A model generated the notes under the pieces. The model was not told where the DNA came from. It did not search any database and worked only from the letters and a program-made list of their open reading frames with translations. Shown piece after piece: positions 1-64,000 of a stretch of 64,000 nucleotides of DNA (its first letter is position 1; each line of letters begins with the position of its first letter). This stretch comes from an uncultured Solirubrobacteraceae bacterium (GTDB lineage: Bacteria > Actinomycetota > Thermoleophilia > Solirubrobacterales > Solirubrobacteraceae). A program made the translations under genes and the position numbers. The stretch spans positions 64,282-128,281 of the forward strand of contig CAWFQR010000003.1 of NCBI GenBank assembly GCA_963818035.1, written 5' to 3'.

Positions 1-2023
1 CGGGGTAGGAGATCGCGCCCGGGTTGCGCTTGCCCTTCGCGTACACGGGGATCTGGTCCATCGCGCCGGGGCGGTAGAGCGCGTTGAGCGCGACGAGGTC
101 GTTGAATTCGTCCGGCTTGACGAGCTTCAGCGCCTCGCGCATCCCGTCCGACTCGAACTGGAACACGCCGGTCGAGTCGCCTTCGGCGAGCATCTCGTAC
201 GTCTTCGCGTCGTCGAGCGGCAACGTCGTCATGTCCGGGCGCTCCCCCGACGAGCGCTCGATGATGTCGAGCGCGTCCTCGATCACGTCCAGGTTTCGCA
301 GCCCGAGGAAGTCCATCTTCAGCAGCCCGATCTCCTCGATCGGCTTCATCGAGAACTGCGTGACCGTGCGGTAGGCGCGCTCCCCGCTCTCGTCGGTCCC
401 GGCGTCGGCGAGCTGGAGCGGGACGATGTCCGTCAGCGGGCGGTCGGCGATCACGACCGCGGCGGCGTGGATCGAGGAGTTGCGAACGATCCCCTCGAGG
501 CCCTTGGCGACGTCGACGATCCGCCGAGCGTCAGGCTCCGCGTCGTAGGCCTTGCGCAGCGGCTGCCCGGACTTCAGGCAGTCGTCGAAGGAAGGCGCAC
601 GACCCATGATCGGGTCGGGGATCAGCTTCGCGAGCCGGTCGCCGGCGCCGTAGTCGTAGCCGAGCACCCGCGCCGCGTCGCGCGTCGCCGCGCGCGGGAA
701 CATCTTGCCGAAGGTCACGATCTGGGCGACCGACTCGCGGCCGTACTTTTCGGTCACGTAGCGCATCACGCGCTCGCGCCCGCGCACCGAGAAGTCGATG
801 TCGATGTCCGGCATCGAGACCCGCTCCGGGTTCAGGAACCGCTCGAACAGCAAGTCGTACTCGAGCGGGTCGACGTCGGTGATCGCGAGGCAGTACGCGA
901 CGATCGAGCCGGCGGCCGAGCCGCGGCCCGGGCCGACGGCGATGCCGTTCTCCTTCGCGTAGCGCACGAAGTCCCAGACGATCAGGAAGTAGGCGTTGAA
1001 GCCCATCTTGTCGATCACCGCGAGCTCCATATCCGCCCGCTCGCGCGCCTGCGCCGGCACCGGGTCGCCGTAGCGCAGCCGCAAGCCGAGCTCGACCTGC
1101 TCGTGCAGGTAGGCCTTCTCGTCCTCCCCGCCGGGAGTCGGGTAGCTGGGGATCAGCTGCTTGCCGAGCTCGATCTCGACGTTGCAGCGCTCGGCGATCT
1201 CGAGCGTCGACGCGACCGCCTCCGGCCACTCGGCGAACGCGGTCGTCATCTCCTCGCTGTCGCGGAGATAGAACTCGTTCGTTTCGAACGTCATCTTCGG
1301 CGCGGACAGGGTGCTCTTCGTCTGCACGCAAAGCAGCGCCGTGTGGTGGTCGTAGTCCTCGCGGCGGAGGTAGTGGACGTCGCCGGTCCCGACCAGCGGG
1401 CGCCCGAGCTCGCGGGCGATCCTGACGATCCCCTCGTTGCACTTGTCCTGCGGTGTCAGCCCGTTCTTCTGCACCTCGAAGTAGACGTTGTCGGGGCCGA
1501 AGACCCGCAGCAGGTCGTCCGCATGCGCACGGGCGTCCTGCTCACGATCCTCGAGCAGCCGCTGGCAGAACCGCGAGGCCAGGCACCCCGTGAGCGCGAT
1601 CACGCCGCTGGAATGACGCTCGATCTGGGCCAGGTCGACCGTCGGCTTGCCTCGCTGCAGCCCTTCGAGGAACCCCGCCGAGGACAGCTTGACGAGGTTG
1701 CGATAGCCCTCGTCGTCGGCTGCGAGCAGGGTCAGGTGGTTGCGCTCGGTCTTGCGTCCGCCGGCGCCGCTCGACACCGTGGCGTGGTCGTCGACGAAGT
1801 AGATCTCACATCCGACGATCGGCTTCACCCCATGCTTGCGGCACGCCTTGTAGAGCTCGACCGCACCGTTCATGACGCCGTGATCGGTGAGGCCGAGCGC
1901 GGGCTGCTCGAAGGCTGCGGCGCGCTCCGCGAGCGCGTCGATCTTGCACGCACCGTCGAGCAGCGAGTACTCGGAGTGGACGTGGAGGTGGGCGCAGGAG
2001 GGGCTGCTCACGGGTACCGCCAT
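1..2023 (-). CDS. dnaE: DNA polymerase III alpha subunit (5' part; runs off window start)
   Basis: Manual translation from ATG at 2023 gives MAVPVSSPSCAHLHVHSEYSLLDG (PHP motif), later GPGRGSAAGS, PDIDIDF, KMDFLGL and ALNALYRPG. No stop in window, so it is absent from the ORF track. Confidence 0.97.
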   Translation of the reverse strand, partial: MAVPVSSPSCAHLHVHSEYSLLDGACKIDALAERAAAFEQPALGLTDHGVMNGAVELYKACRKHGVKPIVGCEIYFVDDHATVSSGAGGRKTERNHLTLLAADDEGYRNLVKLSSAGFLEGLQRGKPTVDLAQIERHSSGVIALTGCLASRFCQRLLEDREQDARAHADDLLRVFGPDNVYFEVQKNGLTPQDKCNEGIVRIARELGRPLVGTGDVHYLRREDYDHHTALLCVQTKSTLSAPKMTFETNEFYLRDSEEMTTAFAEWPEAVASTLEIAERCNVEIELGKQLIPSYPTPGGEDEKAYLHEQVELGLRLRYGDPVPAQARERADMELAVIDKMGFNAYFLIVWDFVRYAKENGIAVGPGRGSAAGSIVAYCLAITDVDPLEYDLLFERFLNPERVSMPDIDIDFSVRGRERVMRYVTEKYGRESVAQIVTFGKMFPRAATRDAARVLGYDYGAGDRLAKLIPDPIMGRAPSFDDCLKSGQPLRKAYDAEPDARRIVDVAKGLEGIVRNSSIHAAAVVIADRPLTDIVPLQLADAGTDESGERAYRTVTQFSMKPIEEIGLLKMDFLGLRNLDVIEDALDIIERSSGERPDMTTLPLDDAKTYEMLAEGDSTGVFQFESDGMREALKLVKPDEFNDLVALNALYRPGAMDQIPVYAKGKRNPGAISYP

Positions 2024-2047
2024 GCTAGGAGTCGCGGCGGCGGAGCC

Positions 2048-3267
2048 TCAGCGCTCGCGCCGCTGTTTGCGGCGTTTGCGCAGGCGCCCGATCAACGACA
2101 GGCTGTGCTTGTGGGGCGATCGTTCCGCGGGCGCGTCGGACGTCGCCGGAGCAGGCTCGGCGGCGTCCGGAGAGGCCATCGGCCGGGCGGTCTCGAGCGA
2201 CGGCTGCGGCGCGTCCGCGGGCGCCGGCGGCCGTCCTGTCGGCGCTGCCCCGGGGGGCTGCGGCGCCCTGCCGGTGCCGGGTGCGTGCAACGGTGCCGAG
2301 CCCGCGTCTCCCGCGCTCAGCGGCGGCGGACCGGCCGCTGCGCGGGGTCCGCTCGGCCTCGCCGGCCGGTTCGGCGGACCCGGATGCGGGGACCTCTGAC
2401 GGCGCCTCGCCGCCCTCGGCCCCGGCCGGATCAGGTCCCGAGGGCGCGCCTGCGCCATGGGCCTCGCCGGCGGCCTGCTCGACCTCGTCTCCTGCTTCCG
2501 GCACCGCCAGCGCACGCGCTCGGAGCCTTTCGACGGCTGCCGCCAGCGCGTCGGCCATCTCCAGGCCCCGCTGGTCGCCGGCGGGCGGCAGCGGGCGGGG
2601 CGACGGGCGGGGGCGCCGGCGGCGGCTCGGGCACGCGCCCCAGCCTGCCGAGCACAGCGCCGAGGCGCGCGACGAGCGCGCGGATCTCGCCGAGCAGCCC
2701 CTCCATCCGGCGGTGGCCTTCGCGGATGCCGGCGAGCTCGCGTTCGGCGCGCTCGCGTGCGCTCCGCTCGGCGACGAGCCCGCGCTGGATCTCCTCGGCG
2801 CGCCGCTCGAGCCCGGCCACGCGGCCCTCGAGCTCGGTCTCCGCGCGGCGGAGCGTCGCCCGCTCCGCCGCGGCCGCCTGCTCGGCCTCCGCGAGCTGGC
2901 GCTGCAGCTCGTCGATCCGGCGTGCGAGCTCGGCCGTCTCCCGGCCCGGCGACCCCGCCGGGCGCTCGAGTCCGGAGAGGCGGTCCTCCGCCTCGACCCG
3001 GAGTTGCTGCTCGGCGTACTCACGCTGCTTGACCCGTCTCAGCTCGCTCTCGCGCTCGGCCCCCTGGGTGCGCTCGGCGTCGAACAGCGCCGCGATCCGA
3101 CGGCGCTCCTCCTCGGCCTCCTGGAGGCGCGCCTGCAGGCTCGAGACGTGGCTCTCGAGCGTCCTGACGGTCGCTTCGGCCGCCTCGGCGCGGCGCCGCA
3201 GCGCAGCCTCTCCGGTCTCGGTCGCGCGCCGCGCGCGACGCTCGGCGAGGAAGTCCGACTCCCCCAT
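2048..3267 (-). CDS. Hypothetical coiled-coil protein with Pro/Ala-rich C-terminal half (about two apparent frameshifts near 2580 and 2340)
   Basis: E/R/A-rich heptad N-terminus (ORF 2431..3306) continues in the frames of ORF 2025..3023 (EMADALAAAVERLRARA) and ORF 2048..2515 (ends HKHSLSLIGRLRKRRKQRRER). Confidence 0.6.
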
Positions 3268-3383
3268 GCCGCTGCCCTGACCCGGTGTCTCGCTCTCCTC
3301 GACCATCGAGCTGCAAAGTAGTGCGCAGGCCGGACGCGAAGCTGCGCTCGCGCGAGCGCCCGCGCTTGACTATCTTGGGGGTC

Positions 3384-3996
3384 ATGGGGGGCAGTGCCGC
3401 CGAGGATGAGGATCGCGACTGGCGCCTGGCCGGAACGCTGCCGGACACCGACGACCACCGGGCGCTCCATGCCGTGGTCGAGCGGGTGCGCGACGAGCAG
3501 CTGCTTCGCGACGCGAGGGCCTCGGTCGGTGACGAGGTCGTCGTGACCCACGACGGCAGCCGCGTGTTCGCCTACGCGGCGACGCGGTCCGCGATCGAGC
3601 AGGCGCGGACCGCAATCGAGGCGGCGCTGGAGCAGCACGGCCTGCATGCGACGTTCTCGCTGACCCACTACTCCGACGTCCTGGACGAGTGGGTGGACCC
3701 CGACACGCCGCCGCCGGAGGCGGTCGTCCGGGCCGCGACCTCGACGGAGACGCGGACGATCGTCGCGACCGTCGGGCGGATGGTGCGCGGAGAATTCGAG
3801 GAGTCGATGCGCAACTGGGCGGACCAGCTCGGCCTGCGCTGCGAGATCGTCGAACACCCGCACCTGCTCAACTCCCAGGTCGCCTTCACCGTGACGGGGC
3901 CGTCGCGCAAGGTGGACGAGTTCGCCTCGGGGCTCGCCGCCGAGCAGCGGCAGACGATCCGCACCGAGCGTCAGGTGATGCTGAGCCCGCTTGTAG
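3384..3996 (+). CDS. Hypothetical protein (~203 aa)
   Basis: Globular part of ORF 3285..4814, from MGGSAAEDEDRDW to VMLSPL. A TAG at 3994-3996 is one base out of frame, and the read-through after it is not protein-like. Confidence 0.65.
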
Positions 3997-4003
3997 GGGG
4001 CGC

Positions 4004-4514
4004 CGGCGAGTCGATCCTTGCTTCGCTGCGGATCGACGTCGCCGTCACCCGCCCCATGAGAGGCGACCCTCCGCGCGACGCGCAGTTGGCGAACCCAGCT
4101 CGGGGCGGACTCGTCGGCCGCCGGAGCGGACGCAGATCGGCGTCCGGGCCGCGGTCGCGAACCCTTCGTCGTCCTACGGGGCCTCGTGCGCTGGACGACT
4201 TCCCCCGGAACCGACGGGAACCGCACCGATCGATCCTCGGCGCCACGATGGGAGGCGGGTCGTGCGCGTGCTGCGTTGGCGGCGAAGTCGAGCGCCGGCC
4301 CCGCTCGTCGGCCGACTCGCTGGGACCACCGGGCGCTCCCGCGGCCGGGCCGGCGATCGCGCCCGCCCGCCACTCCCGCGCTACGAGCTCAGACACCGCC
4401 TCCGATACGGACGCGCGGCGATGCCGAAGGGCTGGCGGCGACGTCGACCGCAGCGAAGCGAGGATCGACTCGCCGTCAGCCCCCGAAGCGAAGCGAGGAT
4501 CGACTCGCCGTCAG
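4004..4514. repeat. ~40-bp inverted repeat pair (4004-4044 / 4436-4475) plus a tandem partial copy (4488-4514); REP/MITE-like
   Basis: CGGCGAGTCGATCCTTGCTTCGCTGCGGATCGACGTCGCCG matches the reverse complement of CGGCGACGTCGACCGCAGCGAAGCGAGGATCGACTCGCCG with 2 differences. GCGAAGCGAGGATCGACTCGCCGTCAG occurs twice in tandem. Confidence 0.8.
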
Positions 4515-4517
4515 ACC

Positions 4518-4679
4518 TCAGCCGCCGACCCGTTTCGCGACCGCCGCCGCCCCGGCCACCCCCAGCGCGGCCAGCGCGCCCACGCTCGCGAGGCGCCGCA
4601 CCTGCAGGCGCCGGCGCACGTACCACTTGCCGCCGTGCCACACGGCGAACCCGAGCAGCTTGTATCCGGTCCCGTTCAT
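4518..4679 (-). CDS. Small membrane protein (53 aa), translationally coupled to argG
   Basis: MNGTGYKLLGFAVWHGGKWYVRRRLQVRRLASVGALAALGVAGAAAVAKRVGG; ATGA overlap with the argG stop and a GGAG just upstream. Confidence 0.7.
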   Translation of the reverse strand: MNGTGYKLLGFAVWHGGKWYVRRRLQVRRLASVGALAALGVAGAAAVAKRVGG

Positions 4680-5953
4680 CTCGACTCCTCTGGCTCGTTG
4701 TGCAGCCGCCACGCCATCCTCGACTGCAGCGAGAACAGCTCGATGAAGCCGGGTGAGGCGGTCTGCGAGAACAGCCCGCCCGACTCCGAGAACGACGCGA
4801 GCTGCGCGTCGTAGACGGCGTTCGGCGAGCTCCGCGTGACGACCCGGACGTGCCCCTTGTAGAGCTTCAGCGCGATCGTCCCCGTGACGAGCTCGTTGAC
4901 GTGGTCCATGTACGCGTCGAGGTCCTCGCGCAGCGGCTCCCACCAGAGCCCGGCGTAGACCAGGTAGGCCCACTGGCGGTCGAGATCGGCCTTGAACTGG
5001 TTCTGGTGGATCGTGCAGACGAGCCGCTCCAGCTCGCGGTGGGCGGCGAGGATCACGCTCGCGGCGGGCGTCTCGTAGATGTCGCGGACCTTCAGCCCGA
5101 CGATCCGGTCCTCGATGTGGTCGAGGATCCCGACGCCGTGTCGCGCCGCGATCCCGGCGGCCGCTTCGATCAGCGCCACGAGCTCCATGCGCTCGCCGTT
5201 GAGCCCGACCGGCACGCCACGCTCGAACTCGATCGCGAGCGTCTCGGGCTCGTCCGGGGCCTCCTCCGGCCTCGTGACGAGCTGGAACACGTCGTCGTCC
5301 GGCGCGTGGCCGAGGTCCTCGATCCACCGGCCCTCGGACGAGCGCCCCCAGAGGTTGTCGTCGATCGAATACGGCGCGACCTCGGTCCCGCCCTTGACCG
5401 GGATCCCGTGCTCGCGCGCGTACGCGATCTCCTCCTCGCGGCCCATCTGCCAGGAGCGGACCGGGGCGATCACCTTCAGCTCCGGCGCGAGCGTGGCGAC
5501 GGTCGCCTCGATCCTGACCTGGTCGTTGCCCTTGCCGGTGCAGCCGTGGGCGATCGTGTCGCAGCCGCTGGCACGCGCCTGCTCGACGGCGAGCTTCGCG
5601 ATCAGCGGCCGGCCCAGCGAGGTGAACAGCGGGTAGCCGTCGCCGTAGGTCGCGTTCGCCTTGATCGCGGGGACGAGGTACTCGCGGGCGAACTCCTCGC
5701 GGGCGTCGATCACGTGCGTCTCGACTGCTCCGATCGCCCGGGCCTTGCCCTCGATCACCTCGTAGTCCTCGCCCGGCTGCCCGAGGTTGACGGTCAGGCA
5801 GACGACCTCGGCGCCGTAGCTGTCCTGGATCCACTTCAGCATCACGCTCGTGTCGAGCCCGCCGGAGTAGAGCAGCAGCACCCGGTGGACCTGATCGGGG
5901 TCGGCCTCGTAGGAGGCGCTGCGCGGGAGGCGGGTCGGGTCCTGGTCGGTCAC
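4676..5953 (-). CDS. argG: Argininosuccinate synthase
   Basis: LLYSGGLDTS, AHGCTGKGNDQVR and SIDDNLWGRS motifs. Confidence 0.97.
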   Translation of the reverse strand: MTDQDPTRLPRSASYEADPDQVHRVLLLYSGGLDTSVMLKWIQDSYGAEVVCLTVNLGQPGEDYEVIEGKARAIGAVETHVIDAREEFAREYLVPAIKANATYGDGYPLFTSLGRPLIAKLAVEQARASGCDTIAHGCTGKGNDQVRIEATVATLAPELKVIAPVRSWQMGREEEIAYAREHGIPVKGGTEVAPYSIDDNLWGRSSEGRWIEDLGHAPDDDVFQLVTRPEEAPDEPETLAIEFERGVPVGLNGERMELVALIEAAAGIAARHGVGILDHIEDRIVGLKVRDIYETPAASVILAAHRELERLVCTIHQNQFKADLDRQWAYLVYAGLWWEPLREDLDAYMDHVNELVTGTIALKLYKGHVRVVTRSSPNAVYDAQLASFSESGGLFSQTASPGFIELFSLQSRMAWRLHNEPEESR

Positions 5954-5963
5954 GGCGCGCAAT

Positions 5964-6416
5964 CTACCCGTCGGCCGCGTGGGGCGCGGCGGCGGGCCGG
6001 GCCCGTTCCATCAGCGGGTAGCGGGCCGGGCCGCTGCGGAACCCGAGCCGCTCGTAGAGCCCCTGCGCGTCGGCGGTGTGCAGCAGCCAGTGCACGTCGG
6101 GCGCACCCTCGCCCTCGACGATCTCGCGCACGAGCGCCAGCCCCAGCCCGAGCCCGCGGTGAGCCTCGAGCACGTAGACGTCGGCGAGATAGGCGACGGT
6201 GACGCCGTCGGACACGGCGCGGGCGAACCCGACCTGCTCCGAGCCGCGGTACAGCCCCATCACGCGCCTCGACCCCGCGATCGTCTCGACGACGCGCTCG
6301 CGGGAGCGGCCGAGGCCCCAGTAGGAGATCTCGCTGATGAAGTGATGGATCGCGTCGACGTCGAGCCGCGCAGGGTCGTCGTCGAGCTCGAATCCTCCCG
6401 CCAGCCTCCGGACCAT
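5964..6416 (-). CDS. GNAT family N-acetyltransferase
   Basis: VGFARAVSDGVTVAYLADVYVLEAHRGLGLG (acetyl-CoA motif A) and AQGLYERLGF. Confidence 0.88.
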   Translation of the reverse strand: MVRRLAGGFELDDDPARLDVDAIHHFISEISYWGLGRSRERVVETIAGSRRVMGLYRGSEQVGFARAVSDGVTVAYLADVYVLEAHRGLGLGLALVREIVEGEGAPDVHWLLHTADAQGLYERLGFRSGPARYPLMERARPAAAPHAADG

Positions 6417-7571
6417 CAGGCGGCGAGCGCCTCCCCGAGCCTCCTCGCGCCCTCGCGCGCGAGCTCGGCCTCGATCGTCAGCGGCGGCAGCAGCCGGACG
6501 GTGTCCGGGCCGGTCGCGTTCAGCACCAGGCGCTGCTCGAGCAGCGCGCGGCGGACCAGCTCCGGCGCCCCCACGGACAGGCGACAGGCGAGCATCAGCC
6601 CGCGGCCGCGGACCTCGGTGACGTGGGGCAAGCGCCGCGAGCAGCTCCCGCAGCTCCTCGCCGAGCTCTCGCACCCGTGCCAGCAGCTTCTCATCCGCGG
6701 TCAGCTCGAGCGCCGCGAGCGCCGCGCCGGCGACGACCGGCCCGCCCGCGAAGGTCGAGCCGTGGTCTCCCGGCTCGAGCACGTCGGCGAGCCGGGGCCC
6801 GGTCACGAGTGCGCCGATCGGCATACCGCCGCCGAGCGCCTTCGCGACCGTGATCGCATCCGGCACGACCTCACTCGCCTGGTACGCCCACAGCGTTCCG
6901 GTACGCCCCATCCCGGTCTGGATCTCGTCGAAGATCAGCGCCGCCCCGTGCTCGTCGCACGCCTCCCGCGCGGCCGCCAGCAGCTCCGGCGAGAGCACGT
7001 GGACGCCCGACTCGCCCTGGATCGGCTCGAGCAGCACCGCCGCGGTGTCGCCGTCGACCGCCGCGCGCAGCGCCTCGGGCTCGGGCGGCACCGCGCGGAA
7101 GCCGGGGACGAGCGGCGCGAACGGAGCCTGCTTGGCCTCCTGCGGCGTCGCCGAGAGCGAGCCGTAGGTGCGGCCGTGGAAGCCCCCCTCGACGACCACG
7201 AACCCGCCGCCGCGGCGGGCCTTGCGGGCGAGCTTCAGGGCCGCCTCGTTGGCCTCGGTGCCGGAGTTGCAGAAGAACACCTTGCCGCCGAGGCTGCTCT
7301 GCGAGAGGCGCTCGGCGAGGCGCATCGACGGCTCCGTGTAGAACAGGTTGCTGGTGTGCATCAGCCGCCCGGCCTGCTCGCGCACGGCGGCGACGATGCG
7401 CGGGTGGCAGTGGCCGAGGCTCGTCACCGAGATCCCGCAGAGGAAGTCGAGGTACTCGTTGCCCTCGGCGTCCCACAGCCGCGCGCCCTCGCCGCGCACG
7501 AACTCGACGGGCTGACGCGCGTAGGACCCGATCACGCGATCGGACTCGATCTGCTGCAGCTCAGCGAGCAT
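6416..7571 (-). CDS. argD: Acetylornithine aminotransferase (frameshift ~6630)
   Basis: YLDFLCGISVTSLGH, FFCNSGTEANEAA, FDEIQTGMGRTG and AKALGGG (PLP Lys); C-terminus VRGRGLM...VRLLPPL lies in ORF 6416..6694. Confidence 0.93.
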
Positions 7572-8418
7572 CGTCGCTTTCGAAGATCTTGGTGCCGACC
7601 CCCGCATCGGTGAACAGCTCCAGCAGCAGCGAGTGCGGCGTGCGGCCGTCGAGGATGTGCGCCGCCGAGACGCCCGCGTCGATCGCCTGCAGGCACGCTT
7701 CGAGCTTCGGGCGCATACCACCGTCGAGCGCTCCGAGCCCGGCGCGGACGCGGTCGGCGCCGGCCTGGGAGATCAGGCTGGCGGGGTCGGAGGGGTCTTC
7801 CAGCCACCCGGCGACGTCGGTCAGGAACACGACCTTGTAGGCGCCGAGCGCGCCGGCCACGGCTCCTGCGGCCTCGTCGGCGTTGACGTTGTAGGAGTTG
7901 CCCTCGCGGTCGGCGCCGACCGAGGCGATCACCGGGATGTAGTCGCTCGCGACATGCTCGATGACGCCGACGTTGACGCGGTCGATGCGTCCCACGAAGC
8001 CGATGTCCTCGCCGCCCGGGGCCGAGCGGCGTGAGACGCGGAACAGCGAGCCGTCGTCGCCGCAGAGGCCGACGGCGGGCTGGCCGTGCCGTTGCAGGCG
8101 CAGCACGATCTCCTTGTTGACCTTGCCGACGAGGACCATCTTCGCGACCTCGACGGTCTCCTCGCTCGACACGCGCAGCCCGCCGACGAACTCGACCGGG
8201 AGCCCGAGCCGTTCCATGTAGCCGGTGATCTCGGGCCCGCCTCCGTGCACGACGATCGGGTTCAGGCCGACGTACTTGAGCAGCACGACGTCGCGCGCGA
8301 ACTCCTCGCGCAGCGCGTCGTCCTCCATCGCCGCGCCGCCGTACTTGATCACCACCGTCTTGCCGTGGAACTCGCGGATGTACGGCAGCGCCTCGAGCAG
8401 CGTCCCGACGTCACGCAT
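7561..8418 (-). CDS. argB: Acetylglutamate kinase
   Basis: LLEALPYIREFHGKTVVIKYGG, VVHGGGPEI, NVNADEAA, GGMRPKL. Confidence 0.97.
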   Translation of the reverse strand: MRDVGTLLEALPYIREFHGKTVVIKYGGAAMEDDALREEFARDVVLLKYVGLNPIVVHGGGPEITGYMERLGLPVEFVGGLRVSSEETVEVAKMVLVGKVNKEIVLRLQRHGQPAVGLCGDDGSLFRVSRRSAPGGEDIGFVGRIDRVNVGVIEHVASDYIPVIASVGADREGNSYNVNADEAAGAVAGALGAYKVVFLTDVAGWLEDPSDPASLISQAGADRVRAGLGALDGGMRPKLEACLQAIDAGVSAAHILDGRTPHSLLLELFTDAGVGTKIFESDDAR

Positions 8419-8540
8419 GTCGGGCGCCCGCCCTCGTTCGACGCGACCCCGCGGCGCCCGTTCGGCGCACCCCGCTCGGGCGGCGGGCGACGCCGCGCCC
8501 GGGGGTGGCGAGCCGGAGCCGCGGACGACCCCCGACGACC

Positions 8541-9793
8541 TCATGTCGTGTACTCCGAGTTGAACTCGACGTACTCCTTCGACAGGTCCGAGAAGAACAC
8601 CTCGGTCTCCGCGCCGTCGCCGGGCAGCCCGACCTCGTACTCGACCTCGTCGCGCTGGACCAGCCGGTCGAGCTCCGCCTCGTCGTAGGGGATCGCCGCC
8701 CCGGCCGAGCAGACGTGCATGCCCTCGATCGTGACGTCGACGGGGAGCGGCGCCGTGCCGGGCATCGCGCCGCCGACCGATTGCACGATCCTCCCCCAGT
8801 TCGGATCGCCGCCGTGCAGCGCGGCCTTCACGAGCGGGGAGTTCGCGACCGCGCGCGCCGCCGCCTCGACCGTCTCCGGGTGCCCGCCGCGGACGATCAC
8901 CCGCGCGGCGCGCTTCGCACCCTCGCCGTCGCGCACCATCATCACCGCGAGCTGGCGCAGCAGCGCGTCGAGCGCCTCGCCGAAGCGCAGCTCGTCCTCG
9001 CTCTCGGCGGCGATCTCGACGCCGCTCGCGCCGGAGGCCATCAGCAGGGCGGTGTCGTTGGTCGAGAGCTGGCCGTCGACCGTGGCGCGGTCGAACGAGC
9101 GCTTCACGCACACGCCGAGCAGCAGGTCGGCGGTCTCGGCAGAGAGCGCCGCGTCGGTCTCGACGAAGCAGAGCATCGTCGCGAAGTTCGGCGAGATCAT
9201 GCCCGCCCCCTTGCACTGGGCGCAGAGCCGCACCGTTCCCGACGGCAGCTCGACCGACAGGTTCGCGCGCTTCTCGAGCGCATCCGTCGTCTGGATCGCG
9301 TTCTGGAAGCTCGCGTCACCCGCGCGCGCAAGGTCCTCGCGCGCCGAGAGGATCCCCTTCAGCACGAGATCGACCGGCAGGAACTGGCTGATCCCACCGG
9401 TCGAGGCGAGCGCCACGACCGCCGGATCGCAGCCGACGGCGCGCCGCCGCCGCCCCCTGCGTCTTCGCCGCGTCGTCGAGCCCGCGCCGGCCGGTCGCCG
9501 CGTTCGCGCAGCCCGAGTTCACGAGCACGGCCCGCAGCGCAGTCGAGCCGGCAGCGCTCGCGGGTGACCAGCACCGGCGCCGCGGCAGCGCCCGACGCCG
9601 TGAAGCGCGCCGCGCTGACCGGCGTGGGCGCGTCGTTGACGATCAGCCCGACGTCCGGCCTGCCGCTCGGCTTCAGCCCCGCCGTGACACCCGCCGCCCG
9701 GAACCCTTCCGGCAGCCCCGCGCCGGGGCCGAGCTCGCTCACGTGGGCGGGCCGCGGCACCCAGCGCGAGCTGAAGAACTGGTCGCTGGTCAC
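8541..9793 (-). CDS. argJ: Bifunctional ornithine acetyltransferase (frameshifts ~9440 and ~9540)
   Basis: GFRAAGVTAGLK, VNSGCANAATG, KGAGMISPNFATML (autocleavage Thr), STNDT, DPNWGRI, C-terminal NSEYTT. Confidence 0.93.
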
Positions 9794-9885
9794 GCGATCA
9801 CCGCCACCTCACCGGGTCGACGGGCAGCCGCCGGCCGCGCGACCGGCGCCGCCGCGCCCGCGCGGTCACCGCGATGCCCGCGCGG

Positions 9886-10910
9886 TCACGAAACGCCCAG
9901 CGCCTCGTCGTACCCGAACATCACGTTCAGGTTCTGCACCGCCTGCGAGCTGGTGCCCTTCCAGAGGTTGTCGATCGCCGAGAACACGAGCACCTTGCCG
10001 GTGTGGCCGTCGGCGGCCGCGAACAGCCGGCAGTAGTTCGTCGCGACCGTCTCGCGGGTCCCGGGCACCGTCTCGGCGACCTCGACGAACTGCTCCTCGG
10101 CCGTACGCGTCGGCGAACAGCTCGCGCGAGCTCCTCGGCGCCCACCTCGCGGGTCGGCGTGACGTAGCAGCTCGCCATCTCGCCCTGGTCGAGCGGGACC
10201 AGCGACGCCTGGAACTGCACCCGCACGTCGCAGCCGAGGATGCTCAGCTGCTCCTCGATCTCCGGCGTGTGACGGTGCGCGGCGACCTTGTAGGGAAGGA
10301 TGTTCTCGCCCGCCATCGAGAGGTGCGTCTGCTCGTCGAAGGCGCGCCCGGCGCCGGAGATGCCCTGCTTGGCGTCGACGACGACGTCGGCGATCAGCCC
10401 GGCGCGGGCGAGCGGGGCGAGCGCGAGCACCGTCGCCGTCGGGTAGCAGCCGGGGTTGGCGACGATCGCCGCGGTCCGGATCGCGCTCGCGGTGCAGCTC
10501 GGTCAGGCCGTAGGCGGCGTCCTCGATCAGCGCCGGCGCCGGGTGCGGCCCGTACCAGCGCTCGTACGTCTCGACCGAGCGCAGCCGGAAGTCGGCGCTG
10601 AGGTCGACGACGCGCGCGCCCTGCTCGAGCAGCGCCGCGACGGTCGGCGCGGCGGCGGCGTGGGGGTAGGCGACGACCGCCGCCTCGACGTCTGCGAGCG
10701 CGCTCCGGGTCGAGCTCCTCGATCGTCGAGCGGCACGCGATAGCGCGGGTACAGCTCGTGCAGCGGCCGGCCGAGCTCCGAGCGCCCGGTGATCGCGACC
10801 AGCTCGAACCGCGGGTGGCGCCACAGCAGCCATGCCGCGAGCGCGCCGGCGAAGCCGGTCGCTCCCGCGACGATCACGCGCGTCCCTCCCGCGCCGGGCT
10901 GCTCAGCCAC
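9886..10910 (-). CDS. argC: N-acetyl-gamma-glutamyl-phosphate reductase (several frameshifts)
   Basis: GATGFAG, VVDLSADFRL, ANPGCYPT, ISGAGR, HRHTPEI and AIDNLWKGTSSQAVQNLN distributed over several frames. Confidence 0.92.
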
Positions 10911-13356
10911 GGAGCTCGCCCCCGAGCGCGGACAGCGCGGTGACGATCTTCTCCCGCACCGGCGCGACGTCCTCGTCGGTCAGCGTGCCCTCGCGGGAGC
11001 GGAAGCTCAGCGCCAGCGCGAGCGAGCGGCGCCCCTCCCCCACCTGCTCGCCGGTGTAGACATCGAAGATCTCTGCCCGGTCGAGCGTCGGCGCCGCCCG
11101 CCTCGCGCACGGCCGCGAGCACCTCCGCGGCGGAGACGGCGTCGGGCAGCGTGACGGCGATGTCCTGGCGCAGCACCGGGAACTCGCCGAACGCGGCGAA
11201 CGTCAGCACCTCCGGCGCCGCCGCGGCGAGCTTGCCGAGGTCGATCGCGAACGCGGCCGTGCGCGGCAGGTCCCAGGCGGCCGCGACGAGCGGGTGGACC
11301 TCGCCGAGGAAGCCGAGCGTCGAGGAGTCGGCCCCCGGCGATCACGGCGGCGCTGCGCCCGGGGTGCAGGAACGGCCAGCGCTCGGCCTCGGCGGGCTCC
11401 GCGCGCCAATCGACGTGCAGGCGGTCGAGCAGGCCGCCGAGCAGCGCCTTGGCGGTGAAGAAGTCGGCCTCCGGGCGCTCGCCGCGCCACGAGCGCGGGC
11501 CGAGCGCCCCGCACAGCAGCGCTCCGAGCGCCTGGTGCTCGTCGGCCGGCGTCGCGCCGGCGCCGTCCTCGCGCGCGCGGTAGACCCCGCCGGACTCGAA
11601 GATCGCGACGTCGGCGATCCCGCGCGAGACGTTGTGCCGGGCGGCGTCGAGCAGCGAGCCGAGCAGCGTCGGGCGCATCACCGACAGGTCCTCGGAGAGC
11701 GGGTTCTCGATCCTCACGACGGCGCGCAGCGGATGCGCCTCCGGCACCCGCAGCCGGTCGAGCAGGCCCGGGTCGGTGAAGCTCCAGCCGACGATCTCGA
11801 ACAGGCCGCGGCCCCTCATCGCGTCCTCCGCGGCGCGTCGCACGCGCTGGGCGTGGCTGAGCCGGCCGGCCGCCCCGCGCCGTGCCGGAAGCGTCGCCGG
11901 CAGCCGCTCGAGCCCGTCGATCCGTGCGACCTCCTCGATCAGGTCGACCTCGCGCGTCACGTCGTCCCGGCGCAGCGCCGGCACCGTCACCTCGAGGCCG
12001 CCGTCGATCGGCGAGGTCGCGAAGTCGAGCGCCCGCAGGATCTCCGCCTCGCGCGCGGCGGCGACGTCGACGCCGAGGATCGCGCGCACGCGCTGCTCGC
12101 GCAGCGCCAGCGTCTGCAGCGGCGGACCGTCGCCGCCGACGTCGATCGTGCCGGGCATCGAGCCGCGCGCCGCACAGCTCGGCCATCAGCGCCGCGGCGA
12201 CCGCCTGGGCCTGCATCGTCTGCTCGGGCTGCAAGCCCCTTCTCGAAGCGCGTCGACGCCTCGCTGCGCAGGCCCAGCGTCCACGAGGTGCGGTGGATGT
12301 TCGGGCCGTTCCAGGTCGCGACCTCCATCAGCACGCGCGTGGTCGCCGGCTCGACCTCCGAGCGCGCGCCGCCCATCACGCCGGCGATCGAGGTCGGGCC
12401 CGTCGGCGTCGTCGATCACGACCATCTCGCCGTCGAGCGTGCGGGTCTGCCCGTCGAGCGTCTGCACCTGCTCGCCCTCGCGCGCCCGGCGCACGACGAG
12501 CTCGCCGCCGGCGACCCGGTCGAGGTCGAACGCGTGCAGCGGCTGGCCGGTCAGCAGCATCGCGTAGTTGGTGATGTCGACGACGTTGTTGATCGGGCGC
12601 TGGCCGGCGGCGGTCAGGCGGGCTGCCAGCCACAGCGGCGACGGGCCGACCGTGACGTCCTCGAAGACGCGCGCGGTGAAGCGCGGGCACAGGTCCGGAC
12701 ACTCGACGCGCACGCGCGCGCTCGCGACCTCGCCGGCGCTTCCGGGGTCCTCGGCCCACGGCGGCGGCGCGAGCGCGGCGCCGGTCGCGGCGTGCAGCTC
12801 GCGCGCGACACCGTAGACGCCGAGGCAGTCGGGCCGGTTCGGCGTGATCTCGAGCTCGACCACGTCGATCCCGACCGGCAGCACGTCGGCGAGCGGCGTC
12901 CCCACCGCGAACTCGGCATCGAGTCAGGTCGTCGAGCACCATGATCCCGGCGCTGCGCTCCCCCGCCGGCTCGAGCTCCAGCTCCGAGGCGGCGAGGATC
13001 ATCCCTTCCGAGACGACGCCGCGCAGCTTCGCCTTCTTCAGCTTCGTGCCGTCGGGCATCACCGCGCCGGGCCGGGCGACCGCGACCGTCTGCCCGGCGT
13101 CGACGTTCGGCGCGCCGCAGACGATCGTCGCGGGCTGCTCGTCGCCGAGGTCGACCGTGCAGACCTTCAGGCGGTCGGCGTCGGGGTGCTTCTCGGCGCT
13201 CAGAACACGGCCCACCACGAAGCCCTCGGCGGAGGGCGGGCCGAGGTGGTGGATCGCCTCGACCTTCGTGCCGGTCATCGTCAGGCGCTCCTCGATGCCC
13301 GCCACGTCGAGCGGCGGGTCGCAGTACTCGCGCAGCCAGGGAAGCGGGACCTTCAC
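10903..13356 (-). CDS. pheT: Phenylalanine-tRNA ligase beta subunit (multiple frameshifts)
   Basis: HPDADRLKVC, IVCGAPN, ITPNRPDCL, NNVVDITNY, REVDLIEEVARIDG, NPLSEDLSVMR; C-terminus GGELRG-stop overlaps the argC start. Confidence 0.95.
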
Positions 13357-14420
13357 CGGAACTGCTCCAGCAGCCGCAGGTCGTTCTCGTACATCAGCCG
13401 CAGGTCCGGGATCCCGTGCTTGAGCATCGCGATCCGCTCGACGCCGAGCCCCCAGGCGAATCCCTGCACCTTCTCGGGGTCGTAGCCGGGCGCGTTCGCC
13501 TCGGTCGTGGCGACGTGGGAGTAGACGTTCGGGTCGACCTCGCCGGCGCCGAGGATCTCGAGCCAGCCCTCGCCCTTGCAGAGCCGGCAGCGCGAGCCGT
13601 CGGCGAGGAACCCCTTGCCGGCGCAGTTGAAGCAGGACACGTCGACCTCGACCGAGGGCTCGGTGAACGGGAAGAAGTGCGGCCGCAGCCTCACGTCCCG
13701 GTCGTCCCCGAAGACCGCGCGCGCGAAGTTCAGCAGCGTGCCCTTGAGGTCGGCGAGCGTGATGTCCTCGTCGACCGCGAGCCCCTCGATCTGGTGGAAC
13801 TGCGGGGTGTGCGTCGCGTCCAGGTCGCGCCGGTAGACGCGCCCGGGGATGACGATGTAGAGCGGCGGCGGGTGCGCCTCCATCGCCCGCACCTGCATCG
13901 GCGAGGTGTGGGTGCGCAGCACGACGTCCTCGGCGGTGTAGAAGGTGTCGGTGCGCGCCCGCGACGGGTGCGTCGGGCTGTGGTTGAGCGCGTCGAAGTT
14001 GTAGTGGACGGTCTCGATCTCGGGTCCCTCCATCACCGTGAAGCCGAGCCCGAGGAAGATGTCTTCGAGCTCGCGCCGCGTCGACGTCAGCACGTGCAGA
14101 GCACCGAGCGGCTGCGGCGGCGCGCCCGGCAGCGTGACGTCGACCCGGTCCTCGCCGAGCTGGGCGCTGAGCTCCGCTCCCGCGAGCTCCTCGCCGCGCG
14201 TCTCGATCAGCGCCTCCAGCGCCTGGCGGGCCTGGTTCGCGGCCTTCCCGACCGCCGCCCGTTGCTCGGGCGGCAGCGAGGCGACCTCGCGCAGCGTCTG
14301 CGGCAGCTCCGCCTTGCGGCCGAGGTAGCGGACGCGCAGCGCCTCGAGCGCGGCGGTGTCCGGCGCGGCGGCGATCGCCGCCTCCCCCTCGCTGCGCAGT
14401 TCCGCGATCCGGTCGGTCAT
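13353..14420 (-). CDS. pheS: Phenylalanine-tRNA ligase alpha subunit
   Basis: LRTHTSPMQ, HTPQFHQIEG, FPFTEPS, GFAWGLGVERIAM; carries a CxxC...CxxC insert. Confidence 0.98.
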   Translation of the reverse strand: MTDRIAELRSEGEAAIAAAPDTAALEALRVRYLGRKAELPQTLREVASLPPEQRAAVGKAANQARQALEALIETRGEELAGAELSAQLGEDRVDVTLPGAPPQPLGALHVLTSTRRELEDIFLGLGFTVMEGPEIETVHYNFDALNHSPTHPSRARTDTFYTAEDVVLRTHTSPMQVRAMEAHPPPLYIVIPGRVYRRDLDATHTPQFHQIEGLAVDEDITLADLKGTLLNFARAVFGDDRDVRLRPHFFPFTEPSVEVDVSCFNCAGKGFLADGSRCRLCKGEGWLEILGAGEVDPNVYSHVATTEANAPGYDPEKVQGFAWGLGVERIAMLKHGIPDLRLMYENDLRLLEQFR

Positions 14421-15154
14421 GACGCCGTGACCCTAGATGTTTCGCGGGTCATCTCGTAGAGCGCGACGGTCGCCGCCATCGCGGCGTTCAACGACTCGCT
14501 CTCGATCGGGATCCGGGCGTGCACCTCGCAGGCGGCGAGGACCTCCTCGGGCAGGCCCTCGCGCTCGGCCCCGATCAGCAGGCTGATCGCCTCGGCGCCC
14601 TCCGAGAGCGCGCCGCGCAGGGGCTCGGCGGCGTCTGCGGAGAGCGCGATCCGCCGGCCCGGCAGGTCGGCCGGCGAGGCGGCCCGGGCAAGCGTCACGG
14701 CGAAGATCGCGCCCATGCTCGCCCGCACGGCCTTCGGCGAGTGCGGATCGGCGCACCCCGGCCCGAGGGCCACGCAGGCCGCACCGAAGGCTTGAGCCGA
14801 GCGCAGCACGGCTCCGAGGTTGCCCGGATCGCGGACGCCGTGCAGGTAGACGCAGAGCGGGCCGGTGGGAGCGAGGCCCCAGCGCTGCGGATAGACGCCG
14901 ATCACGCGCGTGCTCGAGCCGAGCGACGAGGCGCTCGCGAGCGCCGGCCCGTCGACGTCGTGGAACGCCGCTCCGCCGAGGCCGGAGCCGGCGAGCCGGA
15001 ACCCCTCGACCGGCTCGGCGCCGGCGAGAGCGGCGGCGGTGACGAGATCCTCGCCCTCCGCGGCGAACTGGCCGCTCGCGGCGCGGCCGCGGCGGGTCTG
15101 CAGGCGCCGCAGGGCCCGCAGTCTCTGGTTGTGGGTGGAGGCGATCGCTGTCAA
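14417..15154 (-). CDS. TrmH/SpoU family RNA methyltransferase
   Basis: DPGNLGAVLRSA, LIGAEREGL, ESLNAAMA; typical position between rplT and pheS. Confidence 0.92.
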   Translation of the reverse strand: MTAIASTHNQRLRALRRLQTRRGRAASGQFAAEGEDLVTAAALAGAEPVEGFRLAGSGLGGAAFHDVDGPALASASSLGSSTRVIGVYPQRWGLAPTGPLCVYLHGVRDPGNLGAVLRSAQAFGAACVALGPGCADPHSPKAVRASMGAIFAVTLARAASPADLPGRRIALSADAAEPLRGALSEGAEAISLLIGAEREGLPEEVLAACEVHARIPIESESLNAAMAATVALYEMTRETSRVTAS

Positions 15155-15182
15155 AGGAATCGGTGGTGGTGGGCTCTCTCAG

Positions 15183-15220
15183 AAACGAAAAAGGGCGCCG
15201 TCCTCGAAGGAGCGGCGCCC
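15183..15220 (-). terminator. Intrinsic terminator after rplT
   Basis: Minus strand GGGCGCCGCTCC-TTCG-AGGACGGCGCCC followed by TTTTTCGTTT. Confidence 0.8.
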
Positions 15221-15249
15221 GGGAGGCACTTCTGTCGTCTGCCGATCGT

Positions 15250-15609
15250 TCAGGCAGCCGACGCCTCGCGGGCGACCTCGGCAAAACGTCGGAAGGAGTC
15301 GGCGTCGCGCACGGCGATGTCGGCCAGGACCTTGCGGTCCAGCTCGACGCCGGCGAGTTTCAGACCGTGCATCAGCTGCGAGTAGCTCATCCCGTTCTGA
15401 CGCGCCGCGGCGTTGATCCGTGTGATCCACAGCCGCCTGAAATCGCGCTTGCGGTTGCGCCGGTCGCGGTAGGCGTAGGCGTCGGCCTTGAGCAGGGCCT
15501 CCTTCGCGCGCCTGTAGTTCGAGTGTGCCTCGCCACGGAAGCCCTTAGTCTGCTCGAGGACCGAGCGGCGCTTCTTGCGGGCGGCGACGGAGCGCTTGAC
15601 GCGTGTCAT
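15250..15609 (-). CDS. rplT: 50S ribosomal protein L20
   Basis: MTRVKRSV...[24 protein letters not shown]. Confidence 0.99.
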
Positions 15610-15807
15610 CTAGCGCTGCCCCAGCATCCGCTTGATGCGCGGCGCGTCGTGCTCGTCGAGGATCGCGGGCCCGCCGAGGGCGCGCTTCTTTTTCGGCGAC
15701 TTCTTCTCGAGGATGTGACTCGTGAAGGGGTGCCGGCCACGGACCTTGCCGTTGGCGGTCACTTTGAAGCGCTTCTTCGCGCCGGAGTGTGTCTTCATCT
15801 TGGGCAT
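15610..15807 (-). CDS. rpmI: 50S ribosomal protein L35
   Basis: [17 protein letters not shown]. Confidence 0.99.
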
Positions 15808-15870
15808 CGCGAGCGGATGATTATGGCACGGACTCGCGCCGGAGCCGGGCGTGATCCGCGAGCCGCGCGC

Positions 15871-16650
15871 TCAGGCCGCCGAAGCGGCCTCGCCGGTGGG
15901 CTCCGCGGCGGCCTCGGCGGCGGGCGCCGGGTCCTCGCCGGCGGCAGCCTCGGGAGCCACCTCGGCCTCCGGCGCCGCGGGCGGCGGATCCGTCGGCGTC
16001 GCGGTCTCGGTGGCTTCGGTCCCGGTGGAGGCGGCCGCCTCGCCGTCGGGGGAAGCCTCGCCCTCCGCGTCGCCGCCCTCCCCGTCCAGACGGCCGGTCA
16101 GGACGGCTTTGGACGGCGCCATCATCATCGTCATGTTGCGCCCTTCCTGCATCGGGCGCTGCTCGACGACGCCGAGCTCGGCCAGTTCCTCGGCGAGGCG
16201 GTCGAGGATCATCGTCCCGCGCTCGGGGTGCGTGACCTCGCGCCCGCGGAACATGATCGTGACCTTGACCTTGTCCTTGTGCTTGAGGAAGCGCTCGACG
16301 TGGTGCTTCTTGGTGTCGTAGTCGTGCTCGGCGATCTTCGGGCGGAACTTGATCTCGCGCACGGTGATCTGCTGCTGGTGCTTGCGAGCCTGCTTGACCT
16401 TCTGCGCCTGCTCGTACTTGTACTTGGAGTAGTCGAGGATGCGGGTGACCGGCGGGCGCGCCTCGGGCGCGACCTCGACCAGGTCGAGATCCTTCTCCTG
16501 CGCGAGCGTCAGCGCGTCCGGCGTCGTCATCACGCCGATCTGCTTGCCCTCCTCGTCGATCACGCGCACCTCGGGCACGCGGATGCGCTCGTTGATCCTC
16601 GTCTGATCCCGCTCGGGCGGGCGCCGGTCGAACCTGCGGGGGACCGGCAC
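15871..16650 (-). CDS. infC: Translation initiation factor IF-3 with acidic C-terminal tail
   Basis: RINERIRVPEVRVI, DYSKYKYEQ, KVKVTIMFRGRE. Confidence 0.98.
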   Translation of the reverse strand: MPVPRRFDRRPPERDQTRINERIRVPEVRVIDEEGKQIGVMTTPDALTLAQEKDLDLVEVAPEARPPVTRILDYSKYKYEQAQKVKQARKHQQQITVREIKFRPKIAEHDYDTKKHHVERFLKHKDKVKVTIMFRGREVTHPERGTMILDRLAEELAELGVVEQRPMQEGRNMTMMMAPSKAVLTGRLDGEGGDAEGEASPDGEAAASTGTEATETATPTDPPPAAPEAEVAPEAAAGEDPAPAAEAAAEPTGEAASAA

Positions 16651-16722
16651 TAAATGTCCTGGCCTGGCGTCAAGCGGACGCTGTTAGAGGCGCTGTGAGG
16701 ATTCGCGGGGCTGCAATGGCGC

Positions 16723-18676
16723 TCAGTATAGCTGGCTCTTTAGGTTCTCGGCGAACTCGGCGACCGTGCTCGCGCCCCGGTCCCCCTCGCCGTGCGATCG
16801 CACCGCGACCGTCTCGGCTTCGACCTCGCGCTCGCCGACGATCAGCATGAACGGCACCTTGCGCAGCTCGGCATCGCGGATCTTGCGCCCGATCGACTCC
16901 GATCGGTCGTCGAGCTCGACGCGCAGCTCCCGCTCCCGCAGCTGTGCGACGACCGCGTTCGCGTACTCGTTGAAGCGGTCCGAGACGGGCAGCACGATCG
17001 CCTGCACGGGCGCCAGCCACAGCGGCAGCAGCCCGGCGTAGTGCTCGATCAGGATCCCGATGAAGCGCTCGTAGGAGCCGAATATCGCGCGGTGGATCAT
17101 CACCGGGGTGTGCTCGGCGTTGTCCGCGCCGGTGTAGGTGAGCCCGAACCGCGCCGGCATCGAGTAGTCGAGCTGCACGGTCCCGGTCTGCCAGGAGCGG
17201 CCGAGCGAGTCGGTCATGTGCACATCGATCTTCGGCCCGTAGAAGGCGCCGTCGCCGGGGTTCAGGTCGTACTCGAGCCCGAGCTCCTCGAGCGCCTGCG
17301 TGAGGTTCAACTCGGCGCGGTCCCACAGCTCGTCGTCGCCGATCCGCTGCTCGGGCCGCGTCGAGAGCTCGAGCCGCACGTCGAAGTCGAACAGCGCGTA
17401 CGTCGCGAACGCCATCTCCAGGCAGCCCCGCACCTCGTCCTGGACCTGCTCCTCGGTGCAGAAGATGTGGCCGTCGTCCTGGGCGAAGTGACGTACCCGC
17501 AGCAGGCCGTGGAGCACTCCCGACGCCTCGTTGCGATGCAGCAGGCCGGGCTCGGAGTAGCGCAGCGGCAGGTCGCGGTAGGAGTGGCGCGTGGTCGAGT
17601 ACAGGTGGCAGTGGCCGGGGCAGTTCATCGGCTTGACCGCCATCTCGCGCTCCTCGACGGTCAGCGTGAACATGTTCTCCCGGTACTTCCCCCAGTGGCC
17701 CGAGGTCTTCCAAAGCTCGGCGTCGAAGATCAGCGGCGTCTTCACCTCGCTGTAGCCGCGCTCCGCGCCCATCCGCCGCGACAGCGCGACGAGCGAGTTG
17801 AACACGCTCGTGCCCGCCGGGTACCAGAAGGCCGCGCCGGGCGAGACCTCGGAGAACGTGAACAGCCCGAGCTCGCGCCCCAGCCGCCGGTGATCGCGCG
17901 CCTTCGCCTGCTCGATCCGTTCGAGGTGCTGCTCGAGATCCTTGTTCGAGAAGAACGCGGTGCCGTAGATCCGGGTCAGCATCGTCCGCGCCGAGTCGCC
18001 CCGCCAGTAGGCGCCGGCGACCGAGTTCAGCCGGAACGCCTTGACCGTCGCGGTGCTCGGTGCGTGCGGCCCGCGGCAGAGGTCGGTGAACGGCCCGTTC
18101 GTGTACAGCGAGACGGTCTCGAGCGGATCGACCGGACTCCCGGCCGGCGCTGAGCAGGTCGTCGATCAGCTCGACCTTGTAGTCCTGGCGCTCGCCGAGG
18201 AACCGCTCGCGCGCGGCCGCCGGCGGGACGTCCTCGCGCGTGAACTCCTCTGCTGCCTTGACGTGGGCGCGCATCGCCTCTTCGATCCGCGGGAAGTCCG
18301 CCTCGGAGATCGACGTCCCCTCCGGGAACTCGAAGTCGTAGTAGAAGCCGTCCTCGATCGGCGGCCCGATCGAGATCTTCACGCCCGGGTACAGCTCGGT
18401 CACCGCCGCCGCGAGCACGTGGGCGGCGTCGTGGCGGATCAGCTCGAGCGCCGGCGGGCCGCTGCGCTCGGTCAGGATCGAGATCCGCGCGCCGTCGGGC
18501 AGCGGCCGCGCGAGGTCGCGCAGCTGCGGCTGCTCCCCGGTCAGCTCGTGCGTGACCTCGACCGCGAGCGCGGCGCGTGCGAGCCCGGGCCCGATCGCGG
18601 CCGCGGCGTCGGCGCCCGTCGCTCCGTCTCCCAGCTCGAGCACGGTCCCGTCCGGCAATGTCACGCTGATCCCCAT
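16723..18676 (-). CDS. thrS: Threonine-tRNA ligase (frameshift ~18130)
   Basis: TGS domain, RHDAAHVLA, IGPPIEDGFYYDF, DLCRGPH, KPMNCPGH, GAFYGPKID, HRAIFGSYERF. Confidence 0.96.
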
Positions 18677-18719
18677 CGCAGCGCTGCAGGCTACCCGCGC
18701 GTGGTCCGCGGGGCCCCGC

Positions 18720-19598
18720 TCAGCGGACGCGCCAGAGGGCGTCGTCGCCGAGCGGCTCACGATCGACGGCGCCGTCCGCCAGCAGTGCGATCAGCGCGCG
18801 CTCGGCGGCCGCCCGGTCGGGAAGCTCGTTGTTCTGCGCCATCACCGCGGCGACCTCCTGCGTGACGAGCCCCCCGGGGAACGGCGCCAGCGCCGCCAGC
18901 GGGTCCTCCGCGGGGTCGCGGCGCTCGAGCTCCTGGTCGAGGTTCGCGACCAGCACGTCGTAGGCCTCGACCGGCTGGAACCCGCCCGCCTCGAGCCGGC
19001 GCCCGTCGGCAGCCTCGAAGACGAGCGAGGGAGCCGAGTAGCGGACCGGCCCGTCGGTCTGCCGGGCCTTGCCCTGGAACGCGGTGGGACTGCCCTCGGC
19101 GCGCCGGGTCAGCTTCTTGTCCTGCTCGTACTCGGCGAGCGTGCCCTCCTCGTCGATCGCCGCGACGATCGCGGCGACGTCGATCCCGTCGACGCGGCCG
19201 AGCGCCGAGGCGATGTCCTCGTCCTGGTCGAGCAGCAGCGTGGTCGTGAACCAGGCGAACTGGAGCGCGCGCAGGACGTCCTCCTCACGGCCGGGGTGCA
19301 GGCGTCGCGCCGCGACGATCGCGCGGCACGCCCGCGAGGTCGCGAGCACGCGCGAGCGGGGCTCGAACAGGAACGGCATGCCGTGACGGCGGAAGCGCTG
19401 CTGGAGGCCGATCGTCGAGCGGGTCGGGGTGTAGCCGGCGGCGACGTAGCGCTCGGGGTTCTCGGCGAGCCCGATCGTGACCAGGCGCCAGTCGAGCTGG
19501 TCGCCGTAGCGCCAGCGCATGACCGCGAGCGCCGGGCTGGCGGAGTAGGCGAACGGGCAGCCGGGGTCGGTGTAGTGGGTGACGGTGATCGAGCTCAC
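18720..19598 (-). CDS. DsbA/FrnE-like thioredoxin-fold protein
   Basis: HYTDPGCPFAY motif at the N-terminus; YSAPSL (cis-Pro) region. Confidence 0.75.
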   Translation of the reverse strand: MSSITVTHYTDPGCPFAYSASPALAVMRWRYGDQLDWRLVTIGLAENPERYVAAGYTPTRSTIGLQQRFRRHGMPFLFEPRSRVLATSRACRAIVAARRLHPGREEDVLRALQFAWFTTTLLLDQDEDIASALGRVDGIDVAAIVAAIDEEGTLAEYEQDKKLTRRAEGSPTAFQGKARQTDGPVRYSAPSLVFEAADGRRLEAGGFQPVEAYDVLVANLDQELERRDPAEDPLAALAPFPGGLVTQEVAAVMAQNNELPDRAAAERALIALLADGAVDREPLGDDALWRVR

Positions 19599-19705
19599 GG
19601 GGCCATGATTGCACGCGCAATGACCTTTCCCGGACAGTACCCACAACTCCGGGTCAGAAACACCGGGTATTGCGGGGCGCGGTCCCCGTGGGATGCTCGT
19701 CCGCG

Positions 19706-20095
19706 ATGGCCGAGGCGGAGCACACACCGATCGCGATCACGCTCTCGCCTGCGCAGGTCGAACACGTGGTGCGGGGCTCGGCAGGCGCCACCGCGCCGGG
19801 GATCGCGGCGCTGATATCGGGCGCGCTGCGCCGCCCCGACGCGGCCGCCGCCGTCGATCACCGGCTGTCGCGCTCGCTGCTGCGCGGCCTCTCGCTGCTG
19901 ACCTGCTTCGGCCCCGGGAACGAGGAGCGGGGGATCGTCGAGCTTGCGCGGGCGGCCGGGATGAGCGCGAGCACGACGCACCGCTACGCGCTGACGCTCG
20001 TCGAGCTGGGGTTGCTCGAGCGAAGCCCGCGCACGCGCGGCTACAGGCTGCCGGCGCCGCCGCCCGGAGACTCGCCGGCGAGCACCGGCTCGTGA
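19706..20095 (+). CDS. IclR-type helix-turn-helix protein lacking an effector domain
   Basis: SRSLLRGLSLLTCF...GIVELARAAGMSASTTHRYALTLVELGLLERSPRTRGYRL. Confidence 0.85.
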   Translation: MAEAEHTPIAITLSPAQVEHVVRGSAGATAPGIAALISGALRRPDAAAAVDHRLSRSLLRGLSLLTCFGPGNEERGIVELARAAGMSASTTHRYALTLVELGLLERSPRTRGYRLPAPPPGDSPASTGS

Positions 20096-20282
20096 AGCCC
20101 GGCGCCTGAGCGCCTGACCGATACCCGCCGAGACCGCCGCCCGTCTCGGGCAACGCGGGGCGGTCAGCCTCCTTCTCTATAGGCTCGATCTGCCTTGTCC
20201 GTCGTGCTCGCACCGGGACCGGCCGCAGCTGCCGCGCAGATTCGTTCCGGCGACCGGAACCCCGCCGGGCGGCTCTGAGCGC

Positions 20283-20891
20283 ATGCCCACCGACCCCCTC
20301 CCGCCCGGCGACGACGACTACGCGGACACAGAGCCTCTGCACGTGGCGGAGCACCGGTCCGGGGATCGGCGCGTCCCGCCGGCGCTGGCCCGGTTCGAGC
20401 GCGTCTACCGCACCGAGTTCGGCCCGGTCGTCGCCTTCTTCGCACGCCGCTACGAGGACCCGCAGCTCGTCGCGGACCTCACCGCCGACACCTTCGTCGC
20501 CGCGATCCGGGAGTTCGGAGCCCGGGATCCGCAGGCGGGCAGCGTGCGGGCGTGGGCGATCGGGCTCGCCCGCCGTGTCGACGCCGCCTATCGGGAATCC
20601 GATCCCCGCGGCGAGGACTCGGGGCGCGGCCGCTCGCTCGAGCTCCTGCTCGATCGCGCCGAGACGCGCGAGCTGATGTGGTGGGTCGACGTGGAGCGCT
20701 CGAGCCGCGGGCTGATCGAGCGTCTGGCGGGGATGTCGAGGCTCGATCGCGAAGCGTTCGAGCTCGTCGAGCTGTGCGGGCTGACGCCCGCCGAGGCTGC
20801 GAGCGAGCTCGGCCTCGGCGGGACCGCGACGCGGGTCCGCCTACTGCGCGCGCGCTCACGGCTGAAGCGGGAGGGAGGCGAGGATGCCTAG
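20283..20891 (+). CDS. ECF-type RNA polymerase sigma factor
   Basis: Region 2-like DLTADTFVAA...RAWAIGLARR and region 4 REAFELVELCGLTPAEAASELG...RVRLLRARSRL. Confidence 0.82.
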   Translation: MPTDPLPPGDDDYADTEPLHVAEHRSGDRRVPPALARFERVYRTEFGPVVAFFARRYEDPQLVADLTADTFVAAIREFGARDPQAGSVRAWAIGLARRVDAAYRESDPRGEDSGRGRSLELLLDRAETRELMWWVDVERSSRGLIERLAGMSRLDREAFELVELCGLTPAEAASELGLGGTATRVRLLRARSRLKREGGEDA

Positions 20892-21471
20892 CTTCGAGGA
20901 GCGCCTCTGGGCGGAGCTCGTGGAGCACCATGGCGCGGCGCTCGCCGCGCCCCCGGCGCGCGGCCCGGCGCGGCGCTCGCCGCGAGCCCGGCTGCGCGTG
21001 CGGACGGCCGCCGGCCTTGCGACCGCCGCGGCGGCGCTCGCCGCCGCGCTCGTGCTCGTGCTCGGCGGCATCGGACCGGGCTCCGGGCCGGCCGCGTATG
21101 CGGTCGTCCGGAACCCCGACGGGACGGTGACCGTGACGATCCGCGAAATCGTCGGCGTGACCGGCGCGACCGCGAGGCTCGAGGCGCTCGGCGTGCCGGC
21201 TCGCGTCGTCGGCGTGCGCCCCGGGTGCGGCTCGCGGGGGTTCACCCCGGCGCGGTTGCCGCCGCAGGCATCGCACGGGATCGCGCGGATCGCGGGTGGC
21301 GCCGGCCACGCCGCGATCGTGCTCGACCCCGCCGCGATCCCGGCGGGCGACACGGTGTTGGTCGGCGTCGAGCCGTTCGGCGGAGGCCCGAGGGGCGAAT
21401 CGGAGATCGGCTTGAGCGTCGGCGTGTTCCGGGGCCCGGCGCCGCCATGCGTGGCGCCGCTCGTGCACTGA
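20884..21471 (+). CDS. Putative membrane anti-sigma factor
   Basis: Overlaps the sigma gene; FEERLWAEL N-terminus, one TM helix, then AYAVVRNPDGTVTVTI extracytoplasmic domain. Confidence 0.65.
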   Translation: MPSFEERLWAELVEHHGAALAAPPARGPARRSPRARLRVRTAAGLATAAAALAAALVLVLGGIGPGSGPAAYAVVRNPDGTVTVTIREIVGVTGATARLEALGVPARVVGVRPGCGSRGFTPARLPPQASHGIARIAGGAGHAAIVLDPAAIPAGDTVLVGVEPFGGGPRGESEIGLSVGVFRGPAPPCVAPLVH

Positions 21472-21635
21472 CGACGCAACCCGGCACCGTCGGCCGCGAG
21501 CCCCGCGGGCTCGGGCGCGTCGACGCCGGCGGGACCGAATCGCCCGAGGCGCTGCCGCCCGGCGCAATCGGCGCCGGATTCGACACGCTCGGCCGCCGAG
21601 CGCGCTCGCCGCACCGCTCAGGCCGGTGCGGAGGC

Positions 21636-22577
21636 CTACGCGCCGCCGGCGTCGCCGGCGACGCCCGCACGCACCTGGCGCGTGTGGTCGGCGTACTCGT
21701 CGGCGAACTCGATCAGCACGCCGACCAGCGGGTTGCGCCGATCGCGATGGCCGACGAGCATGATCGGGCTGCGGGCCGCGTCCTTGACCGGGATCATCGC
21801 GATCCCCTCGAGCACCGTGCCGAGCACCAGCGCCGCGGACTCGGGGACGAGCGTGATCGCCTGCTTCGAGGCGAGCGCGGCCAGCACCTCCTGCGGGTTG
21901 GCGGCCTGATCGGCTGTCGTCCGGGCAGCCGTGCCGCGATGGTCGTCGAGGCTCCAGAACCCCGCCCAGCGCGAATCGACCGCCGGCGAGAAGCCGACGA
22001 ACGTCTCCTCCAGCAGATCGGCGACCGACAGCACGCGGCGCAGCGCCAGCGGATGCCCGCTCGGCAGCAGCGCGACGCGCCGTTCGTGACGGAGCGTGCG
22101 CGCCCACACCGCATCGTCGGCGGGCGGCTCATGGCACGCCGCAACGTCGACGTCGGCGAGCCATGCGGCGGTGTCCGTGCCCGGGAAGCTGAGCTCGCGG
22201 TAACGCACCGTGACGCCGGGGTGGGCGAGCGAGAACGCGTTCATCGCGGCGCTCGCGGCGAGGCTCGGGGGCGAGCCGACGAAGCCGAACTCGATCGCCC
22301 CCTCCTGCCCACGCAGCAGCGAGCGTGCCGCCCCGGCGGCATCGCGTTGCGCGTCGACCGCGACCCGCGCCTTCTCGTAGAGGGCGTTCCCGGCAGGGGT
22401 CAGCGAGATGCCGCGAGGGTGGCGCTCGAGCAGCTTCACGCCGAGCTCGCTCTCGAGCTGGGCGATCGCCTGCGAGAGAGCCGGCTGGGCGATTCCCAGT
22501 TGGCGCGCGGCGCGCGTCATCTGGCCGCACTCGGCGGCGGCTACGAAGTACTCGAGTTGGCCACGCCTGAACGTCAC
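21636..22577 (-). CDS. LysR family transcriptional regulator
   Basis: QLEYFVAAAECGQMTRAARQLGIAQPALSQAIAQLESELGVKLLER. Confidence 0.95.
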   Translation of the reverse strand: MTFRRGQLEYFVAAAECGQMTRAARQLGIAQPALSQAIAQLESELGVKLLERHPRGISLTPAGNALYEKARVAVDAQRDAAGAARSLLRGQEGAIEFGFVGSPPSLAASAAMNAFSLAHPGVTVRYRELSFPGTDTAAWLADVDVAACHEPPADDAVWARTLRHERRVALLPSGHPLALRRVLSVADLLEETFVGFSPAVDSRWAGFWSLDDHRGTAARTTADQAANPQEVLAALASKQAITLVPESAALVLGTVLEGIAMIPVKDAARSPIMLVGHRDRRNPLVGVLIEFADEYADHTRQVRAGVAGDAGGA

Positions 22578-22638
22578 CCTTCATCCACCGCGCTATCGAC
22601 CTGTGGGAACCATATTCGCCGCGCGCCCCCGGCGTGCG

Positions 22639-22653
22639 ATAAGCCCTCCGTAT
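22639..22653. promoter_or_regulatory. Putative LysR recognition box (T-N11-A)
   Basis: ATAAGCCCTCCGTAT in the divergent region upstream of the LysR gene. Confidence 0.5.
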
Positions 22654-22729
22654 GCCACGGACTGGAACTCGTATTGGACGCGGAGCGCCTCAAGCAAAAC
22701 ACTTTCCCTGTTTCGGAAAAGGGGAATCT

Positions 22730-22834
22730 GTGCTGCTCCTGTGGTCGATCATCGCCTGGCTGCCAACGACGACGCTCGTGGCGGCGATGTGCCGGGCGGC
22801 AGCGGCGGGCGATCAGGCGCTCGCCGCCGGCTGA
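22730..22834 (+). CDS. Small hydrophobic peptide (34 aa)
   Basis: AAGGGG SD then GTG: MLLLWSIIAWLPTTTLVAAMCRAAAAGDQALAAG; divergent from LysR. Confidence 0.55.
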   Translation: MLLLWSIIAWLPTTTLVAAMCRAAAAGDQALAAG

Positions 22835-23099
22835 GGCGATGTTCGACGACCCGCAACCGCATCCCCACGTCGGGAGGGCGCGGTCGCGCACGGAAGGCGG
22901 CGGGGGCCGGAGTCCGCAGACGAAACGCGGCTGACCGGGCGCGGGGCATTTCTCTCTCGGTGCCTCGCGTCCCGGCCGCGCTCCGCGCGCGACCGGGACG
23001 CAACCGGTCGCAGATGAGCGGTCGGCGCAGCACGGTCCCAGCGGGAGCGCCTGCCGGCCGAGGCGCGCGCCGGCGCCCCGGCCGGCGTGTCCGCTTCCC

Positions 23100-23399
23100 T
23101 CAGACCAGGCAGGGCCTCGCGCGGCGGTCGACCCCCACTTCGGTTATGCCCGCCGAGGTGATCTTGATCCTGGTCGGCACGTTTCCGTGCTCGAGCAGCG
23201 ACAGCAGCACCGATTCGCCCTTCGTCTCGATGCTTTCGCGCAGCGCGCCGTCGAACGCCTCCGGCCGGAGCGCGGCCGCGATCTGCACGTAGACGTGCTT
23301 TTCCGCGGCGCCGTCCTGCACCTTCCACCGGTAGGTCTCCCCCTCCCTGGGGGCGGGGATCAGCGTCGGCCCGCCGATGATCTGCGGCTCAGCTGCCAT
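23100..23399 (-). CDS. Hypothetical protein (99 aa)
   Basis: MAAEPQIIGGPTLIP...; GGAG upstream; globular composition with GC3-biased codons. Confidence 0.6.
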   Translation of the reverse strand: MAAEPQIIGGPTLIPAPREGETYRWKVQDGAAEKHVYVQIAAALRPEAFDGALRESIETKGESVLLSLLEHGNVPTRIKITSAGITEVGVDRRARPCLV

Positions 23400-23516
23400 G
23401 AGTGGATGCTCCCGTGCGACCGGCGCGCCGGGAAAGGGCCTGCTGGCCAGCGTCGCGGGCGCTCGTTTGGACAAGTGGAGGCCGCCGTCGCCGCCCGCGG
23501 CGTAGGCTTCGCGTCG

Positions 23517-23945
23517 ATGGTCGACGACGGCGTCACCTACGCGAGCATCGACGGGTCCGTCGCGGCACGGAGCTTCCAGTCGCTGCGCCGGGAGCTCGGC
23601 GTCCGGGGCTTCGGGATCAACGTGATCGCGCTCGGGCCGCGCGAGCGCGGGCGGGTGCACGCGCACGAGCACCAGGAGGAGGTGTACCTCGTGCTCGACG
23701 GCGAGCTGACGCTCGTGCTCGCGGACGGGGAGACGACGCTCGCCGCGGGCGAGCTCGCAAGGGTCCCGCCGGACGCCCGTCGCCAGCTCGTCAACGCCGG
23801 TCCCGGCCGGGTGCTGGTGCTCGCGCTCGGCGCGTCCGGCGAGCACGCGGGGCGCGACGGCTGCGCCTGGGCGGGCTGGGAGGACGAGGGTCCGGGCGGG
23901 CCGCCCCAGGAGGTGGCGCTGCCCGAGGATCTTCCTGAGAGTTGA
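23517..23945 (+). CDS. Cupin domain protein
   Basis: HAHEHQEEVYLVLDGEL cupin motif 1. Confidence 0.88.
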   Translation: MVDDGVTYASIDGSVAARSFQSLRRELGVRGFGINVIALGPRERGRVHAHEHQEEVYLVLDGELTLVLADGETTLAAGELARVPPDARRQLVNAGPGRVLVLALGASGEHAGRDGCAWAGWEDEGPGGPPQEVALPEDLPES

Positions 23946-24132
23946 TCCCCCCTCCCAACCTCGACGGGCCGGGCGCGTTGCACTCAGCGGAGGAGTCCGG
24001 CCCCGACCCGCACCTCGACGCGGCGGCGGGCGACCCCGCCTGGATGGTGGGAGCCGAACCGTTGCGCCGGGTGACGCAGACGAGTACGTTTAGCTACAGC
24101 TGAGTCGCGAAAGCGAGGGTTGAGGGAGAGAG

Positions 24133-25736
24133 ATGGCGGCGGAGCGCAGTGGGGTGATCGGATCACGCTCCCGGGTGCGGCTCGGGCTCGCCTCGGACGA
24201 GTGGCTGGTCGGCGTCGTGCGGCGCGGCGACACCGCCGCGTTCGAAGCCCTCTACGACCGTCACGCGCGCGAGCTGCTCGGGTTCTGCATCTACATGCTC
24301 GGGTCCCGCCAGGACGCCGAGGACGCGGTGCAGGCGACGTTCACCTCCGCGTACCGCGCGCTCCGCGCGGACAGCCGGCCGATCGCGCTACGTCCCTGGT
24401 TGTTCACGATCGCGCGCAACGAGTGCCTGACGATGCTGCGTCGCCGCCGGCCGATGGTCGAGCTGACCGGCGACGTCGCGGCGCGCTCGGGCCCCGCCGA
24501 CCACCTCGAGCTCAACGAGGAGGTCCGCAGCGTGTTCGAGGGCCTGCGCAACCTCCCCGAGACCCAGCGGGCGGCGCTCGTGCTGGCGGAGGTCCACGGC
24601 CTCAGCCACCGCGAGGTCGGCCGGGTGCTCGGCGTCCGCGCCGAGCAGGTCAAGGCGTTCGTCTACCAGGCCCGCTCGAAGCTCGTCTCCGACCGCGCGG
24701 CGCGTGACGCGGACTGCCGCGAGATCCGCGAAGAGCTCGCGACCGCTCGCGGCGCGGCGCTGCTGCGCGGCCGCCTGCGACGCCACATGCGCTCCTGCCC
24801 GGACTGCCGCACCTACGCCGACGGTGTCGCCCGCCAGCGGCGCCAGCTGGGCGCGCTGCTGCCGTTCGTGCCGTCGCTCGCGCTGAAGTACCGGGCGCTG
24901 GAGGGAGCGTTGAACTTCGGTGGGGCCAGCGACCCCGCGACCGCCGCCGGCGGCGCGGTCGCCGGCGCGACGATCGCCGGCACCGCCGCCGAGGTCGCCG
25001 GCAGCAGCGCGGGAGCGGGCGCACTGGTCTGCAAGATCGCTGCGGGCGTCGCGTGTATCGGGGCGAGCGCCGGCATCGGCGTGTCGGTCCTGGCCTCGCC
25101 CGCGGGCAGCGCCGCCCGCAGCGGAACGACGACCGCGCATTCGGCCGAGCCGCTGCTCGCCTCGGCGACGGCGCCCCACTCGCAGGCGTCCTCGGTCGCC
25201 TCCCGCGCGACCTCGGGGCCGGCCGGGAACGGCGGCGCGCGGGAGCGGCTCGTTCCAGGTCTCGACGGTCGTCGCGCCGGACGGGCGGGGGCCGCGGCTC
25301 CGCCTCGCCGTCCGACCCCGGCGACGTCAGCGTCCGCAACGTCGCCTCGGTCAACAACGCTGAAGCCGGCGGCGTCCGTGGCGAAACCGAAGCTGCTCCA
25401 GCCGGGTCGGACGAATCGCGGCCGGGACCGCCCGGGGAAAGGAGCACCGACGGCGAACACCGCGCGGCGGCCGAACAGCGCAGCACGCGCCGCCATGGCC
25501 ACAGGCAGTACGTCGAAGAACAGGCCCGCGACCGTGAACAGCGTCAGGCCGAACGGGCCGCCAAGCAGGAAGAAGAACGCAAGCGCCGAGCCGAAGAAGC
25601 CGCCCAGCGTCGCGCGGAACACGAAGCGGAACCGGTCGGCCACTCGCGCGTTCCCCCGACCGAAGAAGAACGGATCGCAAAAAAGGAACGCAACGAACAG
25701 AAACGCGAACAGCGCCGGCAGGAACGCGAACCCTGA
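24133..25736 (+). CDS. ECF sigma factor fused to a zinc finger, TM segment and charged extracytoplasmic tail (frameshift ~25250-25310)
   Basis: DAEDAVQATF, PWLFTIARNEC, LPETQRAALVL, HMRSCPDC; hydrophobic IAAGVACIGASAGIGVSVL; tail in ORF 25053..25736. Confidence 0.85.
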
Positions 25737-25770
25737 TTGCGGTCCCTCCCCGCGAAGCGTCGCGGGCACC

Positions 25771-27091
25771 TCACTTCTTGTATTTGAAGCGAGCCTTTTT
25801 CGAGTCCGCGCTGGTGCCCGCCGCGGTCCGGACCGTCACGTAGACCGTGCTCTTCGCCACTCCCGAAGGCGAGGACGCCCTGATCGTCGTCGCCGATTCG
25901 ACGATCACGCCCGACGCCGCCGCGGAGCCGAAGTCGACGGTCGCGGGGCTCGTGAACCCGGTGCCGGTGATCGTCACCGCCGTCCCGCCTGCTGAGGGGC
26001 CCGGACGTCGGCGCGACCCCGGTCACGGTCGGCAGCTGCGCGACGCGCTGCTCGCATTCGCCGGTCGCGTTGCTGAACATCTGCTGGTAGTAGTAGAGGT
26101 CGCCGTCGATCACCTGGTTGAAGTCGGCGCCGTCGGGCGCCTTGCCGAGCGGTTCGCCGTATTCGGTCTTCGCCTTGAAGGTCCGGCACTTGTCGGCCAC
26201 CTCTTCGCCCTTGGAGTCGTACCAGGCGTTCAGCTCGGGATCGGTGACGGACTCGCTGTGCTCGTGGGCGATCCCGCCGCCGATCTCGGCGTCGGAGGGG
26301 CTGCCGTTCGGATGTTCTTCGCCGAAGTCGCAGTTGTCGCCGACCATGTACGGGATGTCCGCGTAGACGAGCACCCCTTCGGCGGTGGCGTCGTAGCTGT
26401 GGTACGCGCAGTAGACCCGGTGTTCGGTCCCGTCCGAGCAGGACTTGCCGGCCGCTTCCATGCAGCTTTCGACCCCCGCCGGCGTCAGCAGGAAGTACTC
26501 GTGTTCGAGGTCGACAGGGAGGTGGTCGGCTTCGACGAACGCGACGATCTCCGCCCGCAGCTGGGCGTCGGTCAGGCACACCGGCGCGGCCGAGCAGCCG
26601 TTCGCCGGATATGGGTCGGTGTCCAGCAGCTCGCCGCCGAAACGGGATTCGTAGGCCGCGCGGTGCCCGAAGCGGTCCGTGTACTGGGTGAGGATCGAGT
26701 CGGTGTTCGTGAGCGCCCCGCTTTCGTCCGCGAGATCCGTGAACCAGCGGTCGATCCCGGACACGTAGCCCGCCGGATATTCGCCCGCGGCGGGCGGATC
26801 CCAGTACAGCGCGTAGTTGGTGTTCGAGGGCATCACGGGCCCTTCGTGGTAGACGAGCAGCGGGCCGCCTTTGCCGTTCGGGCCGCCACCCTTCGCAGCC
26901 CTGACGCGGGCCGCCGCGGCGCCCGGAGCCGGCTGGTAGCTGTAGGAGCGGCCTTCGACGCGGGCGATGATCGCCCGGGCCTGAGGCGCCACGAGGGCGA
27001 GGACTGCAGACGCCGCCAGGAGCGCGAGGAGGCACGCGCGCGCACCAGGTCGCGTCGGCTCGATCCCTCTTTTCTCAGGCCGTGTGCTCAT
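25771..27091 (-). CDS. Secreted Phi-1/EXORDIUM-like domain protein with C-terminal IPT/TIG domain (frameshift ~26000)
   Basis: Signal peptide; YHEGPVM, YCAYHS, HEHSESVTDP, EVADKC; IPT motif VTGVAPTSGP...TITGTGF. Confidence 0.72.
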
Positions 27092-27303
27092 GGAGCTCCC
27101 TCTCCCGCAAGCGCTCGCATTCTACCGGCGGTCCGCCGGCTCGGCCAGGGCGTGAAGGCCCTCCTCAGAGGGAACGCGAGGCGGCGTCCAAGGTTGGAGC
27201 GGAAACGATCCAATGACCGCGCGACACGGCCGCGGCGCTCGTGTCAGGATTCGCACGGCGCCGCATCCCGAAAGCGGGAGCGCGGCATACAGCAGGGGGC
27301 AAT

Positions 27304-29274
27304 TTGATCCGTCTGATCCGCAGAGCGGCGTGCTTGTCGTGGCCGGCGATCGTGCTGTGGTGCGCGCCGCCGGCGAACGCGGCGACCGTCGCGCCGACCG
27401 CGCCCGTGATCGCGACCCCGGCCGGCGCGGGCGCGCGGTTCGGCGCGAGCGTCGCGGTCTCCGCCGACGGCGACGAGGCGATCGTCGGCGCGCCGCTGCA
27501 GGGCCCGACCGGCGCCGTGTGGTTCTACTCGCGCACGGAATCGGGCTGGCAGCTCGAAGCCGGTCCGTTCGTCGGCGGCCAGAGCGTGACGCGTTGCGAG
27601 GCGCAGGAAGCGCCCGAACCGGAAGACTGCCGGTTCGGGTTCTCGGTCGCCCTGTCCGGCGACGGCCGCACCGCGCTCGTCGGACAGCCGGGCGCGAGCT
27701 CCGACAAGGGCCTCGTCACGGTCCTCTCCCGCTCGGGCGCGGGCTGGGCCGAGAGCGGTGAGCTGACTGGCGGCGAAGCGTCCGGGGACCCGCATTTCGG
27801 GCGCTCGCTCGCGCTCTCCGCGGACGGCGGCACCGCGATCGTCGGCGGCCCGTTCGATGCCCACAGGACCGGTGCGGTGTGGGTCTTCAGCGACGGCGCC
27901 GCCGGCTGGGTGCAGGACGGCCCCAAGCTCACCTCACCGGCGCAGGCCCCGAACGGCTACTTCGGGTTGAGCGTCGCGATCACCGCCGACGGCGCGAGCG
28001 CCCTGGTCGGCGCCCCGGGACCGGAAGGCGGCGTGGGCGCAGCCTGGTCGCTGCTCGACGGCGGCGAAGGCTGGGAAGTGCAACCCTCGCCGCTGCACGG
28101 CGAAGAAGCGCAGGGCGGAGAGCTGTTCGGGCACAGCGTCGCGCTGTCCGCCGACGGCTCGACGGCGCTCGTCGGTGCGCCCGCACACGGCGGCGTCGGC
28201 GCGGTCTACGCATACGGGACCAGCGACAGCGGCTGGACGCAGCAGGGTCCTGCGCTGGAGGCGACGCCGGCCGAAGCGGCGGAGCGGATCGGGACGAGCG
28301 TCGCGGTGTCCGCAGACGGCACGCTCGCGCTCACCGGCGGCGTCGGCTACGACCACGGCGCCGGGGCCGCCCTCGAGTTCGCGCGCCACGGCGGCGAATG
28401 GTCGCAGCAGCTCGAGCTGGTCTCGGGGATCGAACCCACCCCCCTGCATTCCCACCTGGGCGCCAGCGCCTCGCTGTCCGGCGACGGCTCGGTGGCGCTG
28501 CTCGGCGCGCCGTTCTCCGAACTCGAAGCCGGCGGCGTCTGGGGCCTGCCGGCGCCCGGCGCCAAGCAGGAAGAAGGACCGAAGCAGGAAGAAGGACCGA
28601 AGCAGGAAATGCCCACCGGTGAAACGCCGTCGGGCGAAACGCACAACACCGAAACCAAGCAGGAAACGAAGGGGAACGCCAGGATCAACGTGCTGTCGTC
28701 CAGCTCCTCCTCCCCCCCGTCCGGGCCCGTCGTCGAAAGGTCCGGCAACGTCGCTCCGGTGTCCGGCAGCGTGCTCGTCGAGCTCCCGGGGACCGCGGCG
28801 TTCGTACCGCTCACGGGCCTGCGCACGGTGCCGTTCGGAACGACGATCGACGCGACCCACGGCCGCGTGACCGTGACCACCGTCGGCCCGGCCGGCGCGC
28901 TGCAGACGATCACGTTCTACGAAGGCGAGTTCGAGCTCGTCTCGACCGGACACGGGCACGTGGTCGCGCTGCTCTTCGGCGGCAGCTACGCCGGCTGCCC
29001 GACGCGCCGCGAGCGCGCGCACCTCGCGACGGCCGCCGCCACCCGGCGCAGCAGCAAGACGGTCCGGAAGCTGTGGGCGAGCGGTCACGGCACCTACACG
29101 ACGCGAGGGACCTACGCGGCCGGCGCGGTGCAGGGAACGCGGTGGCTGACGGTCGACCGCTGCGACGGGACGAGGATCACCGTCGCGACCGACAAGGTGC
29201 TCGTGACGAACCTCGTCACGCACCACCGCAAGCTGGTCCGCGCGGGCCGCAGCTACTTCGCCGCGGCGCCCTGA
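27304..29274 (+). CDS. Secreted FG-GAP repeat beta-propeller protein with C-terminal beta domain
   Basis: Repeated FGxSVALSADGxTALVGAP units; TTG start after AGGGGG; signal peptide. Confidence 0.85.
   Translation: MIRLIRRAACLSWPAIVLWCAPPANAATVAPTAPVIATPAGAGARFGASVAVSADGDEAIVGAPLQGPTGAVWFYSRTESGWQLEAGPFVGGQSVTRCEAQEAPEPEDCRFGFSVALSGDGRTALVGQPGASSDKGLVTVLSRSGAGWAESGELTGGEASGDPHFGRSLALSADGGTAIVGGPFDAHRTGAVWVFSDGAAGWVQDGPKLTSPAQAPNGYFGLSVAITADGASALVGAPGPEGGVGAAWSLLDGGEGWEVQPSPLHGEEAQGGELFGHSVALSADGSTALVGAPAHGGVGAVYAYGTSDSGWTQQGPALEATPAEAAERIGTSVAVSADGTLALTGGVGYDHGAGAALEFARHGGEWSQQLELVSGIEPTPLHSHLGASASLSGDGSVALLGAPFSELEAGGVWGLPAPGAKQEEGPKQEEGPKQEMPTGETPSGETHNTETKQETKGNARINVLSSSSSSPPSGPVVERSGNVAPVSGSVLVELPGTAAFVPLTGLRTVPFGTTIDATHGRVTVTTVGPAGALQTITFYEGEFELVSTGHGHVVALLFGGSYAGCPTRRERAHLATAAATRRSSKTVRKLWASGHGTYTTRGTYAAGAVQGTRWLTVDRCDGTRITVATDKVLVTNLVTHHRKLVRAGRSYFAAAP
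28564..28608 (+). repeat. 18-bp tandem repeat x2.5 (KQEEGP) in the linker
   Basis: AAGCAGGAAGAAGGACCG twice, then AAGCAGGAA. Confidence 0.85.
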
Positions 29275-29390
29275 CCCGGCACCTGTCAGCCCCCTGACGG
29301 AGCCCGTGCGCGGGCCCGACGGAATCCTGTATGTTCGGATCGGAGGGGCCGCCCGAGGGGGCGGGAGAAGCGGGACAGGGAGAAGTTGCC

Positions 29391-31073
29391 ATGTCGAAGG
29401 TCCTCTGGCCGGCTGCGCGCGCAGGCTCGGCGGTCGCCGCGTTCCTCTGCATCGCATTGGCCGGTCCGGCCGGCGCCTACGGCGCGCACGCCGCCAAACC
29501 GAAAGTCAGCCACTGCAAGACCAGCAACCAGAAGGTGCTGCGCGTCGGCACCTACGACGGCAAGAAAGGCCAGTGCGCGACGATCTCCGAAGCGGTCGAA
29601 GCGGTGAAACCGGGCGGCTGGGTGCTGATCGCGCCCGGCGACTACAAAGAAGCGACCGTCCACGAGATCGAAGGCGCCTACGGCGACGACCGCGCAGGCG
29701 CGTCGGTGCTTGTGAAGACGGCGAACGTCCACGTCCGCGGGATGAACCGCAACACGGTGGTGATCGACGGCACCAAGCCCGGGAGCCCGCAGTGCGCGAG
29801 CTCCGAAGCCGATCAGAACTTCGGGCTGCCCGAAGGCGAAGGCTTCGCGGGCAACAACGGGATCATCGTCGACAAGGCGAGCGGCGTCTCGCTGCAGAAC
29901 TTCACCGCCTGCAACTTCCTCGCGAGCAACGCCGGCGGCGACGCGATCTGGTTCGACGGCGGCGGCAGCAGCGGCCACCAGGACATCGGCGACTGGACGG
30001 GCGAATACCTGAGCGCCACCTCGACATTCTGGGGCGGCAAGACCAAGCCGCACGCCGAATATGGGATCTACGCCTCGAACACGTTCGGCCCCGGCATCTT
30101 CGACCACACCTACGCGGGCAACATGGCCGACTCGGGCTACTACATCGGCGCCTGCCCGGACTGCAAAGCGGTGATCGACAACTCGAAGGCGGAGGGCAAC
30201 GACCTCGGCTACTCGGGATCGAACTCGGGCGGACATCTCGTGATCGAGAACTCCGAATTCGCCGACAACGAGGAGGGCGTGGCGACGCAGAGCCAGAACA
30301 ACGACGACGCACCCTCGCCGCAGGACGGGATCTGCCCGGAAGGCAAGGAAAATCCCTCGCCGCCGGCGATCGCCCAGCGCAAGGACATCTGCTGGGTGAT
30401 GACCGGCAACCGGGTCGTCGACAACAACAACGGCGCGACCCCGACCAACTCGAGCGCGCCCGGTCTGGTCGGCACCGGCATGACGATCGCCGGCGGCCGT
30501 GACGACCTCGTCGTCGACAACACGTTCGAAGACAACAAGGCATGGGGGATCCTCGAGCTCCCGTACCCCGGCGTCGAAGAATCGCCGCCGCCGCAGATCC
30601 CTCCGGAAGACAACTGCAAAGGCGGGAAACCGGTCGAAGCCGCCGGCAAGTCGGAGTGCATCTACGAACCGTTCGCAAACGAGGTCGCAGGCAACACGTT
30701 CGCCGAAAACGGCGGCTACGGGAACCCGTCGAACGGGGACATCGGCGAAGTCGCCGACCCCGAACCGACGGAGCTCGCGAACTGCTGGCACGGCAACGTC
30801 GAGCGGGGCGGCGGGGAACCGTCGAGCGAACCGAAGCTGATCCAGGTCACGCACGGCACCTGCTCGAGCCCCGACAGCGGGGGCGAACCGCTCACCAGCG
30901 TGCTCGCGGTGCAGGCCACGTGCGACTCGCAGCTGCTCGCGGAATGCCCGAGCGTCCCGGGCGAGGAATACCCGCGGTCGAGCGAAGTGAAGCTGCTGCC
31001 GCTGCCCGAAGAAGCAACGATGCCGGACCCGTGCGAAGGGGTCCCCGCGGACCCCTGGTGCCCGCGGCGCTGA
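29391..31073 (+). CDS. Secreted right-handed parallel beta-helix protein
   Basis: TISEAVEAVKPGGWVLIAPGDY, YGIYASN, DSGYYIGACPDC, Asn-ladder repeats. Confidence 0.8.
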   Translation: MSKVLWPAARAGSAVAAFLCIALAGPAGAYGAHAAKPKVSHCKTSNQKVLRVGTYDGKKGQCATISEAVEAVKPGGWVLIAPGDYKEATVHEIEGAYGDDRAGASVLVKTANVHVRGMNRNTVVIDGTKPGSPQCASSEADQNFGLPEGEGFAGNNGIIVDKASGVSLQNFTACNFLASNAGGDAIWFDGGGSSGHQDIGDWTGEYLSATSTFWGGKTKPHAEYGIYASNTFGPGIFDHTYAGNMADSGYYIGACPDCKAVIDNSKAEGNDLGYSGSNSGGHLVIENSEFADNEEGVATQSQNNDDAPSPQDGICPEGKENPSPPAIAQRKDICWVMTGNRVVDNNNGATPTNSSAPGLVGTGMTIAGGRDDLVVDNTFEDNKAWGILELPYPGVEESPPPQIPPEDNCKGGKPVEAAGKSECIYEPFANEVAGNTFAENGGYGNPSNGDIGEVADPEPTELANCWHGNVERGGGEPSSEPKLIQVTHGTCSSPDSGGEPLTSVLAVQATCDSQLLAECPSVPGEEYPRSSEVKLLPLPEEATMPDPCEGVPADPWCPRR

Positions 31074-31083
31074 CGAGCGAAGG

Positions 31084-31116
31084 CCCGGTCTCGGCCCCCA
31101 CGGGGCCGAGACCGGG
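31084..31116. terminator. Perfect 15-bp stem hairpin between the beta-helix gene and the ADH gene
   Basis: CCCGGTCTCGGCCCC-CAC-GGGGCCGAGACCGGG. Confidence 0.65.
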
Positions 31117-31156
31117 GCCCTGTTAGGTTGGCCGGGACCGCTACCGAGGAGAGAAG

Positions 31157-32200
31157 ATGGCATCGACCCCTGCGCTGAGCGCGCCCTCCGCGGGCGCAAG
31201 CTTCGAGACCGGCACGATCGACCGGCGCGAGCTGCGTGACGACGACGTCGAGATCGAGATCCGCTACTGCGGGATCTGCCACAGCGACGTACACCAGGCG
31301 CGCGACGAGTGGGGCAACGCGATCTTCCCGATGGTGCCGGGCCACGAGATCGCCGGCGTGGTGACGGCGGTCGGGCCGCGCACCGGGCGCTTCGCGGTCG
31401 GTGACCGCGTCGGCGTCGGCTGCATGGTCGACTCCTGCGAGGAGTGCGAGTACTGCAAGGCGGGCGAGGAGCAGTTCTGCGTGAAGGGGAACGTCCAGAC
31501 CTACAACGGCCGCTACTACGACGGCACGCCGACATACGGCGGATACAGCCGGCAGATCGTCGTCAAGGAGCGGTTCGTCGTGCGCGTCCCCGACGCGATC
31601 GAGCTGGCCGACGCGGCGCCGCTGCTGTGCGCGGGGATCACCACGTACGTGCCTCTGAAGCACTGGCAGATCGGCCCCTCCTCGAAGGTCGCGGTGATCG
31701 GGATGGGCGGCCTCGGGCACGTCGGGGTCCAGCTGGCGGCGGCGATGGGCGCCGAGGTGACGGTGCTGAGCCAGACGCTCGCAAAGCAGGAGGACGGGCT
31801 GCGGTTCGGCGCCAAGCACTACTACGCGACATCCGATCGCGAGACCTTCCGGGCGCTTCGCGACAGCTTCGACTTCATCCTCAACACGGTCTCCGCGAAC
31901 CTCGAGGTCGACCGCTACCTGCGGATGCTGCGCGTCGACGGCACGCTGGTCAACGTCGGCGCCCCGGCGAAGCCCGACCAGTTCCACGCGTTCTCGCTGA
32001 TCGCCGGACGGCGGAGCCTCGCGGGCTCGGCGATCGGCGGTCTCCCCGACACCCAGGAGATGCTCGAATTCTGCGCCGAGCACGGGGTCCGGCCGCAGAT
32101 CGAGATGATCTCCGCGGCCGAGGTCGACGGCGCGTATGACCGCGTCGTCTCCTCCGACGTGCGCTACCGGTTCGTGATCGACGTCGCGACGATCGGCTGA
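31157..32200 (+). CDS. NAD(P)-dependent zinc alcohol dehydrogenase (cinnamyl-ADH/AdhC-like)
   Basis: CGICHSD, GHEIAG, CEECEYC, APLLCAGIT, GMGGLG, YRFVID. Confidence 0.95.
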   Translation: MASTPALSAPSAGASFETGTIDRRELRDDDVEIEIRYCGICHSDVHQARDEWGNAIFPMVPGHEIAGVVTAVGPRTGRFAVGDRVGVGCMVDSCEECEYCKAGEEQFCVKGNVQTYNGRYYDGTPTYGGYSRQIVVKERFVVRVPDAIELADAAPLLCAGITTYVPLKHWQIGPSSKVAVIGMGGLGHVGVQLAAAMGAEVTVLSQTLAKQEDGLRFGAKHYYATSDRETFRALRDSFDFILNTVSANLEVDRYLRMLRVDGTLVNVGAPAKPDQFHAFSLIAGRRSLAGSAIGGLPDTQEMLEFCAEHGVRPQIEMISAAEVDGAYDRVVSSDVRYRFVIDVATIG

Positions 32201-32276
32201 CTCGGGCCGGGCCCGGTAGGGATCGCTCGCTGGCGGGTAAGAAGTGAGCGTGGGTGGAATCGGAGCCGGCGAACCG

Positions 32277-32504
32277 ATGGCGGAAGCGGACGTGCGGCGC
32301 GCCGCCGAGCGCGTGACGCTTGCCTGCCGCGCGCTGACCGCGGCGGCGAAGGACCTGCACGTCGCGTCCGCCCGGACCGCCGCGCCCGAGCTCGTCGACG
32401 CGACCGACCACGTGCGCGCGGAGACCGAGCGCGTCTGCGAGCTCGCCGGAGAGCTCGAGAAGCTCGGCCGGGGGCTCGCGACCCGCCCGCTCGCCGGCGT
32501 TTAA
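32277..32504 (+). CDS. Small helical hypothetical protein
   Basis: MAEADVRRAAERVTLACRAL...; GC3-rich codons. Confidence 0.5.
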   Translation: MAEADVRRAAERVTLACRALTAAAKDLHVASARTAAPELVDATDHVRAETERVCELAGELEKLGRGLATRPLAGV

Positions 32505-32646
32505 GGGTCGTGAAGAACCGGCGGCCGGGCGCACACGCGCCCGACGGGCACTGGTAGGCTCGTGTCCGGTCAGGGGTGCGCCGGCCCGGGGAGGGACCGG
32601 CAGGGCCAGAGGGATTAGTGACGGCCAGGAGACAGGAGACACACGG

Positions 32647-33369
32647 ATGAGATTTCCCACCGCGGTCGCGGCTGCGATCGCCGCTCTAGCAGTAGGCGCG
32701 GCGCCAGCCGTCGCCCAGAAAACCGAACCGCCCAACCCGCACAACTTCACGGGCAGCCCGAACGCCGAACCGAAGTTCGTCGGCGAAACCCAGGAATTCC
32801 TGCTGAAGCCCTTCACGGTGACGTGCGAAACCGCGAAGTCGAAAGCATCAGGGGTCACGCCGACGTTCCCGTCGAAAACGTTGACCGCGGTGCTGAAGTA
32901 CTCCGGCTGCGAAGCCGAAGCGACGATCGGCAAAGCGGAATACGAACTCAAAGCGAAGTTCGTTTCGCCGGTGACGGTCAACTACCGCGCCAACGGCGTC
33001 GTCGAAATCGGCTCCGGCGGGACGGTCAAAGAAGGCAAACTGGAAGGCGCCGGCCCGATCGAAATCGCGGTCAAGGGTGCCTTCAAGTGCACGATCGACA
33101 TCGAAGCCGGAACGTATCCGGCGGCTGCGCTGAAGAAACCCGAAAAGGAATTCGAAGCCGCCAAATACACGAACCTCGTCGAAACGGTCGAACACGGCAA
33201 GAAGACCGAAGAAGTCAAGAAGCTCGAAATCGCCACGAACCTGACGAAACTCCCCTACGAAATCGAAGGGGAATTCTGCGAAGCCCTGCCGAAGACGGAA
33301 TTCACCGGCGGCACGTACGAAGGCTCGCTGGTCGCTGAAATCAAGAAGGGCGACATCGGCTGGGAATAG
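32647..33369 (+). CDS. Secreted Glu/Lys-rich hypothetical protein
   Basis: AGGAG SD; signal peptide ending AVA; four Cys; beta-rich pattern. Confidence 0.85.
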   Translation: MRFPTAVAAAIAALAVGAAPAVAQKTEPPNPHNFTGSPNAEPKFVGETQEFLLKPFTVTCETAKSKASGVTPTFPSKTLTAVLKYSGCEAEATIGKAEYELKAKFVSPVTVNYRANGVVEIGSGGTVKEGKLEGAGPIEIAVKGAFKCTIDIEAGTYPAAALKKPEKEFEAAKYTNLVETVEHGKKTEEVKKLEIATNLTKLPYEIEGEFCEALPKTEFTGGTYEGSLVAEIKKGDIGWE

Positions 33370-33488
33370 CTCCCACCCGGTAGCACGCACGTCTCGCGGG
33401 GCGGCCAAGCGGCCGCCCCGCTGCGTTCGGGGCCGCTCCGGGCGTGACTGCCCTCGCGGCATCGGCGCGCCGCGCCCAGTTGCGCCGC

Positions 33489-33806
33489 TCAGCGCGGGCG
33501 GCGGCGTCGCCCGTAGGCGAGCCGTCTCGGCACCGGCACCGGGCTCAGCCGCCTGACCGCGTCGCCGACCAGCACGCGCGGCTCGAGCTTCGCAGTCAAC
33601 GCCGACAGCTCGCGCCGCTCGGACGCCGAGAGCCGTCGGTCGCGCGCGAAGCGGAGCAGCAGGTCGGCGAGACGGCGCCGCTCGTCGCCGTCGAGGCGAC
33701 CGAGACGGCGCCCCGCGATCAAGGCTAGGTCGGCGAGGATCACGGCCCGGCTGGCGGGTGTCATCTTGGCGGCGCGGCGGAGCAGCGTGGCGCGGAGCGA
33801 GGGCAT
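33489..33806 (-). CDS. Hypothetical basic protein
   Basis: MPSLRATLLRR...LDGDERRRLADLL...LSASERRELSALTAKLEP. Confidence 0.6.
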   Translation of the reverse strand: MPSLRATLLRRAAKMTPASRAVILADLALIAGRRLGRLDGDERRRLADLLLRFARDRRLSASERRELSALTAKLEPRVLVGDAVRRLSPVPVPRRLAYGRRRRPR

Positions 33807-33900
33807 GCTCTGAGAGATACCCGATCTGGGGCGCCGGCCGGGACAGCCGTGCCGGAGCGGCGCCCGCGCGCTCGGCGCGGGCGCCACCTCCAGCGGTGCC

Positions 33901-35601
33901 TCAGAACTGCTGCGAGAGGGCTTCGGCCTGCAGCGAGCCGATGCCCGTGCAGTAGTCGTAGCCCGCTTTCGCCACGCACCCGCCGTTGCTGCCGAGCGTG
34001 ATGTCGCGGAAGCCGGGAACCGGCTTCGGTTCCGCCGCCGCCACGTACAGCGGACCGGTCGGCGCTTCCTCGACCGTCGCCGGGTTGACCTTGTTGTAGA
34101 GCTTGTAGAAGTCGAGCTGCGCGAGGCCCAGCTTGTTCTTGTGCGCGTTCTCGACGCTCGCCCACAGGCCCAGCGTGAGCGGGCTGGCTACGCTCGTGCC
34201 CCCCACCCCCGTCGGTTCGGTTCCCGGCGTGTCACCGCTGTAGACGAGGTACGGCGTGTTGCCGTCCGCCAGTGCGGCGACGTCGGGCACGCCGCGGCCG
34301 CCCTGGTTGGTGAACTCCCAGGCCTGTCCGGCGGTGTTCGCCTGCAGCGTCCACGGCGGTGCGGTCTCCCACGGGGAGATTCCGCCGCCACCGCCGACCC
34401 AGGCGATTTCTTCTTTGACTTCGCCTTCGGAGGACGCGAGCAGCGTGGTGCCTCCGACGGCCGTCGTGTACTCGCCGTCGGCGGGCCAGGAGACGCCCGG
34501 GGGCCCCTCGGGCACGCCGCTGGATGCCGCCTCGGGACAGGCGTAGCCGTTGTCGCCGGTCGAGGCGAACATGCTCTGACCCTGCAGCGCGCCCTCGGCG
34601 AGGGCCTCGTCGCTGGTCAGCATCGCGCCGTCGAGGAACGCGATGTAGTCGCACTCGCCGAGCGAGGCCGACAGCGCCGTCGCCTTGTCTTCGGAGACGA
34701 ACATGTTGATCGCGCGTGCGACCTCGGGGTCGGTGTAGGTCGCGACGTCGTAGATGTCGAGCTGCTTGACGGCCTTCGGGACCATCGTCGAGATCTGCGT
34801 GTCGAGATCCCACTCGAGGTTGCCGGACAGCGGGTTGCCTTCGACGATGCCCTGTTCGGGCCCGTCGTAGATCACCTTCACGGGCACCTGCGAGTAGCCC
34901 CACTGCTGCTCGGCGTAGCGCAGCGCGCCGATCGTCGGCGTCGTGTCGCCGCTCATCACGATCGCCGTCGTCGTCGTCTTCGCGGCCTTCATGTTCGCGT
35001 CGTCGTAGGCGTTGGCGACGGCCTTCGGGGTGAAGCCGCTGAGGTCGGGGGTCGATTCGCTCGTCAGTTCCGGGAGCGCGGCCGGCACGTCGGAGAGGCC
35101 GAGCACCGCCGCGACATCGCCCTGCAGGGCCGCCGGGACGCTCGCCGTGGCAGTGTTGGCGTACACCGTCTTGCCGCTCAGCGAGTACGTCGAGATCGTC
35201 GTGTCGAACGCCTGCTCGGCCTGCGCCACGGTCGCCGTGGCCGTCACGAGCAGGCGGTTCGGCGACGCGCTGACGCCGGTGAACCCGTTCGACTCGAGGT
35301 AGCGCTCGACCGCCGAGACCGAGGCCGCGGAGGGGCTGAAGCGCTTCCTGACCTGGCCGGCCGGCAGGATCGTTCCGGCTTCGATCAGCGGGTTGACCGC
35401 CGACGCTTCGCGGAGCGGGAGCACGACGCTGACGGTCAGCTGCTGGGTGGCCGGAGCCGAGCCGAGCAGGGTGCCGTCGAGGTTCAGCGCCTGGGTGTGC
35501 GTCGGCACCCAGGACGTGGCCGCGTCAGCCGACTGCGCTGACGTGGCACCGAGCGCGACGAGCGCGCCGATGACGAGGAGGAACTGCGAGGGCTTTTTCA
35601 T
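33901..35601 (-). CDS. Secreted S53 (sedolisin/kumamolisin) peptidase with pro-domain
   Basis: EWDLD (catalytic Glu/Asp), STGDNG, RGVPDVA, GGTSVASP (Ser), GYDYCTGIGS. Confidence 0.93.
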   Translation of the reverse strand: MKKPSQFLLVIGALVALGATSAQSADAATSWVPTHTQALNLDGTLLGSAPATQQLTVSVVLPLREASAVNPLIEAGTILPAGQVRKRFSPSAASVSAVERYLESNGFTGVSASPNRLLVTATATVAQAEQAFDTTISTYSLSGKTVYANTATASVPAALQGDVAAVLGLSDVPAALPELTSESTPDLSGFTPKAVANAYDDANMKAAKTTTTAIVMSGDTTPTIGALRYAEQQWGYSQVPVKVIYDGPEQGIVEGNPLSGNLEWDLDTQISTMVPKAVKQLDIYDVATYTDPEVARAINMFVSEDKATALSASLGECDYIAFLDGAMLTSDEALAEGALQGQSMFASTGDNGYACPEAASSGVPEGPPGVSWPADGEYTTAVGGTTLLASSEGEVKEEIAWVGGGGGISPWETAPPWTLQANTAGQAWEFTNQGGRGVPDVAALADGNTPYLVYSGDTPGTEPTGVGGTSVASPLTLGLWASVENAHKNKLGLAQLDFYKLYNKVNPATVEEAPTGPLYVAAAEPKPVPGFRDITLGSNGGCVAKAGYDYCTGIGSLQAEALSQQF

Positions 35602-35964
35602 GGAGCCCCTGTACCCGAATGTCTGTTCGTGCTAACTCTCGCTCGTTACGCACGCACGTTCGCCTCCTGCGTGAAGCCGCATCGCCGGACGATCCCGATT
35701 GCGCGGCGCCACGCACGGCCGGGTCGGCGCCGGGACCCTCGGTCGAGCCGTCCACGCGCGCGGGACCGCGACGGCGACGGCGGTCTCGGCGGCCGGTTCC
35801 CGGACGCGGATCAGCCGGGCAGGGCCGACCGTGTCGAGGGGCTCGGCGCCGCGCTCCTCGGGCGGCCCGACCAGGCCTCCCTCGATCGCGCGATCAGCCC
35901 GCTGCACGGCGGTCGCGGGATTAGTGTTTAATCAGACACCGGGATGGGGGTGTGTCGAGGGGAA

Positions 35965-38347
35965 ATGCACGCTGGGGATGCGCAGGCCGCGGGCCGAGGC
36001 GCGAACGGTGCACGCCCGCGGCGCCGGACGCTGCTGCTCTCGCTCTGCTCGATCGTCGTCCTGCTCGCCGCCCTGGCCGGCGCCGCGAGCGCCTCCGCGT
36101 TCAGCGCGCACGGCAGCGTCGAACAGCTCTACGTGACGGGCCTCGAACCCGGAGCCCAGATGACGCTGCTGGGGAAGAAAGGCGAAACGGTCGCCACGCA
36201 GACCGCCGACTCGCTCGGCGGCCTGCTGTTCCGCAACGTCGCCCCCGGCAAGGGCTACCGGGTCCGGCTGACCGCGAACAACGAAGAATCCGAACCGATC
36301 ACGGTTCACACGCAGGCCCCCCCGGCCTGGGACAAGAGCATCTACCAGCAGTCGATCCCGTCCAGCGGCTACACGTACCTGACGACCCGCGATGGCACGC
36401 AACTCGCGATCGACGTCCATCCGCCCGGCGTGTCCGGCCTCTCGTCGTCCTCGGACCTGCGCAACTCGGCCTTCTCGACGGCGAGCAAATCCGGCCAGGT
36501 CCCGACGCTGATCGAATACGCGGGCTACGGCTACGCGAACCCCAACGGTCCGGAAAGCGGGATCGCGACGCTCGCGAACCTGATGGGCTTCGCGGTCGTC
36601 GACGTCAACATGCGCGGCACCGGCTGCTCGGGTGGCGCCTTCGACTACTTCGAACCGCTTGAGGACCTAGACGCGTACGACGTGATCCAGACGATCGCCC
36701 GCCAGCCGTGGGTGCTCCACCACAAGGTCGGGATGCTCGGCATCTCCTACGGCGGGATCAGCCAGCTGTTCGCTGCGCAGCTCAAGCCGCCGGCGCTCGA
36801 CGCGATCGCGCCGCTGTCGGTGCTCGACGCGACCGCGACGACGCTGTACCCCGGCGGCGTGCTCAACACCGGCTTCGCGGTGCAGTGGGCCGAACAGCGC
36901 CAGTTCGATGCCGAGCCGGCAGGGCCCAGCACCGGCGAGCACTGGGCCTACGAACAGATCGAAAAAGGCGACACGACCTGCGCCGCCAACCAGGACATGC
37001 ACGGCGAGGCCACGAACCTGCTGTCCGAAATCAAAGAAAACGCGACGTACAAGCCGTCCGTCGCCGACGCGCTCGACCCGATCACGTTCGTCCACAACAT
37101 CGACGTGCCGACGTTCATGGCGTGCCAGTGGGAGGACGAGCAAACCGGCGGGCACTGCGCCGACCTGGCAGAGCACATGACGGGGACCGAAAAGAAGTGG
37201 TTCACGTTCACCAACGGCGTCCACGGCGACTCGCTCGACCCGGACACGATCAACCGCCTCTATGACTTCCTCGAGCTCTACGTGGCGCGGCAGGCGCCGA
37301 AAACGCATTCGGAAATCCTCGATGCGGCGGCGCCGACGATCTACCACGCCGCGCTCGGAGTGCCGAAAGAAGACCAGGTCACGCTGCCGCCCGACCCGAT
37401 CCAGGAAATCAAGACGTACGGCAAGGCGCTGTCGGCGTTCGACGCGATCCCAGAGGTCCGCGTGCTGTTCGACAACGGCGCGGGGACCTCGCCGACCGGC
37501 AACAAAACGCGCCGGCAACCCGTACCCGGGCTACGAACAGACCTTCTCCTCGTACCCGGTCCCGGGCACCACGGCCGAGTCCTGGTACCTCGAGCCGGGC
37601 GGCGAACTCGGCGAATCGCCTCCTGCGTCCTCGGGCTCCGACAGCTACACATCCGACGCGACCGCGACGCCGCTGACCGACTACGGCAGCAACACCGGTC
37701 CCGGCGGCGAGTGGGGCGTCGCCTCCCAGTGGGAATGGAAATGGAACGAGCCGTCGAGCACCAACTCCGTGTCCTACGTGACCGCGCCGCTCAGCGCCGA
37801 CACCACCGCGATCGGCGGCGGGGCCGTCAACCTCTGGGTGAAGTCCTCCACGCCGGACGTCGACCTGCAGGCAACGGTCAGCGAGGTGCGCCCGGACGGC
37901 AACGAAGAGTTCGTTCAGAACGGCTACATCCGCGCCAGCGAGCGCAAGCTCGCGACGACGTCGGAAAACATGTTCAAGCAGGAACCGACGGCGCTCGAGC
38001 CGATCCCGACCTTCCTCGCGTCCGACGTGCAGCCGATGCCGGCCGGCGAATTCGTGCCGGTCACGGTCCCGCTGTACTTCGAGGGCCACGCCTACCGGGC
38101 GGGCTCGCGGATCCGCGTCACGATCGCCGCACCGAACGGCAACCAGCCGGTGTGGTCGTTCAGCCAGACGCAGCCGGAAGGCACGACGTCCCAGGTGTCG
38201 ATCGCGTTCGGTCCCGGAATGGCCTCGAACCTGACGCTGCCGGTGGTGCCCGGCCTGAGCGTGCCGACGGCCCTGCCGGCCGCCTGCCCGAGCCTGCGCA
38301 ACGAGCCCTGCCGGACCTACCAGGCACCCGCCAACAACGGGTCCTGA
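35965..38347 (+). CDS. Secreted CocE/NonD family hydrolase (frameshift ~37510)
   Basis: TRDGTQLAIDV, VNMRGTGCSGG, GISYGG nucleophile; PepX-like C-terminus GHAYRAGSRIRVTI in ORF 37262..38347. Confidence 0.9.
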
Positions 38348-38464
38348 TCTCGCGGCGCGCGGGGCGGCGCCGTCAGTTGCCCGGCGGCGGCGCCGGCTGA
38401 GACGCGCACGGCTGCCCCGCTAGAGGTTCCTGATGGCGCTCGCAGCCTCGCCCGCCACGCGGGA

Positions 38465-39355
38465 TCAGCCGCCGGCAAAGCGCGCCTGCTGTGCGAGCAC
38501 GCTGCTCACGTACTGTTCCGTTTCCGGCAGCTCGCCTTCGCGGCGGACGGATTCGAGGCCCTGGTAGTAGCCGGCCGCGGCGAGTGCGGGATCGCCTTCC
38601 GTTTCGCTCAGGAGCCAGTGCAGCATCAGCACCCCGCCGCGCACGTTCGACGCCGCCGACGCGGGGTTCAGCTGTGTGCTCCCGGCCAGGTCCTGGCCGA
38701 TCCAGCTCCAGGTCCCCGGCAGGATCTGCATCACGCCGCGCGCGTCGGAGCCCGAGGTGAAGCGGTTGTTGAAGCCGCTCTCCTGATCGGCGATCGCCTC
38801 GGCGAACGAGGAGGGCACTCCGTTTTCGGCAGCGATCGCGCCGACTTCCGACGGGGCGATCGTTTCTTCGGTCGGGTACGGCGCATCGGCAGTCGCCGCC
38901 GGTGTCTGGCCTTCGCTCGCCGGCACCGGCGAGGCGCCCGGCACGCTCACCACGGTTCCCGCGAGCAGCGGCGCTTCGGCATCGAGGCCGTTGAGCGCCG
39001 CGAGGCTTTCGACGCTCACGCCGGAGCGGGCGGCGATCGCGGAGAGCGTGTCTCCGGGCTGGACGACGTATGACCCGCCACCTTCGGCGGGAGCCGGCGA
39101 TTCGACGGGAGCCGCGGCTTCGCCCGCTTCGGATGCGGCCGCTGGGATCGTGATCGTGGATCCGGCGACCAGCGCGGATTCGGTCGAGAGGCCGTTGGCC
39201 GCCGCAAGCTGTTCGACGCTGAGCCCGTCGGCGGCGGCCACGGACGACAGCGACTCGCCGGGTGCGACGAGGTGGCTCACGTCCGCGTCGGCAAGAGATG
39301 GGATCGCGAGGAGGAGCGAGAACGCAAGGATCGAGGGCAATGCACGAGGGCGCAT
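38465..39355 (-). CDS. LysM x2 plus lytic transglycosylase (SLT) protein
   Basis: HLVAPGESLSSVA, YVVQPGDTLSAIA, QESGFN, ARGVMQI. Confidence 0.92.
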   Translation of the reverse strand: MRPRALPSILAFSLLLAIPSLADADVSHLVAPGESLSSVAAADGLSVEQLAAANGLSTESALVAGSTITIPAAASEAGEAAAPVESPAPAEGGGSYVVQPGDTLSAIAARSGVSVESLAALNGLDAEAPLLAGTVVSVPGASPVPASEGQTPAATADAPYPTEETIAPSEVGAIAAENGVPSSFAEAIADQESGFNNRFTSGSDARGVMQILPGTWSWIGQDLAGSTQLNPASAASNVRGGVLMLHWLLSETEGDPALAAAGYYQGLESVRREGELPETEQYVSSVLAQQARFAGG

Positions 39356-39508
39356 GGTGGCGACCTCGGCGCCCGCCGCGGCGATCGCGAGCTCTGCAAC
39401 GACAGATTCCCCGGACTTCCGCCGCGCCGGTCTCAGACGGTCATGGATCCGACCGCTGCGATTCGCCGGCGGCCGCGCATCAGCCGGTCCGCGCGGCCGG
39501 CCGCCGGC

Positions 39509-39739
39509 TCAGACGGCCTGGCTCTCGACCTGCGGCGGCTCGGAGTCCGCCGTCTCCTCCGCACCGGCCTCGGCGGCCTGGTCCTGGATCGCGAGGTAGA
39601 CCTCACGGCGGTGAACGGGGACGTCCGACGGCGCCTGGATCCCGATCCGAACCTTGTCGCCGGTCACGGCGAAGACGGTCACCTCGATGTCGTCGCCGAT
39701 CATGATGCTCTCACGGATGTTGCGGGTCAGGACGAGCAC
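39509..39739 (-). CDS. csrA: Carbon storage regulator CsrA
   Basis: [22 protein letters not shown]...[19 protein letters not shown]; GGAGG SD. Confidence 0.95.
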
Positions 39740-39873
39740 GCTGCCTCCAGAAATCCGACTTAGATCCGGCGCCCCCAGCACTCTGCCTCTCGTGTACTGC
39801 GATCCGACACCAACGAGCATACCGCTGAGACGCCACCGAGGTGCGAAAAGCACGTATGTTTTGCGTGGGGGAC

Positions 39874-41081
39874 ATGACCGAGACAGGCACTGGAGCATCG
39901 CTGCGACTCCACCGGCAAGCCGGGCTTGCTGTATGCGTCTTCGTCTGCCTGATCTGCGCGGCGATGCTGCTCGCGCCCGGGGCGCTCGCTCAGGGGACCG
40001 GAGGCGCAGGCCGGAGCCGAAACCGGCGCCCCGCTCGACCGAAGCGAGCGCCGGGGAATCCCCGGCAGGCGAAACGTCTCAGCCGAGCACCCCGGCCGCT
40101 GAAGAGCAGAAGGCGCCCGCGGCGCAGGAAACGACAGATCCCGCGCCGGGCGCCGCTCAGGAAGAAACACAGGGCGGCCAGGCGGAAGGGGCATCCGCCA
40201 AAGAAACAACGACGACGACGGAAGAAGCGCCGCCCGCCCACGGCGAATCGAACCCGCCTCCCGCCCAGGGCGAAACGCCGCCCGCCGAGGAAACGCCGCC
40301 CGCCGACGAAACGCAGACGACGAAAGAAGAACCGCCGGTGCAGGCGCCGGCAACGAAAGAAGAAGCGCCGTCCGCGCAGGAAGCGCCCGCCGCCCCGGAA
40401 ACGCCGAAGGAAGACTCGCCGGTCCGCGAACAGTCGACGATCGTGCTCGGCGAAACGCCGGCGGCCGAACGATCCGTCCCCCCCACGGAAGCGGCCCCGC
40501 CGGCCAGGCAGCAGGCGCTCTCCGAAACCGTGTCGAGCGGAGGCACCGCCGACCCGGCCGCCGAAATCTCCCCCGGCGGTTCGGAACTCGCTTCTGCGGC
40601 GGGAACCGTGCCGGTGGTCCCTGCGACGATCTCGGGAAGCCAGCCCCTCTCGAGCGTGCCGGCCGCGAGCGCGCAGAGCGGCCCCGGAGCCGGCTGCCTG
40701 ATGACATCGCTGACCGCCTCGCTCAGCGCCCGTTGTGCGAGCGCGTTGCTGGTCGGCCAGCAGGAACCCGTGACGGTCCTGTTCGAGCCCGCGTCCGCGA
40801 GCGGCTCGCAGGCGGCCGTCCGGACGAGCGCATCCGGCTCGAAGGGCCGCGCCGCGACGGCGGTGGACAGCGATCCTCCGGCGCAGAGCCCGGGACCGAG
40901 CCCCGGCGGGTCCGGCGCGCCTTCCGCCGCGGCCGGCAGCGGCGGGTCGAGCTCCTCGACGTCGCTGACCCTGTTCAGCCTCTCGCTGCACTTCACTCCG
41001 AGCGCCACACGACTGCTGCACCTCTCGCAGCCGGAGTGGCGCACCTCGTTCGCCGCGCTGATCCTCGAGCGCCCCGACTAG
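39874..41081 (+). CDS. Exported low-complexity protein ending in LILERPD (frameshift ~40010)
   Basis: Signal peptide [24 protein letters not shown] in ORF 39841..40701; E/P/A/T- then S/G-rich body and C-terminus in ORF 39654..41081. Confidence 0.7.
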
Positions 41082-41161
41082 CTCCTTCCGTCGCTCCACA
41101 TCGGGTCGTGGCGCGGAGCCGCGGCCCAGTTGCGCATTCGGAAACCTTGAAAGGAGCTGTT

Positions 41162-41642
41162 GTGAAGGAGCCTCATTTGACGTCTGCGGCAGTCAGCCGC
41201 TATCTGGACGACGAAGACCTCGTGGTGCACGCCCGCGCCGGTGGCGACGAGGGCCCTACGTGACGAGCCGGGGTCGCCGGTCGCCTGGCGACACACGCTT
41301 GTCGTGAGGGGCACGCTCGACGAAGACCTGACAGCCGAGCTCGAGGAGGAGCTCGAGTGTCTCTGCGAAGAAGGTGTCACGAGCGTGGTGCTCGACGTGC
41401 GCGAACTTCGCGCGCTCGAGCCGCTCGGCGCACAGGCGATCGCCGCCGGCGGCGCGTTCTGCCGGCAGCGGGGCCGTGATCTGCAGGTGATCTCGGGCTC
41501 GCCCGACGTCGAGCAGCTGCTCTCGCGAGTGGGTGCCGGCGATCTGCTGGTGACGCAGCCGGGTGGCGGTCGCGGAGCAGCGCCGGCAGGTCTCGGCGCC
41601 GCCGAGGCAGCGGTGCAGACCACGACGGTCAGGGAGCTGTAG
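41162..41642 (+). CDS. STAS domain anti-sigma antagonist (start 41162 with an indel ~41240, or start 41241)
   Basis: AAAGGAG SD before GTG 41162; LVVRGTLD...VVLDVRELRALEPLG...VEQLLSRVG STAS pattern. Confidence 0.75.
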
Positions 41643-41716
41643 TCGAACGTCGGCGCTTCGACCCCCGGGATGCCCTCGCGGCTCCCGGGGTCGTCGCGCG
41701 GCGGGGCGCGCGCCCC

Positions 41717-41805
41717 AAAAGTCGAGTGCTGCCGGCACCGTAGCTGTGGGGGTACGGGCGCCGGCAGCAGCCCGACAAGAGGCGACCCCTGAGGGAGCGG
41801 GCCGT
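41717..41805 (-). ncRNA. Candidate ~90-nt small RNA
   Basis: Minus-strand TTGCAC-N17-CAAGCT promoter-like element, long hairpin 41721-41776 then TTTT; no credible ORF. Confidence 0.4.
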
Positions 41806-42124
41806 GTCAAAAGCTTGACCATCCGGCGACAGCGGTGCAAGGCATGAAACGAAGCTTCCAGAAGCCCGGTGGGCCGGCCGGCCCGCCGAGCGCTTAGGCG
41901 GCGTCGGGAGCGACCTCGCGACGCCGTGCCTGCGACCCGGCGGACGACGACTGTCGAGCGCCCGACGCCCGCGGCGACGAGCCGGTGCGATGTACGATCA
42001 CGTCCGCTCTCGGTCAAGGGGGAAACTTGAGGACGGCCCGAAGGATGCTTGCTCGCAGAGCCGTGGCGGCTGTCGGCGGTGCGAGGGTCGCGCCGGCACC
42101 GACGGAAGCAGCCGGAGCCCAACG

Positions 42125-42883
42125 ATGAGCTTCACCGTCTCCGCTGACGCGTACGACCGGTTCATGGGCAGGTACTCTGCCGGCCTCGGCCCTGCGCTCG
42201 CAGATCTCGCGGGCGTCGTGAGGGGCCAGCGCGTGCTCGACGTCGGCTGTGGTCCCGGGGCGCTCACGGCCGAGCTGGTCCGGCGGCTCGGGGCCGACCT
42301 GGTGTCGGCGGTCGATCCCTCGGAGACCTTTGTCGCGGCGGCACAGAACCGATACCGAGGGGTCGATGTTCAACTCGCGTCTGCCGAGAGCCTGCCGTTT
42401 GCGGACCGCACGTTCGACGCAGCGCTGGCTCAACTCGTGGTCCACTTCATGTCGGATCCCGCCCAAGGCCTCGGCGAGATGAGACGCGTCACGCGCCCGG
42501 GCGGCATCGTGGCGGCGTGCGTCTGGGACCATGCCGGCGGTCGTGGGCCCCTGAGCGGATTTTGGGAGGCGGCGCGCGAACTGGATCCGGACGTTCACGA
42601 CGAGTCGCAGTTGGTGGGGGCTCGCGAGGGCGCCCTGGCGGAGTTGTTTCACACTGCCGGCCTGCTCGAGGTCCACGAAGTCGCCCTTTCAGTTCGCGTC
42701 GAGCATCCGACCTTCGAGGATTGGTGGGAGCCGTTCACGCTCGGCGTCGGTCCCGCCGGCAAGTACACCGCCGGTCTCGACGCGAGGCGACAACGAGAGC
42801 TGCGGGAGCGGTGCCGAGCGGCGCTGCCGGCCGCGCCATTCTCGGTGCGAGCGGAGGCCTGGGCCGCCCGGGGCGTCGTTTAG
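42125..42883 (+). CDS. Class I SAM-dependent methyltransferase
   Basis: VLDVGCGPGAL, AESLPFADRTFD, RVTRPGG. Confidence 0.93.
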   Translation: MSFTVSADAYDRFMGRYSAGLGPALADLAGVVRGQRVLDVGCGPGALTAELVRRLGADLVSAVDPSETFVAAAQNRYRGVDVQLASAESLPFADRTFDAALAQLVVHFMSDPAQGLGEMRRVTRPGGIVAACVWDHAGGRGPLSGFWEAARELDPDVHDESQLVGAREGALAELFHTAGLLEVHEVALSVRVEHPTFEDWWEPFTLGVGPAGKYTAGLDARRQRELRERCRAALPAAPFSVRAEAWAARGVV

Positions 42884-42991
42884 CGGTCCGCGACCGCGCA
42901 CGGTCCGCGCGGATGAGCCGCGTGCGCACAGGCGTCCAGGATCGGGCGTGGCGGCTGCGCGCCGCCCGCTGGGCCTGCGCGAGCAGCCCGG

Positions 42992-43468
42992 CTAGTCGTC
43001 GAGGCGCTTCGACATACGCATCGACGTCGGCTTGAACTCAGCCCGTTCATACAGCCGCCGGGCGTACTCGTTGGCGGCGAACACGTTGAGCGCGATCGAC
43101 TCGTGACCGTGCTCGCGGGCGACGCGTTCCAATCCGTTCAGGAGGGCGCGCCCATAGCCCTTGCCTCGCTGCTCCTCGTCGATGGCGATGTCGTAGATCC
43201 ATGCGGAGGCGACGTCGGGCCCCTGCAGGGCGAGCCAGGCATAGCCCACCGGCCCGGCCTCCTCGGCCTCGGCCATCACGATGAACATCCCGTCGGTGCT
43301 CCTGCCGTCCGGGAGCAGCGCGTCGGTCTGCTCCTCGGCGAGCGCCTCGGCACGGTCGCGCGGCCATTCCCCCGCCGCGACCTTTTCGACGGCGTAGTCG
43401 TGGATCGCGCGTGCCCTGAACGCTGCGAACTCCGGGTCGGTCATCGGGCGCAGGCGAAGCGTGTCCAC
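42992..43468 (-). CDS. GNAT family N-acetyltransferase
   Basis: IYDIAIDEEQRGKGYGRA, LNVFAANEYARRLY. Confidence 0.92.
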   Translation of the reverse strand: MDTLRLRPMTDPEFAAFRARAIHDYAVEKVAAGEWPRDRAEALAEEQTDALLPDGRSTDGMFIVMAEAEEAGPVGYAWLALQGPDVASAWIYDIAIDEEQRGKGYGRALLNGLERVAREHGHESIALNVFAANEYARRLYERAEFKPTSMRMSKRLDD

Positions 43469-43670
43469 GGCGGCAGTCTAAACCGCGAACGCCGCAGCGC
43501 CGGCACGGAGGACGCTGGTCGCGCCTGCGACCACATTCACCACGTCCGGGAGCGCGGTTCACCCGCCGCGGTCGAGCGGGATGAGGGCCACAGCGCCGTC
43601 GCCGTGCGCCTCGACGGCTCCGTCGAACGCTTCGCACTCGGGGTGGTTCGATCTGGACCGCGGCGCGATA

Positions 43671-44546
43671 ATGGGCGAAATGGAGGCACGAGAGCGCGAT
43701 CTTCAGATCGAGGGCCTCACGCTCCGAGTACGCGAGTCGGGCGATCCGGGCGGCCAGCCGGTCCTGCACTTCCACGGGACCCCCGGCTGTCGCCTCGAGA
43801 TGGCGTGGGCCGATGATCTGCTGGCCGATGCCGGCGTCCGCTGGATCGCCTTCGATCGACCGGGCTACGGGGGCTCGACGCCCACCGCCTTCAGCATCGG
43901 GTCGATCGCGCGGATCGCCCTCCAGGTGGCGGACCGGTACGACGTGGAGCGGTTCCGGACGTCGGGCTGGTCCGGCGGCGGGCCGTTCGCCCTCGCCACG
44001 GCGGCCGTCGCCGGCGATCGGGTCGAAGCCGTCAACGTGATCGCAGGCGCCGCCCCGTTCCAGCTCGTGCCCGGGGCGCTGGACGTCCTATCGGAGGGTG
44101 ATCGGGCCGCCGAGCGCCTGCTTCCCGGAGACCCCGAGGGGGCGTGTGCCGGCTTCGCCGAGGGATTCGACATGGCCGCGGCGCTCGGGAGCTCCAGATC
44201 CCTCTACGAGGCGTTCGAGCCGCTGCTGTCCGACTCGGACCGGCGGCTGTGGGACGCCCACTCCGAGCATTTGCTCGCCGACGTCCGCGAGGCGTTGCGC
44301 CAGGGCGTCCTAGGGTGCGGCTGGGACAACGTCGCATGGATCGGCGCTTGGGACGTCGACCCCACCACCGTCGAGTGCCCTGTGCTCCTCTGGTACGGAA
44401 CCGAGGATCGTATGGCCGAGCCGATACACGGCCACTGGCTCGCCGAGAATCTGCCGAACGCCCGTCTGACGATGAACGAGGGTGAGGGACACCTGCAAGC
44501 CTTCGCGCGTCTTGCGGAGATGCTTCCCGAGTTCCTGAGGGCATGA
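43671..44546 (+). CDS. Alpha/beta hydrolase
   Basis: FHGTPG, DRPGYGGS, GWSGGG, WYGTED, GEGH. Confidence 0.92.
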   Translation: MGEMEARERDLQIEGLTLRVRESGDPGGQPVLHFHGTPGCRLEMAWADDLLADAGVRWIAFDRPGYGGSTPTAFSIGSIARIALQVADRYDVERFRTSGWSGGGPFALATAAVAGDRVEAVNVIAGAAPFQLVPGALDVLSEGDRAAERLLPGDPEGACAGFAEGFDMAAALGSSRSLYEAFEPLLSDSDRRLWDAHSEHLLADVREALRQGVLGCGWDNVAWIGAWDVDPTTVECPVLLWYGTEDRMAEPIHGHWLAENLPNARLTMNEGEGHLQAFARLAEMLPEFLRA

Positions 44547-44820
44547 GCACGCGCGACGCCCGCCGATCCGCACGAAGCGGGGTCGCTGCTTCGTGGGCGC
44601 GATGAAGCGGACCGTCGAAGGCGCGGCAGCGTTCGGGGTCATCGGGGAACGGGGCGCGGGCGCCCCGGAATGACCTAGAAAGCGCGCGGCCGGCAGATCT
44701 CCGAGCCGCCGTAGCGGCGTGCGGGCCGCACGGTCCAAGGGAACGCAGCGACCCGGAAGGAATCCCCTCTCCGCTCAAGAACTCGCTCTCAGGCGAGAGC
44801 AGGATCCACCCGTCCAGCGG

Positions 44821-45337
44821 CTACCAGCCGTCGACCGTGGTGGACTCGACGAAGCCGTTGGCTTCTACCGCCGTCCCGACGAACCCGCCGAGCACGTAGA
44901 AGACGCGGCCCCACAGGATCTGTCCGGTGTTCCCGCCGGAGCTCGGCTGAAGCAACGGGGCGAGCTGCTCCCAGCTGTTGGTCCAAGGTGTGTAGAGCTC
45001 GACATCCGCCAACGGCCCATGGCCCTCGATCCCCCCGCCGGCGGCGATGATCTGCCCGTCTGCGAGCGTGCCGACGGCCGGATAGCTGCGCGCGATCGGG
45101 ATCTGCGCCTCGGCTTTCCAGCTGTTGGTCCTCGGATCGTACGCTTCGACCGTGCTGAGTCGTTCGCCTTCTTCGTTGCTTCCCCCGATCACGTACAACA
45201 GCCCGTCGGAGAAGGTCGCGGCGGCAAGGAACCGAGGCGTTTTCATCGGCGCGCCCATCGTCCACCGGTCGTGCTGGGGATCGTAGATCTGTAAGGCGGC
45301 GACACCTTCACCGCTCGTGTCGAAGCCCCCGGCGACA
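44821..45337 (-). pseudogene. 5'-truncated Kelch-repeat gene
   Basis: Kelch units (LYVIGG...VEAYDPRTNSW). The frame extends upstream of ATG 45258 as IVAGGFDTSGEGVAALQIYDPQHDRW and then loses coding character; only ~4 blades remain. Confidence 0.7.
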
Positions 45338-46371
45338 ATCCCGACGGCGTCGACGTCATGCCCTCAGGGGGCCCATATCGCGTGGCCTCCCGCACAGCGG
45401 ACGAGGGCATCGAGCTGGTCCGCAACCCCAACTACGCCGGCCGTCGGCCGCATTCGCTCAACCGGATCGAGGTGTCGGTGGGCGTGCCCGGCGAACGAGC
45501 GCTCGCACAGGTCGAGAACGGGCAAGCCGACTACGCGTTGAACGGAGAGGTGACCCGAGCAGCGGCCGGCGCTCTCGACGCGCGCTACGGACCCGGGAGC
45601 CCGGCGGCGAAGGCCGGACACCAGCGCTACTTCGTCAACCCCTACCCCAACTTGAGCTTCCTGGCGCTGAACTCACGGCGGCCGCTGTTCGCCGGTCCCA
45701 AGATGCGCCGCGCTGTCAGCTACGCGATCAACCGCGCCGCTCTCGCGCAACTCGGCGGAGCGGAAACGAGCCTCCCCGAGACGCCCATCGACCACTATCT
45801 GCCTCCGGGGATGCCGGGCTTCCGCGATGTGCGCGCTTATCCCTATGCACCCGATGCGTCGGAGGCGAGACGGCTCGTCGCGGGCAACCGTGGCGCAACG
45901 GCGATCCTCTACACGTGCGAGGAAGCAGTGTGCAAAGGTCGCGCCCGGGTCATCGTCTCGGAGTTGTCGGCAATCGAACTGCGGGTACGTGTCGAGCAGT
46001 TCCCGGACTCGACCCTGTACACGAAGCTCGCAACCCCCGGTGCGCGGTTCGACATCGCGACCCTCGAATGGGAGCCGAGCTACGTCGATCCCGACGCACT
46101 CCTGAACTTCTTCCTCGAGAGCCGGCAGGCGATCCCCAGCCTCGCCGACCGCACGGTGGCCGCTCGCCTCGCTGCAGCAGCCCGCCTCACCGGGCCGGCG
46201 CGCTACCTCGCTTATGGCCGGCTCGACGTCGAGATCGCGCGGGCCGCGGCACCATTGGTCGCGTACGGGGTGGCCTCGTCGCACGATTTCTTCTCCGCGC
46301 GCATCGGTTGCGAGCGCTACGGCGTCTTCGGCTACGACGTAGGCGCTCTCTGTATCCGCCACGAAGGTTGA
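45337..46371 (+). pseudogene. 5'-truncated ABC peptide substrate-binding protein (family 5)
   Basis: PSGGPYRV...LVRNPNY, LALNSRRPLF...RRAVSYAINR; N-terminal half and signal peptide missing. Confidence 0.7.
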
Positions 46372-46540
46372 GGAAGGACGCGATGACCATGGCCGACCGT
46401 GACGGCTGGGGTGGCAGAGCTCGTCCTGAAACATCGCGAGGAGGCGGGTCGTCAGGGTCGAACTACGCCAGCGCGTATTCGAGCAATTCGACGAGATCGC
46501 GTTTTCGGGCAGGAATCGGAGTAGCTTGCAGTTGAGGCTC

Positions 46541-48508
46541 ATGCCGCCTAAGCCCAGCACCCGGAAACGATCCCAGCGCCTCGCTCGCCGGAGCGGTGGC
46601 ACGGACCCTGCGACGGACAGACGTGACGCATCCCGAGGGCGCCCCGACCAGGCAGCGCTCGAGCAAGCGGAGCAGCTCGCGCAAACGGGTACATGGGAGT
46701 GGGACCTTGATACCGACGTCCTGTTGTGGTCGGACAACATGTTTCGTCTCCTCGGTGTCGAGCCGGGTTCGGTCGCTCCCTCCCCCGAGTACGTGCTCGG
46801 GCGCGTACACCCCGAGGACCGGGACCGCGTCGAGTGGGAGGTCGAACTGGCCAGACGAGACGGGAGCTTGCCCGACCCCGTCTATCGCACGATCTGGCCC
46901 GACGGCACACTTCACGTGCTGCGCTCCTTTCCGGCTGTGGCGCACGAGCGGGAGGGTCGTCCACGCCGTCTCGTCGGTGCCGTCCAGGACGTGACGGCTC
47001 TTTCGGAGTCGCAGCAGCACACGGCTGAGTCGTTGACACTCATGGAAACGCTCGAGCGGGCCGCACCGGTCGGCTTTGCGTTCGTCGATCGCGATTTTCG
47101 CATCGTTCGAATCAACGAGAAGCTTGCCGAAGTCAACGGGGCCTCTCCGCAGGAGCACATCGGCCGGACCGTCGCCGAAATGGTCCCAGACGTGTGGGTC
47201 CAGATGGAGCATGTGTCCCGCCGCGTGCTCGAAACCGGCGAGCCTGCCACGAACATCGAGATCGAGCGTCGGACGCACGGTGAGCGCGACTTTCGACACT
47301 GGCTGGGGAGCTACTACCCAGTTCGGGTCAATGGAGACGTGCTCGGAGTCGGCATCATCGTGACCGACATAACTGAGCGGCAGGAAGCGGAGCACTTTCG
47401 CGCTGCCGTGATGGACACCATGGTCGAGGGGCTGTACGCACTCGATGACCAAGGCCGCCTGACGTTCATGAACGCCGCAGCTTCAAAGCTGCTCGGCTGG
47501 AGCGAGGATGAGCTGCGTGGGAAGTCGATGCACGATGCCATCCACTTCCAGCACGCGGACGGATCGCCATACGCGGACGAGGAATGCGAGTTGTTGAAGG
47601 TCAGGGTGCAAGGCCGGCGCATGCGCATGATGCACGACGCGTTTACGCGCAAAGACGGCACGATCTTCCCCGTTGCCTACTCGGCAGCGCCTCTGATGAG
47701 CGGGATGCACGTTCGTGGAATCGTTGTCGTGTTTCGCGATACCAGCGCTGAGCACGCCAAGCAGGACCGAGCCAAGCGCGAGCTGGACACGCTCGCCTGG
47801 GTTGGTCGCATCCAAGACGCGCTCGACCAAGACCGGTTCGTCCTCTACTCGCAGCCGATCGTTCCCCTCGCAGGGGGCCAGCCCAGCCAGGAGCTGCTGC
47901 TACGGATGCGCGGACAGGGCGGCGAGATCATTGCGCCGGGGAGCTTCCTGCATGTAGCTGAGAAGTACGGGCAGATCGGCGAGATCGATCGCTGGGTAAT
48001 CGGTGAAGCGGTCCGTCTGGCCGCCGGTGGGATGCGCGTGGAGGCGAACCTCTCGGCAGCATCGATCGGCAACCTCGACCTGCTGTCGTTGATCGAGCGC
48101 CAGCTGCTTGCTGCCGACGCTGATCCATCGAATCTGATCTTCGAGATCACAGAGACAGCGCTGATGGAGGACGTCGAGGCCGGCACGGCCTTCGCGCAGG
48201 GGCTCGCTGGGATCGGCTGTCAGCTCGCTCTCGATGACTTCGGCACCGGGTACGGCAGCTTCACCTACCTGAAGGCGGTGCCCGTCTCCTATTTGAAGAT
48301 CGACATCGACTTCGTGCGCGACCTGGCGTCCAATCCGGCAAACCAGCACCTGGTCAGGGCAATCGTCGGGCTGGCCGACGGCTTTGGCTATGAGACGATC
48401 GCGGAGGGAGTAGAGGACGCCGAAACGCTCGCCCTTCTCACGGACTACGGCGTCGACTTCGCCCAGGGGTTCCACCTCGGACGTCCTGTGCCGATCGCGA
48501 AGAGCTAG
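46541..48508 (+). CDS. PAS-PAS-PAS-EAL c-di-GMP phosphodiesterase
   Basis: GTWEWD...VHPEDR, RINEKLAE, NAAASKLLGW; QPIV, ELLLR, FEITET, DDFGTGY, KIDIDF, AEGVE, QGF. No GGDEF domain. Confidence 0.93.
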   Translation: MPPKPSTRKRSQRLARRSGGTDPATDRRDASRGRPDQAALEQAEQLAQTGTWEWDLDTDVLLWSDNMFRLLGVEPGSVAPSPEYVLGRVHPEDRDRVEWEVELARRDGSLPDPVYRTIWPDGTLHVLRSFPAVAHEREGRPRRLVGAVQDVTALSESQQHTAESLTLMETLERAAPVGFAFVDRDFRIVRINEKLAEVNGASPQEHIGRTVAEMVPDVWVQMEHVSRRVLETGEPATNIEIERRTHGERDFRHWLGSYYPVRVNGDVLGVGIIVTDITERQEAEHFRAAVMDTMVEGLYALDDQGRLTFMNAAASKLLGWSEDELRGKSMHDAIHFQHADGSPYADEECELLKVRVQGRRMRMMHDAFTRKDGTIFPVAYSAAPLMSGMHVRGIVVVFRDTSAEHAKQDRAKRELDTLAWVGRIQDALDQDRFVLYSQPIVPLAGGQPSQELLLRMRGQGGEIIAPGSFLHVAEKYGQIGEIDRWVIGEAVRLAAGGMRVEANLSAASIGNLDLLSLIERQLLAADADPSNLIFEITETALMEDVEAGTAFAQGLAGIGCQLALDDFGTGYGSFTYLKAVPVSYLKIDIDFVRDLASNPANQHLVRAIVGLADGFGYETIAEGVEDAETLALLTDYGVDFAQGFHLGRPVPIAKS

Positions 48509-48612
48509 GGCCAGGCGGCGCGCTCCATGTCGCTGTCTTCGAGCTGGCGCGGTCGCGGCAGCAATTCGCACATCACGGAATCGAACCACCACTGACTCCT
48601 CCCGCTCCCGCG

Positions 48613-49809
48613 TCAGCTCCGCTGCGTTGCAGCAGCGCTCGCCGGAGATGTCGGCTCCCGCGGTGGCGCGGTGGAGGAGGTAAAAGCCTCGATTGCGTCG
48701 ATGACCGCCTCGAAGCGGATCGAGCAGAGGAGGTCGAACGAGTGCTGCGCGCCGGGCAGCTCGACGTAGACGACCGAATTCGCGGAGGCGCCGCCGGCCC
48801 GCTCAGCGAGTGCCCGTGCCGTCCTTGCTGGTGTGAGCGTGTCCTGATCGCCATGGACCACCAAAAGGGGCGCCGAGCCACGTGCCGCGTAGTCGAACGG
48901 CGAGGCCGGCGGCGCCGGGGGCTCGGCGGCGGCGCCGTAGTAGCCGTAGAGACCGACGATCGCCGCGACGGACGTGTCGACGTGCTCGAAGCCCGGCTGG
49001 AACGTGGGGTCATTCGAAGTGAAGCCGGCCAGTGTCGCGAGGCCGGCGCCATATGAGCTTCCCACGAGCACGATGCGGTCGGGGTCCCCGCCGTACTCAC
49101 TCGCATGTGAGCGGGCCCAGGCGATCAACTTCTTGACGTCGACGAGTTCGTCCGGGAAGACAGCCGAGGGGGCGAGCCGGTAGGTGGCGCTGATACAGAC
49201 CCAGCCGCTGCGCGCGAGGCGGAACAGCAGCCGTCGCGCATAGAAGCTCTTGCGCCCCGGAGCGAGCGAGAAGCCGCCACCGTGCAAGTGGATCAGCACC
49301 GGCTGGCCGCTCTCGGCGGGGGCGCGTCGACGGTAGAGATCGAGGCGGTTACGGCGGCCGGCGTTGCCGTAGCTGAGGTTGGCGATGCGTCTCGCACCTG
49401 GATGGAAGATGGGCAGTGGCGCGAGCACGATCCGAGCCCACGGACGCGGTCGGGCGAGCGCGGAGCCGTGCCCTGCGAGCCGCCACGCCGAGCCCAAACT
49501 CCGGTCGAATGCCAGCTCGATCGCGGTCCTCGCGCGCAGGGCCCGACGGAGCAGGACGGGCGTCGCGGCGAATGCGCAGGCAACGAGCGCGACGGTCGCC
49601 CACACCCCGGTCCCGTGGAGGTGGTGTTCGGAAGCAGCCAGCCAGGCGGAGACACCCATCCAGTACAGAGCCAGGAACGGAGACTCGTTCGGGAGGGCGC
49701 TGAGAAGCCATGTGATCACCCCAAGCACTCCCGAGCGGGAAAGCGGCCGAAGCGAGCTCAGCATCCCGAGAGCGACCAGACCGGCCGTGATCAGAAAGCC
49801 GATCGGCAC
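48613..49809 (-). CDS. Membrane-anchored HSL-family lipase/esterase
   Basis: HLHGGGF, GSSYGA, VHGDQD, GAQHSFD. Confidence 0.88.
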   Translation of the reverse strand: MPIGFLITAGLVALGMLSSLRPLSRSGVLGVITWLLSALPNESPFLALYWMGVSAWLAASEHHLHGTGVWATVALVACAFAATPVLLRRALRARTAIELAFDRSLGSAWRLAGHGSALARPRPWARIVLAPLPIFHPGARRIANLSYGNAGRRNRLDLYRRRAPAESGQPVLIHLHGGGFSLAPGRKSFYARRLLFRLARSGWVCISATYRLAPSAVFPDELVDVKKLIAWARSHASEYGGDPDRIVLVGSSYGAGLATLAGFTSNDPTFQPGFEHVDTSVAAIVGLYGYYGAAAEPPAPPASPFDYAARGSAPLLVVHGDQDTLTPARTARALAERAGGASANSVVYVELPGAQHSFDLLCSIRFEAVIDAIEAFTSSTAPPREPTSPASAAATQRS

Positions 49810-50276
49810 ATCCCACCCCCCGCTCGATGCTCGGCGCGTCGAGCGATCCGCTCGAGCATCCGACGAACGGCGACCACGTGGCCGCCACTGCCGATCACGA
49901 GGGCCCGGTAGGCCGCCCCGTGGAGACCTGGGAACGTCGCGTAGGAGCGGGCACGGAGCATCAGCTCTGCGCCGGCCCTGTCAACGGTGAGATCGAGCCG
50001 GTAGCGCGAGAAGCGGTGGCGACCATCGAGCACCAGGCGCCGTCCGGGCACCGCACAGGTGACACGGAACCCCGGCAACGCCGAACCGCTCTGCAGCGGC
50101 CGCGGGCCGCCAGCGCGCGACGGCTCGAGACCGAGGACATGGACGAGCGCACGGGGCATGCGTTCTGCGCTCCCGGAGAGCACGTCGACCGCCGCGGCCC
50201 ACGCTACGAGGGGCGCGGCTTCGATCAGCCGGTCGTGCTCGTCGATGAAGGAGAGGTCGGATCCCGCGCCGGTCAC
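49791..50276 (-). CDS. Conserved actinobacterial hypothetical protein
   Basis: FIDEH...LVLDGRHRFSRYRL...FPGLHGAAYRALVIGSGGH; overlaps both neighbours. Confidence 0.7.
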   Translation of the reverse strand: MTGAGSDLSFIDEHDRLIEAAPLVAWAAAVDVLSGSAERMPRALVHVLGLEPSRAGGPRPLQSGSALPGFRVTCAVPGRRLVLDGRHRFSRYRLDLTVDRAGAELMLRARSYATFPGLHGAAYRALVIGSGGHVVAVRRMLERIARRAEHRAGGGMCRSAF

Positions 50277-51112
50277 GATTCTTGGTGTGGTCGTTCGCGC
50301 AGGTTGCGGACGGCGGCCTGGAAACTTCGGGTCGTGAAGCAGTGGGGCTCGGCGAGCTCCTCCAGCGCGATCGCGGTGACCCAGTTCGCGTCCGCCGCCG
50401 CACGCAGAAGCGGCTTGGTCATCTCGAGGGCGTGCGGCGGCAGCGCCAGGATGCGCTCGCACCACTCCTCGACGCGGCCACTGAGCTCACCGTGAGGCAC
50501 AACCTCGTGCACGAGCCCGGCTTCCTGCGCCTCCGCCGCGCCGAGGTGACGACCCGATACGTAGTAGGCGAAGGCGCCCTGCAGACCGAGCACCCTCGTC
50601 AGCACCCAGCTGGTCCCGACCTCCGGGACGAGCCCCAAACTTCCGAACGCGGGCACCAGCACGGCTCGCTCGCTTGCGATCGTCAGGTCCGCGGTGAGCG
50701 CCCAAGCGAGGCCGACGCCTGCGGCCGGACCGTTCAGCGCGGCGATCACCGCCTTGTCGCTGCCGGCGATGGCCCGCGCGACTCCTCCGAACTCGCGTCG
50801 GATCCAGCGCCATATGTCGGTCGAGCCGGCGGGGTCGGTCAGCCGCTCCTCGCTCGCGCGCATCATGTCCAGGTCTCCGCCGGCGGAGAACGCGGGATCC
50901 TCGCCGGTGAGGACGATCACACGCACCTCGGGGTCCGACAGGAGCTGTTCAAACGCGCGACGAACACCCCGAACCACACCGGCGCTCAGCGCGTTGAGCT
51001 TCTCGGGCCGGCGCATCACGATCCTCGCCTGCCCCCCACCGCGCTCGATCTGCACGACAGCGTCGGCGGTCGCGTCGCCGTCTGCGACCAGCTCGTCGTA
51101 GACGCTCATCAT
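50273..51112 (-). CDS. Enoyl-CoA hydratase/isomerase
   Basis: RPEKLNAL, FSAGGDL, NGPAAGVG, GLVPEVG. Confidence 0.93.
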   Translation of the reverse strand: MMSVYDELVADGDATADAVVQIERGGGQARIVMRRPEKLNALSAGVVRGVRRAFEQLLSDPEVRVIVLTGEDPAFSAGGDLDMMRASEERLTDPAGSTDIWRWIRREFGGVARAIAGSDKAVIAALNGPAAGVGLAWALTADLTIASERAVLVPAFGSLGLVPEVGTSWVLTRVLGLQGAFAYYVSGRHLGAAEAQEAGLVHEVVPHGELSGRVEEWCERILALPPHALEMTKPLLRAAADANWVTAIALEELAEPHCFTTRSFQAAVRNLRERPHQES

Positions 51113-51744
51113 GTCTCGATGGTCAGCTCGGAAGAAGCCTCACCGTCACGCGGCGCGCCAGCCTCGAGCACGGCGCGGACCGCGACCTCGACGTTCGCGC
51201 GTAGCGAGCGCGGCAGCGGAGCGTCAGCGTTCAGGTGCCGGCGCACGGCGCCGTAGGGGAGATCGAACGCCGCCAGCATCACGAGCTCTTGGGCATGTTC
51301 TTGCTCGCCCCCGAGCTGTCTCGCGAGCTCCGCCACGGCCTCGGCCACTGGACGGTTGAGTCTCCGTAGTCGTGCCTTGAGCGGGTCTGACAGCGGCGAG
51401 CGCACGAGATCCTCGAAGCGCAGCGAGCACAGCAAGCGCGCGTCGTCGTGGTCCGTGACCGCGAAGTCGACGATCGAGAGCCCCGCGGCGACGACGGCCT
51501 CGAGCGGACCCGGGCTCGCCTCGATCGCGGCGAGGAACCGCCCTTGAGACCGCTTGACGGCGCGCATCCACAGTTCGACCAGCACCACGTCGCGCGAGCC
51601 GAAGCGATGGTAGATCGACCCTGCCGGCGCCCCGCTCGTCCTTGCGATCGCTCCGATCGTCGCGCCGGGGGCGCCATCGGCGAGCACCACCGAACGAGCC
51701 GCGTCGAGAATCTGATCCGAGGTGTGAAGCGTTGGCCGCGCCAT
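51109..51744 (-). CDS. TetR family regulator
   Basis: ILDAARSVV...TIGAIARTSGAPAGSIYHRFGSRD. Confidence 0.93.
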   Translation of the reverse strand: MARPTLHTSDQILDAARSVVLADGAPGATIGAIARTSGAPAGSIYHRFGSRDVVLVELWMRAVKRSQGRFLAAIEASPGPLEAVVAAGLSIVDFAVTDHDDARLLCSLRFEDLVRSPLSDPLKARLRRLNRPVAEAVAELARQLGGEQEHAQELVMLAAFDLPYGAVRRHLNADAPLPRSLRANVEVAVRAVLEAGAPRDGEASSELTIET

Positions 51745-51946
51745 CTAGTTTGTTCATTCTAGTATGTTTGTTTTAAAAGTCAAGGCGCTCCTTGCGAGAC
51801 AGCCGAGACGGCTCCGCTTCAGCCGCAGGCCGGTGCCGGCTGCCGCCCCTCGGGGCCCGCACGAACGCCGGCTCGTCCGCCGACCAGTTCACACACGAAG
51901 CGAACGGGCGCTCGTCTCGCGTCGCGGCCGGCGCCGCGGGTGCGAG

Positions 51947-52537
51947 TCAGCAGACGGCGCGTTCGAACGCACCGCGGTCCGCAGGCGGCCCGTGCGTCGG
52001 AAGCGCGAACTCGATCGGCAGGCGCAGCAGGTCGCGCAACGACCCGAGCACGTCTGGGTGGGAGATACCGTCAGGCCCCCAGCCGTCGGGGAGTTCGAGT
52101 CCGTTGCCGACATCGATCAGCGTGTCGCCGAAGACCAGAGCGCGATGTGTCTCGAACCAGAGCACGACATCGATCGGCTCGAGGCCTGGGAGAACCTCTG
52201 CCCCGATCGGTAGGCGATCTCCGACCGCAAAGCGCGTTGCGGCGAGCGTCTCGGGGCTCTCGGGATCGGGCGGCGGCGCGAGCACCGGTCGACCGAGCCG
52301 CGCCGCATCACGCGCGTGCCACGGACACGTCAGGACGCTGATCGCCGTGCGTCCTTCGATCAGATCGTCGAGGCCGGAGTCCGGCACGACCGGGTCGATG
52401 AGCGCGACCTGGTCCGCGACCGAGAACGCGTAGCAGGAGACCTCGGGCCCCCAGATATGGCCGGCGTTGTCGTCCTCTGTCGTCCACTGCGGGTGCGGCG
52501 CCGTCCAATGCCATAAGCCAGGGATGAGCTCTCTCAC
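51947..52537 (-). CDS. Metallo-beta-lactamase-like fold hypothetical protein
   Basis: LIDP, TCPWHARD, LVFGDTL, LPTHG. Confidence 0.7.
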   Translation of the reverse strand: MRELIPGLWHWTAPHPQWTTEDDNAGHIWGPEVSCYAFSVADQVALIDPVVPDSGLDDLIEGRTAISVLTCPWHARDAARLGRPVLAPPPDPESPETLAATRFAVGDRLPIGAEVLPGLEPIDVVLWFETHRALVFGDTLIDVGNGLELPDGWGPDGISHPDVLGSLRDLLRLPIEFALPTHGPPADRGAFERAVC

Positions 52538-52653
52538 GGCCGAGAGCCTATCCGCGCGTTCGACTCGTGATGGCGGCCGCATCCTCGGCCGGTTCTGCCG
52601 GCCACGGCTCGGAGGGCCTCGGCTGTTCGTCGACGGCTGTGCTGACGGTGCAG

Positions 52654-53595
52654 CTACGCGACTGCGTCTCGGGTGATGAAGCGGTGGATGGCCTCGTTGG
52701 CGTGGTCCTGGAATGACGGGTCGGCCAGGTCGGGGAAGATGTCCGCTTGGTCGACCGCGGGACCCTTGAGCGTCTTGGCTGCGCTGGCGTAGAACACCCC
52801 GCTCGACAGGGTCGGGTCGGTGACGCCGTCGACCAGGCGCTTCGCGCCCACGTCGAGCTTGTGGGCGAGACCCGGAATGCGGGGCATCACGTACTTGGCC
52901 GCCATGCGCAGCGGTAGGGCAAGGTCGTTGGGCGCTTGGGTGCCGGTGGTGTTGCCAGGGCTCACGCTGATGAACCGGCGGTCGGGGTGTTGGCGGGACA
53001 GATAGGCCATCCACAGGACACCGATCAACTTGGCCTGCCCATAGGCGAGATTGACGTCAGGCTTACCGCCGGCGAAATAGCTGCCGTCGATGACCGTGGC
53101 GAGCTCGTCGGCGGAGTTTGACGCGAACGACGGCCGCTTGAACCCCATTTTCGGAATGCCCCTGGCTGCCTCGCTTCCGGCGAACACCGCCACCTCGCCA
53201 AGTCGGTCCTCGGCCAGGAGCGTCTCGAGAAGCACAACGTGGCCAAGGACGTTCTGGGCAAACATGTAAGTGACGCCGTCGGCGGTCAAGGCCATGGGCG
53301 TCTTGCCGCCCATGCCGCCGGCGTTCATGACCACCGCGTCGACCGACCCGTCGACGGTCGCCAGGCCGTCGCGGACCGAGCGCGGATCGGATACGTCCAT
53401 CAGAACGACGTCGAAGATGCGCCGGCCGGTCTCGGCCTCGAGCTCGGCCTTTGCCGTTGCCGCCCGGTCTTGGTTCCGGCACGCCAAGTAGATGCGGGCC
53501 GTCTCGGGGCGCGTTGCCAGCTGGCGGGCGATCTCTTTGCCGAGACCGACATTGGCGCCGGTTATCAACACGGTCTTCTCAGCGGTGGTTTCCAT
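52654..53595 (-). CDS. SDR family oxidoreductase
   Basis: ITGANVGLG, MNAG, YGQAK. Confidence 0.92.
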   Translation of the reverse strand: METTAEKTVLITGANVGLGKEIARQLATRPETARIYLACRNQDRAATAKAELEAETGRRIFDVVLMDVSDPRSVRDGLATVDGSVDAVVMNAGGMGGKTPMALTADGVTYMFAQNVLGHVVLLETLLAEDRLGEVAVFAGSEAARGIPKMGFKRPSFASNSADELATVIDGSYFAGGKPDVNLAYGQAKLIGVLWMAYLSRQHPDRRFISVSPGNTTGTQAPNDLALPLRMAAKYVMPRIPGLAHKLDVGAKRLVDGVTDPTLSSGVFYASAAKTLKGPAVDQADIFPDLADPSFQDHANEAIHRFITRDAVA

Positions 53596-53846
53596 TTGAG
53601 TGTTTGGCTCCTTGGGTGAAAGCGGTCGGTAGTGGTCAGGCTGTTGCGTCTGGTCGAGGTCGCTCCCGAGCTATTGGCGGATCCCCTGCGGTCCGTGGCC
53701 ACCGGCATCGAGACCTGCGCTATCCGCCGCCGGCGGGCAACCCAGCGACCTCGTGCGGGCTGCGGGCGAGCAGGATCGTGGGCGGTCGACCGAGTGGGTC
53801 CGTGGCCGAATTCCGGAAATGGTGACGAGCCGCGTCTCCTGCGCTC

Positions 53847-54575
53847 TCAGATCGCGAGGCGGCCGCCGTCGACGGGGATGACCGCCCCGTTGATGTAGGC
53901 GGCAGCCGGGGTCGCAAGGAACGTGATGACGTCGGACAGCTCGTGCACTTCAGCGACCCGGCCGAGCGGAATCGTCTTGGCGAACTCTTCGGCCATCGCC
54001 AGTTTCGTCTCCAATGTCGGGGTCAACGTCGGGCCGGGAGCGACCGCGTTGACGCGGACGTTCTGCGGCCCGAATTCGGCAGCCCAGGCCTTGGTGAGCA
54101 GCTCGATCGCCGCACGCGACGCGCCGTAGGCAGCCAACCCCGGCTGACCGTAGCTCGCCACCATCGTGGAGACGTTGATGATCGATCCGCCGCCACGGGC
54201 AGCGATCTCGGGGGCGAGCGCGGCGACGAGGAAGAACGGCGCCTTGACGTTGATCTGGAACAGCGCGTCGAACGCCGCCTCGTCGGTGTCGACCGTCGGC
54301 CCCATCGCCGCAACGCCTGCGAGGTTGACCAGAACATCGATCTCCCGTGCCGCGTCGGCGACGCGTCGCACCTCGAACATCTCAGAGAGATCAGCGGCGA
54401 TGAACTGCGCATCGTGCCCACCCGCCCGAATCTGCTCCACGGTGCTCGCGCCGCGGGTCTCGTCGCGGCCGGTGATGATCACCGAAGCGCCCTTTTCGGC
54501 CATCGACAGTGCGGTGGCTGATCCCATCCCGGATGTGCCGCCGGTGATGAGGGCGGTCTTGCCTTGAAGTTCCAT
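53847..54575 (-). CDS. SDR family oxidoreductase
   Basis: TGGTSGMG, NAVAPGP, VDGG; YGASR in place of YxxxK. Confidence 0.92.
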   Translation of the reverse strand: MELQGKTALITGGTSGMGSATALSMAEKGASVIITGRDETRGASTVEQIRAGGHDAQFIAADLSEMFEVRRVADAAREIDVLVNLAGVAAMGPTVDTDEAAFDALFQINVKAPFFLVAALAPEIAARGGGSIINVSTMVASYGQPGLAAYGASRAAIELLTKAWAAEFGPQNVRVNAVAPGPTLTPTLETKLAMAEEFAKTIPLGRVAEVHELSDVITFLATPAAAYINGAVIPVDGGRLAI

Positions 54576-54613
54576 GTATCGCGCTCTCCCTTGAGTGGTT
54601 GTCGCGACCGAGA

Positions 54614-54660
54614 CTGGATCGCGCGTTCCACTCTAGCACGGATTGGATGAGGCGATCCAT
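54614..54660. promoter_or_regulatory. Two putative TetR operators between divergent SDR and TetR genes
   Basis: TGGATCGCGCGTTCCA and TGGATGAGGCGATCCA (TGGA-N8-TCCA twice). Confidence 0.55.
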
Positions 54661-54680
54661 TTCATTGGTAGAGTGATGGC

Positions 54681-55303
54681 ATGAGCGCGACCAGCCCCTC
54701 CCCCAGCAACTGACGCGCAAGGGCCGGGAGACCCGTCAACGCATAGTCGACGCAGCTTCCGAGCTGATCTTCAGGCAGGGCGTCGCCCATACGACGATCG
54801 ATGACGTACGCGCCGCGGCGGGCGTCTCGAGCTCGCAGCTGTACCACTACTTCGACGACAAGCCGGCTTTGGTCCGCGCAGTCGTTGACCACCAAGCCGA
54901 CACGATGGTCGGCGGGCAGGAGAACTTCGATTTCAGCACGCTGAATGGCCTACGAGCCTGGCGCGACTTCGTCGTCGCTGCCCAGCGCGAGCAGCACTGC
55001 ATCGGCGGCTGCCCGATCGGCTCTCTCGGGGGCGAGCTAGCCGAGACCGATCCCGACGCGAGAACCCATGTCGCCGAGGGGTTCAACCGATGGGAAGCCA
55101 CCATCCAGAGCGGTCTACGGGAGATGCATACCCGAGGCGAGCTCCCGCCCGACACCGACCCTGACACCCTCGCGCTCGCGCTACTGGCCGCGCTGCAGGG
55201 CGGCCTGCTTCTCACGAAGATCAAACGCGACACCAAGCCGCTAGAGGCCTCGCTCGACGCAATGATCGAGCTGGTCGCCAGACTCCGCGGCGGCAGCTCG
55301 TAG
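54681..55303 (+). CDS. TetR family regulator (one C missing in the run at ~54700)
   Basis: LTRKGRETRQRIVDAASELI...GVSSSQLYHYF, GGCPIGSL; ATG 54681 is out of frame by one base. Confidence 0.88.
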
Positions 55304-55622
55304 GGTTCCTCGCGCAAGACGCTCGAGAACCCACCCCCCGCCCGCGAGCCTCCGCACCCGATCCGCTCGCGCGACCCTCCCCTCGCCGCCGTTCGGTTTC
55401 ACCTCGCAGTCAGCGATTGGTGATAACGACCACGAATGGGCGATACTGGTCAAGCCGGTGCGAAATCTCGCTTTGTGGACGCGGGATTCCGGCGGTAGCT
55501 GCGATCGTGGCACGAACGCTGCGCTGGATGATCCCGTAGGTGCCGGCGCCCTCTCCGGTAACCGGAACCCTCCGCGCGCTCTGGTCGACGGGCTACACCG
55601 CCGTGGCTTTGCGGGGCGCGGC

Positions 55623-56996
55623 CTATTTCGTTTCGTACGTGTACTGGTCGGCGGTGGTGCTCGCGCTCGTGCCGCCGGAGCTGGCGAGCTTGACTTCCGC
55701 GACGCCCGTGCTCGTGGACGCCGGTGAGACCGCCGTGATCGAGGTCGGGGAGGTCACGGTGAATTCTTTCGCCGCCACTTTCCCGAACGAGACACTCGTC
55801 ACGGTCGGGTTCTCGAAGTTCAGGCCGGTGATCTTGACTTTCTTGTCGCCCGCGATCGGGCCCTTCGCGGGAGCGAGCTTGCTCACCACCGGCGGAAGCG
55901 CCTTGCGCTGCACGCACGTTTCCGTCGCGTTGCTGTAGAGCTGCTGCAAGTAGTACTCGTGGCCGTCGATCACCTGGTTGTACAGCGCTCCGTTGGGCGC
56001 CGTGCCGAGCGCCGTGCCCCATCTCATTTTTTCCTGGAACGGCACGTTCCCAAACGCCCAGGCTCCGTTGCAGATATCAGCGACCTCTTCCACGCCGGAA
56101 GTAGAATCGTTGAGCCACCCGACGCCATAGGGGTCGGTGGTCGCCTCGACGAACTCGTGCTCGATGTGCGGGAACTCGTCTTCGTACGCGCTGTTCGGGT
56201 GCTGCGGATCTTCGCAACCTTTGACGCCGGGCGAATAAGGCATCACAGCCCACACCGGGCTTTCGGCTTGTTCGGACCCGAGGCTGGAGTCATGTGCAGC
56301 GCAGAACTGTGCGCCTGAGCATTCGCTCGTCTCATGACCTGCGTGGGGGTAGTCGCATGTCGAGACGCCCGGCGGCAACATCACGAAGAAGACGTTCGTT
56401 GCTTCGAACTGGCCGGCTTCATTGATCTGCTTGGGCAGCTTGTGCTGTTTGACGAGTTCGTTGACCTCGGTTGCGATCTGGGGCAGCGAGACGCAAGGCT
56501 TGGACAGCGGCCGTTCGAGAGAAAGGTCGCATCCTGAGCTTTCGGCTGGGTAGGGATCTTTGTCCTTGATCGCCTTACCGACATGTGTTTCGTCGTTCAC
56601 CCCATACTGCGTGAGCACCGAATAGAAGTCCTGGTCGCTCCCGTTTTCGTGTTCGAGCCCCTTGAAGAAGTCCGTGACCGCCGTCTCATACCCCTTCGGG
56701 AACGCCGGAGCGCCCTTCGGCTGCCAATACACGAAAGATGTCGTCGTCCGCGGCATGAAGAAGATGCTCGAGCTGCCTCCCGGTTTGTCGAGGTGCTGCA
56801 GGTAGCCCTCAGTCGCGCAACTAGGGTCGCCGCTATAGCATTCGAACGCCGACGCACTGGACGCACCGAAGCTCGCAACCAGCACAGCCAGCAAAGCGAA
56901 CAGCCCGCCGGCCAAGCGTCGCGGGCTCCGGGCGGGCAGAGCCGCCCCCGAACGGCCACCGCCGGTGCATCCACGCCCCTGCCGTGATCCGGTCAT
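55623..56996 (-). CDS. Secreted Phi-1-like plus IPT/TIG protein (paralog of 25771..27091)
   Basis: FCAAHD, HEFVEATTDP, EVADIC, NQVIDG, VSKLAPAKGP...KITGLNF. Confidence 0.78.
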   Translation of the reverse strand: MTGSRQGRGCTGGGRSGAALPARSPRRLAGGLFALLAVLVASFGASSASAFECYSGDPSCATEGYLQHLDKPGGSSSIFFMPRTTTSFVYWQPKGAPAFPKGYETAVTDFFKGLEHENGSDQDFYSVLTQYGVNDETHVGKAIKDKDPYPAESSGCDLSLERPLSKPCVSLPQIATEVNELVKQHKLPKQINEAGQFEATNVFFVMLPPGVSTCDYPHAGHETSECSGAQFCAAHDSSLGSEQAESPVWAVMPYSPGVKGCEDPQHPNSAYEDEFPHIEHEFVEATTDPYGVGWLNDSTSGVEEVADICNGAWAFGNVPFQEKMRWGTALGTAPNGALYNQVIDGHEYYLQQLYSNATETCVQRKALPPVVSKLAPAKGPIAGDKKVKITGLNFENPTVTSVSFGKVAAKEFTVTSPTSITAVSPASTSTGVAEVKLASSGGTSASTTADQYTYETK

Positions 56997-57151
56997 GCCA
57001 CGCCCCCTCGCTTGCGATTGCCGTGCCGAACCTTTGGCCGACGCGCCGCATCATTCCACAGAGCCCGGGGCGCGACCCGCAGGGTCGCCCGAAGACGCTG
57101 GCGCTGGCTGGCGTCTGCCGGGCCAGAAGGGTTACTTCGGCGTACTGATCC

Positions 57152-57179
57152 GTACCGTTCCGTACGGTACTGCTAGACT
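57152..57179 (+). promoter_or_regulatory. Toxin-antitoxin operator palindrome and -10 box (probably leaderless mRNA)
   Basis: GTACCGT-N5-ACGGTAC, then TAGACT 7 nt before ATG 57187. Confidence 0.65.
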
Positions 57180-57186
57180 CCGGACG

Positions 57187-57468
57187 ATGGCTGAGATCAA
57201 AGCTGAGGAAGTGCGCATCCCGCGACGTGCGCGCGAAGCGGTGGCGCACCATGAGAGGGTCGTCGTCATGAACCGCGAGCGTCCCGCCTTCGTGATCCTC
57301 CATCCCGATGAGGATCGCCTCGCCACAGCCGCTCGTGGACGCCCGCTGCGAGACGCCCTGGGCATCCTCGCTCAGATCGCCCCTCCGGATGAGGAGTTCG
57401 CCGCGGACATGAAAGCCGTCCTCGACGACGTCGGCCGGGCGCCGGCAGATCCGTGGGCACGCTCCTAG
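57187..57468 (+). CDS. Antitoxin (Phd/YefM-like)
   Basis: ERVVVMNRERPAFVIL; 93 aa; overlaps the PIN toxin gene. Confidence 0.75.
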   Translation: MAEIKAEEVRIPRRAREAVAHHERVVVMNRERPAFVILHPDEDRLATAARGRPLRDALGILAQIAPPDEEFAADMKAVLDDVGRAPADPWARS

Positions 57469-57891
57469 ACACGACCGTCTTCGTCGAGCTCGAGCGAGCG
57501 ACCCGTGAGCTACCCCCCTCCCTCGCCATGCGGGCGGCGGCCGACCGGCTCGAAGAGGCGGTCGGCGCCGAGGAAGACGTGGGCATCGCCACGATCACTG
57601 CCTCCGAGCTCCTCCACGGCGTGCACCGAGCCTCCGACGCCACCGGCGAGACGCGAGGCCTTCGTCGAGACGACGCTGAGCGCTTTCCCGACGCTGCCGT
57701 TCGATCTCCTCGCCGCCCGCGTCCACGCGCGCATCTGGGCGCAACTGGCTGCAGCCGGCCGAGACGTCGGAGCCCACGATCGGATAGTCGCCGCCACCGC
57801 GATCGCCTCCGGCTGGAGAGTCGCAACCGCCAACCAGCGCCACTTCGAGCGCATCCAGGGCCTTAGCGTGGCGGTCGTGTCACTCGGGTGA
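57453..57891 (+). CDS. vapC: VapC-like PIN-domain toxin (frameshift ~57640)
   Basis: LLDTTVFVELER, ITASELLHG, GAHDRIVAATA, TANQRHFERIQGL. Confidence 0.85.
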
Positions 57892-57918
57892 GCACGGCGC
57901 CCGTCATCCGGCCGGGCA

Positions 57919-57991
57919 TGGGCGATACTGGGCTCGAACCAGTGACCTCCGCCTTGTCGAGGCGGCGCTCTCCCAGCTGAGCTAATCGCCC
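57919..57991 (-). tRNA. tRNA-Val(GAC), CCA not encoded
   Basis: GGGCGATTAGCTCAGCTGGGAGAGCGCCGCCTCGACAAGGCGGAGGTCACTGGTTCGAGCCCAGTATCGCCCA folds as a cloverleaf. Confidence 0.95.
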
Positions 57992-58058
57992 TGGGAAGGA
58001 CGCAAGGGTATCAACGGACCGCCGCCCCGAGGAGGGCGCCTCCCCACCCCGCGGAGGC

Positions 58059-59477
58059 TCAGTACGCCCGGATCGGCGGACCCTTGTAGACGGCCCCTTC
58101 CGGGCTGACCCAGCGCACCCGCCAGTGGGTTGCTGAGACGTAGGACCGCAGCGTCCAGTAGCCCGCGGCAGTCGTGTTGACCTGGGCGAGCGTCCGCCAG
58201 CGACTCGATCCCGGGTGCTCGATTTCGACGGTGACGGTCGTGGCGCCGGTCGCAGGCCGCACATAACCCCAGAGCGAGTAGCCGCCGCCACCTCGGCTGA
58301 CGACGAGCGGTACGGGGAAGCTCGAGAGCAACGGCTTGGCGCGGCCGTTCGAGTACTCGAGCCCGGTCTGGAACGCGACGTGGCTGCGACCTTTCGTGGT
58401 GTCGTCACGCAGCAGGTACTGGGAGAAGGAGGCGACCCGCGGGTTCGACCACGCGATCTTCTCAGCGGTCGCGTCGTACTCGGCCTGCTGTGCCACCGGC
58501 ACCCCGATCGAGCTGTCCGGGTAGCTGATCACGCCGAACTCCGTGATGTAGAGCGGCAGGCCCGAGGTGATCCGTCCCGCTCGCGCCGCCGCGTCGAGCG
58601 CCCCGGTCATCCGGCCGAGCACCCCGATCGTTACCGACTCGGGGTCCTTCGGAACGTAGAAGGGGCCGCGGATGCTCGCGTACGGATGCAGCCCCCATCC
58701 GGTCGCGGTCAGCTTCCTGCACGAGCCCACGCGCCGGTAGCTGCTGTTCAGGCAGAGCACGCCGCGCATGAAGGTCAACGGCGAGACGTTGTGGTTGGGG
58801 CCCCGCACCGGCGTTCGCGGATGCGCTTCGCCTTCGGGTGCCGTTTCGCCGATCAGCACCGCCGGATGCGCGATGCCGGCGGCCTGCAGCCCGGCGTATC
58901 CCGCCAGGTAGAGCGCGCGGTAGATCCCCGGCGAGGCGGGCGAGCCGTTGCTGTTGAACTGCGGTTCGAGGAATTCATGGTGGTTGGGCTCGTTCCAGAT
59001 CGAGAACAGCGAGACCTTCCCCGCGTAGTGGCGCCCGACCGCCGTCATGAATGCCTTGAACTGCCCGGCGTTCGGCTTGTAGAGCGCCGAGCGCCCACGC
59101 GGGTTGCCGGTCGCCCAGCGAGGCACCGGCGAGGTGACCGTCAGCAGGACCTTCCAGCCGCGAGCGTGCGCTTCTTCGATCACCGGGTCGTACTCGCTCC
59201 AGTTGTAGGAGGCGGGGTTCGTGGTTTCGAAGGAGGGACGATGGACGCTGTTCGGTCCGGGCGCGACGGTGCGCCAGCTGAGCTCGACCCGCAGCGCGCG
59301 GACCCCCAGCCGCTGCAGCGTCGCGATCGTCGCCGGCCTCGTCGCGGGGTTCAGGAGCAGCGACGGCGACTCGAAGAAGGTCGTCTCGGAGTGGGACGCC
59401 GAAGCAGATGCTGCGAGCGCGCCGCAGACGAGGGCGGCGGCGAGCACGCATGAGACGAGCCTGCGCGGGGTGAGCAT
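58059..59477 (-). CDS. Secreted GH-A clan glycoside hydrolase (GH5/GH39-like)
   Basis: Signal peptide; IWNEPN acid/base, LHPY, YITEFG nucleophile. Confidence 0.85.
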   Translation of the reverse strand: MLTPRRLVSCVLAAALVCGALAASASASHSETTFFESPSLLLNPATRPATIATLQRLGVRALRVELSWRTVAPGPNSVHRPSFETTNPASYNWSEYDPVIEEAHARGWKVLLTVTSPVPRWATGNPRGRSALYKPNAGQFKAFMTAVGRHYAGKVSLFSIWNEPNHHEFLEPQFNSNGSPASPGIYRALYLAGYAGLQAAGIAHPAVLIGETAPEGEAHPRTPVRGPNHNVSPLTFMRGVLCLNSSYRRVGSCRKLTATGWGLHPYASIRGPFYVPKDPESVTIGVLGRMTGALDAAARAGRITSGLPLYITEFGVISYPDSSIGVPVAQQAEYDATAEKIAWSNPRVASFSQYLLRDDTTKGRSHVAFQTGLEYSNGRAKPLLSSFPVPLVVSRGGGGYSLWGYVRPATGATTVTVEIEHPGSSRWRTLAQVNTTAAGYWTLRSYVSATHWRVRWVSPEGAVYKGPPIRAY

Positions 59478-59667
59478 CGCTTCTCCTTCCGGTTCGGGGC
59501 GCGGCGATCCGGGGCCGCCCGTCGCCGCCGGCTCGGGCCGGCGCCGTCTGCTTACGAAGTCGGGAGCTAAGACACGGCTCGACCGGCGAGGGTTGCGGTG
59601 CCCCCCGCGCTGCCCCGTCTCGACGGATCGGAATCGGGGCGGCGTGCCGGTACGCTGTGCCCACCCT

Positions 59668-59738
59668 GGCGACGTGGCGGAGTGGCTACGCAGCGGCCTG
59701 CAAAGCCGTCTACACCGGTTCGATTCCGGTCGTCGCCT
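59668..59738 (+). tRNA. tRNA-Cys(GCA), CCA not encoded
   Basis: GGCGACGTGGCGGAGTGGCTACGCAGCGGCCTGCAAAGCCGTCTACACCGGTTCGATTCCGGTCGTCGCCT. Confidence 0.96.
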
Positions 59739-60033
59739 CTGAGAAGAACCGCTGCGTCGGCTCGTCAAGACCCGAGGAGCGCCGCCGGCGCGTCGAGTGC
59801 CGCCACGCACGAGTGATCGTGATCCCCCCGAGCGGCACTCGCCGCCGCCCTGAGCCGTCGCACGCTTACGAATCGCTGATCCGCTCTCCCCTGCGCCCGT
59901 CGTGCCCGCGGTGCCGAAGCCCCGCCGGAGCCGGTTCCTTGGGACTGCCGGCTGAAACCTGTCTGCTGTATGTGGCGGTGAGCGCCGCGCGCGGGACGGG
60001 CGACCGCCCGTCCCGCGCCCGGACGCTGCGGTC

Positions 60034-60834
60034 CTAGCGGACTTCGACCTTGAAGACCGGCTGGAACTGCGCCCAGCCCGTCGCTTCGAACTTGCTGTTG
60101 TAGTAGATGCTTTCCGGCAGCGGGTCGGCGCCGACGGCCGGTGTGCCGCTGTCCGCGGGAGGTTCGGACACGAAACTCCCGCCGCTGAAGCCCTTGTATG
60201 AGGTCTGCAGCCCGACGTTGACGATGTCTCCACCGCACGCTTCGCAGCTGTTCGTGAGCAGCACGATCACCTTCGCCGGCAGCGGTTTGCTCTGCGTGAA
60301 TTTTTTGAACGTCACGCTCTGTCGCAGCCCGCCGACGTCGCAGTTGGAGCCAAAGCCCTTGCCTTCTTCGGTAGCGGGACACGTGACATTGGTGGTCGGC
60401 CGGTAGCGGAGCTTCGCGACCGTCGTGCCGGTGGCGACCAGCGCACCCGGTTCTTCACCCGCTCCGACGGCGTACACGTCCACCGTCCATTCCTGCGAGA
60501 ACTTCTTCGTTTCGTGGAGCGTGTAGCAGTTTTCGAGCTGGTATTCGCCGTGTTCGCACTTGAACACGTCGACTTCGGTCCCGATCGACTTCAGCAGCCG
60601 GCTGTTCGTCTCGACCGTTTCGATCTGGCCGCCGAACAGCTTCCCGCCCATGAACGCTTCGTAGTCCTGGGAGTAGGTGTCTTCGTTGGGTTTGCCGTTG
60701 ACCGTGGCCGGCACGGTGTTGAGGTTGTTGTACGCGACTTCTGGCGCCGCGTTCGCGCTCGAAGCGCCGATCGCGGCGCACAGCAGTGCCGCGACGACCC
60801 CCAACGTCACCCGCAGCAGGGCAGGCTTGCGCAT
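60034..60834 (-). CDS. Secreted hypothetical protein
   Basis: Signal peptide ending ANA; AAGGGG SD; six Cys in the mature part. Confidence 0.82.
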   Translation of the reverse strand: MRKPALLRVTLGVVAALLCAAIGASSANAAPEVAYNNLNTVPATVNGKPNEDTYSQDYEAFMGGKLFGGQIETVETNSRLLKSIGTEVDVFKCEHGEYQLENCYTLHETKKFSQEWTVDVYAVGAGEEPGALVATGTTVAKLRYRPTTNVTCPATEEGKGFGSNCDVGGLRQSVTFKKFTQSKPLPAKVIVLLTNSCEACGGDIVNVGLQTSYKGFSGGSFVSEPPADSGTPAVGADPLPESIYYNSKFEATGWAQFQPVFKVEVR

Positions 60835-60952
60835 GGTTCCCCCTTCTCTCGGCGCCTGTCCGGGCGCCGCTGGTGCTTGAGCGTGTGAGGGACCCTCGCA
60901 TCGCGGCCCCCCGCACTTGGCTGGAGAAGTCTGTGCGATCTCGCCCCGCGGG

Positions 60953-61549
60953 TCAATCCAAATTTGGGCTGTTGGTATCGCGCTCGTTTATGTCACCTTG
61001 CACGAGGCCGAGCGTGCCCGAATCCGATCGCGGGCCGCTCGCGACCGTCCCAGGGGCGAGGTCCACCACCCCGCTTCCCATCGCCGGGCCCAAGCGGGCG
61101 GCGATCAGCGAGCGGTGGCATGCCGCAGCGTCGCGCTCGACGCACATCAACGCGCTGACCCCCGCGGGCAGCGTCGCGGCCAGCGCCCGCAGGTCGACCC
61201 TGTCGAGGATCTCCGCCTCGTAGCGCCGCACGTACTCGGGCGCGAGCCTCTCGCGCGAGCGCTTCCCGACCCCCTGCCGGTCGTCCTCGCGGTACTGGAG
61301 CTGCCGCAGCTCGGTCGTCGGCGCGAGGTCCCTGCGGTGGCGGTACTCGATGCCGGCCTCCACGAGCATCGCCTGAAGCCGCCGCGAGTTCGCCCACGCG
61401 TAGTCCGGCCCGCGAACGCCCCGGCGCTGGCGCACGTCGATCACGAGCTCCACTCCGGCCCCGCGCAGAGCGGCCAGGTAGCCGGCTGCCGAGAAGCCGT
61501 AGACCCCGATCGTCGCGAGCCTCACCCGCTGCCGGTCGCTGTGGCTCAC
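60953..61549 (-). CDS. DUF488 family protein
   Basis: TIG, VIDVRQR, LMCVERDAAACHRSLIA. Confidence 0.85.
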   Translation of the reverse strand: MSHSDRQRVRLATIGVYGFSAAGYLAALRGAGVELVIDVRQRRGVRGPDYAWANSRRLQAMLVEAGIEYRHRRDLAPTTELRQLQYREDDRQGVGKRSRERLAPEYVRRYEAEILDRVDLRALAATLPAGVSALMCVERDAAACHRSLIAARLGPAMGSGVVDLAPGTVASGPRSDSGTLGLVQGDINERDTNSPNLD

Positions 61550-61611
61550 ACCGCCGACGTTACCCGGCCGGTTCCGGCTCGACCCACCCGACGAGCGGTC
61601 CGAGACTGCCG

Positions 61612-63453
61612 TCACTCCCCGCCCGGCGCCGATGCCTCGCCGAGCACCGCGCGCAGCCGCGCCTCGTGCCGCAGCGCCTCCCCGACCTCGACGCGGAGCC
61701 GCATCAGCTCGCGCTGGCGCCGCACCAGCAGCACCGCGAGCCCCGCGATCAACAGCAGCGCCAGGATCGCGACCGCCGTGCCGGCCTTCTCCATCGCTTC
61801 GGAATGCCCGCTCGGGCCCGCCGGCAAGGTGAACCCGCCCGACGCCGCGTGGGCGTCCACCGCGCGCCGCCCGGGGCCGATCACCGACGTCGTCTCGCGC
61901 GCGATCGCGACCATGTCGCGCGGCGAGAGCGAGTTCGTGAGCGTGTTTTCGACCCAGTACGACCCGCCTCCCTCGGCCCAGGCGACCGTCCGCAGGTGTT
62001 CCCCGTTGTAGTAGAGGTCGTAGGTGCGGGTCCCGAGACGAAGCTGCGAGGTCGGGTCCGCGAGCACCGGCGGGTTCTTCCAGCTGGTTCCGACCACGTC
62101 GTAGTATTCGCCGAGCCCGCCGCGGTCGATCACGACCACGTATGCCGGGTACAGGTGCCGCCCGTCCGGGGCACGGATGTCGTAGCGGCGAACGAGGTCG
62201 GGGGCGGCCGCCGCGTTCGTGAACTGGTAGCGCGGCGCCTCTACCGGGAACGCGAGGTCCGGCGCGATCGCCTGCGCCTGCTCCGTCGTGGTCGCCCCCG
62301 CCGGCGACATCCCCGGAGCGGTGGGGGCGGAGTGCGAGGACGCGTGCGAGGAACGCGACGAGTGCGAGCCCCCGACGCTCCCGTGCACGACCGCCGCGGT
62401 GCCGTCGAGGAAGTTGTGGACGGCTTCGTGGATCTCCCGTTCGGAGGCCGTGTCATAGGTCGGGAACAGGTTCACGTGGAACGGCACCTGGCGCACCGGC
62501 TTGCCGGCCGATTCGGCGAGCAGCTCGAGGAGCTGCAGGACCTGGCTGGAGTCGTGCAGCGCGCTGTCGGTTTCGACCGTGCGCCCGAAGATCCGCTCGA
62601 GCTTTTCCCGTTCCCCGAGCGCCGTCGGGCCGTACTGGCTCTTGACCGCCAGCAGGAACCGCTGGTCGCGGGCGTCGCGGGTCAGCGAGGTGTCTTCGTG
62701 GCGGTTGGCGACGAATTCGAGCGCCTGCGGGCCGCACAGCCGCTGATAGCCCGGCTGGAGGTTGATTTCGAAGTACTGTTCGCCGCCCGGTTCGTTGACG
62801 TGGTAGTAGCGGCGGTCGACGGTCATGTACACGCAGCCGAGTTCGTCGACGGCGTGCCGGAACTTCGGGAAGTTCGTCACGAACACGTGGTTGACGCTGA
62901 CCCCGAGCGTTTTCTTGATCGTTTCGAGCATCAGCTGCACGCCGCCGGCGGTGCCGTGCCCCTGCAGGTAGCCGTACGTGTATGCGGAGTTGATCCGGTT
63001 CGTGATCACCTGGCCGCGGGGCGTCGTGAACGTAACCTGCAGCTCGCGGGGGATCGAGAGCATCGAGATCGTGGGCTTGCTCGGGTCGACCCGCACCAGC
63101 AGCATCTCGTTCGAGTGCGGCTCGACGGCGCCGTTGGGGTTGCTCTTCGGTGGCGGCCGTTCGTCGTTGCCGACGAGCAGCAGCGTCTCGGCGCCGCCGG
63201 GGGTCGTCCCCAGCAGCAGCCCGGGCTTGACCGTGACCGGTTTGCTCTCGCGCAGCGCTTCGACGATCTTGTCGACCTCGTTCAGCGCGAGCACGGCGGT
63301 GACGGCGCCGGACAGGACCGCGATCGCGAGGCCCGCGATCAGCACGCGGCGTGCCAGCCACCAGGGGCGCCGCGGCGGCTCGCCGAGGTCGGCGGCGGCC
63401 GCGCCTGCGGCGGACAGAGGCGCTTTCGGATGTGCGGGGTCGAACGTGCTCAT
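61612..63453 (-). CDS. LCP (LytR-CpsA-Psr) family protein with two TM segments
   Basis: LLVGND, MLSIPRE, RINSAY, ALEFVANRH, RDARDQRFL. Confidence 0.9.
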   Translation of the reverse strand: MSTFDPAHPKAPLSAAGAAAADLGEPPRRPWWLARRVLIAGLAIAVLSGAVTAVLALNEVDKIVEALRESKPVTVKPGLLLGTTPGGAETLLLVGNDERPPPKSNPNGAVEPHSNEMLLVRVDPSKPTISMLSIPRELQVTFTTPRGQVITNRINSAYTYGYLQGHGTAGGVQLMLETIKKTLGVSVNHVFVTNFPKFRHAVDELGCVYMTVDRRYYHVNEPGGEQYFEINLQPGYQRLCGPQALEFVANRHEDTSLTRDARDQRFLLAVKSQYGPTALGEREKLERIFGRTVETDSALHDSSQVLQLLELLAESAGKPVRQVPFHVNLFPTYDTASEREIHEAVHNFLDGTAAVVHGSVGGSHSSRSSHASSHSAPTAPGMSPAGATTTEQAQAIAPDLAFPVEAPRYQFTNAAAAPDLVRRYDIRAPDGRHLYPAYVVVIDRGGLGEYYDVVGTSWKNPPVLADPTSQLRLGTRTYDLYYNGEHLRTVAWAEGGGSYWVENTLTNSLSPRDMVAIARETTSVIGPGRRAVDAHAASGGFTLPAGPSGHSEAMEKAGTAVAILALLLIAGLAVLLVRRQRELMRLRVEVGEALRHEARLRAVLGEASAPGGE

Positions 63454-63615
63454 GGCTTCTGCCTTCCCCCCGGCGCGGATCCTCAGCGCCGGATTCTGGC
63501 AGGAGTCTCCGCCCCCTCCGGGGGCGGCTCGCCTCTCGGCCCGGCGCTCAGGCGGCCGCGGCCGCCCGACAGCGTACGCCCTGCCGGCTGCGCCTGCGGC
63601 GCGCGCCGGCGCCGC

Positions 63616-64000
63616 TCAGCGCGCGGAGAGGTCCGCGACCTGTTTGGCGAGGGTCACCAGCAGCGGCCAGTGGACCTCGGGGTGCTCCTCGACGAACCCT
63701 TTGAAGTTCCATTTGCTGAGGGTTCCGGCGCGGACGGGCGTCAGCGCCCGAACCGTAGCCGTGCGGGGCACGTCGTCGAGCACGAGCGCGATCTCACCGA
63801 AGTGCTCGCCGGGGCCCAGGCGCCGGACCTCCTTGCCGCCGACGAGCACCGCGCACTCGCCCTCGAGGACGACGAAGAACGCGACCCCGGCCCCGCCCTC
63901 TTCGACGAGGTCCTCGCCCTCCTCGACCCTGCGCTCGCCCATCGACGAGGAGAGCCGCTTGAGCGAGCGGTCGCTCAGCGGCTCGAGGAAGCCGACCTTT
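63616..64000 (-). CDS. Cyclic nucleotide-binding domain protein (start beyond window end)
   Basis: FFVVLEG, LGPGEHFGEIAL...PRTATV; frame open to the window edge. Confidence 0.9.
   Translation of the reverse strand, partial: KVGFLEPLSDRSLKRLSSSMGERRVEEGEDLVEEGGAGVAFFVVLEGECAVLVGGKEVRRLGPGEHFGEIALVLDDVPRTATVRALTPVRAGTLSKWNFKGFVEEHPEVHWPLLVTLAKQVADLSAR

Follow-up and report, generated by a model that had tools for sequence, protein, structure and literature searches.

Background

To our knowledge, the 20 standard amino acids have just two known additions, selenocysteine and pyrrolysine; both are placed at stop codons and at few sites. Pyrrolysine is added by a dedicated synthetase (PylRS), an odd tRNA (tRNA-Pyl) and dedicated biosynthetic enzymes (PylBCD), as outlined in PMC7609411. 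Duplicated synthetases that co-evolved with an odd tRNA of their own are presented in PMC9437257 for Streptomyces (ProRSx/tRNA-ProA) and Desulfobacterales (CysRS*/SelC*), together with extra LeuRSs with damaged editing or C-terminal parts in Sulfolobaceae (LeuRS-I) and Halobacteria (LeuRS2), and with EpmA/EpmB, a LysRS paralogue and lysine aminomutase that put beta-lysine on EF-P. Shifts of sense-codon meaning with a switch of tRNA identity are covered in PMC8629427 and bioRxiv 10.64898/2026.05.03.722492 (AGG, CGA and CGG; ACA to Asp in Acidimicrobiales), also within Actinomycetota. Cysteate synthase of Methanosarcinales is described in PMC9457059 as a PLP enzyme derived from threonine synthase, in which sulfite replaces phosphate. 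In accounts of Magnaporthe effectors, the use of AA-ending codons (U34 thiolation) follows secretion.

A window of 64,000 nucleotides from an uncultured soil bacterium of the Solirubrobacteraceae, and the genome to which it belongs, were analysed for a split between the codons GAA and GAG. We consider that GAA has probably been reassigned from glutamate to a non-standard, likely anionic Glu/Asp analogue, by way of a five-armed tRNA, a LeuRS paralogue (LeuRS*) and a threonine-synthase-like enzyme (ThrC*).

The GAA/GAG split

The first-pass annotation had claimed that Glu is written GAA in exported domains and GAG in cytoplasmic ones, with switches inside single genes. The following genes of the window were recounted:

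2431-3306: coiled coil, cytoplasmic control, 3 GAA/40 GAG
15871..16578, reverse: IF-3 with acidic tail, cytoplasmic control, 3 GAA/27 GAG
24133..25359, forward: ECF sigma factor (cytoplasmic portion plus hydrophobic segment), 2 GAA/20 GAG (24133-24780, 2 GAA/16 GAG)
25362..25736, forward: ECF sigma tail, in a different frame in the assembly, 27 GAA/0 GAG
27352..29274, forward: secreted repeat protein, 27 GAA/13 GAG
29391..31073, forward: secreted protein, 30 GAA/11 GAG and 8 AAA/16 AAG
31157..32200, forward: alcohol dehydrogenase, cytoplasmic control, 1 GAA/21 GAG
32647..33369, forward: secreted K-rich protein with only 2 Asp, 30 GAA/0 GAG
33901..35601, reverse: secreted sedolisin (S53)-like protease, 15 GAA/16 GAG
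38465..39280, reverse: LysM and lytic-transglycosylase-like protein, 19 GAA/4 GAG
58059..59477, reverse: secreted clan-A glycoside-hydrolase-like protein, motif Glu both GAG
60034..60834, reverse: secreted protein, 19 GAA/1 GAG
61612..63453, reverse: LCP-like membrane protein, external residues 60-555 19 GAA/13 GAG, cytoplasmic C-tail 0 GAA/6 GAG

The recount bore out the examples given earlier, namely the all-GAA and single-GAG secreted proteins, the mostly GAG dehydrogenase, the switches within the ECF sigma and LCP genes, and the Glu-rich cytoplasmic controls that stay GAG. The ECF sigma tail follows a frameshift near 25360, one of several across the genome; it presumably lies outside the membrane, and its K/R runs interleaved with GAA runs resemble charged single helices.

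The split is real and genome-wide. With our own gene calls and a hydrophobicity-based topology (no SignalP), GAA accounted for 2382 of 4049 Glu codons (0.59) in exported (N-terminal signal/C-out) segments and 310 of 563 (0.55) in lipoprotein genes, against 3125 of 22192 (0.14; median gene 0.08) in cytoplasmic genes, the 0.14 being too high because some secreted genes, their starts mis-called, fall into this class. About 12,000 positions of the genome are GAA. Across 11 membrane-spanning kinase, anti-sigma and FtsH-type genes, GAA stood at 32/313 inside and 54/80 outside. Control genomes, in which the odd tRNA is lacking, were read over 1.6 of 3.0 Mb (G015) and 200 kb (G192/G010); there GAA made up 0.02-0.04 of Glu codons in each topology class, and none of the 1124 G015 genes had a GAA fraction of at least 0.4.

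That exported genes owe their GAA to horizontal transfer or mutational A-bias is hardly credible, and was rejected, nothing having turned up in its favour. As argued from the outset, the switch falls within genes; fourfold-site composition was flat across topology classes (A 0.034-0.040, GC 0.925-0.929), and the core genes pbp2, mreC, ftsQ and prsA follow the exported pattern. The earlier proposal of selection on the GAA codon itself in exported sequence is supported.

It had also been noted that Gln CAA barely moves and Lys AAA does so partly. Genome-wide, CAA was flat (0.02-0.04; 0.035 exported vs 0.037 cytoplasmic) and AAA went up from 0.13 to 0.21-0.23 in the exported classes. It is unlikely that GAA is still read as Glu through the odd tRNA and that codon choice tunes elongation or export, in the manner of AA-ending codons and U34 thiolation in Magnaporthe. 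AAA does track GAA from gene to gene (rho 0.52, n=578), and cytoplasmic GAA is nearly synonym-like, both of which favour such tuning; however, under a bias of the U34-thiolation type AAA, CAA and GAA would rise together, and CAA stays flat.

GAA and GAG are not interchangeable

The catalytic Glu of exported enzymes speaks further against tuning, being GAG even within GAA-rich genes. In the window this was observed for the lytic-transglycosylase-like protein (DQES, 38780-38782), the glycoside-hydrolase-like protein (WNEP, 58989-58991; ITEFG, 58539-58541) and the sedolisin-like protease (EWDLD, 34813-34815). With motifs written as regular expressions, tightened after a first look at the results and not Pfam-confirmed, GAA was found at 0/20 catalytic-motif Glu of exported enzymes vs 12.0 expected from the same genes, at 5/108 over all motifs vs 21.6 expected, and at 0/64 in the strict set vs 15.3 expected. 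At the motifs of the strict set, rare Gly codons numbered 28/312 vs 37 expected and rare Asp codons 1/42 vs 4.5 expected; since the latter are also depleted, the catalytic GAA signal is partly ordinary accuracy selection.

Individual columns were also fixed as GAA or GAG between species, which tuning would not predict. For GAA/GAG site fixation, exported families gave a Mantel-Haenszel odds ratio of 16.5 and cytoplasmic families one of 9.7; the synonym controls (D, F, H, N, Q and Y pairs) gave 0.9-1.9, and columns with 12/12, 13/13 and 15/15 GAA stand next to others with 0/13, 0/20 and 0/20. Like the codons of pyrrolysine and selenocysteine, GAA is thus not interchangeable with the codon of the standard residue, and mere synonymous codon bias is probably to be rejected. 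The first-pass annotation had treated GAA as a glutamate codon, a premise which these catalytic and cross-species tests contradict. Of the three mechanisms that it offered, elongation control and an mRNA-level signal leave the residue-level difference unexplained, and a dedicated or differently charged tRNA(UUC) alone is backed by evidence.

In exported orthologues, the residues opposite GAA were E 17%, D 16%, A 13%, R 11%, Q 10% and K 4% (n=457), and those opposite GAG included E 36% and D 5% (n=354); the odds were E 5.1, D 3.3, Q 2.7 and K 1.5. Reassignment of GAA to another standard residue, Asp or Gln, is nevertheless very improbable. Asp does lie opposite GAA three times as often as opposite GAG, but no standard residue dominates GAA columns (top 17%, where true codons of those genes reach 32-65%), and in cytoplasmic genes GAA lies opposite Glu in 53% of cases (GAG, 61%). 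GAA was still found at 2.7-4.8% of cytoplasmic conserved Glu in the best-conserved contexts, and its drop with conservation was no faster than that of true synonyms. The 53% and this retention fit Glu or a very close mimic.

We infer that the GAA residue is anionic. At i±3/4 it is accompanied by AAA (1.5x) and AAG (1.2x) and avoids Asp (0.87), and the more net positive charge remains, the denser GAA becomes (rho 0.25, n=301). Bulk charge is no proof of an anion, since exported aligned columns come nearest the net charge of the control if the residue is neutral.

The five-armed tRNA, LeuRS* and ThrC*

Four loci outside the window are relevant:

G000 (this genome) C1:1235351-1235446, reverse: odd tRNA(UUC)
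C2:632280-634492, forward: LeuRS*
C2:634534-635785, forward: ThrC*, beside LeuRS*
C2:1546538-1548060, forward: LysRS*, followed by kamD/kamE/kamB to 1551520

Inspection of tRNA-Glu genes, suggested by the first-pass annotation, was rewarding: the only UUC tRNA found in this genome was the odd one, and a search for a second, normal tRNA-Glu(UUC) did not find any. The parallel suggestion of a gltX paralogue came to nothing in this genome, where the additional synthetases resemble LeuRS and LysRS. The odd tRNA carries UUC in a 7-nt anticodon loop (CT TTC AA), as a canonical tRNA-Glu(UUC) does. GluRS identity includes a U11-A24 pair and a short variable loop. Both are absent from the odd tRNA, which has C11-G24 (invariant in 20/20 sequences), a 5-nt variable loop and A73; U11-A24 is present in the tRNA-Glu(CUC) and both tRNA-Gln of the genome. 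The best alignments were to tRNA-Arg/Lys/Met (score 35-37), with tRNA-Glu(CUC) at only 10. Instead of a four-armed cloverleaf, it forms a fifth arm, a 7-bp D-loop hairpin that is 98.6% paired with compensatory changes at 4/7 pairs among 20 sequences. An RNA-library contig ending in A73-CC-poly(A) retains this hairpin; the odd tRNA is a mature CCA-ended RNA that keeps it.

Ambiguous or conditional decoding, in which conditions decide whether the tRNA brings the new residue or else Glu is inserted or the tRNA bypassed, seems unlikely as well. That GAA is tolerated at conserved Glu of cytoplasmic proteins and at the few looser motif sites (5/108) would suit it, but the odd tRNA lacks the features of GluRS recognition and no second UUC tRNA was found.

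The odd tRNA was present in 15 of 201 Solirubrobacterales genomes, which represent two or three lineages and not 15 independent events. The canonical UUC pattern was found in 0/15 of these, a pattern that misses variants (it matched in only 75/201, and G015 and G348 carry one that it missed). LeuRS* was present in 15/15, and ThrC* in the other 14 plus a frameshifted copy in this genome, against 0/186 of the remaining genomes. A dedicated tRNA, synthetase and biosynthetic enzyme thus co-occur as in pyrrolysine- and selenocysteine-like systems, which tuning of Glu decoding does not account for. G339 and G041, like G419 and G448 below, serve as natural controls; they carry a LeuRS-like paralogue in different gene clusters and no ThrC*, and no GAA bias was seen in the 44 kb read. 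More widely, the tRNA pattern was matched by about 790 GTDB stretches, and 106 of 120 examined were the odd tRNA; among the 150 genus matches listed, 2-3 might have canonical arms.

LeuRS* keeps the LeuRS motifs (HIGH/HMGH and KMSKH) and scored 442 and 448 bits against bacterial LeuRS TIGR00396, below the cut-off of 548. What we take to be its leucine pocket is rebuilt (LEMLPYP to KPSAPFT, TFVDSSWY to CHFDALWL, EHAILH to DSGNF) and gains Lys and His. It is about 70 aa short, without the C-terminal tRNA-binding domain, and its own genes use no GAA (0/55, 0/58). Another 7 genomes, all lacking the odd tRNA, have LeuRS-like paralogues at 51-56% identity.

ThrC* passes TIGR00260 (222, cut-off 167), fails PRK08197 (255, cut-off 303), its nearest group, described as threonine-synthase-like, and is no member of the cysteate synthase family TIGR03844 (51 bits, cut-off 325). 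Its phosphate-binding Arg motif region is altered (NSVNPYR to NITLRPFY; PVGNAGN to PAAGGTL), and a separate hom-thrC-thrB operon exists in the genome. The PRK08197-group copy in this genome adjoins a MoaD-like sulfur carrier.

LysRS* and AAA

The side-chain pocket of LysRS* reads M/S/D/E (g1) or F/G/G/D (f4) and not the Tyr/Asn/Phe/Glu of class II LysRS, and all 22 canonical LysRS rows retain WYE and N-x-F-x-E; the anticodon-binding OB fold is kept. KamD/KamE/KamB exceeded the lysine 5,6-aminomutase equivalog cut-offs (779/600, 349/280 and 294/210 bits). In other lineages the partner is a DAB-type aminotransferase or a PrmC-like methylase. LysRS* and such an enzyme may well recode AAA to a lysine analogue, a reading that we hold to be evenly balanced and less secure than that of GAA. 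No cross-species concordance of AAA was found in exported families (541 pair-sites), nor was a distinctive tRNA-Lys(UUU) when looked for, and G039 has a LysRS paralogue yet only 7/377 AAA.

It is quite improbable that LysRS* loads the odd tRNA, being Lys/Arg-like, with a diamino acid that is later turned into an acid, LeuRS* doing otherwise. A second LysRS occurs in 15/15 odd-tRNA genomes, in 21 second-lineage loci LysRS* is followed 0.1-3.6 kb downstream by the tRNA, and the body of this tRNA is like tRNA-Lys. However, genomes that lack the tRNA or the bias also carry LysRS* (G039; G419 and G448, which have a canonical tRNA-Glu(UUC), no LeuRS*/ThrC*, and no GAA bias in secreted genes, 3/53 and 14/87), the partner of LysRS* varies among odd-tRNA genomes where tRNA, LeuRS* and ThrC* are constant, its pocket retains amine-binding acids, and GAA is not Lys-like.

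Proposed explanation

Reassignment by the five-armed tRNA, LeuRS* and ThrC* remains our preferred reading: GAA avoids catalytic Glu and the sole tRNA found for it is rebuilt, accompanied by LeuRS* and a dedicated enzyme, and so GAA likely encodes a new acidic amino acid. That GAA is likely no longer read as glutamate would explain why exported domains are rich in it and why catalytic Glu are not written with it. ThrC* is predicted to make the amino acid, and we infer that LeuRS* charges the tRNA(UUC) with it. The LeuRS family recognises A73 and arm structure, not the anticodon; LeuRS* lacks the domain gripping the variable arm of tRNA-Leu, and the new D-loop arm could serve as a handle. Every GAA would give the new residue, export being no decoding rule; selection would favour it on surfaces outside the cytoplasm, tolerate it at a few in every hundred generic cytoplasmic Glu sites, and exclude it from active sites. 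A sulfonate (cysteate or homocysteate; S-sulfocysteine fits too) is a tentative guess, made by analogy because cysteate synthase evolved from threonine synthase.

In a parallel AAA system, LysRS* and a lineage-specific enzyme would place a lysine analogue. The widest version, for which we claim only limited confidence, is that soil Solirubrobacterales expanded the code twice, with GAA as a sulfonated Glu/Asp analogue and AAA as a lysine analogue, in a bulk re-surfacing of the exported proteome and, in phages that infect these hosts, of virion proteins.

If true, the GAA residue would be the likely 23rd amino acid and the AAA lysine analogue the 24th, and a non-standard residue read from a sense codon, at thousands of sites and across hundreds of common soil genomes, would redefine the limits of "the genetic code". 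Proteomes with recoded GAA would be mis-translated in all databases, and the synthetase/tRNA pair, predicted to be anticodon-blind, would be a natural one for anionic residues.

Comparison with known systems

Compared with pyrrolysine, which uses UAG, the codon here is a sense codon at about 12,000 mostly surface positions, the synthetase is class I and LeuRS-derived, and the predicted residue is anionic. ProRSx and CysRS*/SelC* still use a standard amino acid, alongside a normal tRNA, whereas here the pocket is rebuilt and a normal tRNA-Glu(UUC) was not found. Leucine and tRNA-Leu remain the substrates of LeuRS-I and LeuRS2; in LeuRS* the pocket is altered and the C-terminal domain missing, and the occurrence of LeuRS* follows that of a UUC tRNA and a PLP enzyme. 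ThrC* differs from cysteate synthase in its profile score and in lying nearest to the PRK08197 group. LysRS* differs from EpmA in keeping the OB fold and in its partner, a B12 5,6-aminomutase or other lysine-analogue enzymes. The Magnaporthe case is eukaryotic, synonymous and a whole-mRNA effect, unlike the flat CAA, the within-gene switch that follows the membrane and the single fixed sites seen here. The bacterial sense-codon reassignments described are all to standard residues; Codetta's own statement is that reassignment to a non-canonical amino acid is not predictable by it, and the GAA reassignment, if true, would be invisible to screens of that type.

GAA usage in relation to protein topology

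Gene calling covered the entire genome (G000; 3.75 Mb, 82% complete) and used a model that ignores the choice between GAA and GAG and between AAA and AAG; topology was assigned from hydrophobicity. The GAA and GAG counts reported for the window in the first-pass annotation were reproduced on recount. Its proposal that exported domains use GAA and cytoplasmic domains use GAG was found to hold genome-wide. The GAA share per gene was bimodal. By topology class, the share was 0.59 for signal-bearing proteins, 0.55 for lipoproteins and 0.14 for cytoplasmic proteins. The switch within single genes was also confirmed: in 11 membrane-spanning genes, GAA accounted for 32/313 inside and 54/80 outside. 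Fourfold-site A, fourfold-site GC and CAA share did not change between the topology classes of G000, and the GAA share of same-family controls was 0.02-0.04 in every class (1.6 of 3.0 Mb sampled from G015, 200 kb of G192 and G010). These comparisons exclude horizontal transfer and A-bias as causes, both of which had already been doubted. The GAA pattern is real and reproducible across two lineages. The relatives that carry names are uncultured Solirubrobacterales.

Arg in mature exported domains was genome-wide about half of that in controls (0.053 vs 0.099), and Asp was also lower (0.041 vs 0.055). Frameshifts are frequent in the assembly (24133-25995 and 25544-26992 in the window; kamD and the LeuRS, threonine synthase and LysRS paralogues LeuRS*, ThrC* and LysRS* in G000), and they are probably sequencing errors because the split genes are intact in relatives.

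A five-armed tRNA with UUC anticodon

ARAGORN detected tRNA-Glu(CUC) in G000, no Glu(UUC) tRNA and one 96-nt gene without an assigned name. This gene has the anticodon UUC, C11-G24, A73 and a variable loop of 5 nt. A 7-bp hairpin sits within its D-loop, and its acceptor and D-stem resemble those of tRNA-Arg/Lys. In 20 chosen sequences the hairpin was 98.6% paired, with compensatory changes at 4/7 pairs. The unspliced five-armed tRNA was present in contigs from 4/4 RNA libraries; one contig, from one study, terminates in A73-CC-poly(A), as expected of a mature tRNA. Only small shares of the locus were matched in sequencing runs, and no habitat is proposed from them.

A UUC-type match was found in 108/111 genomes of the genus, and by our reading 127 of the 150 listed genus matches were of the five-armed type; two or three of the 150 might be canonical arms. 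The multiple "copies" are 3'-half matches, possibly duplicates at integration sites, and are not taken as a copy number. A GTDB-wide scan gave an estimate of about 790 matching stretches; 106 of the 120 fetched were five-armed tRNAs, and their titles name Solirubrobacterales, Thermoleophilia or unplaced actinobacteria throughout. Among 201 genomes of the order, taken as one sample, the tRNA was counted in 15, namely 9/9 of genus g1 and six in family f4 (genera g85 and g92); a sixteenth match, in G433, was dropped as it was not a tRNA arm. The canonical tRNA-Glu(UUC) pattern was found in 0/15 of these genomes, the same pattern being detected in only 75/201 of the order. The unpublished genomes G003, G142, G169, G241 and G361 were counted only in tallies, among them those of the tRNA patterns and of LysRS-like matches.

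In G010 (97%, complete-looking) GAA is used at 3%, yet a loose pattern found no UUC-anticodon tRNA. Ten phage contigs in IMG/VR (L383-L392) carry a sequence similar to the five-armed tRNA at its 5' end; their anticodons include TTC in five, with CCT, GCA and TTT among the others. The virion-like genes of one of them, L390, are GAA-rich (41/10 and 16/2).

Probable non-equivalence of GAA and GAG

In a comparison with control orthologues (945 pairs), GAA in exported genes faced E in 17%, D in 16%, A in 13%, R in 11%, Q in 10% and K in 4%, and GAG in the same genes faced E in 36%. The catalytic-motif Glu of exported enzymes (lytic transglycosylase, clan-A glycosidases, S53 proteases and CuA; three of these genes lie within the window) was GAG in 20/20, with 12.0 GAA expected. 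The motifs were tightened after an initial scan; the strict set gave GAA at 0/64 Glu (15.3 expected) and a looser set 5 in 108. Synonymous controls at the strict motifs were 28/312 for Gly (37 expected) and 1/42 for Asp (4.5 expected). Ordinary accuracy selection therefore covers part, but not all, of the motif signal.

The identity of GAA or GAG at single sites was kept across species carrying the five-armed tRNA (<80% identity; pairs not independent), with odds ratios of 16.5 in exported and 9.7 in cytoplasmic proteins. Six pairs of true synonyms gave 0.9-1.9 in the same test. Against non-equivalence, cytoplasmic GAA faced Glu 53% of the time in control orthologues and was retained at 2.7-4.8% in the best-conserved Glu contexts of cytoplasmic genes; the residue has to imitate Glu well, unless decoding is mixed. 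Taken as a codon, GAA probably does not stand for plain Glu.

LeuRS* and ThrC*

G000 contains one GluRS, two LeuRS-like and two LysRS-like genes. A gltX paralogue, suggested by the first-pass annotation as worth inspecting, was not found; a gltX/GluQ paralogue was rejected, G000 having one PF00749 match. An ArgRS paralogue was also rejected, being present only in G467 among 5 genomes and absent from G000 and G190. This G467 gene (L372:1189-2895) has a changed HIGH region, adjoins a PabA/TrpG-like gene and is a third odd synthetase in one genome.

LeuRS* (734-750 aa) keeps HIGH and KMSK and has no C-terminal domain; its editing motif is degenerate and its pocket is rebuilt with new Lys and His residues. 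Its gene has zero GAA in G190 and G467. A single-sequence AlphaFold model was unusable (pLDDT 34.6). Immediately downstream of LeuRS* is the gene for ThrC*, a third PLP enzyme of the threonine synthase family; the group closest to it is PRK08197. With E-value thresholds chosen by us to exclude canonical copies, LeuRS* was found in 15/15 of the genomes with the five-armed tRNA, which represent two or three lineages. ThrC* was found in the 14 besides G000 and in 0/186 remaining genomes; the G000 copy is frameshifted and fell below threshold. LeuRS-like matches at 51-56% identity occurred in 7 of the 201 genomes, all without the five-armed tRNA, and in two of these, read in part, the gene lies in other clusters and there is no GAA bias.

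Related LeuRS-like paralogues were seen at L395 and L398 (G339, which has two) and at L397 and L401 (G041). By eye, they lie in what look like gene clusters for amino-acid biosynthesis (LysW-like carrier, RimK, ArgC/ArgB-like, ATP-grasp), and they are a possible source of LeuRS*.

G419 and G448 have LysRS* and a canonical tRNA-Glu(UUC), located between argF and lgt (comparison of L342, L343, L346 and L347), without LeuRS* or ThrC*, and show no GAA bias. The first idea, that LysRS* charges the five-armed tRNA with a basic residue, was dropped on these controls and on the GAA substitution profiles. In the same loci, the position downstream of LysRS* is occupied by tRNA-Val(UAC) in G448, G462 and G469 and by the five-armed tRNA in other f4 genomes.

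Proposed route to the GAA residue

ThrC* may remove phosphate from phosphoserine or phosphohomoserine and then add a sulfur nucleophile, as cysteate synthase does (PMC9457059). LeuRS* would activate the product, recognising A73 and the new D-loop arm, and the five-armed tRNA would place it at every GAA. This route as a whole is considered fairly likely. Several observations suggest an anionic residue: the E/D/Q profile, the alternation with K/R along the ECF tail, the neighbours that GAA prefers and a weak correlation with charge. Bulk composition, taken by itself, leaves this character undecided. That the residue is a sulfonate is a tentative proposal, somewhat doubtful at present. In deliberate speculation, a strong acid, permanently charged and resistant to Glu-specific chemistry outside the cell, could explain the compartment pattern.

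LysRS* and the AAA codon

LysRS* sequences from g1 and f4 group in a single clade (98/94) that is separate from canonical LysRS, and their side-chain pockets are altered. The partner is KamDEB (lysine 5,6-aminomutase) in 8/9 g1 genomes (0/192 others) and a PrmC-like methylase in f4. Eleven further genomes, including the control G015, have two LysRS-like matches; no Class I LysRS was found above the cut-off. AAA made up 15% of Lys codons in G000, 0-2% in family f1 controls and 7% in short f4 control pieces, and was high in exported and Lys-rich proteins of G000. At Walker A Lys it was found in 0/78 (6.0 expected) and in 0/47 in other loci. A recoding of AAA is weakened by the lack of site-level concordance across species in exported families, by the fact that no special tRNA-Lys(UUU) was seen, and by G039, where a basal LysRS paralogue lies between tRNA-Lys(UUU) and a desaturase/hydroxylase-like gene (L344:9457-12493) and few AAA codons occur over the 80 kb covered. 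The chances that AAA encodes a lysine analogue through LysRS* are evenly balanced.

In G106, a g1 genome that lacks kamD, the partner of LysRS* is a DAB-type (diaminobutyrate-transaminase-like) aminotransferase gene (L345:7742-10756; 396 vs 402 bits); the secreted genes of G106 have GAA at 79/113 and AAA at 41/68. Two cytoplasmic Lys/Ala-rich tails of G000 have almost no GAA and AAA at 25/33 (C1:663324-664046; control orthologue 0/31) and 14/17 (C2:1543609-1544220). The family of the latter has 83% AAA over 19 loci, and 19/24 in G419.

Comparison with known systems

The favoured reading of the GAA system is a natural expansion of the genetic code. No description of such a system was found in the literature covered; an undecided GAA call for these genomes might stand in the supplementary material of the Codetta and k-mer studies. 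The available portions of PMC7609411, bioRxiv 10.64898/2026.04.02.715157 and 10.64898/2026.05.03.722492 contain no "Solirubro" or GAA case, and Codetta, by its own statement, cannot call a non-canonical residue. According to PMC9437257, PMC8629427 and bioRxiv 10.64898/2026.05.03.722492, standard residues are kept in ProRSx/tRNA-ProA, LeuRS-I/LeuRS2 and the known bacterial sense reassignments, whereas the residue proposed for GAA is non-standard. The likeness to the pyrrolysine system lies in the working principle; the GAA system differs from it by its sense codon, its LeuRS-derived enzyme and its bulk use at protein surfaces.

Follow-up and report, generated by a model that had tools for sequence, protein, structure and literature searches.

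The window analysed here is a stretch of 64,000 nucleotides from an uncultured Solirubrobacteraceae bacterium (GCA_963818035.1 CAWFQR010000003.1:64282-128281), and positions are counted from its first letter. It contains a leader gene that encodes a signal-peptide-like start, a long linker and a short conserved tail, followed by an intergenic RNA with complementary segments and a gene with a STAS domain (Table 1). A divergent csrA gene precedes the leader, as it does in related loci (e.g. L004-L006, L009, L011-L015 and L034). Within 38465-39739 (minus strand) this csrA lies upstream of a LysM-SLT gene, and there are three csrA-like matches genome-wide. The original prediction took the locus for a candidate arrest-peptide switch of the secretion-monitor kind, in which a ribosome stalled at the end of the leader would free the SD of the STAS gene.

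Table 1. Features of the leader-STAS locus in window coordinates
Feature	Position	Strand	Basis
csrA, divergent neighbour, marker of the orthologue clade	39509..39739	-	Pfam CsrA, 88 bits
Leader N-terminus, signal-peptide-like (basic stretch, hydrophobic core, A-L-A)	39874..39990	+	Translation
One or two frame breaks at the signal peptide/linker boundary, probably assembly error	39995..40040	+	Translation, indel rate, intact paralogue P0001
Linker, low-complexity, Pro/Ala/Glu/Thr-rich	40041..40694	+	Composition shared with family; no Pfam or NCBIfam match
Cys pair C-x12-C, residues -128 and -115 from the C-terminus	40695..40736	+	Conserved in relatives
Hydrophobic segment, weak in window copy (best 17-mer 0.69)	40947..41009	+	Family profile
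Fixed-length tail R-L-x-L...W-R-x3-F-x-L-I	41010..41066	+	Ungapped profile, 145 loci
E-R-P-D and UAG stop, candidate arrest core	41067..41081	+	Conserved tail ends of homologues
Anti-SD including stop codon, UAGCUCCUUC	41079..41088	+	93.6% of cells paired, 49 loci
Central hairpin, sequence variable, structure kept	41103..41127	+	All 8 counted pairs change on both sides
SD AAGGAG (41151-41156), GTG (41162), AAG at the homologues' ATG site (41165-41167)	41151..41167	+	
STAS-domain gene with N-terminal extension, frame break near 41240-41263	41162..41642	+	Domain at about 41298-41549
GC-rich hairpin past the STAS stop, without U run, possible transcript end	41659..41693	+	-29.6 kcal/mol for 41655-41700

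The leader ORF of the window ends ...LILERPD-TAG, with the TAG at 41079-41081; the LERPD-stop ending that had been predicted is thus present, overlapped by an anti-SD at 41080-41087. The same prediction placed the signal peptide and this ending in one ORF. By translation, the ATG at 39874 with its signal peptide lies in a different frame, and the signal-like start joins the leader only across the frame break. The linker, described earlier as long and disordered, is indeed long and of low complexity but not featureless, since a conserved Cys pair lies inside it.

By a rough codon-frame model, the window has 13 frameshift-like junctions, and 12 other stretches of the assembly have from 0 to 16 per 10 kb of coding DNA. 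Contig C8 carries an intact paralogue of the leader (375 aa) and contig C1 a broken near-copy of the same. Because indel-like junctions are common in this assembly and the C8 paralogue is intact, assembly error is the simpler reading, and the frame breaks and the AAG in the window copy are probably errors of that kind. We consider it rather unlikely that the window copy is a decaying pseudogene instead of a mis-assembled intact locus, a separate question that concerns this copy only. Such decay would fit the two or three frame breaks and the ATG-to-AAG change inside 1.4 kb, the weak outer RNA helix of this copy and the presence of an intact paralogue in the genome. However, indel-like junctions are frequent assembly-wide, breaks also affect the C1 copy and an adjacent hydrolase gene, and the tail, UAG, anti-SD, hairpin and Cys pair of the window copy are all intact.

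Some further observations concern the assembly. G000:C1:1385500-1389500 and G000:C8:3500-7500 are highly similar copies of one neighbourhood, with clean frames on C8 and broken ones on C1; this duplication suggests two strains in the bin. A CocE/X-Pro dipeptidyl-peptidase-like gene (window 35944-38347) is split over two frames near 37400-37510, and a cluster of ten frameshift-like junctions at 6600-12950 (minus strand) marks either a low-quality stretch or a decayed region.

The RNA between leader and STAS gene has the complementarity that had been claimed for it: the anti-SD AGCTCCTT overlaps the TAG and is the exact reverse complement of AAGGAGCT (41151-41158), and the 10-bp hairpin that they enclose is present, with two G-U pairs. 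A second GCUCC lies 3′ of the anti-SD (41093-41097), and the AAG at the homologues' start site creates a second AAGGAG. Taken by itself, the window junction folds modestly better than its shuffles (z -1.72; 12 of 200 shuffles as good), and synonymous-codon randomisation of the window's own tail gives p=0.95. That the complementarity exceeds chance follows from homologues: CTCC stands directly 3′ of the stop in 54 of 65 STAS-anchored homologues (described below), as against 8 of 1966 long coding-like ORFs of the window's own genome. Neither a sigma-70-type promoter nor a plus-strand terminator with a U run was found in 39300-42000, and six family loci gave no Rfam match at E<=1.

The SD at 41151 had been assigned to the STAS gene. 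It leads to the GTG at 41162 and from there into a 33-codon frame ending at 41263, with the STAS domain in another frame. This short frame was rejected as a remnant of a sigma factor, since in alignments it corresponds to the extension at the N-terminus of STAS homologues. The domain itself scores 24.5 bits with Pfam STAS, above the cut-off, and has profile matches to SpoIIAA/RsbV structures. The proposed anti-anti-sigma identity holds at the level of the STAS fold, whereas TIGR00377 gives 19.5 bits against a cut-off of 53.45. The Ser of the STAS domain is a phospho-acceptor. At its position the window copy has no Ser (E-P-L-G), while 32 of 62 parsed homologues have one (12 more were unparsed). 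The target therefore shares its fold with the SpoIIAA/RsbV antagonists of anti-sigma factors but differs from them in falling far under the TIGR00377 cut-off, in its extra N-terminal extension, and in the absence of the Ser from the window copy and about half of the parsed homologues. The STAS target also has a conserved Cys. STAS genes and secreted targets often share the start M-K-R-H or M-K-P-H (window 41162-41185), as if the cassette had taken along the opening codons of an earlier secreted target.

Relatives were collected by tail searches of 61 related genomes, 151 of the order and 301 of the class, and by a contig pattern scan that required ERP[G/D]-UAR followed by an SD and an ATG but left the anti-SD free. 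The pattern scan gave 115 loci from 17 of the 64 parts of the collection (about 460 expected). The records of 86 of these are labelled Solirubrobacterales, Solirubrobacteraceae, Conexibacter, Thermoleophilaceae or Gaiellaceae, and those of 8 more unspecified actinobacteria. Pooling the two kinds of search produced 171 rows, and 11 low-scoring rows from other taxa were dropped as chance matches. Removal of duplicates left 147 loci, and two without an automatically called start were lost, giving 145 loci, of which 74 precede a STAS gene and 71 some other gene. A full protein-cluster scan with the tail profile found 539 clusters at 50% identity; among 18 cluster members looked up, 5 were named, always 'hypothetical protein'. 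ERP[G/D]-stop leaders are a large real family in Thermoleophilia.

Databases say little about these proteins. The leader matches no Pfam or NCBIfam family and no sorting signal; a word-index protein search returned 2 matches only, and the ESM Atlas only unnamed ones, all below 0.9. An AlphaFold model of the last 150 residues is of low confidence (pLDDT 55.5, pTM 0.18) and was not used as evidence. Outside the class, none of 29 loci scored above 8 bits with the tail profile, nor did 8 viral matches, and a 15-base pattern in 301 genomes of the phylum was, by eye, no commoner than its reversed control. The same profile misses L343, a likely divergent member within the class (-4.7 bits), so this lack of outside members is not proof of absence. 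One clear member, L127 (41.6 bits), comes from a record labelled Asanoa and reflects either mis-binning or transfer. The family was not found in the literature searched, and the string 'RPG' is absent from the main text of PMC10987492; the supplements of that paper and of PMC12992588 could list related ORFs.

Since these locus sets had been selected on the motif, we also used a motif-independent search by STAS domain alone. In 121 genomes of the genus it gave 98 matches, of which 79 loci, mostly omitting those already known, were examined upstream using a tail profile built without the last five residues. The tail is present upstream in 65 of the 79, and all 65 end x-[E/D/A]-R-P-[G/D]-stop (ERPG 45, ERPD 18, DRPG 1, ARPG 1), the stop being UAG in 64 and UAA in one. 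In these tails the Arg and Pro codons vary in the third base and never in the first two; retention of Arg and Pro through synonymous changes points to constraint at the protein level. Among the 14 loci without a profile match, five end [E/D/Q/A]-R-P-G-UAG. Three of these five, all weaker loci, keep the Arg by AGA, a codon that makes up 0.7% of Arg codons in the window's own genome. One more ends E-K-P-D-UAG (by eye), and eight, the weakest STAS matches, have nothing similar.

Among the 1966 long ORFs of the own genome, by comparison, 2 end x-R-P-[G/D]. The best 150 of the 539 cluster representatives have ERPG (128), ERPD (21) or EQPD (1), and the motif is terminal in all 150. Leaders found by protein search use stops other than UGA in 57 of 58 cases, against 67% UGA among long ORFs of the genome. 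UAG and UAA are RF1-type stops. The loci are related, so the counts are not independent.

An alignment of the last 45 residues needs no gaps. It shows Gly at -45, then a hydrophobic stretch, R-R-L-x-L from -23 to -19, W-R at -14/-13, F at -9 and the terminal ERP[G/D]. In 69 of the 100 loci whose hydrophobic 17-mer scores at least 1.6, with starts allowed from -50 to -39, the 17-mer starts at -45 to -43. A TM helix in E. coli begins pulling with its N-terminal end about 45 residues from the PTC (PMC7886326), and a segment about 44 residues before the stop would fit this onset of force, a match that is suggestive only. A signal-like start, judged by a simple hydrophobicity rule and not a trained predictor, is present in 102 of 111 full-length relatives; the 58 leaders measured with such a start are 265-477 aa long (median 398), and the conserved C-terminus lies more than 30 residues from the signal. 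In all 19 csrA-linked copies checked, the window copy included, the segment scores 0.28-1.36, too weak for a membrane helix.

This architecture might be that of a surface protein whose tail is a C-terminal membrane anchor or sorting signal, with the RNA helices serving transcript stability or pausing. The family tail is Gly-rich and hydrophobic with Arg-Arg and resembles GlyGly-CTERM; a hydrophobic 17-mer of at least 1.6 followed by R-R occurs in 65 of 71 non-STAS leaders, and the central hairpin covaries strongly. We nevertheless regard an anchor as very improbable, given that no Pfam or NCBIfam sorting signal matches and that the segment is weak in the clade of the window while ERP[GD]-UAG is kept. 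Nor does an anchor explain why a non-coding CTCC follows the stop, or why a gene in the same orientation lies 70-109 nt away.

STAS-group leaders have a Cys pair near -127 and -114 (modal spacing 13), encoded by both TGC and TGT. At least two Cys fall at -150 to -100 in 101 of 111 full-length relatives, as against none of 111 in an equal control window upstream. The leader could thus be an arrest leader whose input is redox state or metal, via this outer pair, and not export capacity. A precedent has been proposed in CutF, where periplasmic Cys modulate stalling (bioRxiv 2025.02.05.636593), and the conserved Cys of the STAS target agrees with it. Two Cys occur, however, in only 4 of 54 non-STAS leaders, and among 59 STAS leaders 6 lack the first Cys and 18 lack a pair. 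With a spacing of x12 that is not CxxxC, and with no metal genes among the targets, such an input seems improbable to us.

Helices were counted in 49 of the 74 STAS junctions; eight divergent ones were left out by hand and the others as redundant. Anchored registers were used, because mutual information was dominated by phylogeny and RNAalifold gave almost no consensus. Across the 49 loci five helices are 87.5% paired, against 31-49% in slid registers, and 14 pairs have changed on both sides; together with the 65 tails, this bears out the conservation of C-terminus and pairing that the original prediction called for. Two helices (92% and 81% paired) are formed by the F-V-L-I codons with RNA just 5′ of the SD; this pairing of the last tail codons is weak in the window copy. 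A third helix pairs the R-P-[G/D] codons behind the anti-SD and hides the anti-SD in a loop (86%). The central hairpin is 83% paired with two-sided changes at all its pairs. The anti-SD:SD helix, which includes the UAG, is 94% paired and mostly invariant: 1 of 8 pairs changed on both sides, in about three events on the tree as against nine that break pairs. The outer helix has more A-C mismatches (41) than G-U pairs (31). Because the anti-SD helix and the outer helix cross, they are either alternatives or parts of a pseudoknot. Pairing of the W-R codons with the first codons of the target was also considered and found unconvincing, with 6 of 6 pairs in only 12 of 74 loci.

An anti-SD after the stop is typical of the STAS subfamily, with at least 4 pairs predicted in 33 of 73 STAS loci and 2 of 72 others. 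In non-STAS loci it is the x-E-R codons that pair beside or into the SD, and codon -5 covaries with its partner (ATC:GAT 19, CTC:GAG 11, and CTA:TAG 5, the last with a rare codon and in related loci). Helices of at least 6 bp are found in 52 of 71 non-STAS loci, against a shuffled mean of 10.7. Synonymous-codon randomisation gives a weak signal (median z about -1; p<=0.05 in 16 of 74 STAS and 13 of 71 other loci).

With positions -15 to +12 around the stop masked, folding lowers the cost of opening the window SD from 8.7 to 4.4 kcal/mol. The opening that had been proposed is therefore predicted for the window copy (a gain of 4.3 kcal/mol), but in most STAS loci it is small: relative to ribosome-free RNA the median gain in STAS loci is 0.5 kcal/mol, and a gain of at least 2 is predicted in only 19 of 74 STAS loci, 26 of 71 others and 4 of 33 control gene pairs. 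With a wider ribosome-binding window the counts become 21 of 74, 49 of 71 and 4 of 33. In the predicted folds another helix conceals the anti-SD, and the SD is covered again by a local hairpin. In a scan of ribosome positions along the tail, the median cost in STAS loci is 6-7 kcal/mol with the ribosome upstream. The SD is computed to be most closed (10.2-10.9) with the A site at codons -6 to -4 and to open most easily (5.6-5.9) once the A site has reached codon -2 or lies between there and the stop; the drop is at least 2 in 57 of 74 loci. For the STAS subfamily the scan thus predicts an SD that is opened by a ribosome on the last codons alone and locked by one a few codons earlier. In the 36 of 71 non-STAS loci that were run, the SD is predicted to open from about -10/-8. 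The target is co-oriented and 70-109 nt downstream in all 58 protein-found loci with a called start.

Two rival readings bear on this junction. One is that the product of the divergent csrA controls the STAS gene through intergenic GGA sites. The gene is adjacent and syntenic in the clade, and in the window GGA lies in the hairpin loop and in the SD; the corresponding GGA of homologues, however, is in the stem and not the loop, and the C8 paralogue has the same junction on a contig without a csrA match, so we give this reading almost no credence. The other is ordinary translational coupling without arrest, in which each terminating ribosome opens the helix briefly, STAS output follows leader translation, and E-R-P-G/D is kept for a role after release, e.g. 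as a protease or partner-binding C-terminus. The helices require only that ribosomes pass, most STAS loci show little difference between the free and the ribosome-bound state, and the rare tail codons (ATT, GTT, CCA, CGA) fit RNA pairing. Coupling does not account, though, for a gap-free tail of fixed length across families, for the near absence of UGA, for a tail that persists even with a segment too weak to act as an anchor, or for a peptide end that stays constant while the target genes change. We judge it unlikely.

Among 71 non-STAS targets 68 were scanned. Thirty have a peptidoglycan-binding domain, 15 of these with a resolvase domain as well, and eight are sigma-70 factors; the remainder comprise one LuxR response regulator, one STAS protein, one HATPase, one sub-threshold match and 26 without a family, many with signal-like starts. 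The original label of secretion monitor does not suit the family in its usual definition, because none of the 74 STAS and 68 other targets is sec or yidC. Some of the targets are themselves unusual. The 15 of 68 with a resolvase or recombinase (L036, L038, L039, L041, L043, L045, L067, L118 and others) combine a signal-like start, peptidoglycan binding and the recombinase in one frame, an odd outside-inside fusion. Other targets fuse peptidoglycan binding to TPR or, in L184, to a pyruvate oxidoreductase domain. The targets of L021, L022, L037, L082, L083, L085 and L102 are secreted Gln/Asn/Ser-rich repeats with no Pfam match above cut-off and, by eye, a surface- or amyloid-type look.

Known arrest peptides were compared with the family from parts of the cited papers. 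Termination arrest is described there for signal-bearing leaders ending NSP-stop, NAP-stop or DGMK-stop (PMC10987492), and partial arrest for R-A-G/P (PMC12992588); both were counted as precedent for an arrest reading. The termination-arrest leaders share with the family a localization signal, a long spacer, conserved last residues and a stop codon that, in the family, is predicted to stand in the A site. The family differs from them, as far as those parts describe, in its motif (R-P-G/D), its phylum, its length, its second hydrophobic segment and its targets, which are not secA or secDF; and none of the terminal motifs NSP, NAP or DGMK occurs in it. An export signal and a conserved C-terminus before an SD-hiding structure, which is a predicted one in the family, are common to the family and to SecM, MifM, VemP, ApcA, ApdA, ApdP and the RQH group (PMC7897499, PMC10987492, PMC12992588). 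RAPP-like peptides (RQH, ApcA, ApdA, ApdP) halt elongation at R-[AG]-P-[PG] or R-A-G-P while the A site holds a sense codon. Like R-A-G/P and R-A-P/P, the family has an invariant Arg three residues before the presumed A-site codon; unlike RAPP-like peptides, it has a stop at the fourth position and Pro as the middle residue.

Substrates of Sec/YidC monitoring are recognised by criteria that include a downstream sec or yidC gene and a length of 80-200 aa (PMC10987492, PMC7897499). Family leaders have the N-terminal signal and distal C-terminus of such substrates but not their size or sec/yidC location; SecM-type leaders, as described there, are small and stand before sec/yidC genes, and the family does neither. 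Localization signals and non-Sec targets, sigma factors among them, are shared with the RAPP/RGPP leaders of the actinobacterium Streptomyces lividans, two of which stand before ECF sigma genes; these carry an elongation motif and are under 300 aa (PMC12992588). A RAPP/RGPP search would miss ERP[GD]-stop. CutF-cutO and CruR-bfrG (DUF2946) also have a secreted leader, outer Cys, an SD-shielding stem, which in the family is a predicted one, and a non-Sec target (bioRxiv 10.1101/2025.02.05.636593 and PMC12992588), but the family is without a DUF2946 match, CxxxC, PPP or RAPP, and its targets are not copper genes. The ending of the family matches the motif of none of these arrest-peptide classes; the original prediction had remarked that motif and target differ from known arrest peptides. 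Judged from sequence, it would work like SecM-type and termination-arrest leaders, as a candidate arrest family that is a member of none of these classes.

The reading that we favour, with some reserve, is that of a termination-arrest leader that gates STAS translation, with the pull of export likely ending the pause. An exported-type leader would bring to the ribosome a stop codon that is complementary to the SD of the next gene, and its E-R-P-[D/G]-UAG tail would likely slow termination. While a ribosome is detained at the stop, the SD would stay free for translation of the STAS gene, until pulling on the nascent chain during export likely ends the pause. Slow export, or slow folding of the outer part, would then raise STAS output and might evoke a sigma-factor response. 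Here the conserved peptide end, the stop, the tail length, the complementary helices and the modular targets are observed and the tie between SD opening and the last codons is computed; the dependence of arrest on the peptide, its release by force and the envelope or export signal that raises STAS output are what we infer. More tentatively, and on balance doubtfully, ERP[G/D]-UAG may be a new RF1-stop termination-arrest module that forms a portable envelope sensor of Thermoleophilia. Its pull would be tuned by the hydrophobic segment, placed about 44 residues from the catalytic centre, and, in the STAS subfamily, by the Cys pair, and the cassette would have moved before anti-sigma antagonists, sigma-70 factors, response regulators and cell-wall-binding proteins.

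A tail of 45 residues makes the arrest cheap to test, and hybrid in vitro systems with actinobacterial ribosomes exist (PMC12992588). Even without arrest, the locus would be an unusually elaborate switch for translational coupling. The export-coupled arrest peptides known so far act mostly on the export machinery itself, whereas the targets of this family include transcription regulators. If the arrest reading is true, these leaders, with at least 539 clusters and a fixed force-sensing geometry, would represent a new arrest chemistry and would connect the state of the envelope with sigma-factor control in a class of bacteria that is abundant but barely studied; and should the sensor be portable, the state of export and envelope would reach transcription without a kinase or protease between.
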